In this document: in pieces, positions 1-64,000 of the stretch | How positions within the stretch are numbered: the first letter of the stretch is position 1 | Layout of the letters: each line of letters begins with the position of its first letter | From: Phoronis australis | Lineage: Eukaryota > Animalia > Phoronida | Length of the DNA: 64,000 nucleotides | Assembly: GCA_002633005.1 (NCBI GenBank) | Contig: NMRA01000198.1 | Location: forward strand, 256,045-320,044 | Direction: 5' to 3' | Position numbers and translations under genes: made by a program | The notes under the pieces: generated by a model | Told to the model about the DNA's origin: nothing | Seen by the model: only the letters and a program-made list of their open reading frames with translations | Database searches by the model: none

Positions 1-967
1 AAACTTACATTAATCACATTCATTATCTCAGTCACGATTTGATGCTGAGGCTCATACTCGACGTATGTACCTGACAACTACGTAACCAGCAATGGTACAT
101 CAAATGCATTTACACGTTGGAGAAACCTTCGTCAAACCACCGTTTCTGCAAGATTCTTAAAAATGGATGAGCACAGCGTGACCCCTGAACCGACGCACGA
201 GCCTGTGCCATTTCTGGGCGATCTTAGGGTCTTTTGGGAACAGAATAAAATGAAATGGTGTCTGTCCGATTGCTATTACTGCATCCTCCGCACACGCACC
301 TTTTCATAATTCTCAGTCGAACTCAGTTTTCGAGACCACTAGATTGGAAAACAGATCAACAAGCTTTTGTTAGCGTGCGGTATTAGTTGCTCGAGTTGAG
401 GAATACGAGATCGTTGATGGACGAAAATGTTGTGATCGAGAAGTCTATGCTACGTTGTGCAATAAACGTGTAGGTGGGTCTCGTGGGGCTATTTCTTCAG
501 AGATCGCTGCTGGTGACAATGAGTTGCTACGCAACAATACGAAAGGTAAATTAGCAACTCGTCCAAAGGGTGGCACAAGTTATCGTGAAACCGTTTGCCA
601 AGCGAGATGTTCTTGACAGTGACACTTCTTCAAGTGGTGGGGTGCATGAACCTTATGTTAAATTTAAGAGGAGTGTTAAACCTCCCAATCTGTGTTAAGG
701 ACTACATAGTATACGTAGGCTCTGGTGTCTTAACAGAATCTCAAATGAATTAATTTCATTTGAGCTGTTGTTTGGCGTTTAAGCGTGGATTCCTGTGGGT
801 TTTTTTGTGTCTTGTTAAGAGAAAAGGAGGGGATGAAATGTACGGAAGTTGAGTGTTGTGTGTGATGGTTACTTAACTGAGATACAGTGAACATTGCTGA
901 TTAGAGTAGTGTTTGTTACACTGTATTTTAGTGGGATTGAATGCAATAACATCGCGCTACTTTCCAG

Positions 968-3900
968 GTAATTTTTGGATATTGGGCGGCGTGGCAGGAG
1001 CTCTTACAGCCCCATTCGTTTTGCCTGCTGTAGGGTTCGGATCTGCAGGAATTGCTGCGGGTTCGTGGGCAGCTTCCATGATGTCAAGTGCCGCTATCGC
1101 CAACGGAGGAGGAGTAGCAGCTGGTAAGAACAACAATTATATATTAAAAACTGTTTTGTTATATTCGACAGCAACCATGTACCACAGTTGCTGAAATATA
1201 GCCTAGGCGGTGTTTGCATTATTGTTGTGCGTGGTAACCTCTCCACTGATCAAGAACTGGTCAGCGGTGGTGAAAACCGTTTGTACACTTGAGATAAATA
1301 GTCATGCAGTGCAACACAGTATGTTCGCACAACACATCTTTCTCAACATAGAAGCACTGTACGGGATTGCACGAGCAACGTTGTCAAAAAGACTGTACGG
1401 TGTGCCCATATTAAAACAACTTAATGAGAATGTAGAAGGAGAGAGTGTGCCACAGAATGCCTAAGGTAGACATCCAATACTCAGGTTATTCAACAATTCA
1501 TCGTGTCACCATTACGTGCAAGTCTTTGCATTTGCAAACTCTGTGATAAGCCCGTAGAGTTTGATTCTGTATTTAGTGCTGATGAAATCGTCTGTATTAT
1601 AACAAGATTCTGTGCAGCGAACTACGCCTTTAGCGAGGCTGTGTGGGCAGATACGTAGCCAGCTACCGTTATCTAACCGCCCTGAGTGTTGCAACGGTTA
1701 CCATGCATCTTTCCGGACGTTGCCGTTTTCTAAAACTGGATTTTTGACGAAATCGTTCAGGCAACCTTTGATCGCCCTTGTTTTTTGTGAATTGATATCG
1801 GCTTGAAGCACATAGCAACCTGTTATAGTGCTGGTGTTGTTTTATTATCAAACCTTATCTCACACACTAAAAGTTTTGTCATTTTGTTTCGTTTTAAAGT
1901 TAAGTGTAACTGATTGGACATTAAGAAGGCTTCTTTTAGGGAACTGAAATAGTGGGCGGAACCATGCAGTTGTGATGAGGATATCACTCCATTACCAAAA
2001 GTGATATAATAATTTTTTTTAGAAATCTGCTGGATTCCTGGACCACCCCCAGATCTATACGTATTCAAATGGGGAAATGAAGCCATTTACTTTCGGTGCC
2101 CTCCCTCACTAGGAACAAATTTTCACAGTTTAAGCAGCAGGGCATCGTTGAGAAACCATGTGCGATAGCCTAGAGCTGCTCCATCATTAGGGAAATTATG
2201 CACAAATGGGACATTTCTCTAACATAATTCAAATTGTAATTTGCGACTAATGATAGTTGACTTTCGAAAACGCTACGCCATATTAAAATTCACAATCCGC
2301 CTGACGGGGATCAGGTCCTTGGTGGACCTGCGTTCAACGTCACCTACAAATCCCATGTAATGCGCATTGCACCATAGATTATAGACATAGTCTATGATTG
2401 CACGCAGACGGGTGGTTTTGACCTACTGGTGTAAACAGCGTTTTTTAAAACACCTTTCCTGGCGGGGATGTACAAATGCCTTGCGAATAAAGACAAACCT
2501 TGTGTAATATCGATTCATTACATGAACAAGGACATCATGCTCCACTTCGAAGAAGAATCCGCCACAAAGTCAGTGGCTACGGCTTATAAAACTGGAAAAT
2601 TTCGGTTCCACACGGTGCCAGAAAGCTAAAATGAATTAGTAAATTTGAGCTAATCAAAGAATGTGAGGGACTAACTGTGGAATTTATTCCTGTGTTTTTA
2701 ATTGATGAACCGCTATGTAGTAATTGAATTTCTGTCAACCATGTCTGAGTCAAGATCAGTCGGAAGTCACTTTCCTGCTCTCGTTACTGTAGAGAGCGCC
2801 AATATTAAAAAAACCCTGTTCCAGTTTCAGAAACCCAAGATAACTCCGGGAGACAAACTACTATTTTTATGTCGCTCATTCGATTTCCTACAAATCACCG
2901 ATCTCTAAGTCAAATTTACCATTTGTTTACATGGGACCTAGCCGTGCAAGATCAACCAGTGGAACCATGCAAAATAAGTGGTTCTGAAGTAGTATGAGTA
3001 GGTAACGACTCTTTACTCAACTATATTGTCAACTACGCTAATTATTGCGTTCAAAGGTGAAAGTCACATCTTTGAGAAGCCCATGCAGCACTACGATTGT
3101 TATGTTTTGAGATCTAGACCCTCCGTTTGAGTTCTTGTATACGATGAGTTAGTGTTAATACACATTATAAAAACAACAAATGAGCAAATTGAGGCCATTG
3201 GTAGGTCCAACTGAGATATTCACCGCCGATGACGTCAATTATTCCAGTGTGAAATCTGCTATTTCGGCTTTATCGAGTAGACAATTCATTCAAACATGTC
3301 AGTCAATGTAATAATTTCAGCCAGTCAGCGCGTGGAAGCATATAGAACAACGATAATCCGCCATCTTTGTCCCAAAAAGAATGATTGCAAACGAATGCAG
3401 GGCAGGGATATACGAGAACGAACGAGGAAAAGTGCGTGTCGCTGATAAACGCATATAACAGGCTGCATCTGATAATCGTTTATAGGTGAACAAGCGCAAA
3501 GTGAAAGAAATTCACCTTCATGATTTTACATAAATATTTTATTTTACTTAATAGTATCTAATGCGAATTTTAAAACAGTTCTACATGACATGTATAATTG
3601 CACAGCATAGTGTGGTACTTCTGTTTGCTACAACGCACATGACGAAAGCGTGGCCGCGTCAACAACTCAAGAATCCTAATACTAAACTATCAGTGGTCTA
3701 TTTTAAATTACTTAATAGTATCTAATGCGAATTTTAAAACAGTTTTATATTGACATGTATAATTGCACGGCATTATGTAGTACGTCTGTTTCCCACAACT
3801 CTCATGACGAGAACGTGGCCTCGTCGGCAACTCAAGAATCCTAACACTAAACTACCAGTGGTCACTAAAAATCATAATTTCAGGCGGACGGGATTTCCCC

Positions 3901-4806
3901 ATTATTGTTTGTACTGTGAAATAGGCTGTCAGAGCACCTAGTCTTGCCAGTAGTCCAACTCTTCGTTAGGTACCCCTGTACGCATTTTGATCAGATAATC
4001 TGTCGATGTTATACGATTGTAATGGCCTTCCGCCATATTGGCTTTGCTCTTTTGGAACCGTCTCAACAGCAAAAATTGAGTGGTGTGGCCTGACAGATTT
4101 TGTTGAAACTATACAGTGAGTACATTGATTTGCTAAGGGAACAATGTACGGTATAAATGACCGATGTCATTTTAATTGTGTTCACAGTTAATTGGCACTC
4201 CACTGAGCTAATGAAGAAGATCTAATGCGCCGTGTTTTACCCATGTGTATGTCAAAAAATATTTCGAAATTCTGGTACCTCAACATCGCATCCAAGTGTA
4301 CCTTCAGTACATCGTTTCCTAATGATTGTCATTGAGGTAATCTGCAAAGCCCGGCGGCAACCAAAAATAGAAGGGTACTCCAAGAATTACGTCTACCAAG
4401 GGAAAATACTCGGAATATAGATCTAGGTCGAAAGTTCTAAAATTTACACGTAGGTGGTAATTGGGCCAAAAAGCGTAAACGGAAACGTTGTTATTCTTGG
4501 CTTCTTTACAAACGCATGTAGAAGCATTTCTTTGTACCGGTGGTCACAAATCATTGCACACCACAAGAAATTGTAAGTACGAAGCAAAATCAGACGCTTT
4601 GCAATCTGGACTTTTTGGTTGCAGTAACGCTTTCAGGTGATCGAGCATTTTTTTCAGGTGGCATGGTTGCTACGTTGCAATCGGTGGGAGCTCTTGGCGT
4701 TGGAGTCTCTGGCATTGCTGGAGGGGCAGCGGTAGGAAGCGCAATTGGGGCTGCGGTAGACCATGCTTCTGGCAAAAACGACAATGATACCGGCATAAAC
4801 CCATGA
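968..4806 (+). CDS. IFI27: IFI27/IFI6 (ISG12)-family protein, gene 1. Coding exons 968-1123 and 4658-4806; upstream exon(s) unresolved (candidates 374-545 or 501-545)
   Basis: Spliced translation is GNFWILGGVAGALTAPFVLPAVGFGSAGIAAGSWAASMMSSAAIANGGGVAAG|GMVATLQSVGALGVGVSGIAGGAAVGSAIGAAVDHASGKNDNDTGINP*. This contains the complete ISG12 signature (GF.xAGIAAGS.AA.MMS.AAIANGGGVAAG..VATLQS.GA). Splice sites: acceptor ttccag at 967, donor gtaaga at 1124, acceptor ttttcag at 4657, all phase 1. The symbol is family-level only. Confidence 0.9.
3545..3862. repeat. Tandem duplication of a ~160 bp unit (2 copies) in a gene 1 intron
   Basis: ttacttaatagtatctaatgcgaattttaaaacagtt...cagtggtc occurs at ~3545-3698 and again at ~3707-3862. 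Confidence 0.85.
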
Positions 4807-4893
4807 TCACGATGTAAGTGCTTATAAGTCAACAGGAGAAGCCAACGGTTTTGATATTATTTTCACAAGGATACATGACATTTTTCATCATAA

Positions 4894-6585
4894 AGGAGAA
4901 TGCCACCCGATTTAATTAGTCTTTTTTGCCATCTTAATCGGTCTATATCCACATCGCCTCTGATACGGTCGACCTCACCTTGCTGAGAGGTGTCGCGTTA
5001 ACCTGTGAGAAAGGTGAGAAGCGACGCAGCGACGTCAGTGGTTCTTCTGCAGAGTGAATGCCGCTATATTGCGGTGCATTGGTTCCTGCTTGTCCGAACT
5101 ATGAAGCTGCGAAAAAAGCGGGTATATCGTTTTTTCGACTTCCTCGATAGACCGAAATGCTTAGGAAGTGGCTCGCGGTAGTGAAGAATGAAACGCATGC
5201 TGTTAATAGCAAGTATGAGGCCGTGAAACATTTCCGTGTCTGTGGCCGGCATTTCGTCGACAGTGATTTCTCTGACGAATTCCGGCTTACCAAAGAACTA
5301 TCCATACGTTCCGTTGCCTGTGCATGTTCTCTAGTATTTCTTGATCAGTGTATTCCGGTTCGAACTGATAGCCTGTGAAACCTAACGATCCGACCCGTGA
5401 AGTCTTCGTCGGATGAGCTCTTGACTAAGTCGGGATTGGCGCCCGGCGAGTTGCCATGTAGACGTTTATTATTCTACGTTCTGTTTCAAAATGAATTATT
5501 CTCATCCTAAAATGATCGTAACCAATGCTTATATGAAACTGAAACAAAGTCTGTGTCATTAGATACAATTAGAGTGCTCGTGAGTGCAAATGTTTTGAGA
5601 AGCCAGCAATGAATAAACCACTGCTTTACCGGCTTTTGATGCGGGCAACAAAGGTAACTGACGGGGCACCGAGGCCGTGTGAGCGCATGATAATTCAGTA
5701 TTTGCTGACAGAAAGCTGTTGTGAAACAATTACTCGATTTTATATGCTATTGTTACATGTTAGGGGAATCTTTATTTAGAAATACAAAAACATTATTCAA
5801 GTCATTGTTACTATACAACCTTTGCCCTGAAGGTCTGTGGAAGGGGAACCCGGCTTCGGCCCCCGACAAGTAGTAGATTTTCAGTTTCGTCACATAAATA
5901 ATTACGTGCACATTATTTCTTTGGCACACTATTATAGTCTTTTCGTGACGGGAGGTCTAGTTTCCAACTTAAGCAGGTTTATGTTCGTGCCAGTCCCGGC
6001 GGCCGCGACGGGCTTGATCGGGTTCCGAGACACTGGCCGGGATAACGGGTCAGTCCCGCCGCGACGGGCCTGATCGGGTTCTGATCCACTGGTCGGGATA
6101 ACAAGCGTTTTGTGTGTTTAGAACTAAAAAAATCACAAGTATAAACAACACAAATCTAGGTTCTCCTGTCTGTATTTCACCGAAAAATACTTCGATTTTA
6201 TCTCCGAACAGACCCAAAACTCCTGCTAAGGACCTTGGTAGTGCCGAACTTTATAGGCTACGGGTGTGTCCAAATACCAGTTAATCCAGAGTAGCGAAAT
6301 AAAACCACGTTTTTATAAGAACTCGGTGTATTTTTATGGGTTTTACATCGCAGTTTGATGATTTATTGGTGTTAAACGGTGAATTTAAGCGATAAGCTGA
6401 CACCACTAACCCGTGTTGGGAACTGCAGAACAGACTGCGTGTGAAACCAATTACGTCATTGGATAATTTCAACACCTCCGTCTGCCGTCAGGTGTAAGGT
6501 AACGCAACCGAACCTGCCGTTATGGAGTAGAACTACTCGATCTAAATTGATACAAAATAGGTTGTTTTTGGGGTGGCATTCTCCT
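4894..6585 (+). mobile_element. Kolobok-like non-autonomous DNA transposon (internal-deletion derivative)
   Basis: TIRs aggagaatgccaccc / gggtggcattctcct with TTAA-like flanks. THAP relic on + from 5058: MPLYCGALVPACPNY...SFFRLPR*TEMLRKW...RVCGRHF. Convergent minus-strand GYQFEPEY motif at ~5350-5380 resembles the N-terminus of the Kolobok accessory protein. Confidence 0.75.
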
Positions 6586-6866
6586 TAAAGATCATTTCTC
6601 TTTGTCTCGCACGAACTATACTGTTTGAATTTCTTTGTCGACTAACAAATCACTCGAACACGCCGCCATTTTGACTATCACTTGAAAACACCTCTTGGGC
6701 TTGTTCACTTATGTATGCTTTTTTTCGTTGTTCCGTCAAAATTCACTAATCGGAAGCTGTCTTTGCTATGTTTAGAGGGTGGCACCTCCTCTAGGATATT
6801 ACGCAAGAAAATGTCTATGTACAGCTGTCGCCAAAGATTTATTCTTGACTGCTAATTCTGTTTCAG

Positions 6867-6930
6867 GAGATGGTCGCCTTGATGGAGTGCTGTGTTACTC
6901 AAATAAATATATAGAGAACAACGTTTTCCT
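6867..6930 (+). other. Candidate terminal (3' UTR) exon of gene 1
   Basis: A donor gtaagt lies at 4814, just after the stop. Downstream are a branch-like ctaat (~6852), a tttcag acceptor ending at 6866 and AATAAA at ~6902. Confidence 0.4.
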
Positions 6931-7793
6931 GTTGCCTAGATGCCGTTTTTTTGTGAATTCGATTTCTGAGAAGTAGGCCTACTGTTATTTGTGAAATAAA
7001 ATTTTGCCTTGTAAAAGAACCCAATACAGTACTTCATGTTGCTAACAGCATACTGTGTATTTGCCAATTGCTCCACACTTGGCGGACTGCCCCACTTTTT
7101 ATTTTTTCCGCCATCTCGCCACACCATCTAAATGTCACGCTTTTTGGTACGCGGTCAAATTGACATATTAGCACAAACTATTGCAAATTCCCAAGTGACA
7201 TAGCTATATTTTACAGCTCGACTAAAAAGAAAAAACAGGACGTTTCATGAGCTTTTGCGCACCCGCAATTTCCCATTCAGCGTCTTTGTTTAGTGCAGCG
7301 AACATTTCATCCTTAGGTTTTGGCTGAGACCCAGATGACCCATTTCTTGTCCTGAAGTTCTGCAAACATTGAAGGTGTGCCTATATCCGAAGCACAATAA
7401 TCAACACAAGTTCTTTTCAAATGTCCCGCATACAGGCGCATGCGCCTAAGTCCCGCAATTAGGCGAGGTTCCGCAATTAGGCACATGCACCTAATTGCGG
7501 GGTTATAACGCCTCAATCCCCAGTGGTAAGGAATTCTTGGTTGTTTCAGAACATAAATTAATTTGACCGCTGCTCCTTCAGACAACTTGAGCGGATTTGA
7601 CTGGATGTAAAAATATACGTGGTCTATATGTATCATCAAGAAATTTATATTCTGTGTCTACATAATACGTAATTTGATTTCAATTTTGAACATTCTTTCA
7701 ACAGAGGGATTTCCGTACAATACACACACGTACCCAACTCGTACTCTTATAATAGACCTTTTTAATTAATTCTAAAAAAATTCCGTCATTTTA

Positions 7794-9462
7794 AACAGGA
7801 GCAACGCAGAGCGTTGAAATGCACCCGCGAATGCATCGCAAATGGTGTGCTTTTAGGGTTGTATATTTGTATCACAAAAATGGACACTAGATGGCACAAA
7901 AACGTACAATCCATCCAAAAACGGGAACATGCCATATTTCATAAAAATCTGTCAAGGAACTTCAGAGAAACAAAGGAAAACAGAACAAAATGAAATTGCC
8001 ATCTGTGGGCACAGCATCCGTTCTATCCGCCTGAAAGTCGTCGTCTGTTATCTTCATATACGTTCACTTACTAAATTTAATAAAGATCCTGCAGTGGGTT
8101 TTGGAGATACAGCTAAGGGCGCAAAAAACTACCACTAGGAGGCGCCACAGTAGTCAGTCACCATCATCAAACGTCCTCTTTACACTGAAAACATACATGC
8201 CAATTTTCAAAACCATCCCTAGAATGATTTGGTTGACTGAGCGGTGGACGCCAAAAACAAGATTAGAAAACAGCAAAATGGCCACCAGGTGGCGCAAAAT
8301 AACTCGATTCCATCCAAAAACAGAATGATAGCGTCATCTCACCAATAGATGCCTATATTCAAAATTTTATGAAAATCTGTTGAGGACCTTTGAAGATACA
8401 GACTGGTAAACATAAAAACTAAAACTGCCTCTAGGGGGCACACCAGAAGTCAGATCCGTCCGAAAGTCGTCGTCATCTATTGTCAACATCAAATAAATAT
8501 ACTAGCTAAATTCAGTAAAGATCCTGCAAACGGTTTAATAGATACAGCAATGATTGCAAAAAACTGCCACTAGGAGGCGCCACAGTAGTTGGAACTCGTT
8601 GGAAAATCGTCTTCAGCCGTCCATTTCATAGTAAGACCATACATGCAAATTTTCCCAATTATCCTGAAATGGGTTTGGTTGACAGACGAGTGGACGCCAA
8701 AAAACAGACTCGAAAACAGTAAAAAATGGCCACTAGGTGGCGCAAACTGCCTGTATGCCAAATTTTATAAAAATACGTTGAGGACCTTTGAACATACAGA
8801 GGTAAACATAAAAAAATAAAATTGCCACTAGGTGGCACACCAGCAGTCACATCCGTCCGAAAGTTGTCGTCATTCGTTGTCAACATCATATAAATACACT
8901 TACCAAATTGGAACGGTTTAGGAGATACAGCTATAGGCGCAAAAAAACTGCCACTAGGAGGCGCCACAGTAGTCGAAATCGTCAGAAAATTATCGTCAGC
9001 CGTCCACTTCACAGTAAGAACTTACGCCAATTTTCACAATCATCCTTTGAGCGGTTTGCGTGATAGAGGGGTGCACGCAAAAAACAAGACTCGAAAACAT
9101 GAAAAATGGCCACTAGGTGGCACAAACTGCGTTGAATCCATCCGAAAACAGAAGGACAGCGTCATCTCACTAATAGGTGCCTATATACCAAATTTTATGA
9201 AAATCCGTTCAGTACCTTTGAAGATACAGAGGTAAACGTAAAAATCTAAAATTGCCACTAGGGGGCACACCGGTAGTCGGATCCGCCCGAAAGTTCGCTC
9301 ATGCCGTCCCAACCACGGAAGGAACAAATGTGCAAACTTTCATGAACATACGTCAAGGCATTTTGGAGATCAGATAGAGCAGCGGACGCCGGATGGACGG
9401 ACGGACGGACGGACGGAGATGACGACATAATGCGTCCACATATAAATATGTGGGCGCATAAA
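7794..9462 (-). mobile_element. Helentron-associated non-autonomous element (DINE-1/pearl-like) with a tandem core array
   Basis: One end has aacagg, a short stem-loop (caacgc-aga-gcgttg) and subTIR atgcaccc. The other end has a (GGAC)n microsatellite at ~9390-9417 and hairpin atgcgtccacata-taaa-tatgtgggcgcat followed by an A-run. About 11 internal units of 100-160 bp. Confidence 0.75.
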
Positions 9463-12400
9463 AACAATGGAAGTTGAATTTTAACCATTTGAGTATAGCA
9501 AATGACAACTGCGAAAACCATTATTCCCGGACCTGAGGTCTGCTTTAGTACGAACTCGAAATAAATGTTTATTTTTGAGTGCTCTCATTGGCAAATAACT
9601 CTTAATTTATTTTCCTGATATAAAATGAGCACGAATTGGAGATATCCAAAAGTAGTATTTGATTGTTTTTTTACTTTATTAGTGAAAGATCGGGCGTTTT
9701 GACAATGTGTATGAACACTGTCATGTTGTGGAAAGTGGAAAAATAATGTTTATGGACTGATATTACTATCGTTTCAAAGCTGTTCAGTGAACTTAGTTTG
9801 TAAGAAGTGAATTGTGCTGATGAGGAAATACTACAGCTCGTACGTAAAGAATTGGGTTAATGGGAACAAGACGCTGTTAGCGAGGACGCCCATGCTTACC
9901 GCGAGGGCGTGTGACATTGGCAAACCTCAGTATATGATGTGGGAAAATTATGACTCTATACTGGACTTACGTGAGAATAATCGGCAACTTTTCGTCAGCC
10001 ACTGCTACCATACTGTTATTAATTGGGCCACCTAACAATATTATTTTTAGTAAGAGTATGCAACGTTGATAGCAAAACAACGGTATCAATGACATGATCA
10101 AGTTTTATTTGATATAGATGGTTAAAATGAGAACTCAAAACCGGTTGCACAATATCATTTCGTTTTCGTTTTAGCCAACTATATATTTTTACATGTTTCT
10201 ATTTTATATGCCCCCCTTAATAAAGTAGAACATATAAAAACAACAGGATTATGGAGAATGATGCATAAACTGCAACTGTTATCTGAAAATTTCATGAATA
10301 AGAGTAGCCATTTCCAAGATATAACACACAAGTCGCATATAGCTACATGTAAAAAATCGTCAACTTGTCATGTTCCCACATTTGTATCAAAGATAAAGAT
10401 ACATGCAAACAGTACATGTATAATCAACAAGCTACAAAAACATAAATAATAGATGGAGAGACAGATAAATTGAAATCGAAATTACAATAGTCTAATCAAA
10501 ACCTTTTGAGAGTGTTTGAAATTGTATTACGAAATTTACATCTAATGATTCAACTAACACATGGTAACAACTACTAAAATGAGATGGAAAGCAACTGAGT
10601 TTTTTAGCATTTCTGTTTGACTCGTTGACATTTATCGTATGGCCCAGCAGAATCCGTTGGACTCGGTGTCCCACTGTTCATACCAAATGTGCTGGTTTCG
10701 ATATTAAATTTTGTTTAAAAAAAGGCAACGTTGATCATGTCCTTCATAGAGATTTGCAGTCTCAAAGTACATACGCCATTTATTAATACCAGGTGATTAT
10801 GCGGCCGTGAAATACGTCAGAACTACTTTTCCGAATTTTCTCTTTAGAAGATAACCGTTATCATCTCTAGAGGAATACACGGTGGCACTGTCGTAAGAAA
10901 TACGGCATTTGGCGGACTAAATCCATAAGAATTACGGTAGTAGTTTAAACTCCTCTTCTTTTATAGCATCACACACACAGCTCGAATTCTGTACTGGTGT
11001 TGATGTCATCGAATAATTGAAAGCCGATTACAGATGCTAAATGAAGCAAATATATAGCACAAATCATAAAAATATCCGCCAAATACCAACTAAAACTTTA
11101 TTCTAACAAACTTGGTGAAAATTAAGGTGAAAACAGTGCGCAAACACTCGCAACCTAAACGATACAACGATATCCTTTGACCAACTACTAGTCGTGAATA
11201 AGTCGTTGCCATGGTTAACATATTACTACGCCAAACACGGAAATCATAACCTCCGGGTCCTAACCGTGTTGTGCTTAGTCAATATAAGCAAATAAGTTAA
11301 TAGTTGTAACAAGTTTTGTATTATGATATTGATTTATTAATTCAAGTAGCAGAAGATTCGTGTAACTGCACGTCATAAAATTAGTTCATGCTATATGTAT
11401 GATAAATATGTTACACAACGCACATGATGATAGCTGTGGGTTATTATATGTCGATACCTGATATGCAAGCCGATCTTATAACCCAAAGTCATCATCACAT
11501 ACGTTATATAACATATATTTAATAACACAATACATGCAATCATGTGAAAAGCATAAGCACTGTATTTCTCTACCCTGTATACGTCACAGCTATCAAAGGT
11601 AGCAAACCCCGCGGGACTGAGATGTGTCCAGACTTTAGGCCACGTGATGTGACCAACATCAATGGCAAGTAAGAGTAATAAGTCTCACTTCTACCGCGTC
11701 CAGGCGCTGACTTATAACAGCTCATACCAAAGATAACATTATGATACACAAAAGTCATGCCGAAATGTGTTCCACGAGGTTTCTGTGTTAACTCCATGCC
11801 ATTAAGGGGGCACATAACAGTTCTCACTGGGTTTTGCCTAGCACAACACACATTCGACGTCACCTAGCTTTTCTTCACTCTGGCGAAAACTGCATGCAAA
11901 GAATGAAAAGTTTTTAGTCATTTCACATCCTACAGGTGATCACAGAAACTGTATTCTGTCTTGTATTGTTGGGCCTTTCACTCGTACTCAAAAGTAAGAC
12001 TATTTAGAAAAAAGGGGCAAAAAACAAAAAATGGCACACTTTTCACCCCAAAACCACCACTTCCCTGCCGACGCGCGACACAAGCCGACAATCTATAGAT
12101 TCTGAAAGCAAATTTCCCTCAGAATCCAAAAATGTGGTCCAAAAGTACCGACAACCAATCATATTTTGCAGTTCTGGCTTATTTCAGGGCTTCATGAAAT
12201 GTCAATTTTTCAGTCGCTTCACAAATACAACAAGGGGCCACCATGGTAAAGAAGAGTGCATCTTACAGCCAGGCAAATCGTCTTTTCTCTTTATCATCAT
12301 GATCACAAATACAAACAAGCCAGTTTCACTGAGTCTACATGCAATGCCTACCTCAAAACCGCCGCTGAGCCTGGCCTACATTTAGAATTTACCTTTTTCG

Positions 12401-15400
12401 CATTGCAGATTGGCCGCCGCTGCAGCCTAACTGTTCAGTGTCACATAAATACGTAATTACGGACACGTGACTTGTATATGTCCCACAAATATCTATTTGA
12501 AGGTCGACATACGGGGCCATACTCAGCGAATACTCGAATCCGCCATTCAAATCCACAAAGGCCGGAAATGGAGCTAAGGGGGACACTAAGTCATTTTACA
12601 CATTTTATTCACTTTGACAAAGTGACATTATCGGCGAGAAATATCTTTTTCTGAGAAAAGCCCCAATCCTGAAACGCACCCTTTGTGTCGCAGCTAAACG
12701 TACAGGATATTTGACACAGCTTTTAAGCGTATTTAAGTAGTTAAATCCCCGGCTTTAATTTCAGTGAATGTCTCACAGACAACGGCGGGAATTTACGATT
12801 TGTAATAAAATCACAAAAACAATACATACATTATTGCTTTATAGCTCGATAATTCTAAAAAAATCCACGGGGGCTCTAGATAAGGGGGATAACGACTGAG
12901 AACAAAAGTCATGTAATAATCTATTTATACCACATTCTGAACAATAAACATTGCAATGAATCGATCTACCTTTCTCGACTCGCCTCGGCTTTGTAACTAC
13001 TGTCTGTGTCAGAGGCCCGGGGTCGAAGGTCGTGACCTTTTAAGAGTTATTCTTATTAAAATAATGTTTTTTACACAAAACCACTTGAAAATTTAAACAA
13101 AATAGGAATAAAGTTAATCTATAAAGTAAGTTTTAAGCAGCTGGTCTAGCTTACTATGTAGAGTGGAAGGGGCCAGTGAAGCTCTGAGCAGTCTGGTCAC
13201 GCCTCCAAGAACTGTGGTGGGATGGGCGTTGGATGAGAGCTGAGCCACTAATCCTAGGAAAAGGCAACCTGTAAGTTGAAACGAGAAAAACGCGTCAGCA
13301 ACAACGTTACTGAAACCAGGGAGGTGTTAAGCACGAAAATGAACGTTGAAGGTAAGACGACGAACTAGGGACCTACTGGGGGTGGGGAGGTCTTGTTGAT
13401 CGTGTCGACGACAGCACTGTTGTCTCTTGCGGTTGACGAGTTTTGAGCTCCACTACATCAGCGCGATGACGATTAGCAGGTGTGCCTTGAACGTGATTTG
13501 ATGGTGCTGGAGGTGAGCTGGCCAAAGACTGATAAACCAAGTAGCCCCCAGCGTACCATGTGACTAAATTCCTCATGTTAATATGGCTTCTCATTGGTTA
13601 ACAGAACGAATAAACATTTGGACAATTCGATTGCTTTGAAAATAACATAAAACCACTCCGATTGGTTGGTGCTGAGAAATGCATCAGTTACAGTACACTT
13701 TTCCATTGCAATCACAAGAACATATGCATACCAAATCGATGCATTCCACACAGCTTCGTGTTTTTAACACAATCCAGTTTACAATGTATTATAATACAAA
13801 ACAACGAAATGATTTACGTACCTCGACAAACGTCCAAATCAATACGTCATGCGCACTGATATCAACACACGTAATTCCGTGTGCCGTAAACCATTAGGGC
13901 CACATTTCCATACAGGTGACACTGTGAGAAAAGATCATCATTCGCATGTTCCACAGACTCAAGAAAAACGGAAAAAGCAAGATCACGCAAAACTGCAGGA
14001 GACATCGTCTTGTATTACATACGAAGCAAGGTATCACACTAGTTTCGCGAGATACTTGCGCCAACGGAACTCGACCAAGACGTATGTAAGTTAAACACAA
14101 GACAGGTGGATCCAGGTGGACCCCTAAATCCGCCTATTGGGGAGTAAATTCATTGACTACTCGAAATTTTTCAACGCAGTGTAATTTACCGACAAGTTTG
14201 AAATGACATTAAAAATCTTTTGTTTCTCGTTATTTCCAAAAAACGTCTTCAGAGTCGACGGTAGTTCTGTGAAGATACCGTCCATAACCACGTGACATGT
14301 TGCAGTGTACTCCTAGCGCATGTGTGTTGAGGGTTGATGACTCGTGTCTCCTCAGTGAAAGGAGGTACAGTGTGCGTTAGCCTTAGTGTAAAGATGTGTA
14401 CTAAATATACAACTTGGCGCCGATGTGCGGGTAAAAAACTGGCCAAATAAAATCTGACACTAAACTAAGGTCGTTAGAAATTACACTCTTCCTTGAGTAA
14501 ACTATAGCCTATTATTTACGGGTGTTAGAAAAATTGGCGTTCTAACGTTATTCTTCTCCTAAAGTTGTGGAGCGATCTTATGCGTCGGCTTTCAGTGCCA
14601 TAAAGTACTGCGTCACTTATTCTTAGTCAGTTTCTTTTTTTTCGCCGATTCTTAAAAATCAACTGTTCTTCATCCACGAGGTTGCGAATATGTCACAACA
14701 AATTATCACAACTGCTTTCCTTTCGTTATAAGTTTTTAGTATTTTAATATCAGCGAATCGAATTTCGGAACAAACTTTTCTGCTGCGAAGCTGGCACCAC
14801 TTCCAGAAGGATGTCGCAAGAGATTTCGGAAATGCACGTGCGCGTGTCACGAACGACGACAGACTTCTTTGTTGGAAAAGGCTGGTAATTATGTAAGAGC
14901 ATGACGTTTATTAGATTCTTTTTCACTTAAACGGCTGCAACGGGCAACGTGAGTCTCGATTGACACCCAGATTTTGCATGCACCCCCGCCGGTCTTCAGC
15001 TCTACATGTTGATATAGACGAGGTGACGAGCAGAAGTACCAGGGCGGTGTGAAATTTCGAGGTGTGTTGGAGCTTAACACACATAGCTTTATGATTCATA
15101 TAGATAATTGGCTGGCTAAGTGTACGTAAGTCCAATGTCACCCAGAGGTTTTCAGGTTTGGTACAACTGAACTAAAAGCAAGTTTATAATTACATAATGC
15201 ACGGGGCAAAGCCGTTACGAATGCAATATAAACGGTTAGTAAAATTGATTTTTCGTTTACTTGATTTTCAACATTCATCTACTGACAACAAAGCTCAATC
15301 CCTGGTCACTTCTCAAAGCTTGTTGTGTATGTATTAGTCACAGGTATTATGCACGTAAGCACGAAAATTTTGTCTGTAATGGATATCTTTATGGAAGACT

Positions 15401-15769
15401 TTTGTATGCAGTATTGTCGTGTTTGCCTAAAAGGAATTTAAAATTTTCTATTTATTTTGAACTTCCTGTGTTCCAGAAAGTCACGGATCAGAGAAAGGGT
15501 CGCCCTTGACTGACAGAGCATGTTCAAGCTACTAAATCAGGGGCACACAACTGGTCTCATTGACAGCAGATTATAGTGAACATCTTTATCGCTTACACAA
15601 AATCTGTGATGACCATTCGTGATACTGAGCACTGTGTGTAGGTCAACATATTACCAAGGAGTGTAGTAGTATAGGAGAGTTCACTAGTGAGTTCGCTGTT
15701 ACCGCTACTACTAGCGCCGCCAAGTGGTGACTAAGCAACTGTCAACCGGGAAGCGCCAAAACAATAGGC

Positions 15770-16691
15770 ATGGACGCATTTTGCAGTTGCGATAAATTGC
15801 ATGAAGTTATCCACGAAAACCCCAGACTTGTCATTTTTTAGGTTTCTTAAGGATTCAGAAAGGTAAGGACTATCTGTTATTCAGTAATATGATACATTGT
15901 CTTTCATTTTGTGTGTTCTGTTCACGGTTGTTAGACAAGTCGATCGCATTGTTGCCACTTGCACTGTTGTCCGCAGTGTAGGCTAGGCCTACTGTACAGC
16001 CGGGCTGCCGGCGGAAGGACTATGATGAACGTCCGATGTGATCGTCAGCTTTTTGGATACTTGCAGTCCATGAATTCTAAATCAAAATGTCACCCGTACG
16101 GCGCCGCAGGGATAATTTTAGGAAAACATACCCATGCCCATGGCCATGGGTAATATGACTGGTGACATGGCCATGGCACAATCACAGCCACAGGGCCACA
16201 AGTCCGTCATGAGTCAAGTTAGAGAATCTGTGGGTCTCGGTGAAAAGGTGAAAAAATCAACATAATTTTAATGTAGTGCGTCATTGAAAACTTAATTCTA
16301 CATGTCAATGATGCGGGGGCCGCGGCCATGTTAAAATATCCGTGGATCAACATTTGAGTCCGAGTTTTTTTTCAGTTGACACCAAAACGCTTTTGTCTCT
16401 ATGACAATCACAATACGACAGGAATTCTGTAGTGTAGTGTACTTTAGTGTAGGCTACTAGTCTTTTGTGAACCTAGTGAGCATGAGGTTTGTTCCTGAGT
16501 CTCTCACGGATTTCTCACAGGTGCAAGCTCTGGGAGCTGACCTCAGTTATGAATAGAGATGCAGCCTATTTGTCCAAGAACTGCAAGTTATGTTCTCATC
16601 ACGTCGAGGAGTCCATGTTCATGAATGAAGAACAAGTTGGTATTGACTGCAGTGTCCGAACAATATTTGATGTCCCGAATCCACCAAAAAT
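15770..16691 (+). pseudogene. Degenerate THAP12/PRKRIR-type THAP domain in 2 exons, probably a hAT transposase relic
   Basis: Reads MDAFCS/(frameshift)AINCMKLSTKTPDLSFFRFLKDSER|CKLW...KLCSHHVEESMF...VRTIFDVPNPP. Donor gtaagg at 15863, acceptor cacag at 16520. Frameshifted, and no catalytic domain is visible. Confidence 0.7.
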
Positions 16692-19639
16692 GTGGGTGGT
16701 GAATATTTTGATTGCTGTTCAGTAACTCTTAATTTTTTTGTCATGACATTTTGAACTTTGACTAGTTATGATTGATGATATAATCAATGTTACTACGTTT
16801 TGTAAGTTGTGAGCTATTCTACAGATTAGCAACTGACTTGCAACTGTTGGCGAGTGGCAGAGTAGGATTGAGTTAACCCTATACTGGCATATGTCTAAGA
16901 AATAATGGAATGTTCTAAAATTGTTGTGGTAGTGATGAATTGCCTTGCTTTCTTCTTTTCACTTGTGTAACACCCTCTGCACAAAACAATTGTCTGCATT
17001 GCTAGTAGCCTGGTGCATTGAATAGAGAACAAATGCGAAATTGTTGGGTGGAGATGAAACCAGCAGTGAGCTGGGAGCAACATGTTTGTCAATGGTCAGG
17101 GGAGCAACCAAAATGTGTGACAATGGAAGGAGCTCAACACCCATGTGGCATACATACCCATTGGTTTTTACCTGTTTAGCACTCCTCCCATGTAACCCCC
17201 CTGGGAGGAGGTCAACACCCATTTGGCGCCCACCTGGTTTTTGCCTGGTATCCCCTTAGCTGGCACCTGGGGGGGAATTCCCCTCTGAGCCCCCAGGAGC
17301 AATCATTCCAATTATGTAGTCCGTGGAGGTATAAACTGTTATAAGGAACGATAATTGCCTTGTTAAGAACTCAAGCATGAAACAAAACCATGATGAATTT
17401 TGAAGAGCCGGAGCTTCAAGAGAATAAAAACAAATACACTTTAATATTGATTAAAATACACATTTTCTTTCTCATTCGATTGTAAGTGGATGTTAGTTTA
17501 TGTATTCTAACTATTTTCAATCATATAGTAATTTTATTGCACGTTGAATGTCATTAAAGTATGAATTTATGAGTGTGCTCCTAAGTATTGATTATTCACC
17601 GCTTGGAGCGCTAGTGTTTCGACCGGTAACCATTGCGGCGAATGGTAAAATGGCGGAGTGAACTCTCCTGTACTAGTACACTCCTTGATATTTCCAACGC
17701 TGGAGGACGCCACTTCATTGTTGTCACAGCACCTGAAGCTGCTTGCCAACGGATCACCTTGCAGGCTACTGACCAATGAATTCTTGGCATTTGCCGCAGA
17801 TCAGAATGAATGGTGTGAGCTGTGTCGTAATCATTTTACCAATCTCAAGTGTAATATGGACCAAGGAAGAGCAATGTTGTCTGGGCTCAAAGGCAACATA
17901 TCGACCTCTTAGGTCTACTGTAACCTGATATGCGCGATATATCAGTCTATATTTCTTTAGTTAAATGGCTACTGATGCTTCTGTCATGCTTTGATGTACC
18001 GACATCGCCTGCTTGCTTTGTTGTCAGAGTTTATGTTTTTTACGGTATCGGATTGGTCACATTGCTAGTTGTAACATATAACATCCGGGTGGCATTAATG
18101 AAAAGTGTTATTCCACGGGGAGGTGGGTCAATATTACAGAATACCAAAATTCATCAAACTGTGTTCCAGACAATCAGAGGGCAAGTATCAGTAGTCAAAT
18201 AATAAAACAACATGAATAACCCAAAATTTAATGTCAGGTCATAAGTTCATGTCACCTAAATGACAAATATCTACAAACTATGGAATTTAACTTTCTAAAA
18301 CATTACATTCATAATTCATGAAAGTAGAAAGTCTATGTATTTTGACATTATATATCATTCTGCCATTAATTGGGCCACTTGACCATATTTTTAATAAGAT
18401 TCCAGAAAAAGGGATATATTCATAGCAAAACAACGAAGTCGATAACGTGGCCAATTTTCTTTTGATATAAATGAGAAAAGCTAATTCTGTTTTCTAAGTA
18501 CCGGTAACCTTTTTTGTTTTATTCAATGTTTGATTATTTCATGAAATTATGCCAAAGTAGATCAGTCAAAAGACAATCCCTAAAAGCCTGATGGGGAACA
18601 GTACATTAAGTACAAGATCGGAAAGTTTTATTAGAATCCTATCAGCCATTTGCGAGATATGTTTTCAGCTTTAACAAATTTGGACGTTTGTATAGGATTT
18701 CCATAACCTTAACTTGATGACTGAACACTGTTCTTTTACTGGGCAGCTCAAAGATATCATGTAATTAAGAACTGTTGGTCTGGTCTTCACGCAAGCCATA
18801 TGTTGATCACATCAGGTGTTAGATAACAGGTTAGCAGAAAGACCCGGGTTCAAACCTTGGTCGGGACAGAGAGCATCTTAAATGCAACTATATATAACCT
18901 CATGCGACCAAAATATGACGTGTGTAAAGATTAATAATTCTTGCTTATTATTTTTACAATTTTAATTTTTTGCCTTGTGTATTAAACTGCCAAACCACTC
19001 CAAAGACGGTTTTGAAAATTGACGCCTCAGGTGTTCCGGATGAGAAAACCCTGGCTGGTGATGATTTTCAGGTGTTTTTTTTAATTCTGGTGCCACTTAG
19101 GAACAATTTTACTGTTTTGCATCTACGGCTGTATCCCCTTAACGTTTTTTTAGGATCTTTGGGAATTTGGCAGATGGGTTTCTATAGAGATGGCAACAGA
19201 TCACGATGAGTTACACACAGCATATTATTTAAGATGACTTATTCTTATTAAAATGACATAGGCAAGAAATTGAATTTGGGGCTTCAAAACGGGGCCTTCT
19301 ATATTAATGTAGAAGCCCCACTGAAGTGGGGTAGTTTATATTAATATAGATGGCACCCGTGCAAGGGGGCCCGAAGAGCGGGGCTCCCATATATATAGAG
19401 GGCCCAGCGTGATGGGGCGCGTTATTAATATTGAGGCCCCCGCTCTTCGGAACCCTTAATATAGGTTGCCAACAATACTTCAGGGTCAAACGGTAAGTCA
19501 CCTTCAAGGAATGTACAACTCTATGCACAACTCTACCATAACTGGTGGCTCAGAAAGCAAAGAATTTAACTCGTGAATAATTTTATATACCGGTATTTTA
19601 TTGAGCTTAATGAGTCATAAGAACATACAATAACGCTGG

Positions 19640-20690
19640 GGCTTTGATATACGCCCACAGTGCAATGCAAACAATGTGCAGGTGCATTGTCATCATCCGC
19701 CTCTTGAGTCAATTTTTGTTTTGAAATCCGTGAATCAATTCTCTAGATATCATCCAGAAACGCGTCAATCCTTGTTGAGAATAAAATGGCCCAAAGTGCT
19801 GCACATGTCCAACCTGCTCAAAAATTAAACGGTGCCGGCACATGGTCATAATTATGGTGGGCCGTTGAGGGAAAGTGTCGCCGTAAAATTACGCTCGTAA
19901 TTACGAGCGTAAATTAAATTGCAAAAGTGTTGCGGTAAAATTACGCCCGTAAATTAAATGGGGTAAATGTCGCCGTAAATTACGCTCGTAAAATACCTTA
20001 AGAACGTTCCAAATTTAAACCAATCAGTGATGACCTACTGAACATACACGACTGTTGCTGGGCAGCTCGTTCTTGCACAATCGCTGACATTGCAGCAACG
20101 ATTTGATCCGCCATGATTCATAGTTCGTATCGTAGACATGAAACCCGCCAATAAATAAGTATTTCCATGAGCGCGCGCGATCTTTGTAAAACCCAACGTC
20201 ATTGGCTAAGAGTTTAACTAAATTACGAGCGTAATTTTACGCCGTAAATAATTAAATTACGCTCGTAATTTTACGGCGTAATTAACGGTGTAAATAACGG
20301 CGTAATGTACACAATTACGCTCGTATTTTTCCGGCGACACTTTCCCCTCAACGGCCCATCATACATAATTCTACTCTGTTAAGTTTCATTAAAATCTGTC
20401 TATCCATTCACCGCCTACAATCCAGAAACTCTCTTCCTCCCAATATTTAAAAGCTCCTTGTAGATGCTGCAGTGGACGAGTCCGCAACAGAAACGAAGGA
20501 TTCGGCGCAGGTATGCCTGTGTCAATCATCTGGAATGGCTCTTCCTCAAACAACACTGGAAAGCCACTTGCCAGATTTTATCAAAATTCAATCCGTGGTT
20601 TTTAATATATATATATATACCAAACACTCTGACGTCCGGACAAAGTGACAACAATATGGGACCACATATACGCATGCGGGTGCATAATAA
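19640..20690. mobile_element. Second Helentron-type non-autonomous element, interrupted by a MITE
   Basis: subTIR-like atacgccc (~19649) at one end and a terminal hairpin ending gcgggtgcataataaa (~20690) at the other. The core resembles the 7794-9462 type. Confidence 0.45.
19853..20363. mobile_element. MITE with ~31 bp TIRs and 6 bp TSD (cataat), unclassified
   Basis: TIRs tatggtgggccgttgagggaaagtgtcgccg / cggcgacactttcccctcaacggcccatcata. TSD cataat at 19847-19852 and 20364-20369. Many internal aattacgctcgtaa motifs in both orientations. Confidence 0.9.
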
Positions 20691-21244
20691 AGTGATCCAC
20701 AGTCAGTGTCAGTGAAAAATATGTACATATCTCAGTGAGTACCAAACTAAAATAAATAAAATATATATACATGCATGTATTAACTGCCTGTATGTAATAA
20801 CTATATAAATATCACGGAAAATGCAATACATGCAATATATAAGTCCGTTTGTAAATAAATACAGTACACGTCTTTGTTAACAGGAAGACTTTACAATGTT
20901 CACATGAATAAACACTTGCACGTTAGGTATACACTCAAGCAACGAAAAGTGCTATCAATAATTTACACATTCCGAGTGACATCAAAGGAAGGAAGGTCAG
21001 TGAAGTAATGATGCTTTAAGATCGGTTATGTTAGACAAGTTTAAAGGTGACTTGTGCATACTAAGTTTCAGTTCTTTACTCTCTACATCCTTTTATTTCG
21101 TGCATCTTCCCTTGTACAAATATAATCAGTGTTTCATAAGAGATATTCACCGAGTTTTCTGTAACATTTACAAAATTCCACAAAACGTACATTTGTACTA
21201 TATTCATAAAACAATTAACAAAGGAACAACGTAAGTAAGCTACA

Positions 21245-21705
21245 TTTTTCTTGATCTTGGTGGAAAACACGCAAAAAGCCGCAGTTAACAAAGGAAATTA
21301 AAACTAAAGTAAATTACTGACAAAAAGCAATATTTTCTTGATCTTGGCGAAAAATGTGCAAAAAGCCGCAGATGACAAGGTAAACTAAACAAAGCCTACT
21401 GACAAAAGCAGCTTTTCACAGACACTCGATCTTGGCAAAAAACACCCGGTTAAAGGAAATTAAAATAATATAAGCTCCGGATAAAAAGCACATTCTTACT
21501 CGATCTCTGCGAAAAACGTGCAAAAAGCAGCAGCAAAGAAAAACTAAATTAAGCCTACAAAAAAAGCACATTTTTACTCGATCTCAGCGGAAAACGTCCG
21601 AAAAAGCAGCGGTGAACAAAGAATAACTAAGCTAAGCCTAGTGATAAAAAGCACATGCAAAAAGCCCCAGTAAGCAAAGAAAAACTAAACTAAGCCTAGT
21701 GACAC
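21245..21705. repeat. Diverged minisatellite, ~6 units of ~80 bp
   Basis: Recurring gatct(t/c)ggcg-aaaa-gtgcaaaaagc(c/a)gcag...aaactaa...aagccta...aaaaagcaca. Confidence 0.75.
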
Positions 21706-22899
21706 CATTACAATACATCCTCATCATGTGACCTTGTGCTGTTGCGATCTCTCTCACCAGGCTGTTGTCTTGAGGCCAAGAGGGATTTTTTTAATAATTA
21801 GCTGTAAGATGAATATCGACGGGTCAGAAACAGTTATAACTGATCAGGCGCTAAACAATGAACATTTTTTACAATTAGAAATCAATCGCGTCAATTATGG
21901 TTTAAACTAGGCACGTTTTTAAGCTTACTGATCAAAGTTTTAAGGATGCCTTGTCTCATTAAAATCGTGAATATTCAAATTTTTAACAAGCGCTAGTGAC
22001 TTGCTGGAGAATTGTGTGTACAGTGTAATCAGAAAAAGAAACAATTTGTCATAAAAATGTGACGTTAAAGGGGAACTTGCACTCTAATTCATTTTCTCTG
22101 TGATAGATTGGTCAAATTAGAAACACAAAATATAACGACGGTGTGAATATGAAGTAAGTTGATAATTGCCAAATGATTTTAGAACGAGTTCTGCGTCGAA
22201 AATAATCCACCGTAAATCACTCAACCGTATCTTGAAAGTATGGTGATGTGGTGTTCGGGAATAACCATGCATGACCCAGGCTATGTGAGCCCAAGGTACG
22301 TCCTAAGTGCAAAGGTCACCTATTTGCAAATTTGTTTGTTTTCACATTTGCAAGTTGTTGATGAATACAACTGCAATTTGTTTAGAGTAGATCATGTTCA
22401 AATAGCATTGTTCTCCACCATTGTTTATCTTCTTCCTTAGTCATAAACTTTAAGCCGACATGATGGCACTTTTCAGCCTGTGTAGCTCAAGCTTTTCATA
22501 ATTTGGTGAGGAGTTGATTTTAGGAAGTATGGCCTTGCGCAAAAACAGCATTGAGATTAATGCATGAAGAAAATTAAATTTGCACAATATTACATTTCAG
22601 TTAGTGAGTGAGCAAGTAAAAGAACAATCTGTTGCGCAACAATGAAAATCAAATTCGGCAAGGCTGGCACAGACTTCCACAGAACTCACTTATTATAAAA
22701 ACGTGTGTGCGTTTCTTGAAGTAACACTTTGGACTCAGCCACAAGTGTTAATAAATCGAGATAAGTTCAACTAACAGTAAAAGGAGTACGACAAATTAAG
22801 ACATTTCTTCAGCAAAAACAAGACATTATGAATGTTTGGTAGCAGAGTAATGTACTAAAGCCAAAATATTTGACGCAAAACCCCAACAGCTTTGATAAA

Positions 22900-25720
22900 A
22901 CCGTATACCTACTAGTTTCAATGTTGAAGTCCGCTATTGTCCAGGTGCTGTCAGTGGACCAATTTTTCACTTGTCGTTATCAAGGGTAAATTTGAACTGA
23001 TGTGGTTGTGAATGGTTATGCATAGCATTTAAGTGCGGTTTGATCCAGTCCTTTATGTTATACATTTTTGAAAATAAATAAGACACAGGACTTGGAGTGG
23101 TGCATTTTGTGAAAGCTTCCATCAATTTTGAAATTGAATAAATATAAAGACGAGTCATGCAAGTAGAAAAAGGGGGAAAACTTCATCAACATCCTCGCGT
23201 GTATGGCCCACCATTAAAAATTTAAGAAAAAAAATTAGAAAAAATACCCATTTCGACAAACACTCCACATAGCCCAAAAACTACAATATTTTTGTTCTCC
23301 CTGCAGCAATTATCCATGTGTAAATACAAAACTGGGGGCAAATAGCTCAATGGTGATAACATTCGCAGCAGGACACTCGCTGTCACATCTGGCCCATGTC
23401 CCCACTGACCGACGTCAAAAAACGATGGTTTGGTGACCATGACTGATGACACCAGTAAGATGGGTTCTCAATTTATGTAACAATTGAAGCGTTTTGTTAT
23501 AGATATTAAAAGCAGGGAGATTGGTTTTCTGCTGGTCCATCCCATCCAGGATTATACACGCATATCTGTTTGGGTTAGTCCTTGCCTTGGAGCAGTGCTT
23601 GCAGTATTTTTTTCACCTATTGCTGAAAAATAATTATAAAAAGTGTTCATTATTCAATGGACAACACTTCGCTTAAGATATTCATAGTTTCATTTCCACC
23701 TGGTTGGAATTCAAAAACCTCAGTTATCTCTCAAACATGAGGACATTTAGAAATTAGAGCACTGCATGTATTTTCAGTCTTACCACCAAACTTCAAGTAA
23801 AAAAATAAATGCTAGCTTTAAAGGGTCCACTAAGCAAATATCCACGCAGTAAGATTCAAAAAGGACAAACACCTACAATGTTGCCAATTAATAATTCCAG
23901 GATCAGTACCAACCAGGTATATCTGAAGTTTATCGTGTAAAATGCAGCTGAGGCATATACCTTTGTTTAGTTAGATGTGCTGAGCGCATTTTTTTTTCAA
24001 TGTGTTTCTTTCCATCTTCTCCGTAGTGTGACCTAAACGTTCTTTTAGTTTGAAGCAGATGTCACATTTTGCAAACTGGTTATCCTGTAAGTACAAACTA
24101 TAACTTGTTGAGTTAATGTTATCTTAACTTTGTCCACAATAGTAAATCATAGACACAGTTGTATGTAACAATATGAGTGCCTAGCTCTGGGGAGAGCTGA
24201 CAACATCGGTGTTCTGTACATGGGCTCCACATATTCCCTTTTGTTTTAAAAGTAACTGATCCACTTATCCATTAAATTAATTAAGCTTTGGGCATCCTTG
24301 TTGTTTTGCTTTTATCTTAAGAAGTGTATGTAACAGCAATGCTTCAGGAAAGCCAACATTGAACTTGACACCTTCTGTGAAGTAACGATATTCAGAATTC
24401 AACTTTGGGGGGGTGTTGCGTGAAACGGGTTTTTCTCGGGTTTAATGACACGGGCAAAGTAATTAGATTAAAGTACGTTCTAATTTTATGGATTTGAACT
24501 GTCTTTCAAAGATTTTTTTAAAAATTTATGAAAAATAAGTTCAAACAATAAATGTTGCCAGTCCGCATGTATTCTCCCAAATGTGATTGAGGACCAGGGC
24601 ATTTTGAAACAGAACATAAGGTTCGGCAGGACTGCTGAGTCAATCTGGCCAATCAACTGGTAGAAATACGACAAAGAAGTTGTTGAAAGGTTTTGAAGTT
24701 CCAGTTCAGCCGTCATGTCTCCATACACGCTATGCTTTGTCAAAGAAGCAGGTAAGTGGACTTGGTTTCCCAGTGGCGTCTTATCACCGTTTTCCTTTAT
24801 GTACCTGTCAAGCCCGCATAGTGAATTGTAGGCAGCTTGCGACAACCTATCCGACCGAGCATCTATGAAGTTCACTGTTCTTTGTGTAGGTGGATGAAAC
24901 AGATACATATAGTACAATTACCTGGTGTAACATTGAAAGAACAAAAACTAAATAACAACACTTATCAATAAGTTACAATAACTTTAGTACACTACCACAT
25001 CAACGGATCACGTTTGTTGGTACAGTTATAACTATCAGCTGGCAAAACGGGTTTTGATACAAACCACATCAACTGAAAGCTACATAACAAGGAACAAGCT
25101 ACCATATACCAACCCAAATTCAATGCATTAGTGCGGCGACATCAAACACCGGTTTTATTGCACATCGGAAATCGCAGAGGAACTTAAAAAAAAATCTGTT
25201 GCTCATCTCATAAGTGTAAGACAGCATTTTCTAAAGGCAAACCATACATAATGCTTATTTAAATGAAAACTGTCGAATCAAATAATGTACACTGCTCCAT
25301 TACGTTGTCTTTGCACATACAATATCAGCTTTGTTGGTGATGGATAACAAAATGTTCTACAACTACTCTTGTTTTATGGATTTTGACGTTCAGTTTTCAG
25401 TGGGTTACGCGTCATTTTTCTTGGAGTTGTGTCACGAAGCTAGTGTTTTTCAGACGTACTTACCGATTTAGCGTTCACGGTTTTTATGTTCATTAGATTT
25501 GATGTTTTATACCGAACACGGTTCCAATAGCCACAAACTGCACCGTACTACCACTTTTGAAAACTTAAAAGTGTTGCACAAAAGCTGTCGGCCGGCACTG
25601 CGTGGCACTGAAAGAAGAAAACAGAACTGTTGGTCATACCCCAAGGGAGTTTTCCTACCTGCGTAAGAAATTTGCTTGAACACAATGGGACTTAAGTGTG
25701 AGACGGGCACAACTTCACAA
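22900..25720 (-). pseudogene. Degenerate intron-containing DDE-type transposase (DUF7869 / Sola1-like)
   Basis: Minus-strand pieces in order: DNQFAKCDIC (~24085), IILDGMDQQKTNLP (~23550), LYLHMDNCCRENKN (~23320), FLMVGHTREDVDEVF (~23200), IKDWIKPHLNAMHNHSQPHQFKF (~23030). Frameshifts and stops are present; termini not located. Confidence 0.7.
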
Positions 25721-26803
25721 GAGGAAACTTTGCATCAATCTCTCTAATAAATCAGTAGTCAGAACTACGGCGATATCTCTCTAAGTTCGCACAATAATGT
25801 GTGAACTATTCTCCCTTGTTCCAATTACCGGTAATATAGACAAAACTGGCTCTACTAGGGACGTAAGTCAAGTGTTCGAATAATTAGAGATAAAGATCGA
25901 TTATAAAAATGAGTGCATCGACGGCCTCAGAGACTGCGGTTTGGCAATGTGAATTATATTACCACAAGTAACAAATTATTGTCCCAAAGAAACATAGTGG
26001 TTTTGCCTCCCAATTTGATTTAGATGGGAAGCTCCTGGATTTTGATGAAGTTCCATAACTCACGGAAAGGTGTCAAATTATCTTAATTTTGATGAAATGC
26101 CCCCGACTTAGAACTAATTCTCCCAGTGTTCTCGAAATGTAATTGCCGTGTTATCGAGGATATGTGGCCACCGAAGGGACAGCTTTCCCCTACTGGAGTG
26201 GTGCGTGCGGGTAATTTTCCACTCTTGAATCGCTGAAGTGTATGTTACGTTGGCAGCAAGATATGCAAGTGACACGTGACTCATACATACGCACAGGTTC
26301 AACCCCAGAACGAAGGGCTTGAAAATTTGTTCGCTACTTAGAACTGTACGACTATAACTGTGCACCCTAATATCAATTGTTTTTTACGTTTGCTTCTACA
26401 TCTTTATAGTTCGTTGGCTATTTTCATGAAATTTGGTATCTGTGGCTGTATCTATCTAACCCCTTGCTCACACTTTGGCATTTGTAGTCCTGTTAATTTG
26501 ACAACAGTTGAAAAAAATCGACCTCCGCTATGCCTCCCAATGGAAATTTGTGTTTTTCTTAAAAAGTAAGTCACGTTTACCTCTATATTTGGAGTTCTTT
26601 AAAGGAATAACTTTACAATAAAGAGTCATTGGCCATTCAGAACCAGCATGCTGCTGGTTCTCTGAATAACATGCAGACCTCAGTAACACTACAGCTATTG
26701 GTGATGACCTATTTACTATTTCCTGTCTTGTTGCCCGACTCATTTCACTTCATGGGTGTAACCCGACTGGTATACATACACTTGATGTCTTATTGTTTAT
26801 AAC

Positions 26804-26834
26804 CTGATGATGTCTAATAAATAGACGAAACGTC
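26804..26834 (+). ncRNA. Minimal hammerhead ribozyme core (Penelope pLTR type), possibly degenerate
   Basis: CTGATGA-t-gtcta-ataaa-tagac-GAAA-C-GTC: both catalytic boxes, a 5 bp stem II and the GAAACGTC minimal stem III. Stem I pairs poorly. Confidence 0.6.
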
Positions 26835-28106
26835 GAATCAATATAACCATTTTTCATTTGTGCGGCGATTATCCGTTTTTAACTTATTATAGCCAAAAAT
26901 TGATGTAATTAAAAATAACTCAAAGGAAAGCGTAGTTAAGCATTTACAATTCCTAATTGATGTCTGATCAGGCAACAAAATGTGACACAGTATTGATTAT
27001 GTTCACCTTTTTACGATCCCCTAGCCAGAATAACGATTGCAAATGATGCAATCATGAAACAAACCACTAATGTTTTCACGAGTATAGTTTGTGGATCACA
27101 AAAAACACTGAGCGACTTTTTGAAGATAACCTTAAAATCATCTGCTTACAGGCGAAAATGTATAATTTTGTAAAAATTCCAACCTTTTTCCAACTTCCAA
27201 AGTATTCCTAAGATCATCCCGGATGGGAAATTGATACAACATTGTCTCTTACCGATTTTGAGCTAAAAAACTCCAGGCATGTGCAGTATGATAGGTTGTC
27301 AAAAGCGGTTCTACGACTGGAGCTGAAAAGATATCAGAGCCCAAACCACTCCCGGCCTCCACCCAGGGGCACAGGTCGGTACTTATAAAGAATGGCAAGA
27401 GTAATTGTCGGGTTTGTTGACTAACTTTGTCAAGAAATCACAGGTTGTACAGAACAGAACCTCAAGAGTCTCGCTTTATAGAACAATAATAACAAAATGA
27501 AATGAAACAATAAAATTAGGCTCGATCAAAACTCAGACGAGCAGGCAGCCGGAAATTCTCGGTGCAAACTCTCGCGGCAAGTCTCGGAGTCGCAAGCTCT
27601 AATAATCGAATACATGGGTCGATCACGTGCTGGAGTTGGCATTCTAGGGCTAGAGCTCTATGTTTCACTTGATGATTCCAGCATGAAGGTAAAGTTCGAG
27701 TTTGAACTCGAATTTTCGAGTTTTTACTCGAAATTGCTCTTTGAATATATAACTAGAACCAGAAACTCATATGCACAAAATGAGGGCCCCCATGGAATTG
27801 ATGGGGCTACCCTCATTGTAACTATTGCATTAATAAATAAATAAAATACACTATACGCGACCACAGACACTTTTCTTTGAGTTCGCACGAAAGAGGAACA
27901 TGAACGCAACAAATAATAATAACAAAAGTTCTAGTTGGAGTACAATGGTTTGACCCTGTTCCCTATAAAGTTTTGTGGGTCGTAAATGCCGCCAGACTAG
28001 TAATTTTTGTTTACGCCAGAGCCTGTCCATTGGATTTTCTCGGGATCAAGACTGATAACTGAAAGTCTCTATTGATTGAGATTTAAACCTTTTACTAACT
28101 TTCAAA

Positions 28107-28361
28107 TGAGTCAGATAACGATACCAGGGGATTCAAGTTTGGCCTACCCTATATCACCGCAGCGCCACCTTCGTAGCACTGGAAATGAGCGTAGCTTCCC
28201 TTTTGCGTGCGCAGCTGAAGTACAACAAATTCAGACAACAAAGATAACGACCCAGTAGACCAGTATGAGAATACCATTTTAGTTTCAGTTCGATTGCTAC
28301 TAGGTCACACTAAACCCGCCTTGCGCGATAAATTTCTGGTAGACGCTCTTAGGCAGTAAGT
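28107..28361 (+). promoter_or_regulatory. Candidate promoter and non-coding exon 1 of gene A
   Basis: AP-1 TGAGTCA at 28107-28113, ISRE/IRF-like tagtttcagttc at 28280-28291 and a gtaagt donor at ~28356. The gene A ATG exon has an acceptor only 2 nt upstream of the ATG, so an upstream UTR exon is likely. Confidence 0.35.
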
Positions 28362-29265
28362 ACTGTCGATCATTTTCCAAGTTATTATAATTAGTGGTAC
28401 ATGTGAATATGCATAGCCCATCTCCAGAGTTTATGATTGAGTATGGATTTGGTGCGATTGCTGGGCTCATGCGGGGCTCAATGCGGACGATCTATTACTG
28501 TAGCCGCACATTCAACTATACTACAGTAAGCATCGTTTGTATTGATAAGGTTGTGAAGAAGATTGTGATTGAAAAGATAGCGTTTTAACCTCCATTTCTT
28601 GAGAAACTGATGCAGGTTTTGAAGTTCAACCATGCAAAAATTTTGCCTCAATATTCGCCTGAGCGACATGGATACCGAAAGTACACAGTACTGATAGCAA
28701 ATACCTTATGGGGAAGAGACCTTAGATATGGCTCGTGACCAGAACAAGGTTAACTCGGTCGAATTATGTAGCAGTGTGTTATAAGGATGGGCTGGCCTAC
28801 TTACCTTTCGGAGTAAGGTTTGAATTAAATAGCTCCGTTCACACTTAACTGTCAAAAATGCACTTTTGATTTAAACCCTTACCATCATAAAAGTGGTCTC
28901 AGATCATGCCTTTCTCGATTGAAAAGTGATTTCTTGGCTTGCAAATAACTGGCATTTCATTACTGCTTGCAACCATGCTCGTCTGTGAAAAGGACATTAC
29001 CATTTCTATGGCCTAGCTATTTTGGGACACAGTGTGCCACTATCTATGCCTACTCGGAGACGGCGGCTCTGATTTATGCGGGGCTCTAAGCTCTAGCTTA
29101 TTTAGCAGCATTGGTCGAAAATCTGGCGCTGGTCCTAAAGGGAACTTATCGGTGAGAAAAACTAGTTTCAGAGATCTAACCTGAAACCCCGCGGTAGCAG
29201 ATTGACGTTCTACTGGCGGAGGTCAATCCCACTCTATAAAAGTTGCAGAGTTTAAAAGCGGTTAA

Positions 29266-29815
29266 AGGAGAATGCCACCCGATTTAATTAGTCTTTTTTG
29301 CCGTCTTAATCGGTCTATATCCACATTGCCTCGAATACGGTCGACCTTACCTTGCCAAGAGGTGTCGCGTTAACCTGTGAGGAAGGTGAGAAACGACGCT
29401 AGCGACGTCAGTGGTTCATATGCAGATTGCCGCTATATTACGGTGCATCGTTCCCGCTTGTCCGAACTAAGCAGCTGCGAGGAAAGAGGGTATATCGTTT
29501 TTTTTTTTGTACTTCCTGGAGAGTCCCAAATGCTTAGGAAGTGGCTCATGGTAGTGAAGAATGAAATGTACGTTGTAAATAGCAAGCATGAGGCCGTGAA
29601 ACATCTCCGTGTCTGTGGTCTGCAGACGTCGACAGTGCCGGACGAATGCCGGCTTACCAAATAACTCCATACGTTCCGTTGTCTGAGCTTGTTCACGGCG
29701 CCTCTCTAGTATTTCTTCGTCACTGTATTCCTGTTTGAATTGATAGCCTGTGAAACTTAACGATCCACTTGCTAAGTCGGGACTGATGAGCTCTAGCTCC
29801 CAAGTCGGGAATCCA
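29266..29815 (+). mobile_element. Second, 3'-truncated copy of the Kolobok-like element
   Basis: TTAA followed by aggagaatgccacccgatttaattagtc..., collinear with 4894-5445, including the THAP relic and minus-strand GYQFKQEYSDEE. Confidence 0.8.
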
Positions 29816-30693
29816 ATGATGCAAAAACGGGCCACAAAAATGCTTGACGGATATGGCAGCATAGTGGGTATCATCGAGATTCGAGTGTTTTTGTATATTT
29901 CCAAGCGGCCCTGTTGAGCAACCGGATATCTGGTTGCTAATTTCTCATAAAAGTTCGCATTTGGAACTATTCGAATAGCAAAGCTTCAAAGCATGCCACA
30001 GACAAGTTTAAGTGCATTGTAAAACATATGGACTGACTGAGGAGGAATTTGTCGGATTATCCGTGTGTATGCCTATTTGTTGCCTGTTCTATGTAGACAT
30101 TTTCACAGACAATTGTCTGAATGGTAAGAGGGCATATATATTTGTCTGGAGAGAGTTGAGCAAAATGAAATATTTTTGGGACGTACGTGACACGTCACCA
30201 AAATGTATTTTCCTGCTCTGCCATTTTTCCGTGCGTTGATCTTTCTGGGACTATTAATTGTTATTTTACTTATTGCTTTTTTAAAAACTTATTTTGATTT
30301 TCCGTCATTTTCCATAGATTTGAAACAGTTTATAAGTTTTGAAATGTTTGCGGGTTCCTCCCTATGAATTGTTTTTTGCTTTTCAGGCGATGTTTTGAAG
30401 AACTTAAATTATTCGGTCTATCACCTTTTTATGGAAATACTTAGGCCTACGCTGTCACCACGCCATCGTTAATATCAGGAAATTTCAGTTGCACACTCCA
30501 AATTTGCGGGTGTCCAGCTTTTCAAGAAACGATCGGATTTTTAACGGGAACTATTGTGGTTGTTCGTCCCTCTATCCAAGTGTATAAACTAACTATATGT
30601 AAAAAAATCCTTGATTGTCGTATTTGCACTGTTGCATGAGTTCGTGGGTTGTGACTCCGCCTCAGTAGTTTTGATTTTCTTTTATTCTTAGAA

Positions 30694-33331
30694 ATGGACG
30701 GTGGCGAAACCAATATTGTTTTGAAGGATAATTCTGAAGAGGTATCAATGTATTGTGCGAACCAAAGTGTCACACAATCCGACAACCCCAATGGAGAGAG
30801 TTCAGCCAACAACATTTTTCCCAATGCAGAAGATTCGACTAATCCGAGTTCCACCCATGGTCAGGATTCAGTCAACGACGTAAACGAAAACCCCAAAGAA
30901 AGCAGCGCCACCAAACGTTCTTGGAAGACAGGATTAAAAATTGCTCTCATTGGTGCAACGGCAGTTGCAGGTGGCGTCTGCGCAGTTGTGGCCGCTCCGT
31001 TGGTTCTACCTATCGCGGGCGTTGCATCTGGCGCGGCTGCAGTCAGCGGAGGCGTCGCTACAGGTTGGTATATACCAGTGGGCTGACGTTTCCCCCCGTG
31101 AGCGCAGCGGCAATTATGGTGTATTCACTTAAAACCTCTGTTACGGAGATAGTAAAAAATGAACAGTCCAGTGATTGTTATGAGCTGTTCTATTGTTCCA
31201 TGGCCCAAAGGTAGCCTGTGAACACATCATCTTGATGTAAACAGTCAAATTAATCTCTCTCCCTGTTTCTCTCGCTCCCTCATACACAACTGCGGACTCA
31301 TTCGGCACCTAAAAAGATCAACACTGAACAATGTAAGCCCACAGTAATACATAGCATATCAAATTCACAGTATAAACTATTGCACGTGACTTGAGAAAAT
31401 GCAGTTCTCAAGGTCACCAAAAATGGCGGAAGTGGCCGCACCCAATTAATGAGGCTTGCATTGCAAAACACGACATGACGACTGCTGGCAAATAAAAGGC
31501 AGCTAACAAGTGTCAAAATTACAGCATATTCATATTTAGCAGCTCAGTTACAATATAGATAAATACAAGTTGTAAAGTTGTAACTTACATATCATATCCC
31601 AGTAAGCCCACGGCACGTCTGTCCATGTGAAAATATGCGGGCAAAATAACCTAATCAATCTCATTGTAAGAAGAGACGCATTAAGGACACAGCGCCCCAG
31701 CGGCAATTGTTATCACTAAAAACAGTCGGCAAACTTGTCTAACTGAAAATCGTCCATAGTAGCCACTGCAAAACCTTGCTATGGTGTAAAAACAACTCGC
31801 CTACAGGCGTTTTGGCTCCTTTAAAGGAACGTCATCCCGCCCTTATTCTTCGTTGGTACTGAAATCGGTTATGTTAGTATTGCATCGGCGGCTAACTGAG
31901 ATCAAGCCTCCGTGAAAAGCAACAATGAGCCTAGTCTGAAGCTAACAAACTACAAGTTCTTCTCAAGTCTGAAAATCGTTTCTAATCGGAATACAGAACA
32001 AGTTTAGAACGATTACACTGAGGTAAGCCTTAGCTTTAGGAGCTTGAATTAACAGCTGTCTTTTGACAGAAGCTGCGGGTTTCTTGCACCCTAATGGGGT
32101 TATATACTTCTATACTAACTCAAAATTTTGAACTACGTTACCCAATCACCCAAAATGTGTTTCGGTTCTCACTATATTATGATACACAATGAATTCCATC
32201 CACTAACAGGTCATTCAGGAGGTCATCAAGTAAATAGATAACATAGCCATCTGGAAAAGAAATTTTGAAGTTTATTAAAAGATTGATCAAGTCACGATTT
32301 TCTTGTTTTGGTCGTAAGTATGGAGGAAATGTCCAAATTAATATTTTATTCAATCTAAAATTTTATAGGTCTTCTTCTACAGTCAGCTGCAGTTGCTGGC
32401 TCGGCTGCAGGTTTAAGCGCAGCGGCAACTGCCGGGGTCGCTGGCGCCGGGAGCCTTATTGGCGTTGGAGTCGGAGCTGGGGTGGCTCATGCAATTCACA
32501 AACATCACGAGAAGACTGAAAAACAGCAAGACCGTAAGGATCTACGCATTGTATTATTTGTTCTTGCTTACTTGTGGTTAGCTCGTTACATGTATCATAA
32601 CTTTGTGATTGGTTTAAATGAGCAAACAGTGGTCATGAGGGCATTCAAATATTTACAGAAATCATTTTCATTGCTCTTGTTTTATTTTACTTACCTTGAT
32701 CCTTGACATTTTGTAAATGCAATTTATTTAATGAAATTACAATCATAATACTGTATGACAGCGAATCAAAAATAATTTATTCTTCATTTTTATGGGAATT
32801 TCGTCGCTTTTTACGTGTCAGTGATAAACTCAAAGTCACAGACAATGCACATATTGCGCCATTTTCGAGTTTTCAAGTTTGCCTAACCTCTATACATTTT
32901 GAAGAGTTTCTTGAGTTGCTGATTGCTTCGGTGTTCGTGTTGGCAACAAAAATAGAATCCCATGTTGTTAGAGTGACAGGCCTAAGCTTTAGTCAGCTAT
33001 ACAGGGTGAAAGGCGTGGGAAGTGCGATTTTATCGCCCTATCACTTTCCATAGGTAGATGTGCATTCTTACTACGCATATGTGAGAAAGTGTTTGGTGTC
33101 GTCTTAAGAAAGCTTCAAAAATTGATGCGTTTCATGTATGTCTATTTTACAGAACGACCACCAGCTTCAGGCAGGCGGTGCGTTGTGTGCCTGGATGAAG
33201 ACAAGTGCATCTTATTTCTTCCATGCCGCCATCTTTGTGCTTGCACGAATTGTTCGGAACAGCTGAAACAGTGTCCGATTTGTAAAAGAGATGTCACGGA
33301 ATTGGTTCATAAGGCATACGTGTTTATGTAA
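30694..33331 (+). CDS. Gene A: IFI27/ISG12-like membrane segment fused to a C-terminal C3HC4 RING (putative E3 ubiquitin ligase), 237 aa. Exons 30694-31063, 32369-32533, 33153-33331
   Basis: GT-AG introns, both phase 1; 370+165+179=714 nt, open. Reads ...IALIGATAVAGGVCAVVAAPLVLPIAGVASGAAAVSGGVATG|LLLQSAAVAGSAAGLSAAATAGVAGAGSLIGVGVGAGVAHAIHKHHEKTEKQQDQ|RPPASGRRCVVCLDEDKCILFLPCRHLCACTNCSEQLKQCPICKRDVTELVHKAYVFM*. The RING has the IAP/MUL1/MGRN1-type pattern. Confidence 0.88.
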
Positions 33332-33994
33332 TCAATAACGGCTCTTGGCTTGCATTCTTGCGTTTATAGTCTACGGTAATTAGCGAATTTTCATCAATAT
33401 TCTCTTGGTTGCTTACTTGTTCACTGTGCGACAAGGAATATGTTTTCTTGCTTATTCATTATTCTTAGCCAGGTTGTGTAGGCCCATATAAAGGAATTTT
33501 CTTTAAATTCATCTACATCACCCCGAGAATCCTTACACAGTGTTCTATTCAGGTACCTAGTTGATACCGCTATTATAGGCCTTGCCTTCTTTGTTTCAAT
33601 GTTTTGCGGTCGAGAGGCGAAAAGTCCAATTCACTTATCATTTTACGACACTTGTTGCGCGTTTCTATCGTATTTCCTTGTGTTGCTTATAGACCATTAG
33701 GTATTGCTCTGGCTATGTGGGTAGGCCAGCACCTTAGATATATCATTCAACGTAGGTTTTAAAATATGCAAGATCAGAGCCTGTTTAGTTACAGCGTATT
33801 TCGGTAAGACTTCCCGCCAAGAACTACCATCCATGGAGGCTGTGTGCCGTTGCGACCATTCTGTTGTCTATGGTTGCGATACTTTGGGCCGGCATGTGAT
33901 TCTTTCACATGACTTATCAATGAAGGCTTCCGTGGGGACTGTACGGTTTTTGCACGTCTGGCGCGGGGAACAAAAGGTGGTGAATGTGGACCAG

Positions 33995-34242
33995 GGGCCC
34001 GTTCCAAGAAACTGACTTAAGTTCATTTTTTACTTAAGTCTAAGATTTCTCTTAACTTCCCACCTTTGAAACTTCCACATCAGGTAAATTCATCAAAATT
34101 AAGACAAAACTTACGTCACACACTTAAATCAAGCTTAAAATCTCTTTCTTGAAATGATTTTGAGACAAATTGAACTTTTATTTTAATATTTAGTAAAATT
34201 TAAGAATTGTTTTAGCTAAGTCAGCTTTGTTTGAACGGGCCC
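33995..34242. mobile_element. PIF/Harbinger-type MITE
   Basis: TIRs gggcccgttc...ctgactta / taagtcag...gaacgggccc, with a 3 bp TSD CAG on both sides. Confidence 0.8.
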
Positions 34243-35829
34243 CAGATGTCATTATTTTTTATCTTTAAAAGAACTGTAAAAGTATTCTAGGTTTCTAATC
34301 GTCAACTGAGGCGTCGCTGCAACTTTTCTAAATGTAACCAAACTGTGAACAAATAGGAACATTCGACCTGTTACTACTCACGGCTAAACGAAATCTAGGG
34401 CGCCGTGGTCGGCAGTACAAGTTATCGAAAGAGCCTTTCACTTTTCCCGAAGAAACTCCGAAGACTCTTTAGGGCGCAAAATCACTTCGATGGAAATACA
34501 CGTTTTCAAGGAGTTCTTTCAAAAATTCGTTGTGCGTTTGACAATAATGCCTACCGAAATACCACAACGCTGACGGTTGATTGTGTGGTATTTACCAACA
34601 ATGCTGCACGCCAGTAGGACGCTCACCCGTTTCACTGCTGCAGTGATAGTCATTCTTTTACATCAAAATTGGTTGACATTGTTTCACATTTGCGTAGTCG
34701 GTTGGAATGCTGCCTCATCTGATTGGAGAGCGATATTTCGTTCTTGATCGTAACAGTTCATCTCTAAAATGTGTCAGCAGCCTGAAAGTCCTTACTCAAA
34801 GGATTAATCTAGTTCAAAAACTTAAAAATATATACCAATATATTATGTAACATAATGTAATGTTTACCTCTTTTGTGTTATCAAATTAATAGGCTGTTTG
34901 TAATTCGGCTGAGATCAGAAAAATCATTGACTATGCCATCTATTTCCGTGACCTGAGTTCTGCGTGCTTCAGTTAAGGAACGACTCCTGCCCTTGAAAAC
35001 GTATTGATATCACCAAGAGCATGAAAGCGTTGTTATTTTGTTTGGTTGTAATTTGATTCTCATTTTAGTTCTTTCTTTACAGATTTGATTGTCTATTGTC
35101 CAAATTTTGTCTGCTCTTTACATATGACTAGTGGCATTTAATGCACTCATAAGTTTTAATTTTGAATACGTCTCATCTCCCGCATCCAACATTAATGAGG
35201 TGCCCTGAATTATCGCGAGGGTACGTAAATTTTCAGCAGCAATACCCGTTCTGGTAATAAATTAGAGCAAAAACCTTTCTATATCGGCAAATGTCTTTTA
35301 TTAATCAACATATCGTAAAACTGGTGCAAATTGCCGTGTTACTACAGACAGCCAGCGATAGCGCACTTTGCAACTTGACAGCAAATCAGCCCCGGCTTTA
35401 CTGGCTGTTAAGAATGTAAAGTTGAATAAAATCATCCACAAGCGGTGATTTTTCGACAAAAAAATTTTTTATCTCAAAAAGCGCGCTCCTCTCCTGAATT
35501 GCTATAACGCACACCTGTGCTTGATTTTTGGTCCTCCGACACGACAACCGATGAAGTTTGCAATGTATCACTTCGCTGGGAAAATGATCATTTGCTAAGC
35601 TGACTTTATTTTTTGATAATTAGACAAAACATATTTTGAAAGGAGACAAACATTTACAATTGATACCTCCGTGGTCTAAAAATATAAATTCCGCTGAATT
35701 CCAGTGAACTGTAGTCTATGAACTCAATGTGACGATGGGAAAATATTTCAGTGTAAGGAGCACGGCGCAGTATATTTTTAAATCTCTTGTTCCACACGAA
35801 TTTCAGTTACGGCAAGGCCCGCGGAGCTA

Positions 35830-36766
35830 ATTATTGGGGACAAATAAAACAACAAGAATAATATATATTTTAAGTTGTATTGGGAATTTCAAGGTCACAG
35901 CTCTAGAAATAAATATTTCACACAAGGAACCAGGTGGGTTCCTTAATTACAAGAGATAACACACACATTTCCGATACCCAAAGTGTAATTGAGTATCGGA
36001 TATTAAGTAGCACAGGTTAGCATAGTACCAAATGGGTATATAATACCAAATGGGTATTAAGCGATTGCCTACCAACTGGGTCGAGCAAAACGGCAAATTC
36101 AATAACAAGTACCAAGTGGGTACAAACTGCCAAATGGGCAAATATCATATAAAGTATCAAGTGGGTACACCAAACAGCCGTTCCGGACAAGCTGAGTGAG
36201 CAGACCAGCCGGAGTGATAAAAAGCGATATTGTAAGGAACGTGGTGTTGTGGCTCAGTATGTGCCGAGAGCTGGGTGGAGAGAAGCAAGCTGCAGTAAAT
36301 GATGCTCGAGTACAGGTCGGGTCTTTAGCCAATGATGTCGGTTCTTGCCTGAAGGAACACGCCGCTCCGGGCTTGAAGAAGGTACCAGCAGTGACTGTAA
36401 AAACAACAATAACCAACAGCAGATTTTGTTCGACAAAAGGGAGGGAGCGTGGGAAAGGTTGACTTGAGATTTTGTGGTACCCAGGGTAGGGAGGGTGGGG
36501 AGGTATAAATTATGTAATTAGGAAAACTTACGAATGAATGTACTGTTGCTTGAGGCTGGGCCAACAGGAAGCTGGAGAGAAAGAACAAACAGCGCTACCA
36601 TCGGACTTGGTAGGAACTAACTAGGAGTTGGATATGAAGGATGAAGGGGTGTATAATAGTATTTGCCCAAATAATAGGATTTATGTCAGAGTGCCATAAA
36701 TCTCATTATTGGGGACAAATAAAACAACAAGAATAATATATATTTTAAGTTGTATTGGGAATTTCA
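35830..36766. repeat. ~60 bp direct repeats flanking ~0.8 kb, with a large palindrome at the right end
   Basis: attattggggacaaataaaacaacaagaataatatatattttaagttgtattgggaatttca at ~35830 and ~36706. Hairpin tatttgcccaaataataggatttatg...cataaatctcattattggggacaaata at ~36660-36721. Confidence 0.75.
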
Positions 36767-39700
36767 GGGCCCTGCACCCAGAGTAGCATTATGCAATAAG
36801 CAATTGACATATTTTCGTTTGCCTTGAGACCCGGGATTAAGATCTCACATTTCCAAATAAGGAGAATGGGTGTTGCATGTTGGTATATAACCAATGACGT
36901 GACGAATATTTGAATCGAATACTAAAATACATTAACCTACATGGAGATTCCCAATTTTTACATAGAATCCCTAAACATAACTGCTTGATATGCTGACATA
37001 AATTTAGATGTCATAGAAACACTGTACAAATTTAAATTGCTAACATGGTCCAAGTCACTTTAAAGCGATTATAAACCAGCGCTTCGTCCGAGAAGCGCAT
37101 TTTTGATTTAGACTACTTGTCTTTATGAAATTTGTAATGACTCGGACGAGAAATGATTTCCGGCTTTTCAAAGAATTTATCGTTCATTATTCATTTAGAC
37201 CATGCTCGACGCATCACGTGACAGGGCGTGACCAGTTAACTTGTAGAGCCTGGTCTCGAGCAATGACGTTAATTCTTTCGAAGCTCTTGATATCATCTCC
37301 AATTGGGTTAAGAAACTGTTTGAAATTAATTTCATAAACGTAAGTGATTGAGTCATATAGAAGCCTCAGTAAAACAACTACAATTCTGTTTATAGCTAGA
37401 CTAAACTGGGTAATACTTCTTGTTTTTGCCCGTCCCAGAGTCTAATTTCATAGCGTGTAGACCCGGTTGGGTAAATCTTCGTCTCACGGCCTACTGGAAA
37501 CGGTACACTCTATAACATTGATAATAAATAATGATAAATTACATTAGAGTTTTACAGAATATTGGTGTGTTTGGATTGTCAAAATACGACAACGATCCAG
37601 GGTAATCTCCACTCAAACACAACAACGATCCAAGGCAATCTCCACTCAAATATATGGGAATGGGATGAGCATGTTTATCAACTTCAAAATGGATGATATA
37701 ACGACGTAGAAAGCTCACAATTTCCGACATCGTGCAACTAACGCGGACATAAAAAGTTTGAAGTTGAGCAGTTGGATTCAGGATGAGGTCAAATACACTC
37801 CATTGAAATGATTATATTCCACTGTAACATAACAGAGAGCAATATGTAGGCCTACCCGGTACCTTTCCATTCACGCCTGAACCATTTGTTTACATGGGAA
37901 GTAAAACCAAAGCCCACACACGGATTTCCGTGCGTCTTTCATCATGTTTCCACAGGGACACTTTTCAGTATAGGTGGCGCTGTATCAGAGGGTAGATTCC
38001 AACTAAGAGAACAATGACACTTTCTTCTCGAGGAAACTAGCATTGTCCTACCAATTCAGTACACCAGTGTGAGAATACCATTCTCGCCAGGCCTCGTTCA
38101 ACGCACCGTCCCAAAACCGTCTTGTGACACAAATTTCAGGGATAGGCAGTAAGTATGCTGGAATGTTTTCCTTACAATCCAACTTATTACTGATACATGC
38201 GCCTGTATCTGACGCACCTATAAAATGTGCTATTAGGTGAGGATTCACAGGGATTTCTTAGCTACTGGTAAATTGTATTGTCAAAAGTACATGCCATGTA
38301 CAGTTTTCATCTGAGGATATTGACGTTATGTTTTCTAGTGCGTAGATCACTTTCACAATGCTTCGTAGTTGTCTCAGCCAAACAAGGGAATTTTACAGGC
38401 GTTTTTTTTAGGATATGATTAGTCCGGAGAGTATACTCAAAAAATGTGCTTTTCGGGATGGTTCAAACCAAACATAACCCAGGTTATGTGTTTAGCACAG
38501 CTAAATATAAATTAAATTATTTTAAATACGAGCGTACTAGCAAGGTTGTTGGTTCTCCTGGGATATTCAACTCGATCCTTTTTCCAATAACAACTCTATG
38601 CATAGGGATTAGTTTAAAATTCATACACAAGCCTTCGGTCCCGAACTACGTTTGATTTCGACAACTCAATTATTTGAATTTAGTCTCAAGTAATACCTGG
38701 CGTACTGCCAGTCAGGCTCTGACATTGCTTCTATCCTGCAGGAAGATAACACATGGATCCATTAGGCATTTGTCCGGGGGCCCCATGGACACAGGGGCTA
38801 AGTGCATATCTGTTGTGCCGAGGCCAATATACTGAAACCGAAAGCAATGTCAGGTTGTGAAGACCACGGCCTAGGGCAGCATTCCCCTCTCGACTCGGAG
38901 GTCACTGCCGAAATAGCGCACAAATCAGGGGCTCAGGCTTGCCAGTGTAGGCATAGGGACGCCGATTGTCATTACAGCAAAAAATATCTCACCGCGTAGG
39001 CAGGGCTTCATTAGAAACGGGGCCATTTAAAGAAAGTGAATGTTGTGGCTATCAGAGGTAAAACTAATACTGGTGGCAATATTGGATAGGTGCTGACACG
39101 AATTCATCCGCTTCCTCGGTCCTGATTACGGTTCAGAAATATATCGGCTCTGTCCGCATTCTCAAAACTTTTAGCACCGGGAACATTGAATACGCGAATA
39201 AATGTTGTAAACACTGGTTACCGCCTGAGTGAGACCCCTATGAACGGTCTCGAATTCACTGCACGTTTTGGTCAAAATTCCCCATTTCCGCCTCTCCCAG
39301 TGCGTTTCATCACGCTTTTAGCACGAAGGGGCTGGATCTTACTCGAAAAACTATGAACTGATTTCTGTTCTAGCAATTATTTTCGTTCAAGTTTGTGAGA
39401 TTTTATCGTGGACTTTTTAGATGAGATATAAATATGGGTCATCGATCTTTCAATGGTTCAGCAGATCTATCCAACAGCGTAGTTCACGGAGTATTCAGTG
39501 GCCGTATGCACATTATGAGATAAACATATACATAACATTGCGTGTATTGTTAGTACAGGTGGTCATTTGATACTAGTGTATTGTGCGTTTTACGTGCTTT
39601 CACTCGCCTTCAATTTTGTCCATGGAAGTATGAATGGACGACTTTATGTTCGAAGATCATCGATCAACATACCGTGAAATTTATGTGCTGTACTGTCTAT

Positions 39701-40784
39701 ATCTATGGTCGACAGGTACTCCATGGATTAAACTTCGTTTGTTTGAAGGAATTACTGTTAATACCAAAGTGCGTTACTAAGATTGAAAACAATCTACACT
39801 TTTGATTCGCAAATATGTGGCTCAGTATATTGCATTCCAACACAAAATACGTCCAGTATGTCAGTCGGCGGGTTTTGTGAAATGTTGTCATCATGTTCAA
39901 CGTTGTATACTGTATTTTGAATGTCAGACACTTCTCGTTTATCCCATATGTGTGTGAATACGGCAATGGAATACGCTTTCGAATACGGGAAAGTCAAGCT
40001 AATCTGTAGACGTTGGTTGAGCCGCATTCCATGGTTGGTGTACAGCTAGTTCTTTTGGTAGAGTAAATTTGCGTGTACAACGGAGAATTTGATTGGTCTT
40101 GTTCATTTGGGCATTCGACCCCTCGTTCTTGAAAAACCAGTATTATTGCTCTAAAATCTATAAACTTTCACCAAAGATTTGCCGTTGAAAATTCCAACGC
40201 AAGGAGATTAGGCTGCTATCTTTATTCGGAGTCACCAGAAATAGGCCTTCATAGCGTCCCCCAAAGTGTCGGGAAAATCTAATTCAAATCAAACGAAAAC
40301 ATTTAATTATGAATGCATGCAGTACACTTACACTAAGATCTAAGATATCTACAGGAAATTGCGACCTAATCATCGAGTATATATTATTACTGGCACGATC
40401 GTCTGCTCGCAGCGTTTCTCGACTCTACCTTCTGTCGCAACGAGTCCGTAGCTCAGGTTCCGCGAATCAGCAACCTCACAAAACACCGTTTCCATCGTTA
40501 TTTTCCGGACTTGCTGTGATCGACGGAGGAAATATTTCTATCACTCTTTGCATTCCAGAAGCTGAGCAACGAAAAATAGACCTAGAAAACTGAGAGACTT
40601 ATAGACGCTAACTTAAATCTACACAACAGTCACTGGACAAATGTTTTAAAGTTTCAAAGTCACGGATGGATTGTTTCCGCCGAGCTTTCAATGTTACTGA
40701 AAAGTTCAATGTTTTAACTTGTATTCTTGTCAATTTATTTTGAAATAAAACATTTCTAGTTGTTCAACATCATGACATGACTTA

Positions 40785-40943
40785 CCGTAATCGTTCGGGT
40801 TAACGCCCATGCTCAGTTAACCGCCCATCCCCTACTTTAGGTGGATTTTCGATTTAACCGCCCACTGCTCGGTTAACCGCCCTCCCCCGATTTTTTGGAT
40901 TCGCCAATTTAACCGCCCTGGTCGTTAACCCGAACGATTACGG
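40785..40943. mobile_element. Tc1/mariner (pogo-type) MITE
   Basis: TIRs ccgtaatcgttcgggttaacg / cgttaacccgaacgattacgg, TA TSD, four internal ttaaccgccc repeats. Confidence 0.9.
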
Positions 40944-41127
40944 TAATTGTAGAAAAACTTGTCGCTTAACCGGATTGGGTATGCTTAGCATGTATACGAC
41001 GTCTTACAACAACAAGTCAAGATATCGTGACGTATATATAGGTTACCCCACATACATAAGAATACTATTGCCAATTTTATCGATATCTCGAATTCGTTTT
41101 ATCTGAGAATGTCCCAACGAGACGGAC

Positions 41128-41283
41128 AGGATATGGCAGTAGTATTCCTATGCATGTAGGATATGGCAGTAGTATTCCTATGCATGTAGGATATGGCAGT
41201 AGTATTCCTATGCATGTAGGATATGGCAGTAGTATTCCTATGCATGTAGGATATGGCAGTAGTATTCCTATGCATGTAGGATA
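41128..41283. repeat. Perfect 30 bp tandem repeat x5
   Basis: Unit aggatatggcagtagtattcctatgcatgt. Confidence 0.95.
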
Positions 41284-43049
41284 ACCTACATTTCTCGATC
41301 TCCTTCTCACATATTGATATATCAAAAACAGTTCAAACAGGTCGGTCTCCCTTCTCGATATTTTTGCCAGTCGCCGGGCAGGGGGGGGAGAGAAAAGCGG
41401 AAAGATGTTACAAATCTTCCAATAACACTAAAATCTGCTTAAAATCAAACATGTTAGATTTCAATGAGTAACTGCAAATTCAGCGCATTTGTTTACCCAA
41501 GGTAGTATGGCATGTCTCAAACTTATTTTGCTCTGAGCCCCCCGGACTGAAGTTTCCCCCCCGGATACAGTGACACCATTTATGTTGAACTTGTGGGAGC
41601 ATGTAGGTACAGGATTTGTATATTATTTACACAGGATTTGGTGTATGCTGCCGGTCCCGGGCTGGAGTTTAGGGGGTCGTAGTTGAAATTTAAAGGTGCG
41701 TGTCATGGAATCTTTTCCGCCTCTTGTTATCTACAATGTGGATTTCTTGTTTTACAGATTACGGTAATCGCATGCATTGAGTGTATGAAATTTATGTACA
41801 GGAGAGAGCGAAAATAGCTACAGATTGCTATGAGGTGTGTAATTCCCATGACAATCAGCATTTCACGACAACACCTCACATAGTTGCCAACATTTTAAGA
41901 AGAAAACGGGACACCTGGATTGAAAAAGAGGGACATCCGAATAAAAAGCGGGACAGCTGCGTCTATGCCAAGAACGCAAGGTGGAAATGCCCGCCGCAAC
42001 ACAGACAGTGTTTTTCTTTTTAATTTTTGTGGGACATTCGGCTAATACGCATCTTATTACACTCTTGCATGTTAACCTATCCTTGTTCGCCAGCATCTCT
42101 GAATCCGAACTATGGAATAACAGCTCGTTCCTGAATAGTCACGTGACTGCCAATCTTGGAAGTGTTACCACGTTGACTTTCAAGTCAAACTTAGTGATTT
42201 TTAAACTATATTGCATATGGACGAAGTCTACTATTCAAACGACACACTAAACGCCATGTGTAAAGGTGCTGGCGTGGGCCCCTGTGAGTGACAATACGCT
42301 GGCCTCTCATTGTCTATTCTTGTGCGCCGACGGCGCTCTGGATTTGTCCTGGTTCCTAAAATGCAGCTTAGTTAGCCTTTCAGAAAACCGGGCGCTGGTC
42401 TAAGACATTTTAAAGAAACAACGTGTGGGAAGTTGTTAGCTGTGTCAAAACGAAAGATAAAAACGGAGAGGTTGTCCCAACGTTGTCGGTTAGTTTCGCT
42501 TCACTGCGCGAAAGAGTTGGGCAAAATGAAATATTCTGGAATCATGACATGTCACGAAAATATTATTTTGCTACTGAGTCATTTTCTTTGTGTGTTGGTC
42601 TGTCGTTTATTTGCCATTTTACTTATTGGTTCAAAAAAGTAAAATCCGACTGTTTCCGTCACATTTCAGTGATCTAAAATAGGTAAAACTGCAATAAACC
42701 GTACCAGCTAATTTTACCTATCTTATAGGACGTCCTTTCGTCTTCCCGGCACTGTTTCCAATAAATAAACTTGTTTACAAAACACGATTTTATTATTTTT
42801 ACGGACCTACTTACACGGTCCCATGCATTCGCTAATATCGGAACATTTCAATTGTACACCCCAAGTACACGAGGGTCTAGTTTTCCAAGAACGATTATCA
42901 TTTAACGGAACTTATTTTGGTGGTTCATTACTCTATCCAATACAAACTACTTTTGTGCAAAAATTGTTCACATTTTTGCCTGACTTTCTAGGGCAAAGAC
43001 TCTGCGGACATTTTGATATTAACCTTTTATTGCACTAGGTTCTTAGGAA

Positions 43050-46000
43050 ATGGACGTCGACGAAACTAATGTTGCGCTGAAGAACACTTTGGAAGAGGTG
43101 TCAGCGCATTGTGCAAACGAAAGTGATACAACACCCATCATTACATCCGAAAGCCACAACTCTGATGAAGAGAGTTCTGTCGACAACGATTTTACACATG
43201 CTGACAATTCTGCCAGTTCGACCTCCATCCATGGTCAGGATTCAGTCAATGACGTAAACGAACTCCCCAAAGAAAGCAGCGCCACCACACGTCCTTGGAT
43301 GACAGGATTAAAAGTTGCTGTCGTAAGTGCAACGGCGGTTGCAGGCGGCGTCTGTGCAGTACTGGCGGCTCCGTTGGTTTTACCTGGTGCGGCTGCAGCG
43401 TGCGGTGGGGCAGTCGCCACAGGTGAGTATAGGTCTGAAGACAACTGGGTTATTTCCGTGAGGAAAATCGCAATCATCATGTTTTCTTAAAGCTGCAATT
43501 CGCTCAGTTTTGCTGGCTAACAAACAAGCAAAGATCGAATAAGGCCTTTCACTCTCATAAAATCGATCTCGTAATATTCCTTACCGTGACTGGATTCAAT
43601 TTCTGTTACCAACTCAAATCAGTTTTAGGACTGAAAACGGAGAATATTCATGGTTGGTAGAGGCTTCATGACGTTATTGGCTTTGATCAGAGCTATAAAA
43701 TTTACTACCTCCCTCATTCCCCTTCCGACCTCGTTTTTCTCCAAATCGGCGGGAACGACTTCCACTCCACCTCCATATCGACCCCTCCTTTCTGGCCTCA
43801 CACCTCGTCACCTTCTCCCGTTTTCTATTAGTCGCTTGCAACGTCCGGCGCGTCGTTGTGGGTCAAGCGTTTCACGGTTCCAGGCTCCACTCCTTCAACT
43901 CCCTCCTTGCCAAAGAGTCTCACATTTGTTTCTGGACTCAAAGGGGCGGTTTCTGGGTTAACCCCAACCACCTCTACCGCCGGGACGGAGATCACTTCAA
44001 CAGCTTTAGCCTCCACAAACGTGCGTGTGGCCATGGGCCACCACCTCCGCCAACTGTAAACAAGTGTTTGTCTGCGAACGCGCTGTTTTCATGAAGTCAC
44101 TTTTTTGTCTTGTTCAAGTATCAAAAAAACAGCAAGCTGTTTTGCTCCTTCAAAGCAACGTCGTCATGTCCTTATCCTTCGTTGGAATAGAAATCAGTAC
44201 AATACGACACATGAAATAAAACAATGCGTATAATAAAACACATAAAATTCTAATTTCGGCTGATGTCAGTACTGCTTCGGTAGCTGTAACTAACCCGCTG
44301 TGACAAGCTACATAATGATTTGGGTCTGAGGCAATAATTAATCTCGTCAGAGCACGGAAAGTGATGAGAGCAACTATATCATGGTACAGGGGCATAGAAA
44401 TTAACTGTTCAGTTATTTTTTGTCAGAATGCCTGGGTTTAATGCACAATTGTAGACTGAACTGTTTACTTCTTGCTCACTTACAAAAGCGAAAATTATAA
44501 GCTACGTAACTCAATCCCCTCAAATGTGTTTAGAAAGAACCTTTCTGTATCATAAAAATGATTTCCAGCCACTGTCAGATTACTCAGGATATCGACAATT
44601 AAAATGCGATAGAATTAACAGGCGTGTAAGTTTTGAATGCATTATGTTAGAGTTGACCAAGGAAATATTCTACTTAATAAGTGATCAAACCGATTTTTAG
44701 GTATTTTTCTGGATGCAGCGACAACTGCCGGGGTGGCAGGCGCCGGCGGCCTTATAGGCGCTGGGGTCGGAGCCGGCGTGGCTCACGCAATACACAGACA
44801 GCACGAGAGGGTTGGGCAACGACAAGACGGTAAGAACCTATAACAGCTTATTATTTAAAATGACTTATTCTTATTAAAATGACATAGGCAAGAAATTGAA
44901 TTTCAGGCCTCAAAAGCGAGGCCCCTATGTTAATATAGGAGGCCCGCCGAAAGGCGGCTGGAGAGCGGTGAAATAATATAGTATATTATTTCACCGTGCA
45001 TTTTCTGAGCTAACTTATACTTATCTCAATTGAATGTATGTTACTCTTCAAGCTGTGGCATAATGCAAATCAAAAATAAACCAATTTCTGGACTTACTTT
45101 ATATAAATGATAACGTACGAGCGTCCCCATCTCGAAGACTTCTATGATTGTCTAAAAGCTAAGTGTCGGGGTGTCGGCATTGGCGGAGATTGTTGTCACG
45201 TGGTTGTGACTTAATTTCTGTGGTTCGTGATGTAATACATTATTTACTAAGAAAGAAAGGAATTCGGTAGCAACAAAGTGGTTTTAAAACGTTGTAGGTA
45301 CACAGATTGGGCGTTCCATAAGGCTAAGGAATAAAAACATTGGGATCAGAGCCAGGACAAGACGGACCCCCAAGGTTCTCTTGACTACCTCATATATCCC
45401 TGGAATTTCGGACCGTGTGAAAAAAAACATCTCCACCAACACGGGGTTACCACAGGATCCAAACCAATTAAATCTCTTAGGAGCAAATTATTTAATGTAA
45501 AATGTTCCAATGGTGTATTTGGGATAAAGTGTGGGAACGAAGAATGTCCAGAGTGCAATGTTGGAGAAAAGGAAGCAGGCGCTTAAAGTAGGATTTATCA
45601 ACACTGTCGCCCTAACTATGGAGATAACTATGACTCAGCAGTGTTTAGTCACATTTGGGCATCAGAATATGATTTTTCTATGGAAAATGTGTTGATCCTT
45701 AATTGATACTGAAGATGATTGGTTTTCACGTGGTGTAAGAAAGACGATTCACGAGAGAATTGAGTCCCCAGCCTCAACAGACACGAAGGACTGAGACATA
45801 ATCTATCAGCTGTTTGGAATAATGTATCACATCACCAACCAAAGAAATTATGTCACAACCCAAGTGACAACAATCTCCGCCAATGCCTATACGCCACCAC
45901 TTCGTCTTCAGACGATCTGCTAAAGTCTGGGGACGTTACATTATCACATACACAAAGTAAGTCTAGAAATTGACTTATTTTTGATTTGCATTATGCTTAT

Positions 46001-46200
46001 CTCGTTATATAAGTATCTTCATATAACGGAAATCATTGATCCTTGACATTTTGTGTATGTGCGCTGTATTAAATGGAATTACTTTGTTATTGGGTGTAGA
46101 CCTTTGGATCTCTGCTGTATGCATACATATGCATATGCATATATATGCAGTGTGCATATGCATGTTTATATGAATGCATATGCATGCATATGCAGTATGC

Positions 46201-46282
<82 letters not shown>

Positions 46283-47665
46283 ACTGTTCATTGACACTTC
46301 ATTTATAGAGGCATTTCGCCACTCTCTAGCTTTCGGATTTGCAAACATTGCCACGCTCATCCGATGGTCAATCCTTGTCGAATGAGCCGGGGTTTGCCAA
46401 AAACCAATAAAGTCTGGAAGTCTCGATGTTCTTGTGGACAAAGACCACAATTCGAGTAGTTGATTTTGACGCTAAATCACTGATCTAGGTCAATAAAGCC
46501 TTTGTTTGCACCCTGCCCTAAGACACCTAAAAAAGACATAAATTACAGAAAGCACACTCGATGGTGGTTCTCAAAGATGAAGAAATCCACGTCTTTTGTA
46601 CCTTGCTACGTCCACCGGAAAATAATTGTGGTGCCAAAAATGACCATAAATGCATATTTGGCCTTTTGGTACCTAAAATCCCAAATTTACTACTGCCCCG
46701 GTGCAAAGGACAACTTGAGAAAAGAATACATACGTTCTTGCACTCTAAATTCCATAAATTTATATTAAAATATGACATTACCAACCAGACTTTTGCCAAT
46801 TTCCACATGTCTGAAGAGTACCTGTATTCATGCCAAAAATTCCCCACTGAACAAAACTGCTTTGAAAATGCTGGGACTTCCGTATCCTGCAGAGGTCAGA
46901 TTTACTCAAAACAACTTTAAGAAACTATTGAATACCATTCGTGTTAATTACATCCCTAGTCCACAAAAATTGCGGTCCAACCTGACCCACTACATTTTCT
47001 TCATATTCGAGGAGAGCTCCAAAGGCCCGAACAGTTGCCTTAGACCTGTTGATAACAAAGGCCCGAACCGTGACCTTACACATGTTGGTAACGGAAATAT
47101 AATCCTGGAGCATGGGCGGCGCACCATAGGGGGCTGACTGTTGGGTGGCTGGGGGCGCTTTAGCACCCCACTTTTTTCAGTGCACCGCCGCCCATGGTCT
47201 ATGGGCGGTGCACCACAAGGGGGCTAGGGGGGGCTATAGCCCCCCCCCCCCACTTTTTTCAGTGCTGCGCCGTCCATGTAGAGGACAGTTAAACAGTGGG
47301 GAATGCAGCTATGAAAACGTGACAAGTCTACTCATTACCAAGGCCATTGTATCGCGGAATCACTTTCCGTGAATAGATCTGTGTTCTCATACTGCAGATG
47401 TTAGAAGATATCGGATATCTTCGCGAGAAAGCCTCAAGAATCAATGTGATTCGTGTATGCCCATTTTACAGGACAACCACCAGCACCCTCAAGCGACAAC
47501 CAAGGCAGGCTGTGCGTTGTGTGCCATGAGAAAGACAAGGGCGTCTTATTTCTTCCATGCCGCCATATTTGTGCTTGCACGAATTGCTCGAATCAGCTGA
47601 CACAGTGTCCGATTTGTAACACAAATATTACGGAATTAGACCTCAAGGCAAACAAGCTTTTGTAG
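43050..47665 (+). CDS. Gene B: paralog of gene A (eroded IFI27-like segment plus C3HC4 RING), 231 aa. Exons 43050-43422, 44701-44829, 47472-47665
   Basis: Phase-1 GT-AG introns; 373+129+194=696 nt, open. Reads ...VAVVSATAVAGGVCAVLAAPLVLPGAAAACGGAVATG|IFLDAATTAGVAGAGGLIGAGVGAGVAHAIHRQHERVGQRQDG|QPPAPSSDNQGRLCVVCHEKDKGVLFLPCRHICACTNCSNQLTQCPICNTNITELDLKANKLL*. Flanking intron sequence also aligns with gene A. Confidence 0.88.
45058..45996 (+). mobile_element. Penelope-like element fragment (GIY-YIG endonuclease relic) with inverted pLTR, in a gene B intron
   Basis: Degenerate YIPGISDRVK...GVFGIKCGNEECPECNVGE...DSAVFSHI...WFSRGV...GLRHNLSAVWN at ~45390-45820. Inverted repeat arms at ~45058-45245 and ~45818-45996. 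Confidence 0.75.
46118..46280. repeat. Compound microsatellite (ATGC-like, TA, CA)
   Basis: Directly visible. Confidence 0.95.
47111..47278. mobile_element. Two adjacent ~80 bp hAT-like mini-elements
   Basis: catgggcggcgcac...gtgcaccgccgcccatg at 47111-47196 and a similar copy at ~47200-47278. Confidence 0.6.
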
Positions 47666-50200
47666 TCAGAGCCATCATATTCCACTTATAACAGTAATGG
47701 ATCTTCACTTCATACGATAATTTGCATTTATTTCGAAATTGCGAATTTTCACCAACATTCTGGTTGTAGCTTAGGCTTGTTTAGTGTGTGTCATAAAATG
47801 TTGATTCACGCTGTTCCTTGCTTTTTATTGTTCTTAAGAGCTATAGTCGTCTTTTTAAAAAAAACTTCAATTAGAATACCGCAACCTACAAAATTTATTT
47901 TTTTTAATCTTTTGAATTACCACAACTTAAAACAGCATTATATTTCATGATATGACATGTGTTTTGTTCATCAATGGCCGTTTCAGCTAATTCCAGCAAC
48001 CTGTTTAGGAGCTGGATTGTGCTCCCTTAGGGCGCAACTTGTAGCCGCACTCAACTCGAGTGCGGTTCTGGCCACGCGCTACAAAAATGTTCAAGCCATG
48101 GAAATCGAACGCAACGACCAATGTAGCGCTAGCACAGGGCCAGCTTACCGCACAGGATGCGACAGTTATTGCGCGCCGATTACTGAGATTCCCTTATGTC
48201 TGAGTTCTACGCGGCTTTACGGAAATATGAGCAAATTACGGAAAGAGGGACCAGACAAAAATATTCTCAGGGATCTTTTTCGGAAAAGAATAGACGGTTA
48301 TAGGGAAAGTGCAAAGAAAAACGTTAGGGCAACCGCTTGCACCTCACTGAAATGTCGTTTTTCTTGCATAAGCTGTTTTGTGAAAAGGGATATCACAAAA
48401 CTTGCTTGTATTTTACGTATCATTCAAATGTGCCACGTGAAACACTGAGGCATCCCGTGCCACAGCGCGCAAGTGCATAATTCTGGAGTTACATGGCACA
48501 AAACTACGCAAGGGGCAACAAAAATTGGTTCAACAGAATTGAAAAAACTTTGAAACTGATGTTTCTTGTCACATTGAGACATACATGTAATTTTGATTGC
48601 TTCGATATGAACAAGCGGAAACCAAAGTAGGCCTACTCTTATTACAAGGATGGCAATGGGTCCGCTGTAACGAGTTCATACTGTAATGACAAGCTGCATT
48701 AATAGTAAACCCAAAGGACCCGTTTATAGGCCTTCCTAAAGCAAAAAAACAAGATTTTTTCTCAGCAAATTTAACAAGTATTTTACTCATTTGCGATGAA
48801 ATATGGGATGAAGCGAGTGCGTACGCCCATGATCAGCGCTCTTTCGGAATTTTTTAGAAAATGCGCCTAGTGGCGGCCATTTTTCTAAGTCGATACGCTA
48901 GTGAGATTCCGAGCTTAGTCTCGACACACTTAGCCTATCGCTTGCGTTGGTGTTGCGAGATTTCGCTTTTATTGCAAGAAATTGGCTCCACGGAACACAA
49001 CCTGCTTGAATCCCTTTGGAATCGTTTTCCTATGCATTCTCGCCCATATCCCTGTAAGATGCCTTTGTGCATTTACAATTCATCATTTACTTCTTCGCTG
49101 AAGTGTGTCGTATTACCCGGTTCACATGCTGGCTAAAACGCTAGCGCTTTCGCTAGCATTTTCGCTTGCAGCAAAAACGCCAGTTATGTGTACGGTCACA
49201 GGCGTCACGTTTGCTGGCGCTTTGATGGAGGTTTGAGTTACCCCAAAACTACCAAAACTACTGGCGTATTCGCTAGCACTTTTGTAGCCAGACCGCTTAC
49301 TTCAAAGGACTCACATGTGCGCAGGGGTAAGAGACCATTTTTTCAATCGTTACGTCAACGAATTTATGGCAGAAATTTCGTTGAAAGTTTGTCAGAATCT
49401 TGCTGATTATTTGGCTGACACACCGTGACGTCACAAATATCTACAAGTATAAAGAGATCATTGAATGCTTTGTCCAGTAATAGCAAACATCAGTTTTTAA
49501 TGTCGACCGACCTCAGGCTGTCGGAATAGCACAAATTGGCTATTTTTCGTTTACCGCCTCACAGCAATGTCACAAAACCGATCACGCTGTGTTATAAGTG
49601 AAAGTAAATACATACATACTTTTTCATAGAACCTAAAGATCTCTAAGCTTTCATTTTGAATTTACTTGATACCTTTTAACAGCAAAAAGTTTGTTTATCT
49701 TTCATGATATTGGCTAGAACATGTGAATCTTCAAGTCAAAGACATGACAGATGAATTTCAGAATTTTCGTTTTACTTATAATGTAGGCCTATATTTGGAA
49801 ATTTAATTACAAGAATGTCTACGAACCGCAGCTATTTTCTTTGTCTTGCCAATAGTGAGCAAATAATTGAATTTTTTTATTTTACAAGACAATAAAGCAT
49901 GTTATTTTAAGGCTCCTAAACCCGGATATTTAAACACTTTTCCATACTGCACTCTGAAATAAAATAATGCTCTGGTGCACATCAACCTTCAAAAGTTAAA
50001 AAGAAGATTTTAAGAACCCCTTAATTACTAAATATCTTCAACAGGCAAGCGTGAACAACCCTTTAGGTCATTTACACGATAGGGGACAGAACACGATTAG
50101 TTGAAATTTCCAAAACAGGGTTTAATATCATTTTAATTATATTCCGAATACATTAAGACATAAAGTTTTTATCAGGTGAGTAAATTTGATATAACTTGCA

Positions 50201-50305
50201 GGTACTCACAGTAGGCCTACTAGAATCACCAGTGCTGGTACTCGCAGTAGGCCTACTAGAATCAGCAGTGCTGGTGCACACGGCAGGCCTACTAGAATCA
50301 CCAGT
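50201..50305. repeat. 36 bp tandem repeat x3
   Basis: Unit ggtactcacagtaggcctactagaatcaccagtgct. Confidence 0.85.
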
Positions 50306-51963
50306 AGATGCCTCAACAAATCGTAAGTTACCTTGAAGCTAGTTGACAATTTTTCGTAATGCATACTCGACATAGTTCAAAACTCACCCAGATATTTTTT
50401 TCGATATATTCTTAATTTGTCACAATGAAACGAACGCAATGATTAAGTGCTGTTCAATGATTTTGGCAACATGGTATTCATAATGTTTAGTGTGGTGTCC
50501 AGTATTGTTATGTAGCACGTATTCTGATATGGGTCCGTATGGGAATCCCCGAGCAGGTGACTTTTAGCGGCAGTCGAAAAAACAAGACGCGTCGTCCCAT
50601 TTGTTATCGGGCAATCAATTTTCTGGTGTTTATTCTGAATTGTAGTTTATACTGTACAAAAATGATGTTAAGGCTTTTCATCCATGGCTTTTTGAAGCCG
50701 AAGATCTGAACGCTGTGCGATTCCGGTCGCAGTTGGCGAGTATGTGTCCGGTGTTGGAATAGACGAAGATAGTCTGTTTAATGTGGTGGAAAATACGTGG
50801 AGAGTCACGAAAAGACATTAATTTGGTCTTTTCATATCATACGATATTCAAATTGATTAAAATTGCTACATTTAAAACTATTTATTCGATTGATTAACAC
50901 ACGTGCTAATACGGGCCCCTGTCTCCGACCCGGAGTCCGGGCGGATAACTGAGAGCGCCTTAACTGTCGAAGAGGCATCAGACAACTTTCTAGTGTTTTT
51001 TCTTAAGTGTAGTTTACTCCATAAAAAACTGATGTCAGGAACTTTGCATTAATGTCATTTTGAAGCGGAAGGTGTGAGCGCTGTGCAATTCTGATAAGGG
51101 CCGCTGGCGAGTGTGTCCCGAATTGGAATCGGCGACGAAAGGTCGTTTAAAAAGGTGCACGTATGTGGAAACCTAGGACTCATTAATTTGGTCTGTCCAT
51201 ATAAGGCAATATTCAACTTAGTGAAAAATCCTATATTAGGAACTTAATTTTCAAATAATTCGCTATTCCGATTTAGGCCGGATTCCGATATGGGCCTCAG
51301 TGGCCCAATTCACTGCCGCGCATTTATTGCACCTGAGTGCAAACCTGAGACACACATTAATTTGGTCTGACCATATCATAATGCAATCAGAACAATAATT
51401 CGCCGCCACCCGCCATTTCATTGAGCAGCCTAGAAGACAATAGCAACTTGATAATGAGAATATCTTTAATTTTTAAACTCTAAAACGTTGTGTCGATTTC
51501 ATGAAAATGTAGTTTAGGCTAAATAAATGATTTGTATTCATTTCAAACGTTTCAATTTACGATCATGACACGGGACGCCCGCGCCTTATTCGGACCAAAT
51601 CGGAACTGATATTCCGATTAAGATATGAGCCTCAGCGGACATCTCCGGCACAGTTCACTGCTGCGCATTTATTGCGCCAGTGCGTAGGCCTATGGTGCAT
51701 GGTGATTGGATGATACGCGTGGCCCAGCAACTGACTCTGAATCAGTGTCCATGTTGATAGGGCCACGGTTACAATTCGACTCCCAGACTTTTTTTACTGG
51801 ACGTCATTTCTAAAATCACAAGCAAGAATGGGTCGGAGACCTGCTATTTGGTGCGCTCAGTCGTCGGAGACCTCTGTACTGGTCGCACGGCTCAGCCGCG
51901 GGATCTGCCTGCTCTGCACCGGCGGCGCCGGGTAGTCTCCTGCACAGACCCTCTAGCTATCCG

Positions 51964-52007
51964 TGACGTCAGCGGGTGAGGCCCGGATAACTGACGAGGA
52001 AATTCCC
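51964..52007 (+). promoter_or_regulatory. CRE plus NF-kB site in a CpG-rich patch; candidate promoter of gene C
   Basis: TGACGTCA at 51964-51971 and GGAAATTCCC at 51998-52007 (reverse complement GGGAATTTCC). GC/CpG-rich at ~51840-52000, with a gtgag donor at ~52072. The gene C ATG exon begins with an acceptor at 55693. Confidence 0.5.
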
Positions 52008-52683
52008 TTTTAGCGTTTGTGTGAACTAAACAAGTAGGTCAGTCAAGACTTCCAAGAAGACTGGAAAGAATGTGAGCGGCTTCTCGTATTCGGTACTACT
52101 ATACAATTTGTGTCCATTACATTGATCAGCCATCACTTAGGCCTATCTATTGCGAAACATTCTTTGGCTACTCTATGTAAAGGTTGGTGTATGATAATCT
52201 GTTGTATGAACAAGTAAATTTAGTTACAAAAATGAAACTATCGAGTCAGCCTGCGAACTAGGCACCTGCGGACATTGTCAATTTGCCTTAACCCTTACAT
52301 AGCCCTGGATGCCATAGCACCTGTGACAACATTACCAGCCTACACATAGGCCTACTACAAAAGTTTCTGGCTTACAATCAAACCCTTCCTATGAAAAAGG
52401 TTCATACAACCGACACCACAAAATTCCGACAAAACAAAAGTATACTCGATCACTAGAGTCGTCCATGACTAATTCTTTATCAACGACGTAGGCAACACGT
52501 CGTAGCCCCTCAGCTGCCAGTGACATTCAGGGCGATGTAATTGCCTACATAAACGTAGCCTAAGGTGTGAACGCTCCCACCTACGGGAACCGCCCCAGCC
52601 TCCGTGTAACTAGCATTTTCAGAGAGTATCTGCGAAATCTCACTAAGCTCCCAGAAATGGTATCAGTAATGTACCTGCAAAAC

Positions 52684-54134
52684 GGATTGTACTAAAACCC
52701 CCTGGACCCCCACGACCTACAATCGCCTCGACCCACGACCTACAACCCCGTTGACCCAGTCTACACAAGCTCAACTCGATCTGAACGTAGAACAAGTGCT
52801 GACTTGCAGGACCAATTTGTTGAGCCATGAGCTTGGCTGGCTTTTCCCTGTTTTTGCTATTAAGAGAGTCAATTCGACAAGTTTGAAAGCCAAAAACAGG
52901 AAAAGAAAGCAATGCGACCAAATACCGTAAAATGAAAGACCTACCAATGGGCCTTTATGCAGCCTATGTCCTGGGCCGTCCAAATGGACCCCCTAGCACT
53001 AATCTGGATGCCCTGGCAAAGATGCCCAATGAATCATTGGACGCCCACTGTCAATCAGAACCTTTCAAGTTTGGACACACACATTGTAATGATTACTAGG
53101 AAGCTCAGGCACATAGCTGAAGAGAGAAGTGAGCTCACAGTGCTGGCTCTTTTTTCAAATCAGGAAGAAATACACAACTATACGATGTATATACAATGTT
53201 GCCATGTTCAAACTAGATTGAAAGCATTGTGTATCCAACACCTTTCAAGCATTAGCACATATTTGGTTGTCAACTGCAGCTCCGATGACTCATTTTACAT
53301 AGCTATTTATGATGATATGATAAACTTTATAATGTCAACATGATTCGAGATCACCAAAAACAATACATAGTGCATAACCAAATATCTAATATTTGTTTGG
53401 GAAGCTATTTCACTGTTTTCCTAAATTTAGATGTAAAAGCCTTAGTCTACACATTTTTTGTAAAAACCGCACTGTGTGTAGGGGATTGCTGGTGAAAGGT
53501 CGTGGGGGTGGGGGTTACGTGTCGTTGGAATCATGGACGCCCTGAAATATTGGGAACCCCATTTTGGATATCCTATTTTCGAAGTAATGGATAAAGCTCT
53601 GCCTACCAAGGTTACAAATGTCGTTCCCCGGGCAGAGTGTAATCGTCTCGTCTCAATGGCAGATTCAACCTTTTTTGGAAGGAGTGCGACAAAACTGTAA
53701 TTTTATCAGTAAATTATGTTTGAAAAACAAACTGTTATAGTAAGTTATAAAGTATTTCAACATTATATGGAATATATGAGAATACAAGAGAAAGAATTAT
53801 TTACATTCACATTAATGTACTCTCTCTTCCTAAGTTTAGTGGAACTGGGCCATTGGTAGTCGCTTGTGGAACTATTTCCGTGACAACGATAGCGCATTCA
53901 CAATATTTCAGGACACGTTCTCACACCACCCCTTTCTGTTTTTAATCACCAGTCTTGAGTCATAGCAGTCTCGCGTGTAGGTATGTCTTATGGGAAAATC
54001 GGCTCAGCTGCGTAATAAGATTATGAAATATGTAAAAAACTCAATAATACCCCTATTGGCACAGGTCATGGGTTGAGTGGGTTGTGGGTCAAGGGGGTTG
54101 TGAGTCGAGAGGTGTGGGGGTTTTATAACAATCC
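52684..54134. mobile_element. Mutator/MULE-type non-autonomous element nested in the LINE
   Basis: TIRs ggattgtactaaaacccc / ggggttttataacaatcc. 9 bp TSD ctgcaaaac / ctgccaaac (1 mismatch). Excision restores the LINE reading frame. Confidence 0.8.
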
Positions 54135-54452
54135 CTGCCAAACTTCTTAAATGTGCCAAATTTATCCTCTGTGGATCTCACGCTGATCTCATAAATGCCT
54201 GGTTTTCTTGCTCACAACTACCTGACCGTCTCAAACAAGCTTGCGTTACTCCCATTCACAAGAAAAATGCCCCCCTCTCCATCTCAAACTATAGACCTGC
54301 CAATAATTTGAAAACTCTATGAATGTGAGATTTTCAATCAGATATCCAGCCATGTTGAATCTAATAGTCTTTTAATGACTACCTTGGTGCCTTCCGTGTT
54401 GGCTTTAGTTACAATACCACCTTATTTTGCCTACTTGAAGACTGGCAATCTA

Positions 54453-54718
54453 TAGAAAATAACTCGCAAGTATTTCTTTACTGTTCATTGATGACAGCAA
54501 ACTACGAATGATCGTAACCTGAAAGAACAGAGACAGGGGGTAAATACTAGGTCGCTGATAAGTGACGTGTGATTATAATAGGTAAACAATGCTACAGATG
54601 TGCTAAGGCTACAATATATGAGAGAATCTTACCGCTAATTAAACAATGGACTTAGAGACAAAAGGAACATGGCGGCTAGGGCGAATAGCAAGCGCCATCT
54701 ATATGTCATAATTCTCTA
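54453..54718. mobile_element. Small DNA element with TAG termini and 3 bp TSD (Academ-like), nested in the LINE
   Basis: cta|tagaaaataa...taattctcta|cta. Excision rejoins EDWQ to LDEQKY of the RT. Confidence 0.6.
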
Positions 54719-55703
54719 CTAGATGAACAAAAATACACTGCAGCAGTCCTCATAGATCTTTCTAAAGCTTTCGACTGCCTCCCTCACTCCCTTCTAATCT
54801 CCAAACTTGAAGCTTACAAATTTGATGACAATACCATAGCCCTTCTTAGGAATTATCTTTCCAACAGAAAACGAGTAAGACTAGGCCAACACTCTAGTGA
54901 ATGGGGCCAAGGTATACACGGGAGTACCTCAAGGATTCATCCTGGGTCCCCTTCTCTTCAATTTGTTCATCAATGACATCTTCTTTTTCGTGAAAAAATC
55001 TACACAGGTCAACCATACAGATGACAACACCTTCTCTTTCTCTGACAACAGCCTACTCTGTAACTGAAAATTTATGACAGGACAGCGAATCACTCAACTG
55101 ATTCGCTGTGATGCATTTTTACATCCGCAAAAAGAGAGTTAGTGGAATTGTATAGGGGAAAAATCTGTATAGTCATGTATACTGTGTTATTAATTGTAAT
55201 AGGCCAAGTGAACAAAAATTGTGTACTTTTGTAAAAAGACATTCTTCCTGATAAAACTTAAATACATTATGTACAGTAAAAATCCTTTAATTTGGACAGT
55301 ATATAATGTTCTAAAATTTGAAATAGGCAATATTGTCTGTAATAAATTTATGATATAAGATAAACAACGAACAATCATTCATACTGATGTTAACGCTATG
55401 TGGCCGCAAAGAAATGTTGCGTTGGGGACTGTTTTTGACAATTTTATGAGTTGCCGAATCTATTTTTGATGCACAGCGTAGTGTCAGATGTTTTGAGAAA
55501 TATTACGAACACCAAAATCATCCATGTACCAATCTATGGAATCAAGTAAGTACAATTTCAGCTTAATTTTTGGTGTCCTAAATTTTTGGAACTACCAAAA
55601 TTGGAGAATGTTTACCGTAATAAAGTATCATGTATGCGCATGTCAAGGCTATTGCTCTTGTAATTTAAGTTACTGTACCATTGCTATTTGCAGGTTGTGT
55701 AGT

Positions 55704-58638
55704 ATGAGTCGCCGAGGGAAATCCAGTAATTCTTCTTCAGACAATAAGTCTGACACTTCATCAGGAGGATTTTGGGGCTATTTGCTGGCTGCTGGAGCTG
55801 GGGCTCTTATTGGAGGTATGTGTAGAACAACAGCTTTGCAATGAGGAGCTCGAAATTCACCAGGTGGTGTAAAAGAAAGAGTGCCTTATACCTGCGTGCC
55901 GTGAGGTTGTCACGTGACGTGTTAATATTACGCAGGTGTTTGCTCTGTATTCATACAAAGTGGACCTTTCTTTCATTAGCAACACCTCGTAAATATTGAA
56001 TATCTCATTTCTTAAACTTTTCCAGGGCTTTGGTATGTGAATGAGAATAAAATTTAGTAATTTCCATCAATTTAACTGTAAATTTTGTCTTGTTGAGGAC
56101 ACTCCTTGAAAATATGAATGTGCTTTTGAAATAACAAGATCTGTCTTGACTCTGAAGTATACAACTTGGTTTTGTTGGATATTTCTTATTTGTTGTATAC
56201 GGTAAAACCTCGCCAATTTGGTTCAGAAATAATCACTAAGATTAAAGTTTTCTCATGTTTCAAGGCCTTCTAACAATGTTGTGAATACCTACAATTTTCA
56301 TAACACTGTCAGGTGGTCTTGATCATAAAGCATTAACTTAGGGCTACGTGTCTTTCATGGAAAAGCGAGAAAAGAAAATTCCTCTTGTTGGCCATATTGT
56401 GTCCTATGTTGTTGAGATGTTGCCGTAATAAAAAAAATAATAATTGCAGGCGGTCTGATACACGTTGTAACAGACGTGCGCAGGCCTCGCATGTGGGCCC
56501 ATTGCACTGATCACCTGGAAATATTTTTATGCTTTATTAATATATGGTTAAAACCGAGCTGAGGAGCTAGAAACCTGGCTCAAGGGTTTAGCAGTGTGAC
56601 CTGGTGGGATTTGAACCCACGACCTCGAGTAAAGAAAGCGGGCACTTTATCAACCAGGCCACACTGCCTCCTCTAGATGTTGCCGTAACTCGTCTTCAAC
56701 AATTTTGCTTATTGTGTCATTTGAATTCATTTTACAGCAGCCGCAGCCGTCTTTGCTTCCACAAGCGAAGAAACTGAAAATGGTAAGAACTTGTAAATTT
56801 AGTGCTTTCGCATTTTAATGCGTGCTTGCTGGTGCAACTGTGTTTGAATTTTGTACTAATTGTTTTTTTATTATTGTGATAGTTATTATTGCTGTCATTA
56901 TCATTATCACTATTATTATTATTGTCATCACCATCATCATCATCATCATTATCATCTTCATTATTATTATCATTCTCATTGTTATTCTAGCATAATATAA
57001 TAATTATAATAATAACACAGGACAATGTCAAAGATTCTGACCAGTAACTTCTGTCAGAATTACTCAAACATGCTAAGTGGAAGTGCAGTTACTGTTATTT
57101 TCCTCTCATTTTGTACAAAAAGTATTTCCCAAAATTGTCATTATTATGTTTTAAATGCCGATTACCTTGTTGCAAATAATGGAAACTTTGCAAAATGTTG
57201 TTTTGTGACACCTAACATTTATGTATTCTGTATTTTTGCTGTGAAATTTGACAAACTAAAGTTTCATTTGTCCACTATATTGTGTGTAAAATAAGTCAAA
57301 GACTTGCTATATGGAGAATCCGTGAACTGGAATAATCCTTTGTTAGTGTCGCTCCGTCACATTTCATCGTACTCTGCTGTTTTATAACACTCATCGACGA
57401 GTATCACATTTTTCAAAGCTGAGTCTTTCGTGTAAATTTCCCAAGGGAATCCTATCATGTTGCCTTGTCCTTTTTGTGGGAGATTTTCACTATTGACAAC
57501 AAACTATGTGAACATAAATGTCCAGGAATTGATTTGCTAGAAGTTCTCTACTCCTAATCTCTCACTCTACTGCTGTATCATCTCCATGTTAATATTCATT
57601 CTTTTCTCATCGTCCTTTCAGCTGCACGTAATGCTGGCAATACCAATACGACCAGCAACAATGAGTCTGATCAAGGTAAGTCTTCTCATCAGTTACAATT
57701 TTCTTCGTGTCGTTACTGATTTCATTCTCTGTGTTCACCTCTCAGTGTTTGAGATTCTTTTGCCCCCTTCCCCAAGTTGTATTGTACAGGCACAGGTGCA
57801 TGTTGGCGCAGTTTTCCACCTTTTTCCTTTTTGACCAAGTGTCTACTCACCTTAATTTAAGTCTTAATGTGCTGGTTTAGTGTATCGATATGCTGGAGTG
57901 ATCTGCACTTTTGCAGGGTCACTTTTAGTCACACAACTTTTATGTTGTTAAAAGGTGGATGTAAGTTGACAAAGTCAAGTTCAGGGATCATGCCTTGCAT
58001 TGAAAGAGTGAGTTGAGAGTATGAACATTGATCTGTAAGAAAATACATCTGTGCGCCAAGCTGACAGAGTCGTACGTGTTCTGCTTCAAAGAATCGTATA
58101 TGTTATAAACTGAGGTTCACACCGACATTTTACAATTAGTTCTAATGTGCACTTATGATGTGACTGAAGTAGTGACTGTAGTGTTGAGAAACAAAAGTTT
58201 GTGCACCATTTTCTTTTCAAATGTCTTCTACACTGCTCAAGGTATTCATGTTGTGAATGAATGATATTACACAGATGTTACTGTTTTCATGTAATCAGTA
58301 TTTGAAAGATTTGCAAATATTGATAAAATAGCGTGTGAATGTTGAATACTGCGATTTTCCAAAACGTTTTTGTAATCAGCATTTGCAAGTTGCCTTTAAT
58401 TAGATTTAAAGTAGTACTTTATTGACCATACTTTCTGAGACCTTTGTGAACATTTTCATGATGCTTTGTTTCAGATTTCCAGAAACCCACAACCTGCTGC
58501 GTTTGCTGGGACAATGACAAATGTATCCTGTTTAAGCCGTGCCATCATGTCTGCGTATGTTATAAATGTTCAACAACACTCCAGACATGCCCAATGTGCA
58601 GGAAACATATTACAGAGAAATCGAAAGTTTATATTTGA
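55704..58638 (+). CDS. Gene C: small single-TM plus C3HC4 RING protein (putative membrane E3 ligase), 124 aa. Exons 55704-55815, 56738-56782, 57622-57675, 58475-58638
   Basis: All introns GT-AG and phase 1; 112+45+54+164=375 nt. Reads MSRRGKSSNSSSDNKSDTSSGGFWGYLLAAGAGALIG|AAAAVFASTSEETEN|AARNAGNTNTTSNNESDQ|DFQKPTTCCVCWDNDKCILFKPCHHVCVCYKCSTTLQTCPMCRKHITEKSKVYI*. AATAAA at 58670. The RING exon frame is absent from the ORF track. Confidence 0.85.
56429..56674 (-). mobile_element. tRNA-derived SINE
   Basis: Minus strand has A-box TGGCCTGGTTG, B-box GGTTCAAATCC and an (ATT)n/T-rich tail. 14 bp TSD agatgttgccgtaa at 56415-56428 and 56675-56688. Confidence 0.9.
56868..57015. repeat. (ATT/ATC)n low-complexity microsatellite
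   Basis: Directly visible. Confidence 0.85.
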
Positions 58639-59043
58639 AGTTCTTGTTCTATTGAGTATTCTCTAGTGGAATAAATTATGCAATTAAAAGTTAAGTTACT
58701 TGACCATGTGTGAGAGGAGCCTCTGGCTCAACATGGCCATTAAGTTTAAATAAAGTTCATACATCTCTCTATCAATATTTTGGAGCCTGAAGTCGATAAA
58801 TATGTTAGAAATACAACCGCACTGTAGTAAACCTTGTTCAAATTATCAAGAAAAGCCTGTTATTGTGTTTGAAAATGAGTGAATCATCTATCATTTTTNN
58901 NNNNNNNNNNNNNNNNNNNNNNNNNNNNNNNNNNNNNNNNNNNNNNNNNNNNNNNNNNNNNNNNNNNNNNNNNNNNNNNNNNNNNNNNNNNNNNNNNNNN
59001 NNNNNNNNNNNNNNNNNNNNNNNNNNNNNNNNNNNNNNNNNNN

Positions 59044-62000
59044 CAGCCTTAAACAAATGTGTGATAATGAATCTGTTGTCTGCCATATCCGTGGAACTTG
59101 CAGTGCTGCACTTTTTATGTCCGGTTGGGCCTGACTTCAGCAATGCCTCATTTCAAAAACACAAACTGATGTAGTAAGGCCTCCTACTGCTTCAAAATTG
59201 ATTTCTTCTTGCGTTTCACTCAAATGAGAAGCACATTTTTGAGATTGGGTGCGATTGTCCAATCGTTGCTAGTGATGGTTCAACTCAATAAGATGAAATT
59301 GAGGGACTCACTATGTTATGCACCAAGACCGAAAGCTATATGGCAGGAAATACACTAGCTCCATGAACAGATACTAGATAGAGTTAGGCTGGAAATAGAG
59401 AGGTACCTTGACTGGACTTAGATGGAGTTTTGCTGAAATATAGAATTGTTTTGCATCAAACCTCTTAGGATTACAGTCTAGTTAGTTCGAAAACAAGGCT
59501 GTTTAGTTGCTTTTTTACCACACCAAGGTTTGATCTGATTTATATGCGTACTTCAACATTTCAAATTGTCTCATTTTCTGTAAATTTTTTAGATAAACCT
59601 TCATTCAATTGGTGGTCTATTTTTTCAGTTGCACGCTGTTTTGTTTTGGATAACCTTTTTCAAGTGCAAAAATGGAACCAAAGTTGTGAACACCAAAACA
59701 AAGTGTTCTACCCTAGTTGCATTGTGAACAGTGGGCATGAGGATCACAACCTCTATTTATCAATTGCTTGCTGCTTTGTGTTGCTGCTTTAAATACAGCT
59801 GTTAGCCTCATTCTTGATTGGCAATTGGAGAACTGGATGTGAGGTATGTTCACCAGTTTGTAATGCTGTTAGAGGCTGGATACAAGACAAAAAAATAGAC
59901 TGGTTCTTTGACCGGACAATAGATGGAGTTACAAGCTGGTCCATTTGAGTACTATTACAGTTTCACTAAAAAGACATTCCACATAATGTGTAAGTCTATC
60001 TCAAAAATAAGGAAATCATTAATTTTTGTCTTCCATGTTTGTAAATAATGAATAATTCAATGGACACTACAGAGGGTGTACCATTTCATTCAGTTTGATG
60101 TCTGGTACTACTCTTGTCATTTTAATTTTAGAAATCTCATTATAACTGTTTCGTATCTCAAGTTGAGTTGTCTTATATCAGTAATTACTGATAGATCTCA
60201 CACAAGATAACCAATTCCCCCATTACAATATAGCTTGATCACTCGCTGGGCTCATTACACAAATTCACATTCAGTTCCAGCTCTGGGGCTAGGTATATCA
60301 CTCTAGTCCATTGTTAGTGTTGTGTTTCAACTCATCGTACAATTATCTACCGTGTTTCAATGGGGGTTAATAAAACCATTGATCAACAAGTACCAGAGAA
60401 CCGAAACCTAATGGATCTATTTCGGCTAATATCGTACTTATTTGGGTAAAAATGATCCTAACTCAACTTCGGAATCCTTGGTTATATCAGATTATTTTAG
60501 CCAGTGTTTTATTACGGTAAACCCAACACTCATGCGGTACTTGGGCTACTCCATGTAATAGCACCTTAGATCAGATTCCCTGAGAAACGGGCCTCTTGAC
60601 GACAGTGGGACTTGTACATATGTACTGACGAAGTATATAAAGTACAAGATGCCCAGACTTTCCAACGGTAACTACTCTAGCTCAGACAAGCCATTATTTT
60701 GCAACTGCGTTATAGTAACACAAGTCTGAGACATCTTGTTTATTTAAATAAATGTGAAAAAGAAGTGAAATTTTGATCTTTAATGAAGTATGTCATTTAT
60801 AAAATTGTATGTATTTTAATGAGAAATGCAATACATGTAATTGTTTTGCGAGTGTCCATTTTATGAATATAACTAGTAATCTTCAATGAATCTACACAGT
60901 ATTTAAAGAATGGTTTACTTGAGTGTCATACAGTTGAATATTTTGGGAGTTATTTGCTTGTCATAGGGTGTGGGGTCAGTGCAATAGGGTGTGGGGTCAG
61001 TACAATAGGGTGTGGGGTCAGTACAATAGGGTGTGGGGTCAGTACAATAGGGTGTGGGGTCAGTNNNNNNNNNNNNNNNNNNNNNNNNNNNNNNNNNNNN
61101 NNNNNNNNNNNNNNNNNNNNNNNNNNNNNNNNNNNNNNNNNNNNNNNNNNNNNNNNNNNNNNNNNNNNNNNNNNNNNNNNNNNNNNNNNNNNNNNNNNNN
61201 NNNNNNNNNNNNNNNNNNNNNNNNCAGCCTTAAACAAATGTGTGATAATGAATCTGTTGTCTGCCATATCCGTGGAACTTGCAGTGCTGCACTTTTTATG
61301 TCCGGTTGGGCCTGACTTCAGCAATGCCTCATTTCAAAAACACAAACTGATGTAGTAAGGCCTCCTACTGCTTCAAAATTGATTTCTTCTTGCGTTTCAC
61401 TCAAATGAGAAGCACATTTTTGAGATTGGGTGCGATTGTCCAATCGTTGCTAGTGATGGTTCAACTCAATAAGATGAAATTGAGGGACTCACTATGTTAT
61501 GCACCAAGACCGAAAGCTATATGGCAGGAAATACACTAGCTCCATGAACAGATACTAGATAGAGTTAGGCTGGAAATAGAGAGGTACCTTGACTGGACTT
61601 AGATGGAGTTTTGCTGAAATATAGAATTGTTTTGCATCAAACCTCTTAGGATTACAGTCTAGTTAGTTCGAAAACAAGGCTGTTTAGTTGCTTTTTTACC
61701 ACACCAAGGTTTGATCTGATTTATATGCGTACTTCAACATTTCAAATTGTCTCATTTTCTGTAAATTTTTTAGATAAACCTTCATTCAATTGGTGGTCTA
61801 TTTTTTCAGTTGCACGCTGTTTTGTTTTGGATAACCTTTTTCAAGTGCAAAAATGGAACCAAAGTTGTGAACACCAAAACAAAGTGTTCTACCCTAGTTG
61901 CATTGTGAACAGTGGGCATGAGGATCACAACCTCTATTTATCAATTGCGTGCTGCTTTGTGTAGCTGCTTTAAATGCAGCTGTTAGCCTCATTCTTGATT

Positions 62001-63139
62001 GGCAATTGGAGAACTGGATGCGAGGTATGTTCACCAGTTTGTAATGGTGTTAGAGGCTGGATGCAAGACAAAAAATAGACTGGTTTTTTGACTGGACAAT
62101 AGATGGAGTTACAAGCTGGTCCATTTGAGTACTATTAACGGTTTCACTCAAAAGACATTCCACATTATGTGCAAGACTTCTTGTCTCAAAAATAAGAAAA
62201 TTTTGTTAATTTTTGTCTTCCATGTTTGTAAATAATGAATAATTCAATGGACACTACCGAGGTTGCCCCATTTCATTCAGTTTGATGTCTGGTACTACTC
62301 TTGTCATTTTAATTTTAGAAATATCATTATAACTGTTTCGTATATCAAGTTGAGTTGTCTTATATCAGTAATTACTGATAGATCTCACACAAGATAACCA
62401 ATTCTCCCATTCCAATTTAGTTTGATCACTCGCTGGGCTCATTACACAAATTCACATTCAGTTCCAGCTCTGGGACTAGGTATATCACTCTAGTCCATTG
62501 TTAGTGTTGTGTTTCAACTCACCGTACAATTACCTACCATGTTTCAATGGGGGTTAATAAAACCATTGATCAACAAGTACCAGAGAACCAAAACCTAATG
62601 CATCTATTTTGGCTAATATCGTATTTATTTGGGTAAAAATGATCCTAACTCAACTTTGGAATCCTTGGTGTATCAGTTTATTTTAGCCAGTGTTTTATTA
62701 TGGTAAACCCATCACTCATGCGGTACTTGGGCTACTCCATGCAATAGCACCTTAGATCAGATTCCCTGAGAAACGGGCCTCTTGACGACAGTGGGGCTTG
62801 TACACATGTACTGACAAAGTACATAAAGTACAAGATGCCCACCAATTGTAACTACTCTAGCTCAGTAACACAAGTCTGAGACATCTTGTTTATTTAAATA
62901 AATATGAAAAAGAAGTGAAATTTTGATCTTTAATGCAATATGTCATTAGTAAAGTTGTATGTATTTTAATGAGAAATGCAATACATGTACTTGTTTTGCA
63001 AGTGTCCATTTTATGAATATAACTAGTAATCTTCAATGAATCTACACAGTATTTAAAGAATGGTTTACTTGAGTGACATACAATTGAAACAGAATATTTT
63101 GGGAGTTATTTGCTTGTCATAGGGTGTGGGGTCAGTGCA
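59044..63139. repeat. ~1.9 kb duplication (59044-60983 vs 61225-63139), each copy starting right after an N gap (58899-59043, 61065-61224)
   Basis: Initial offset is 2181 bp. The copies look identical up to 59767/61948, then show scattered SNPs and indels. A 21 bp unit repeats ~5 times at 60963-61064. Confidence 0.9.
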
Positions 63140-64000
63140 CTACCTTTTCTGTTGTGTGATTAGGTGCAAGTGTCATTTTGTTGTAAAAAAACACCAACAT
63201 TCATTAATTGTAATATGATCTAAAACGAGTCACTCCTCTTAATCATGGTTCTGTTTTTTTCAAAGAATGCAAGTTGTATCATTGCTCAAGATGGTTCACC
63301 TTTTTGTAACTGGTTTTAATTTGCACACAATTCGTTCACTTAACTCTGACATGAAAATCCTCAAGTCTTCACATTAAAAATGACCAACTTCATGTCAGTT
63401 GTAATGTCTTACTCTCACAAAAAGGCTGCATTGTGTTTGCAATGATCAGCTGTACAACTTTTGAAATAACGTGCCAATTTTTTTGTTGAAAACATTTGGT
63501 GATTGTTGGTCATGTGGCAGCCTCTTGTGACGTAATCTCAATAAGCAGCAGCACACTATCTCTTGTCGATATTTTATCTGTGCTTATAAAGTTCTTGTTG
63601 GAAATAAATTCTGTTATGTTGCCGTATTCTTTGAAAGGTTTGCATACAGGTTGCATTTTTTCTACTCAGATATGTCCATGTCATCTCCGTGTCAGGTAAT
63701 TGTGTTAAGAGAAAACAATTCGCCATTAGAGTATCATTTGGTGGAGTAACATCTCAAAGTTATCCATTGTTATTCAAGAAATTTTGAATCGTTGTCTGAC
63801 TTGGTCATTACTTATTCACTACTTGTTAACTCCTTTCTGACACTGTCCAAACTAAAAAATCTACTGAATATGTGCGACTGCCTATACGCATAAATGTAAA
63901 ACACTATAGCAAAACTTAAGCAGCAAGTTTTTACAGTAACAGTAGATCCTGATGTGCATTCAATTAATACTAACTTCTTTAAGGTAATCCAGGACCCTAG

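What the first reader, a model, noticed from the sequence alone, without database searches (positions are those of the whole stretch)
968..58638. Four-gene co-oriented cluster grading from pure ISG12 to TM-RING, built from phase-1 exons
Seen: gene 1 has the full ISG12 motif and no RING. Gene A has lost the GFGSAGIAAGSWAASMMS core but keeps LQSA and has a RING. Gene B has lost more, including LQS (middle exon 129 vs 165 nt). Gene C has one short Gly/Ala TM (FWGYLLAAGAGALIG|AAAAVF) plus a RING. Every resolved coding intron is phase 1 and the internal exons are symmetric (156, 156, 165, 129, 45, 54 nt). Inference: A and B are chimeras made by local recombination between an IFI27 gene and a gene C-like TM-RING gene, or all descend from one fusion ancestor. 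Either way the window may capture gene birth in an innate-immune cluster.
Basis: partly seen in the sequence, partly recalled or inferred. Interest (0 to 1): 0.8.

Follow-up and report, generated by a model that had tools for sequence, protein, structure and literature searches.

The report
ISG12 anchor fused to RING ligase
Two neighbouring animal genes join a shortened interferon-response membrane domain (ISG12/IFI27-like) to a RING finger, and RNA reads show that join in one of them; they likely encode membrane-anchored ubiquitin ligases, a pairing that also turns up, probably independently, in oysters and crustaceans.

Summary
The four co-oriented genes, their exon sizes and the phase-1 introns are as described. 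Gene 1 is a true ISG12/IFI27 gene (Pfam PF06140). A and B carry an ISG12-derived hydrophobic region with the core deleted, followed by an IAP-type C3HC4 RING with all eight zinc ligands. RNA reads show A's hydrophobic exon spliced to its RING exon (32533→33153).

The 'gradient' is not a stepwise series. A and B are tandem duplicates of one fusion (dS about 0.44), and C's helix shows no ISG12 ancestry. C as RING donor is plausible but not shown: synonymous sites are saturated, the tree is unresolved, and an unrelated database RING is as close to A as C is. The event is old, not a gene birth in progress.

The architecture is not unique. Magallana oysters encode intact ISG12 plus a C-terminal RING, and malacostracan crustaceans encode an N-terminal RING plus ISG12. 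My paper searches found no description of such fusions. Gene 1 also has a phase-1 donor 7 nt after its stop, at the position where A/B splice to the RING, which leaves the direction of change open.

Verdict: a real, likely convergent new variant of membrane-anchored RING ligase.

The parts
968..1123 (+). Gene 1, ISG12 exon a (156 nt, phase 1-1), intact core motif
   Evidence: PF06140 E 1.8e-16; boundaries
4658..4813 (+). Gene 1, ISG12 exon b (156 nt); stop TGA at 4804-4806, then a phase-1 GT donor at 4814, at about the position of the A/B donor that splices to the RING exon
   Evidence: PF06140 E 0.0022, profile 52-84; donor in top 1.3% of GT sites; use in RNA untested
30692..31063 (+). Gene A first coding exon (ATG 30694): about 75-aa polar/acidic N-terminus, then the first ISG12-like helix with about 15 core residues deleted
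   Evidence: a contig enters at 30692 and stranded reads fit + strand RNA
32369..32533 (+). Gene A second exon (165 nt): LQS-containing second half of the ISG12-like domain plus basic tail
   Evidence: its donor is used in RNA
33153..33331 (+). Gene A terminal RING exon (C3HC4, PF13920), all 8 zinc ligands, Lys after the last Cys, aromatic residues in the tail
   Evidence: junction 32533→33153 GT..AG in 13, 5 and 3 reads of three RNA runs and one contig
43050..43422 (+). Gene B first coding exon, paralog of A exon 1 (79% identity over 256 nt), with a further 5-residue deletion
44701..44829 (+). Gene B second exon (129 nt), 12 codons shorter than A's, LQS lost
47472..47665 (+). Gene B terminal RING exon, all 8 zinc ligands, Asn after the last Cys, no aromatic residue in the tail
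   Evidence: PF13920 E 5.7e-15
55704..55815 (+). Gene C first coding exon: Ser-rich N-terminus and start of a short Gly/Ala hydrophobic helix that is not ISG12-like
   Evidence: z 0.2
56738..56782 (+). Gene C 45-nt exon (end of helix, acidic linker)
   Evidence: splice sites in top 1-2%; no RNA data
57622..57675 (+). Gene C 54-nt linker exon
   Evidence: splice sites in top 0.1-0.2%; no RNA data
58475..58638 (+). Gene C terminal RING exon, all 8 zinc ligands, Arg after the last Cys
   Evidence: PF13920 E 6.3e-13

Best explanation
Genes A and B are tandem duplicates that join an ISG12-derived hydrophobic domain to a terminal IAP-type RING exon, likely through one old exon-shuffling event at a phase-1 intron, and they are predicted to encode membrane-anchored E3 ubiquitin ligases. 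Inferred order of events: (1) an ISG12 paralog whose second exon ended in a phase-1 donor, as gene 1's still does, was joined to the phase-1 acceptor of a RING exon, most plausibly from a C-like neighbour; (2) about 15 residues of the conserved ISG12 core were deleted; (3) the gene duplicated in tandem, and B lost about 17 more residues. The remaining Gly/Ala helices would hold the protein in an ER or mitochondrial membrane, with the acidic N-terminus and the RING in the cytosol (basic residues flank both ends of the hydrophobic block). The RING would recruit an E2~ubiquitin and ubiquitinate membrane-associated host or viral proteins. That would do in one chain what human IFI27 does by recruiting the separate ligase SKP2. 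Shown: exon structure, A's fusion splice, intact zinc ligands, purifying selection on the hydrophobic block. Inferred: donor, order of events, localisation, ligase activity and immune role.
For: Splice: 32533→33153 GT..AG in 13, 5 and 3 reads of X2-X4 (one study) and a contig of X1, first mates on the - strand. Depth over A's first two coding exons works out at about 12-15x in X2 against under 1 in the intron bin (my arithmetic). ISG12 ancestry: mean score against 102 homologs 90.8 for A (shuffles 61.8±3.9, 0 of 150 reach it; reversed 75.7) and 74.1 for B (52.2±3.9, 0 of 150; reversed 66.2). Against gene 1, 0 of 3000 shuffles reach A's score and 3 of 3000 reach B's. The family alignment shows a clean block deletion, and the intron falls after the same GG-V-A-x-G motif as in gene 1. 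One fusion, then duplication: A and B share upstream and intron DNA at 70-80%, dS about 0.44, and are sisters at 100/100. Constraint: overall dN/dS 0.47 (Fisher p 1.4e-4), hydrophobic block 0.25 (p 2e-5). RING: best solved relatives are cIAP1/cIAP2/XIAP (E 2e-10 to 1e-8). A, B and C share a phase-1 intron a few codons before the first Cys (7-9 for C and A, 15 for B), a terminal position, and an extra Cys two residues after the His; A and C share a D-K-C-I-L-F stretch. IFI27 works through SKP2 (PMC12646010, passages; 10.1101/693333, passages).
Against: Pfam does not recognise the A/B hydrophobic exons (0 of 4 at E<=1). A profile built from 102 homologs scores whole A and B below zero bits; 15 and 92 of 1000 shuffles reach them with bias correction, 5 and 9 without. 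Reversed controls are raised, so part of the signal is Gly/Ala periodicity. C is not shown to be the donor: the RING tree has no starred branch, and P0001 from an unnamed record is at least as close to A. A/B do not group with gene 1 in the ISG12 tree, which is largely unresolved. The RING core shows dN/dS 0.91 between A and B on few changes (p 0.77). B has Asn at the position after the last Cys and lacks an aromatic tail; from recalled knowledge of RING 'linchpin' and tail residues, that suggests weak activity. B's junctions were not among the joints listed, and its 5' end is covered at about 2x at most. No ligase, localisation or immune-induction data exist.
Confidence: 0.55

Rival explanations
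1. An intact ISG12-RING gene, like the oyster one, is ancestral in this lineage. Gene 1 lost its RING through a stop codon just before the phase-1 donor, and A/B are eroded descendants of the same ancestor. The polarity is the reverse of the first reader's.
For: Gene 1's TGA (4804-4806) lies 7 nt before a strong phase-1 donor (top 1.3%), 15 codons after the 'HA' that A/B carry 13 codons before their RING donor. TGA is one CpG-type transition from CGA (inference). Magallana proteins have intact ISG12 plus a C-terminal PF13920 RING (P0219, P0222, P0275). Holding A/B with the oyster RINGs is not rejected (p-AU 0.093).
Against: No RING remnant between gene 1 and A. Oyster RINGs are only 14-17 of 45-52 residues identical to A/B, against 22-25 of 50 for C, and lack the extra Cys. 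A/B group with neither gene 1 nor the oyster ISG12 domains. An intron shortly after a stop is compatible with a normal 3' UTR (general knowledge).
Confidence: 0.2
2. The fusion is real, but the RING exon came from another PF13920 gene elsewhere in the genome. C is only a distant member of the same RING subfamily that happens to lie next door, or is itself a separate recruit of that exon type.
For: A-C and B-C RING synonymous sites are saturated (pS above 1; 70 and 68 of 123 nt identical). No shared intron or 3' DNA with C. P0001 is 28/50 identical to A against 25/50 for C. ISG12 has been joined to many unrelated domains in the databases (lysozyme g, major vault protein, PH, SUMO-like).
Against: C is adjacent, co-oriented and has the same phase-1 terminal RING exon; among the sequences in hand only A and C share D-K-C-I-L-F. 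The A/B/C clade costs only 0.26 log-likelihood units.
Confidence: 0.17
3. The A/B hydrophobic block is not ISG12-derived. It is a generic glycine-zipper membrane anchor, so A, B and C are simply a family of TM-RING genes beside an unrelated ISG12 gene.
For: No Pfam PF06140 hit; weak profile scores; raised reversed controls. ESM Atlas gave only low-scoring glycine-zipper-like look-alikes for A's first helix (below its recognition threshold). An 8-residue stretch of A/B resembles C's helix (0 of 500 codon shuffles for C exon 1 against A exon 2, one of 11 comparisons).
Against: Three ordered ISG12 motifs are kept around a clean deletion, the intron sits at the homologous site, and z is 7.4 and 5.6 against 0.2 for C. 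C's helix scores no better than shuffles against A (1138 of 3000) and only marginally against B (143 of 3000).
Confidence: 0.08

Closest known systems
ISG12/FAM14 family (IFI27, IFI6, IFI27L1/2; Pfam PF06140 Ifi-6-16)
   Same: Gene 1 is a full member. A/B keep the first helix, the GG-V-A motif, LQS (A only) and the Gly/Ala C-terminal helix in order.
   Different: A/B lack about 15 (A) and about 32 (B) residues including the most conserved core, fail the Pfam cut-off, and carry a 75-80-aa polar N-terminus and a C-terminal RING.
Magallana gigas / M. angulata ISG12-RING proteins (XP_034319496, XP_034319491, XP_011451468, XP_052695444; database names 'RING-type domain-containing protein', 'NEURL1B-like')
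   Same: Same domain order: ISG12 then a C-terminal PF13920 RING.
   Different: Oyster ISG12 core intact; RING only about 31-38% identical to A/B and without the extra Cys; no grouping in either tree. Orthology is not rejected (p-AU 0.093).
Malacostracan RING-ISG12 proteins (Macrobrachium, Scylla, Penaeus, Cherax, Homarus, Procambarus, Meganyctiphanes)
   Same: ISG12 and a RING in one chain.
   Different: RING is N-terminal and of another type (best Pfam zf-RING_UBOX/zf-RING_2); separate side of the RING tree (92/98, unstarred); ISG12 core intact.
IAP/MUL1/CGRRF1/MGRN1-type C3HC4 RINGs (PF13920) and membrane-anchored RING ligases such as MUL1 and RNF26
   Same: Eight zinc ligands with IAP-like spacing; best PDB matches cIAP1/2 and XIAP, then MUL1, CGRRF1, MGRN1. 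Membrane anchor plus C-terminal RING is the layout of MUL1 and RNF26 (recalled).
   Different: No BIR or other IAP domain in A, B or C. The anchor is ISG12-derived (A/B) or a single short helix (C). Orthology to any named ligase was not established.

Membership tests
ISG12/IFI27 (gene 1) | About 80-aa ISG12 motif above Pfam PF06140 cut-off | tested here: met
   60.2 bits on exon a alone (cut-off 29.1), exon b covers profile 52-84; 101 bits on a homolog profile
ISG12/IFI27 (genes A, B) | About 80-aa ISG12 motif above Pfam cut-off, conserved core present | tested here: not met
   No PF06140 hit for 4 of 4 exons scanned singly; profile score below 0 bits for the whole models; core deleted
ISG12/IFI27 (genes A, B) | Descent from an ISG12 gene (similarity beyond composition, shared intron) | tested here: met
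   z 7.4 and 5.6 against 102 homologs, 0 of 150 shuffles each, above reversed controls; homologous phase-1 intron
ISG12/IFI27 (gene C) | Any ISG12 similarity | tested here: not met
   z 0.2, 61 of 150 shuffles reach it; 2270 of 3000 against gene 1
ISG12/IFI27 | Induction by virus or double-stranded RNA | not testable with these tools
   Runs X2-X4 carry no treatment label
C3HC4 RING E3 ligase (PF13920) | Eight zinc ligands with RING-HC spacing, above Pfam cut-off | tested here: met
   56.5, 55.3 and 48.8 bits against cut-off 27; all eight invariant
C3HC4 RING E3 ligase (PF13920) | Basic residue after the last Cys (recalled 'linchpin'; Arg in the cIAP chains shown) | tested here: inconclusive
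   C Arg, A Lys, B Asn
C3HC4 RING E3 ligase (PF13920) | E2-dependent ubiquitin transfer | not testable with these tools
   Needs an assay
IAP (BIRC) proteins | BIR domain | tested here: not met
   No BIR match in the 10 exons scanned
Oyster-type ISG12-RING | Common descent of the fused gene (RING and ISG12 halves group with the oyster ones) | tested here: inconclusive
   Not found in either tree; p-AU 0.093 for the RINGs

The most novel reading that the evidence does not exclude
ISG12 membrane domains have been fused to RING ligases at least three separate times in invertebrates: N-terminal RING in malacostracan crustaceans, C-terminal IAP-like RING in oysters, and a C-terminal RING of another subtype here. 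This marks ISG12/IFI27 proteins as ancient membrane adaptors for ubiquitination. This locus keeps both parental gene types beside the fusion, including the unused phase-1 donor behind gene 1's stop that made the join possible. It also shows that the conserved ISG12 core can be dropped once the ligase is tethered.
Probability: 0.35. Interest if true: 0.72.

Novelty: new variant of a known kind. Interest (0 to 1): 0.5.

Why it matters
How ISG12/IFI27 proteins act is unsettled: membrane destabilisation, apoptosis and recruitment of a ubiquitin ligase have all been reported (10.1101/693333, passages; PMC12646010, passages). Repeated natural fusions to RING domains are a 'Rosetta stone' argument for the adaptor role, and they supply single-chain proteins in which it can be assayed directly. 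The core-deleted A/B versions are a natural deletion series for asking what the conserved core does. As gene-evolution evidence the locus is a tidy but old case of phase-compatible exon shuffling, a well-known mechanism.

Tried and rejected
Homolog search with A's first exon among longer proteins: 0 of 1956 candidates at E<=1. With the three RINGs: 1 of 139 at E<=1e-10. So no ortholog of A, B or C from another species was available, and synteny could not be compared.

No RNA holder listed in the run index; this is no evidence either way, and the raw-read runs were laid instead.

The shared 545-nt segment behind gene 1 (4891-5435) and before gene A (29263-29810) looked like a duplication marker linking gene 1 to A. 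Rejected: it is a THAP-domain remnant (PF05485 E 3.8e-11) with hundreds of reads running off into unlike flanks at 29262, i.e. a dispersed repeat.

Search for a decayed RING exon between gene 1 and A: none. Strong acceptors after gene 1's donor gave no recognisable coding exon. RING relatives in viral contigs: 0 of 34 candidates; in metagenome contigs 3 of 103, all distant; L001 and L002 were used as tree rows, L003 was left out as a partial match.

RING tree: 19 rows, then 18 without the long branch P0084; no starred branch. ISG12 tree: 39 rows, only 4 of 36 inner branches starred, bootstrap not settled. ESM Atlas: nothing usable for A's first helix or for the oyster protein. Rfam: 0 matches. 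Earlier findings of the scan: none. No structure or complex job was run.

Paper searches without a description of ISG12-RING fusions: (listings only, apart from the four papers read in passages). The shrimp IFI6-16 paper has 0 occurrences of 'RING' (PMC9144789). Supplements were not opened, and oyster or shrimp expression tables there could list such genes.


Full report
What is there. The window is animal DNA with spliceosomal introns (40% GC, two N gaps). No whole assembly was available and the organism was not determined. Four + strand gene models can be built with canonical GT..AG sites. Gene 1 has two exons of 156 nt (968-1123, 4658-4813) and lacks its 5' end in the window. A (237 aa) and B (231 aa) have three coding exons each, and C (124 aa) has four. 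Several introns are homologous between genes, so only about five to seven are independent. With roughly a third of animal introns in phase 1 (recalled), that is unlikely by chance, although Gly-rich sequence favours phase-1 sites. All 9 donors and 9 of 12 acceptors score in the top few percent of the window's sites. Longer frames elsewhere in the window gave only transposon remnants or nothing: 2 of 7 window pieces scanned hit Pfam, THAP and RVT_1.

The fusion is transcribed. Reads of three stranded RNA runs from one study, and contigs of a fourth run, were laid on 28.5-48.4 kb. The junction 32533→33153 joins A's Gly/Ala exon to its RING exon; it is seen in 13, 5 and 3 reads and in one contig, with first mates on the - strand as expected for + strand RNA. 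A's exon 1-2 junction was not among the 15 of 55 joints listed. However, bin depths in X2 convert to about 12x, 14x and 15x over exon 1 and the two parts of exon 2, against under 1 in the intron bin (my arithmetic). The two listed differences in A's coding exons (30885, 33193) fall on third codon positions and are synonymous by my reading of the frame. B is less clear: its bins overlap repeats, no B junction was listed, and the one clean bin implies about 2x at most. Genes 1 and C have no RNA evidence in this report.

Are A and B ISG12-derived? Pfam finds PF06140 in gene 1 but in none of the four A/B hydrophobic exons. A local profile from 102 homologs gives A and B negative scores, so they are not members by the family's own test. 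The signal of descent is nevertheless clear. Mean pairwise scores against those 102 homologs are 90.8 for A and 74.1 for B, against shuffle means of 61.8 and 52.2 (0 of 150 shuffles each) and reversed controls of 75.7 and 66.2. In a family alignment, A keeps the first helix, the GG-V-A motif, LQS and the last helix in order around a clean gap of about 15 core residues, and B has lost about 17 more. The intron of A/B falls after the same motif as in gene 1. C's single helix shows nothing of this (z 0.2).

The RINGs. All three RING exons pass PF13920 and keep the eight zinc ligands. Their best solved relatives are cIAP1, cIAP2 and XIAP, then MUL1, CGRRF1 and MGRN1. Each is a terminal exon behind a phase-1 intron. 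That fits C, or its ancestor, as donor, but does not prove it. A-C identity is 25/50, while a protein from an unnamed record (P0001) is 28/50 identical to A. The tree has no starred branch; holding A, B and C together is not rejected (p-AU 0.347), nor is holding A/B with P0001 (0.347) or with the oyster RINGs (0.093). Synonymous sites between C and A/B are saturated, and no non-coding DNA is shared with C.

History. A and B share upstream and intronic DNA at 70-80%, have dS of about 0.44 and are sisters at 100/100. There was therefore one fusion followed by a tandem duplication, not two chimeras or a graded series. The hydrophobic block is under purifying selection (dN/dS 0.25, p 2e-5) even without the core. 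The RING core is not distinguishable from neutral on few changes (0.91, p 0.77), and B carries Asn after the last Cys and no aromatic tail, so B may be a weak ligase or a decaying copy (inference from recalled RING mechanism). A/B do not group with gene 1, so gene 1 is a relative of the parent rather than demonstrably the parent. One feature keeps the direction open: gene 1's stop lies 7 nt before a strong phase-1 donor at nearly the position where A/B splice to the RING. It is either a 3' UTR intron that offered a ready landing site, or the scar of a lost RING exon; no RING remnant follows it.

The architecture elsewhere. Of 150 ISG12 representatives returned for gene 1's exon, 5 carry an N-terminal RING; they come from prawn, crab, shrimp, crayfish and krill. 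Of the 120 listed (136 found) ISG12 proteins of 238 aa or more, 15 carry RING Pfam families. Twelve have the RING at the N-terminus and three at the C-terminus: two Magallana oyster clusters with an intact ISG12 core and a PF13920 RING, and one unnamed record. That search scored only the 7979 candidates sharing most words and missed proteins under 238 aa, so it is a lower bound. The crustacean RINGs are of another type and position. The oyster RINGs are about a third identical to A/B and lack the extra Cys that A, B, C and P0001 share. Independent origins are thus the likelier reading, firmly for crustaceans and tentatively for oysters.

Mechanism. I commit to A being a membrane-anchored RING E3 ligase whose anchor is an eroded ISG12 domain. 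Basic residues flank the hydrophobic block on both sides, which would put the acidic N-terminus and the RING in the cytosol (inference). Human IFI27 promotes degradation of HCV NS5A and of C/EBPalpha through the ligase SKP2 (PMC12646010, passages; 10.1101/693333, passages; the original NS5A paper was not read). A shrimp IFI6-16 is induced by poly(I:C) and WSSV (PMC9144789, passages). An immune role for A is therefore plausible but untested. Nine paper searches listed nothing on ISG12-RING fusions; PMC8917759 on oyster IAP architectures was read in passages and mentions IFI27 only in its abbreviations. The library lacks most subscription journals, and supplements were not opened.

Verdict. Observation confirmed; interpretation partly supported. 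The finding is a real, expressed (gene A) chimeric gene, old rather than newborn, with an unproven donor. Its main value is as one of several apparently convergent ISG12-RING fusions that point to a ubiquitination-adaptor role for this family. New variant of a known kind; interest 0.5.

Noticed in passing
window 4891-5435 and 29263-29810: Two 83%-identical copies of a dispersed repeat holding a THAP-domain remnant with an in-frame stop (PF05485 E 3.8e-11); high read depth with unlike flanks shows many copies elsewhere.
   Followed up: yes
window 4804-4820: Gene 1's stop codon lies 7 nt before a strong phase-1 splice donor; where it splices is unknown.
   Followed up: partly
window 35800-37130: Repeat with very deep, strongly one-sided RNA coverage (first mates on +, so - strand RNA; about 380x in X2, many differences from the window); no Rfam match and no Pfam match for its longest frame.
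   Followed up: partly
window 54150-55080: Decayed LINE-type reverse transcriptase fragment just upstream of gene C (RVT_1 E 3e-6).
   Followed up: partly
window 59044-60986 and 61225-63142: About 1.9-kb tandem duplication at 94% identity, each copy starting right after an N gap; may be two haplotypes or an assembly artefact.
   Followed up: no
window 33331-35300: Stranded reads and contigs continue past A's stop, suggesting a 3' UTR of up to about 2 kb interrupted by a repeat near 34000.
   Followed up: no
P0266 and P0268 (Magallana), residues about 405-470: The C-terminal part of these merged oyster models has what looks like a second ISG12-like helix without the core, a possible parallel core loss; it aligned poorly and sat on a very long branch.
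   Followed up: partly
one search hits: ISG12 also occurs joined to lysozyme g (salmonids), major-vault-protein repeats (tunas, mackerel), SUMO-like, PH and ankyrin domains; some may be annotation merges.
   Followed up: no
window 7900-9340: Three to four degenerate repeats of about 400-430 nt, unexplained.
   Followed up: no

Follow-up and report, generated by a model that had tools for sequence, protein, structure and literature searches.

Paralogous Genes of Phoronis australis Are Predicted to Join a Probably IFI27-Derived Hydrophobic Segment to an IAP/MUL1-Type RING

The window analyzed here, a 64,000-nucleotide stretch of Phoronis australis DNA (contig NMRA01000198.1, positions 256,045–320,044), contains two three-exon paralogs, genes A and B, whose products of 237 and 231 amino acids are 65% identical. 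Both proteins run from an acidic N-terminus through a Gly/Ala-rich hydrophobic segment to a complete RING of the IAP/MUL1 type. The best explanation of the whole is, in our judgment, that an IFI27-descended block has been combined with this RING and that gene A encodes a predicted membrane-tethered ubiquitin E3 ligase; we give this reading a probability of roughly 55%. Judged from their sequences, A and B would be membrane-anchored ubiquitin-tagging enzymes with a putative immune role. How IFI27 and IFI6 act is poorly understood; reports concern membranes, apoptosis, and degradation via a separate E3.

Gene Structure and Transcription

All features described here lie on the forward strand. Coding exon 1 of gene A (30694–31063) encodes an acidic Ser/Thr/Asn-rich N-terminus (residues 1–76) followed, from about position 30940, by the first IFI27-like half, and ends in phase 1 within a Gly codon. 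Exon 2 (32369–32533, phase 1 at both ends) holds the second IFI27-like half, which extends to about 32493, and a charged linker. Exon 3 (33153–33331) encodes the C3HC4 RING (Cys188–Cys222, 33179–33283) and the stop. Gene B has a paralogous coding exon 1 (43050–43422), an exon 2 that is 12 codons shorter than that of A (44701–44829), and a third exon (47472–47665) with a complete RING (Cys182–Cys216, 47513–47617). Joining the exons gives the open 237- and 231-residue frames, with GT/AG boundaries at all eight splice positions and phase 1 for all four introns, which bears out the two open spliced reading frames, each with acidic, hydrophobic, and RING parts, proposed in the initial annotation.

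The transcript data were drawn from RNA runs that bear the species label and no treatment labels; 18–19 in 100 were read. The junction between A exon 2 and the RING exon (32533/33153) is crossed by 13, 5, and 3 reads in three runs and by one contig; the strand of these reads fits, and the transcript is present in three runs. The listing, which gives 15 out of 43 joints, does not include the other proposed junctions (31063/32369 in A; 43422/44701 and 44829/47472 in B), and these are neither shown nor excluded. Read depth at position 30885, in A exon 1, was 23, 8, and 8 in the three runs. The RNA contig begins to match gene A at 30692, and because 50 other letters precede this point we infer an upstream exon. 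Same-strand reads continue 3′ of the stop, at depths of 9.6, 8.3, and 4.7 in 33304–33937 and of 3.6, 3.3, and 2.3 in 34572–35205; they mark a probable 3′ UTR from 33332 to approximately 35200, and AATAAA occurs at 35256 and 35425.

The Hydrophobic Segment

The canonical IFI27 neighbor that the initial annotation had pointed out is real. Gene D (968–4806; coding exons 968–1123 and 4658–4806 in a two-exon model whose 5′ coding exon was not located) matches Pfam Ifi-6-16 at 6e-17 and 2e-4 and has all nine invariant positions of the family. The hydrophobic segment of A and B is likely also derived from IFI27/ISG12. Depending on the template, hhalign assigned A to the family with a probability of 94–97% and B with 43–89%. 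With one template the values were 96.5% for A (score 55) and 89.1% for B (score 36), and the reversed sequences scored 16 and 20; with a second, the match of B covered just 17 columns (43%). No control exceeded 23 against the 55 of A. The 57 decoys, which have Gly/Ala fractions of 0.36–0.44 against 0.48 and many of which are related, scored at most 22, and none of 150 column shuffles equaled the combined A and B score.

Individual exons tell the same story. Exon 1 of A and B matches the first exon of D and exon 2 matches the second, with 10–19 of 3000 shuffles as high, whereas the four crossed pairs stayed at chance level. Among 2218 six-frame pieces, the two exons of A ranked third and fourth, behind those of D. 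At the DNA level, the exon 1 matches to D were not significant (27 and 19 of 300 shuffles as high), and those of exon 2 were reached by 0 of 300 shuffles for A and 4 of 300 for B. An intron at the same Gly had also been claimed, correctly: that of D splits the codon after GGGVAA, and the first introns of A and B split it after GGVAT. Further features in common with the family (PF06140; solved structure 2LOQ) are the motifs of the first and last helices, Pro/Gly positions, and the Gly/Ala make-up. These comparisons argue for remote homology to IFI27/ISG12 beyond composition.

The block could instead resemble IFI27 through convergence in composition, being a common sort of transmembrane region, rich in Gly and Ala, in a RING protein like gene C (described below), which supplies a local helix-plus-RING template. 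Neither Pfam, run on single exons, nor bias-corrected HMMER found a match, and phase-1 introns within Gly codons are common. When A and D are optimally aligned as a pair, the deletion discussed below can also fall elsewhere, and the intron match is then removed. Nevertheless, hhalign scores fall far lower when the sequence is reversed or is shuffled with its composition kept, the matches to D are exon specific, and the helix of gene C, tried as a source of the A block, matched neither D nor A exon 1. We regard convergence as the least probable of the readings considered here, and prefer descent from IFI27.

What has descended is no longer an IFI27 domain in the usual sense. Approximately 15 residues carrying the invariant core of the family are deleted; they fall in predicted helix 150–169 of a relative's model and make up the greater part of helix two of the four predicted. 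Gene A keeps two of nine invariant positions (five deleted) and eight of 20 near-invariant ones, with 13 deleted, and B has lost more. Pfam scans of single A and B exons gave no Ifi-6-16 match at E values up to 1. With our own 60-sequence IFI27 profile, bias-corrected HMMER scores for the whole proteins were −2.8 (A), −5.1 (B), and 93.5 bits (D), against a PF06140 cut-off of 29.1 bits that belongs to Pfam, itself run on single exons only; 5 of the 57 decoys reached A and 11 reached B. The HMMER score of B (21.3) was below that of its own reverse (23.2). Because the core is deleted, only two of nine invariant positions remain in A, and HMMER is not significant, we do not count the segment as a member of the IFI27 family. 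A and B further differ from that family in their 76- to 82-residue acidic N-terminus and C-terminal RING. The homology originally claimed is thus upheld as descent but not as membership.

Trees of the IFI27 segment did not join A and B to D with support; they neither recovered nor ruled out a single clade of A, B, and D (p-AU 0.29, based on 21 of 63 rows), and in pairwise matching D ranked only 13th among 61. A homolog search with A exon 1 (1956 candidates) found none at E values up to 0.01, and one with the A RING exon gave no candidate; both are weak evidence, since they covered longer proteins only and needed shared words. In prokaryote genomes (600 stretches), no relative of A exon 2 was confirmed. 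The top ESM Atlas score for A residues 70–123 was 0.83, an uninformative result. The block itself is continuous, 65–85 residues long with charged residues on both sides, and on a rough hydrophobicity scale shows three weak stretches rather than two.

The RING Domain

The last exons match Pfam zf-C3HC4_3 (PF13920) at 2.5e-15 for A and 5.4e-15 for B (56.5 and 55.4 bits; membership cut-off 27 bits), and both have all eight zinc ligands with the spacing of the subtype, 2-11-1-3-2-6-2, so that the complete C3HC4 RING of the initial annotation stands. The best PDB matches of the A RING were cIAP2, cIAP1, XIAP, MUL1, and CGRRF1; 18 of 43 aligned residues are identical in cIAP2. An AlphaFold model of the A RING exon, made from three alignment rows, had a pLDDT of 47 and was left out of account.

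As in cIAP1/2 and XIAP, the RING is the last domain of the chain, and only a short C-terminal tail follows it. The IAP proteins have BIR domains where A and B have a membrane block; no BIR was found in the scan, which covered the six exons of the A and B models. MUL1/MAPL and CGRRF1 have the same RING subtype and, like A and B, place a membrane block ahead of a RING at the C-terminus. According to PMC10702803, MUL1 has two transmembrane domains, and its RING faces the cytosol. A and B lack the large (40-kDa) intermembrane-space domain that lies between two helices in MUL1/MAPL orthologs, their block being continuous and their putative anchor probably IFI27-derived, and Pfam scans of each exon showed no likeness to MUL1 or CGRRF1 outside the RING.

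A related RING is encoded in the same window. Gene C (55704–58638; predicted exons 55704–55815, 56738–56782, 57622–57675, and 58475–58638), an open GT-AG model, encodes 124 residues with a single helix and a RING (PF13920, 6.3e-13). Its RING exon is entered in phase 1 and is 50% identical to that of A, which makes gene C a candidate relative or donor of the A and B RING exon.

Divergence of Gene B

The exon 1 sequences of A and B are 80% identical at the DNA level, and net indels are in frame in all three exons. The ratio dN/dS between A and B is 0.24 in the hydrophobic block (bootstrap 0.11–0.47) and 0.49 overall (0.32–0.69). In the RING exon, where there are only 5.5 synonymous differences, it is 1.12 (0.51–3.33), giving no purifying signal. 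Depth in the B exon 1 bin was about 1 in two RNA runs and 0 in the third. The two paralogs had been called intact; both frames are indeed open, but for B this rests on the frame and selection and not on transcripts.

The residue following the last RING zinc ligand has a role in E2–ubiquitin activation. It is Lys in A, Asn in B, Arg in gene C, cIAP1, and cIAP2, and Tyr in XIAP. The tail of A contains an aromatic residue; that of B contains none, and so lacks a counterpart aligned to the tail aromatic of XIAP. These substitutions, the RING dN/dS near 1, and the scarce RNA cover of B would fit proteins that are non-catalytic or weak and that serve as decoys for, or dominant-negative partners of, IFI27 or IAP-type RING ligases, B being on its way to a pseudogene. 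However, neither RING has lost any of the eight ligands or the hydrophobic pattern of E2 contacts, the aligned residue of XIAP is itself Tyr, and both frames are open after approximately 0.4 synonymous changes per site. We consider such a role for the pair doubtful. That the paralogs function equally is not borne out, given the little RNA cover of B and its lack of a basic residue after the last ligand; the B copy is likely to be weaker, seldom expressed, or diverging.

Proposed Origin and Function

We envisage that an IFI27-family gene, extended across a phase-1 intron, took in a RING exon akin to the one in gene C, and that the fusion was then duplicated to give A and B and lost the core residues. 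It would be a clear example of gene birth from parts adjoining in one cluster. Since there is no signal peptide and basic residues flank the hydrophobic block, both the N-terminus, which is acidic and disordered, and the RING are predicted to face the cytosol. The helices that remain may fold into a hairpin that anchors the protein in the mitochondrial outer membrane or the ER. Like MUL1/MAPL, the RING would bind a ubiquitin-loaded E2 and tag proteins embedded in the membrane or located at it. The IFI27 part is most likely an anchor and location signal rather than an intact IFI27 effector, and by descent only, innate-immune or cell-death proteins would be the likeliest substrates. A lineage-specific membrane E3 whose anchor has lost IFI27 function would be of modest general interest.

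The initial annotation had seen the segment as an IFI27 adaptor hard-wired to its ligase. The IFI27-like part would still recognize partners or viral proteins and pass them to the RING, so that one chain does what vertebrate IFI27 reportedly does with SKP2 in trans. PMC12646010 and bioRxiv 10.1101/693333 do report that IFI27 works with the E3 SKP2, as had been noted, and PMC9144789 describes an antiviral shrimp IFI6-16 gene induced by poly(I:C) and virus. The IFI27 descent of the block, its status as the region of strongest purifying selection, and the canonical IFI27 gene in the same cluster are likewise favorable. The deleted invariant core, reduced further in B, speaks against an adaptor. 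A simple-pattern scan for immune promoter motifs in the 6 kb upstream of the A coding start, a region that may not include the true promoter, showed no IRF-type motif and gave scattered matches and nothing more. We therefore consider a working adaptor unlikely and retain the anchor as the preferred role.

A broader proposal casts the IFI27 domain as an ancient module that targets ubiquitin ligases to membranes and that animals have fused to a RING at least twice independently, here as an IFI27-like part before an IAP-type RING and in crabs as a TRIM-type RING before IFI27. One-chain antiviral membrane E3s would then form a hitherto undescribed class of which vertebrate IFI27 with SKP2 is the split form. 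This is speculative and rather improbable. If true, the mechanism of IFI27 would become directly testable through the substrates tagged by the fusions, and an IFI27–RING fusion would be a ready substrate-trapping tool.

RING/Ifi-6-16 Proteins of Crabs

The possible novelty of the architecture holds in part. The literature search found no description of an IFI27–RING fusion, but a RING and an Ifi-6-16 domain already occur together in RefSeq, in reversed order, in the uncharacterised proteins XP_063882627.1 and XP_063882632.1 (P0024 and P0056) of the crab Scylla paramamosain. Cluster P0027 also has a RING and an IFI27-family domain in one chain; ESM Atlas gave no usable match for it. As likely independent pairings of a RING with an intact Ifi-6-16, the crab proteins lend some support to the adaptor proposal.

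The crab-type proteins place the RING first and have an intact C-terminal Ifi-6-16 (72–81 bits); A and B differ from them in both order and RING subtype. The crab RING is of the TRIM type, with spacing 2-16-1-2-2-12-2, as opposed to the IAP/MUL1 type of A and B. The reversed order, the TRIM-type RING, and the intact Ifi-6-16 make an independent fusion likely, and on these sequence features the RING/Ifi-6-16 pairing likely arose at least twice. Together, a transcribed IFI27–RING fusion and an independent reverse fusion in crabs would be evolutionary evidence that the link to ubiquitin is real and recurrent. The best Foldseek matches of the crab-type RING were TRIM32, TRIM2, TRIM23, and TRIM25.

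Gene Models and Transcription

A and B, two neighbouring paralogs of three exons each, lie on the + strand. A (30694–31063, 32369–32533 and 33153–33331) has an open frame of 237 amino acids, and B (43050–43422, 44701–44829 and 47472–47665) one of 231; the two share 65% identity across 220 aligned codons, and each of the four introns is in phase 1. All eight splice positions named in the initial annotation fall on GT/AG boundaries in this animal genome with spliceosomal introns. Its description of two open spliced frames, each with an acidic N-terminus, a hydrophobic region and a complete C3HC4 RING, was borne out by the joined exons and by Pfam. The N-terminus carries 13 Asp+Glu against 4 Lys+Arg in 76 residues of A, and 18 against 3 in 82 residues of B. 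The hydrophobic block spans 65–85 residues and is about 48% Gly+Ala. The last exons match zf-C3HC4_3 (2.5e-15 for A, 5.4e-15 for B), with all eight zinc ligands present in both.

A is a real, transcribed chimeric gene. Four runs were mapped against 29500–48500, using 18–19 in 100 of each raw RNA run. The predicted junction 32533/33153 (GT..AG) was found in 13, 5 and 3 reads of the three RNA runs, and one contig from the fourth run also contains it; the hydrophobic exon 2 of A is thus spliced to its RING exon. At position 30885, exon 1 has 23, 8 and 8 reads. Junction 31063/32369 and both B junctions were absent among the 15 of 43 joints listed, most of those from repeats. In the bin that holds B exon 1, depth reached about 1 in two RNA runs but 0 in the remaining one; the bins of the other B exons also contain repeats. 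Both exonic differences listed from the contig run are synonymous. The contig match begins at 30692 and is preceded by 50 other letters, suggesting an upstream exon of A. This exon is probably untranslated, since the nearest acceptors in B give a different phase or an in-frame stop ahead of the ATG.

Relationship of the Hydrophobic Block to IFI27

D, the neighbouring canonical IFI27/ISG12 gene (968–1123 and 4658–4806, + strand), matches Pfam Ifi-6-16 at 6e-17 and 2e-4 for its exons. Its first located exon begins in phase 1, which points to a further coding exon upstream; by eye, a candidate lies near 499–545.

The IFI27 homology claimed initially for the hydrophobic region found support in profile-profile, exon-specific and intron matches but not in Pfam or bias-corrected HMMER. 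Pfam detected no Ifi-6-16 in single exons of A or B. With our own profile, built from the 60 sequences that a search with D's exon retrieved, bias-corrected HMMER gave −2.8 bits for whole A, −5.1 for whole B and 93.5 for D; 5 of 57 decoys reached A, and 11 reached B. Without the correction, B (21.3) scored below its own reverse (23.2). The A block nevertheless outscored all 2000 shuffles without bias correction and 1999 with it; the B block was outscored or equalled by 13 and 129 of 2000, respectively.

Profile-profile comparison with hhalign gave 96.7% for A and B together, at a score (57) that none of 150 column shuffles attained (maximum 23). Singly, A reached 96.5% (score 55) and B 89.1% (36), against 16 and 20 for reversed sequences and at most 22 for 57 hydrophobic segments rich in Gly/Ala from phage proteins, decoys that are less Gly/Ala-rich and partly interrelated. 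A second template gave 93.9% for A and just 43.4%, over 17 columns, for B. The first exons of A and B matched the first exon of D (10 and 19 of 3000 shuffles as high) and their second exons the second (10 and 16), with chance-level scores for all four crossed pairings and for gene C. When 2218 six-frame pieces of the window are ranked, the two exons of A come third and fourth after D's, singly non-significant; B's are missing at E up to 5. On the profile alignment, A, B and D each have an intron within the same Gly codon, as first proposed, although a plain pairwise alignment of A may place the gap elsewhere. From these comparisons we consider descent of the block from the IFI27 family very probable (roughly 0.85–0.9). 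Trees do not settle descent from D itself, the 13th best pairwise match among 61.

By score or core motif, A and B are not IFI27 family members. Of nine columns invariant in a 44-row alignment, D keeps nine and A two, with five deleted; at 20 near-invariant columns, the consensus letter is present 19 times in D and eight times in A, where eight of these columns are deleted. In the AlphaFold model of P0027, a database relative retrieved with D's exon (pLDDT 44–75 per ten-residue block), the domain forms four helices (121–145, 150–169, 174–189 and 192–221), and A's deletion corresponds to residues 151–165, most of helix 2. B is short of 5 and 12 further residues. These losses suggest that the first and last helices are retained and the middle is shrinking. 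Constraint between A and B is strongest in the block (dN/dS 0.24, 0.11–0.47), compared with 0.50 in the N-terminus and 0.49 overall; the RING exon value of 1.12 (0.51–3.33) comes from just 5.5 synonymous differences. The exons differ by net indels of −3, +36 and −15 bases; frameshifting gaps occur in flanking non-coding matches.

The RING Exon and Origin of the Fusion

The solved structures nearest to the RING are cIAP2, cIAP1, XIAP, MUL1 and CGRRF1. The predicted protein of gene C (55704–58638, + strand; four exons, 124 amino acids) combines one Gly/Ala-rich hydrophobic helix with an IAP/MUL1-type RING. The RING exon of C shares 50% identity with that of A (56% over 41 residues, versus 18/43 for cIAP2) and is likewise entered in phase 1. 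The residue after the last zinc ligand is Arg in C, Lys in A and Asn in B, and the tail position of the XIAP Phe, read off the alignment, is aromatic in A and C and Leu in B; presumably these residues aid catalysis and dimer formation.

Along the chromosome, the + strand carries D, A, B and C in that order. The simplest history would be that local duplication joined an IFI27-type gene to a last exon like that of C. Repeat copies at 4891–5435 and 29263–29810 (83% identical), directly 3′ of D and directly 5′ of A, could mark a duplication breakpoint. Pfam gave no match for this repeat, which resembles a decayed THAP-type transposon piece. A reverse transcriptase fragment (54689–54973, + strand; RVT_1, 1.7e-6) lies shortly upstream of C.

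Predicted Function and Comparison with Other Fusions

The initial annotation envisaged a single membrane-anchored immune E3. Basic residues flank A's block (Lys74, Arg75, Lys78, Lys82 and Lys168, Lys172, Lys175), with no charged residue inside and no signal peptide. This pattern would fit a membrane hairpin with both termini cytosolic, despite three weak hydrophobic stretches on a rough scale. MUL1 is anchored by two transmembrane domains and exposes its C-terminal RING to the cytosol (PMC10702803). By analogy, A most likely works as a membrane-anchored RING E3 that would ubiquitinate proteins at an organelle membrane. Descent alone would suggest an immune role for A and B: IFI27 is reported to work together with SKP2 against proteins of both virus and host (PMC12646010; bioRxiv 10.1101/693333), and poly(I:C) and virus each induce an IFI6-16 of shrimp (PMC9144789).

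Among the proteins found with D's exon, the suggestion that the architecture might be new held for the domain order but not for the pairing, which exists in crab in reverse. RING and Ifi-6-16 share a chain in 3 of the 60 proteins found with D's exon: the Scylla paramamosain pair XP_063882627.1 and XP_063882632.1 (P0024 and P0056) and P0027 (nine-member cluster). In these the RING comes first, is of TRIM type and accompanies an intact IFI27 domain, the opposite order to A and B. All three are uncharacterised, and two have neighbouring locus numbers on a single crab scaffold. The middle part of the crab pair resembles, by eye, UniRef-named SAM-domain-containing proteins; Pfam lists no SAM there. 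IFI27-then-RING order occurred in 0 of 60, in a search limited to 7994 scored candidates, which a domain degenerated as far as that of A would escape. Neither fusion is described in the literature searched, which was covered mostly as abstracts and included few subscription journals; PMC8917759 only abbreviates IFI27. Tuna XP_044186121.1 (P0053, single member) joins major-vault domains to Ifi-6-16, which may be an annotation merge.

Repeats Elsewhere in the Window

An element at 35827–36769, between 68-bp direct repeats (97%), is very deeply covered by opposite-strand RNA from diverged copies. Pfam gave no match for its ORF. Backward joins of 875 bases (36767 to 35893) in 34, 26 and 3 reads indicate a small repeat element present in tandem or as circles. 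A duplication of ~1.9 kb (94%) at 59044–63142, between two N gaps, may be an artefact of assembling two alleles. An inverted repeat pair (79%) at 45058–45996 encloses a stretch that, by eye, we take to resemble the end of a Penelope-type retroelement. A short GC-rich self-similar repeat in B intron 2 (47100–47280) has many related copies in RNA.
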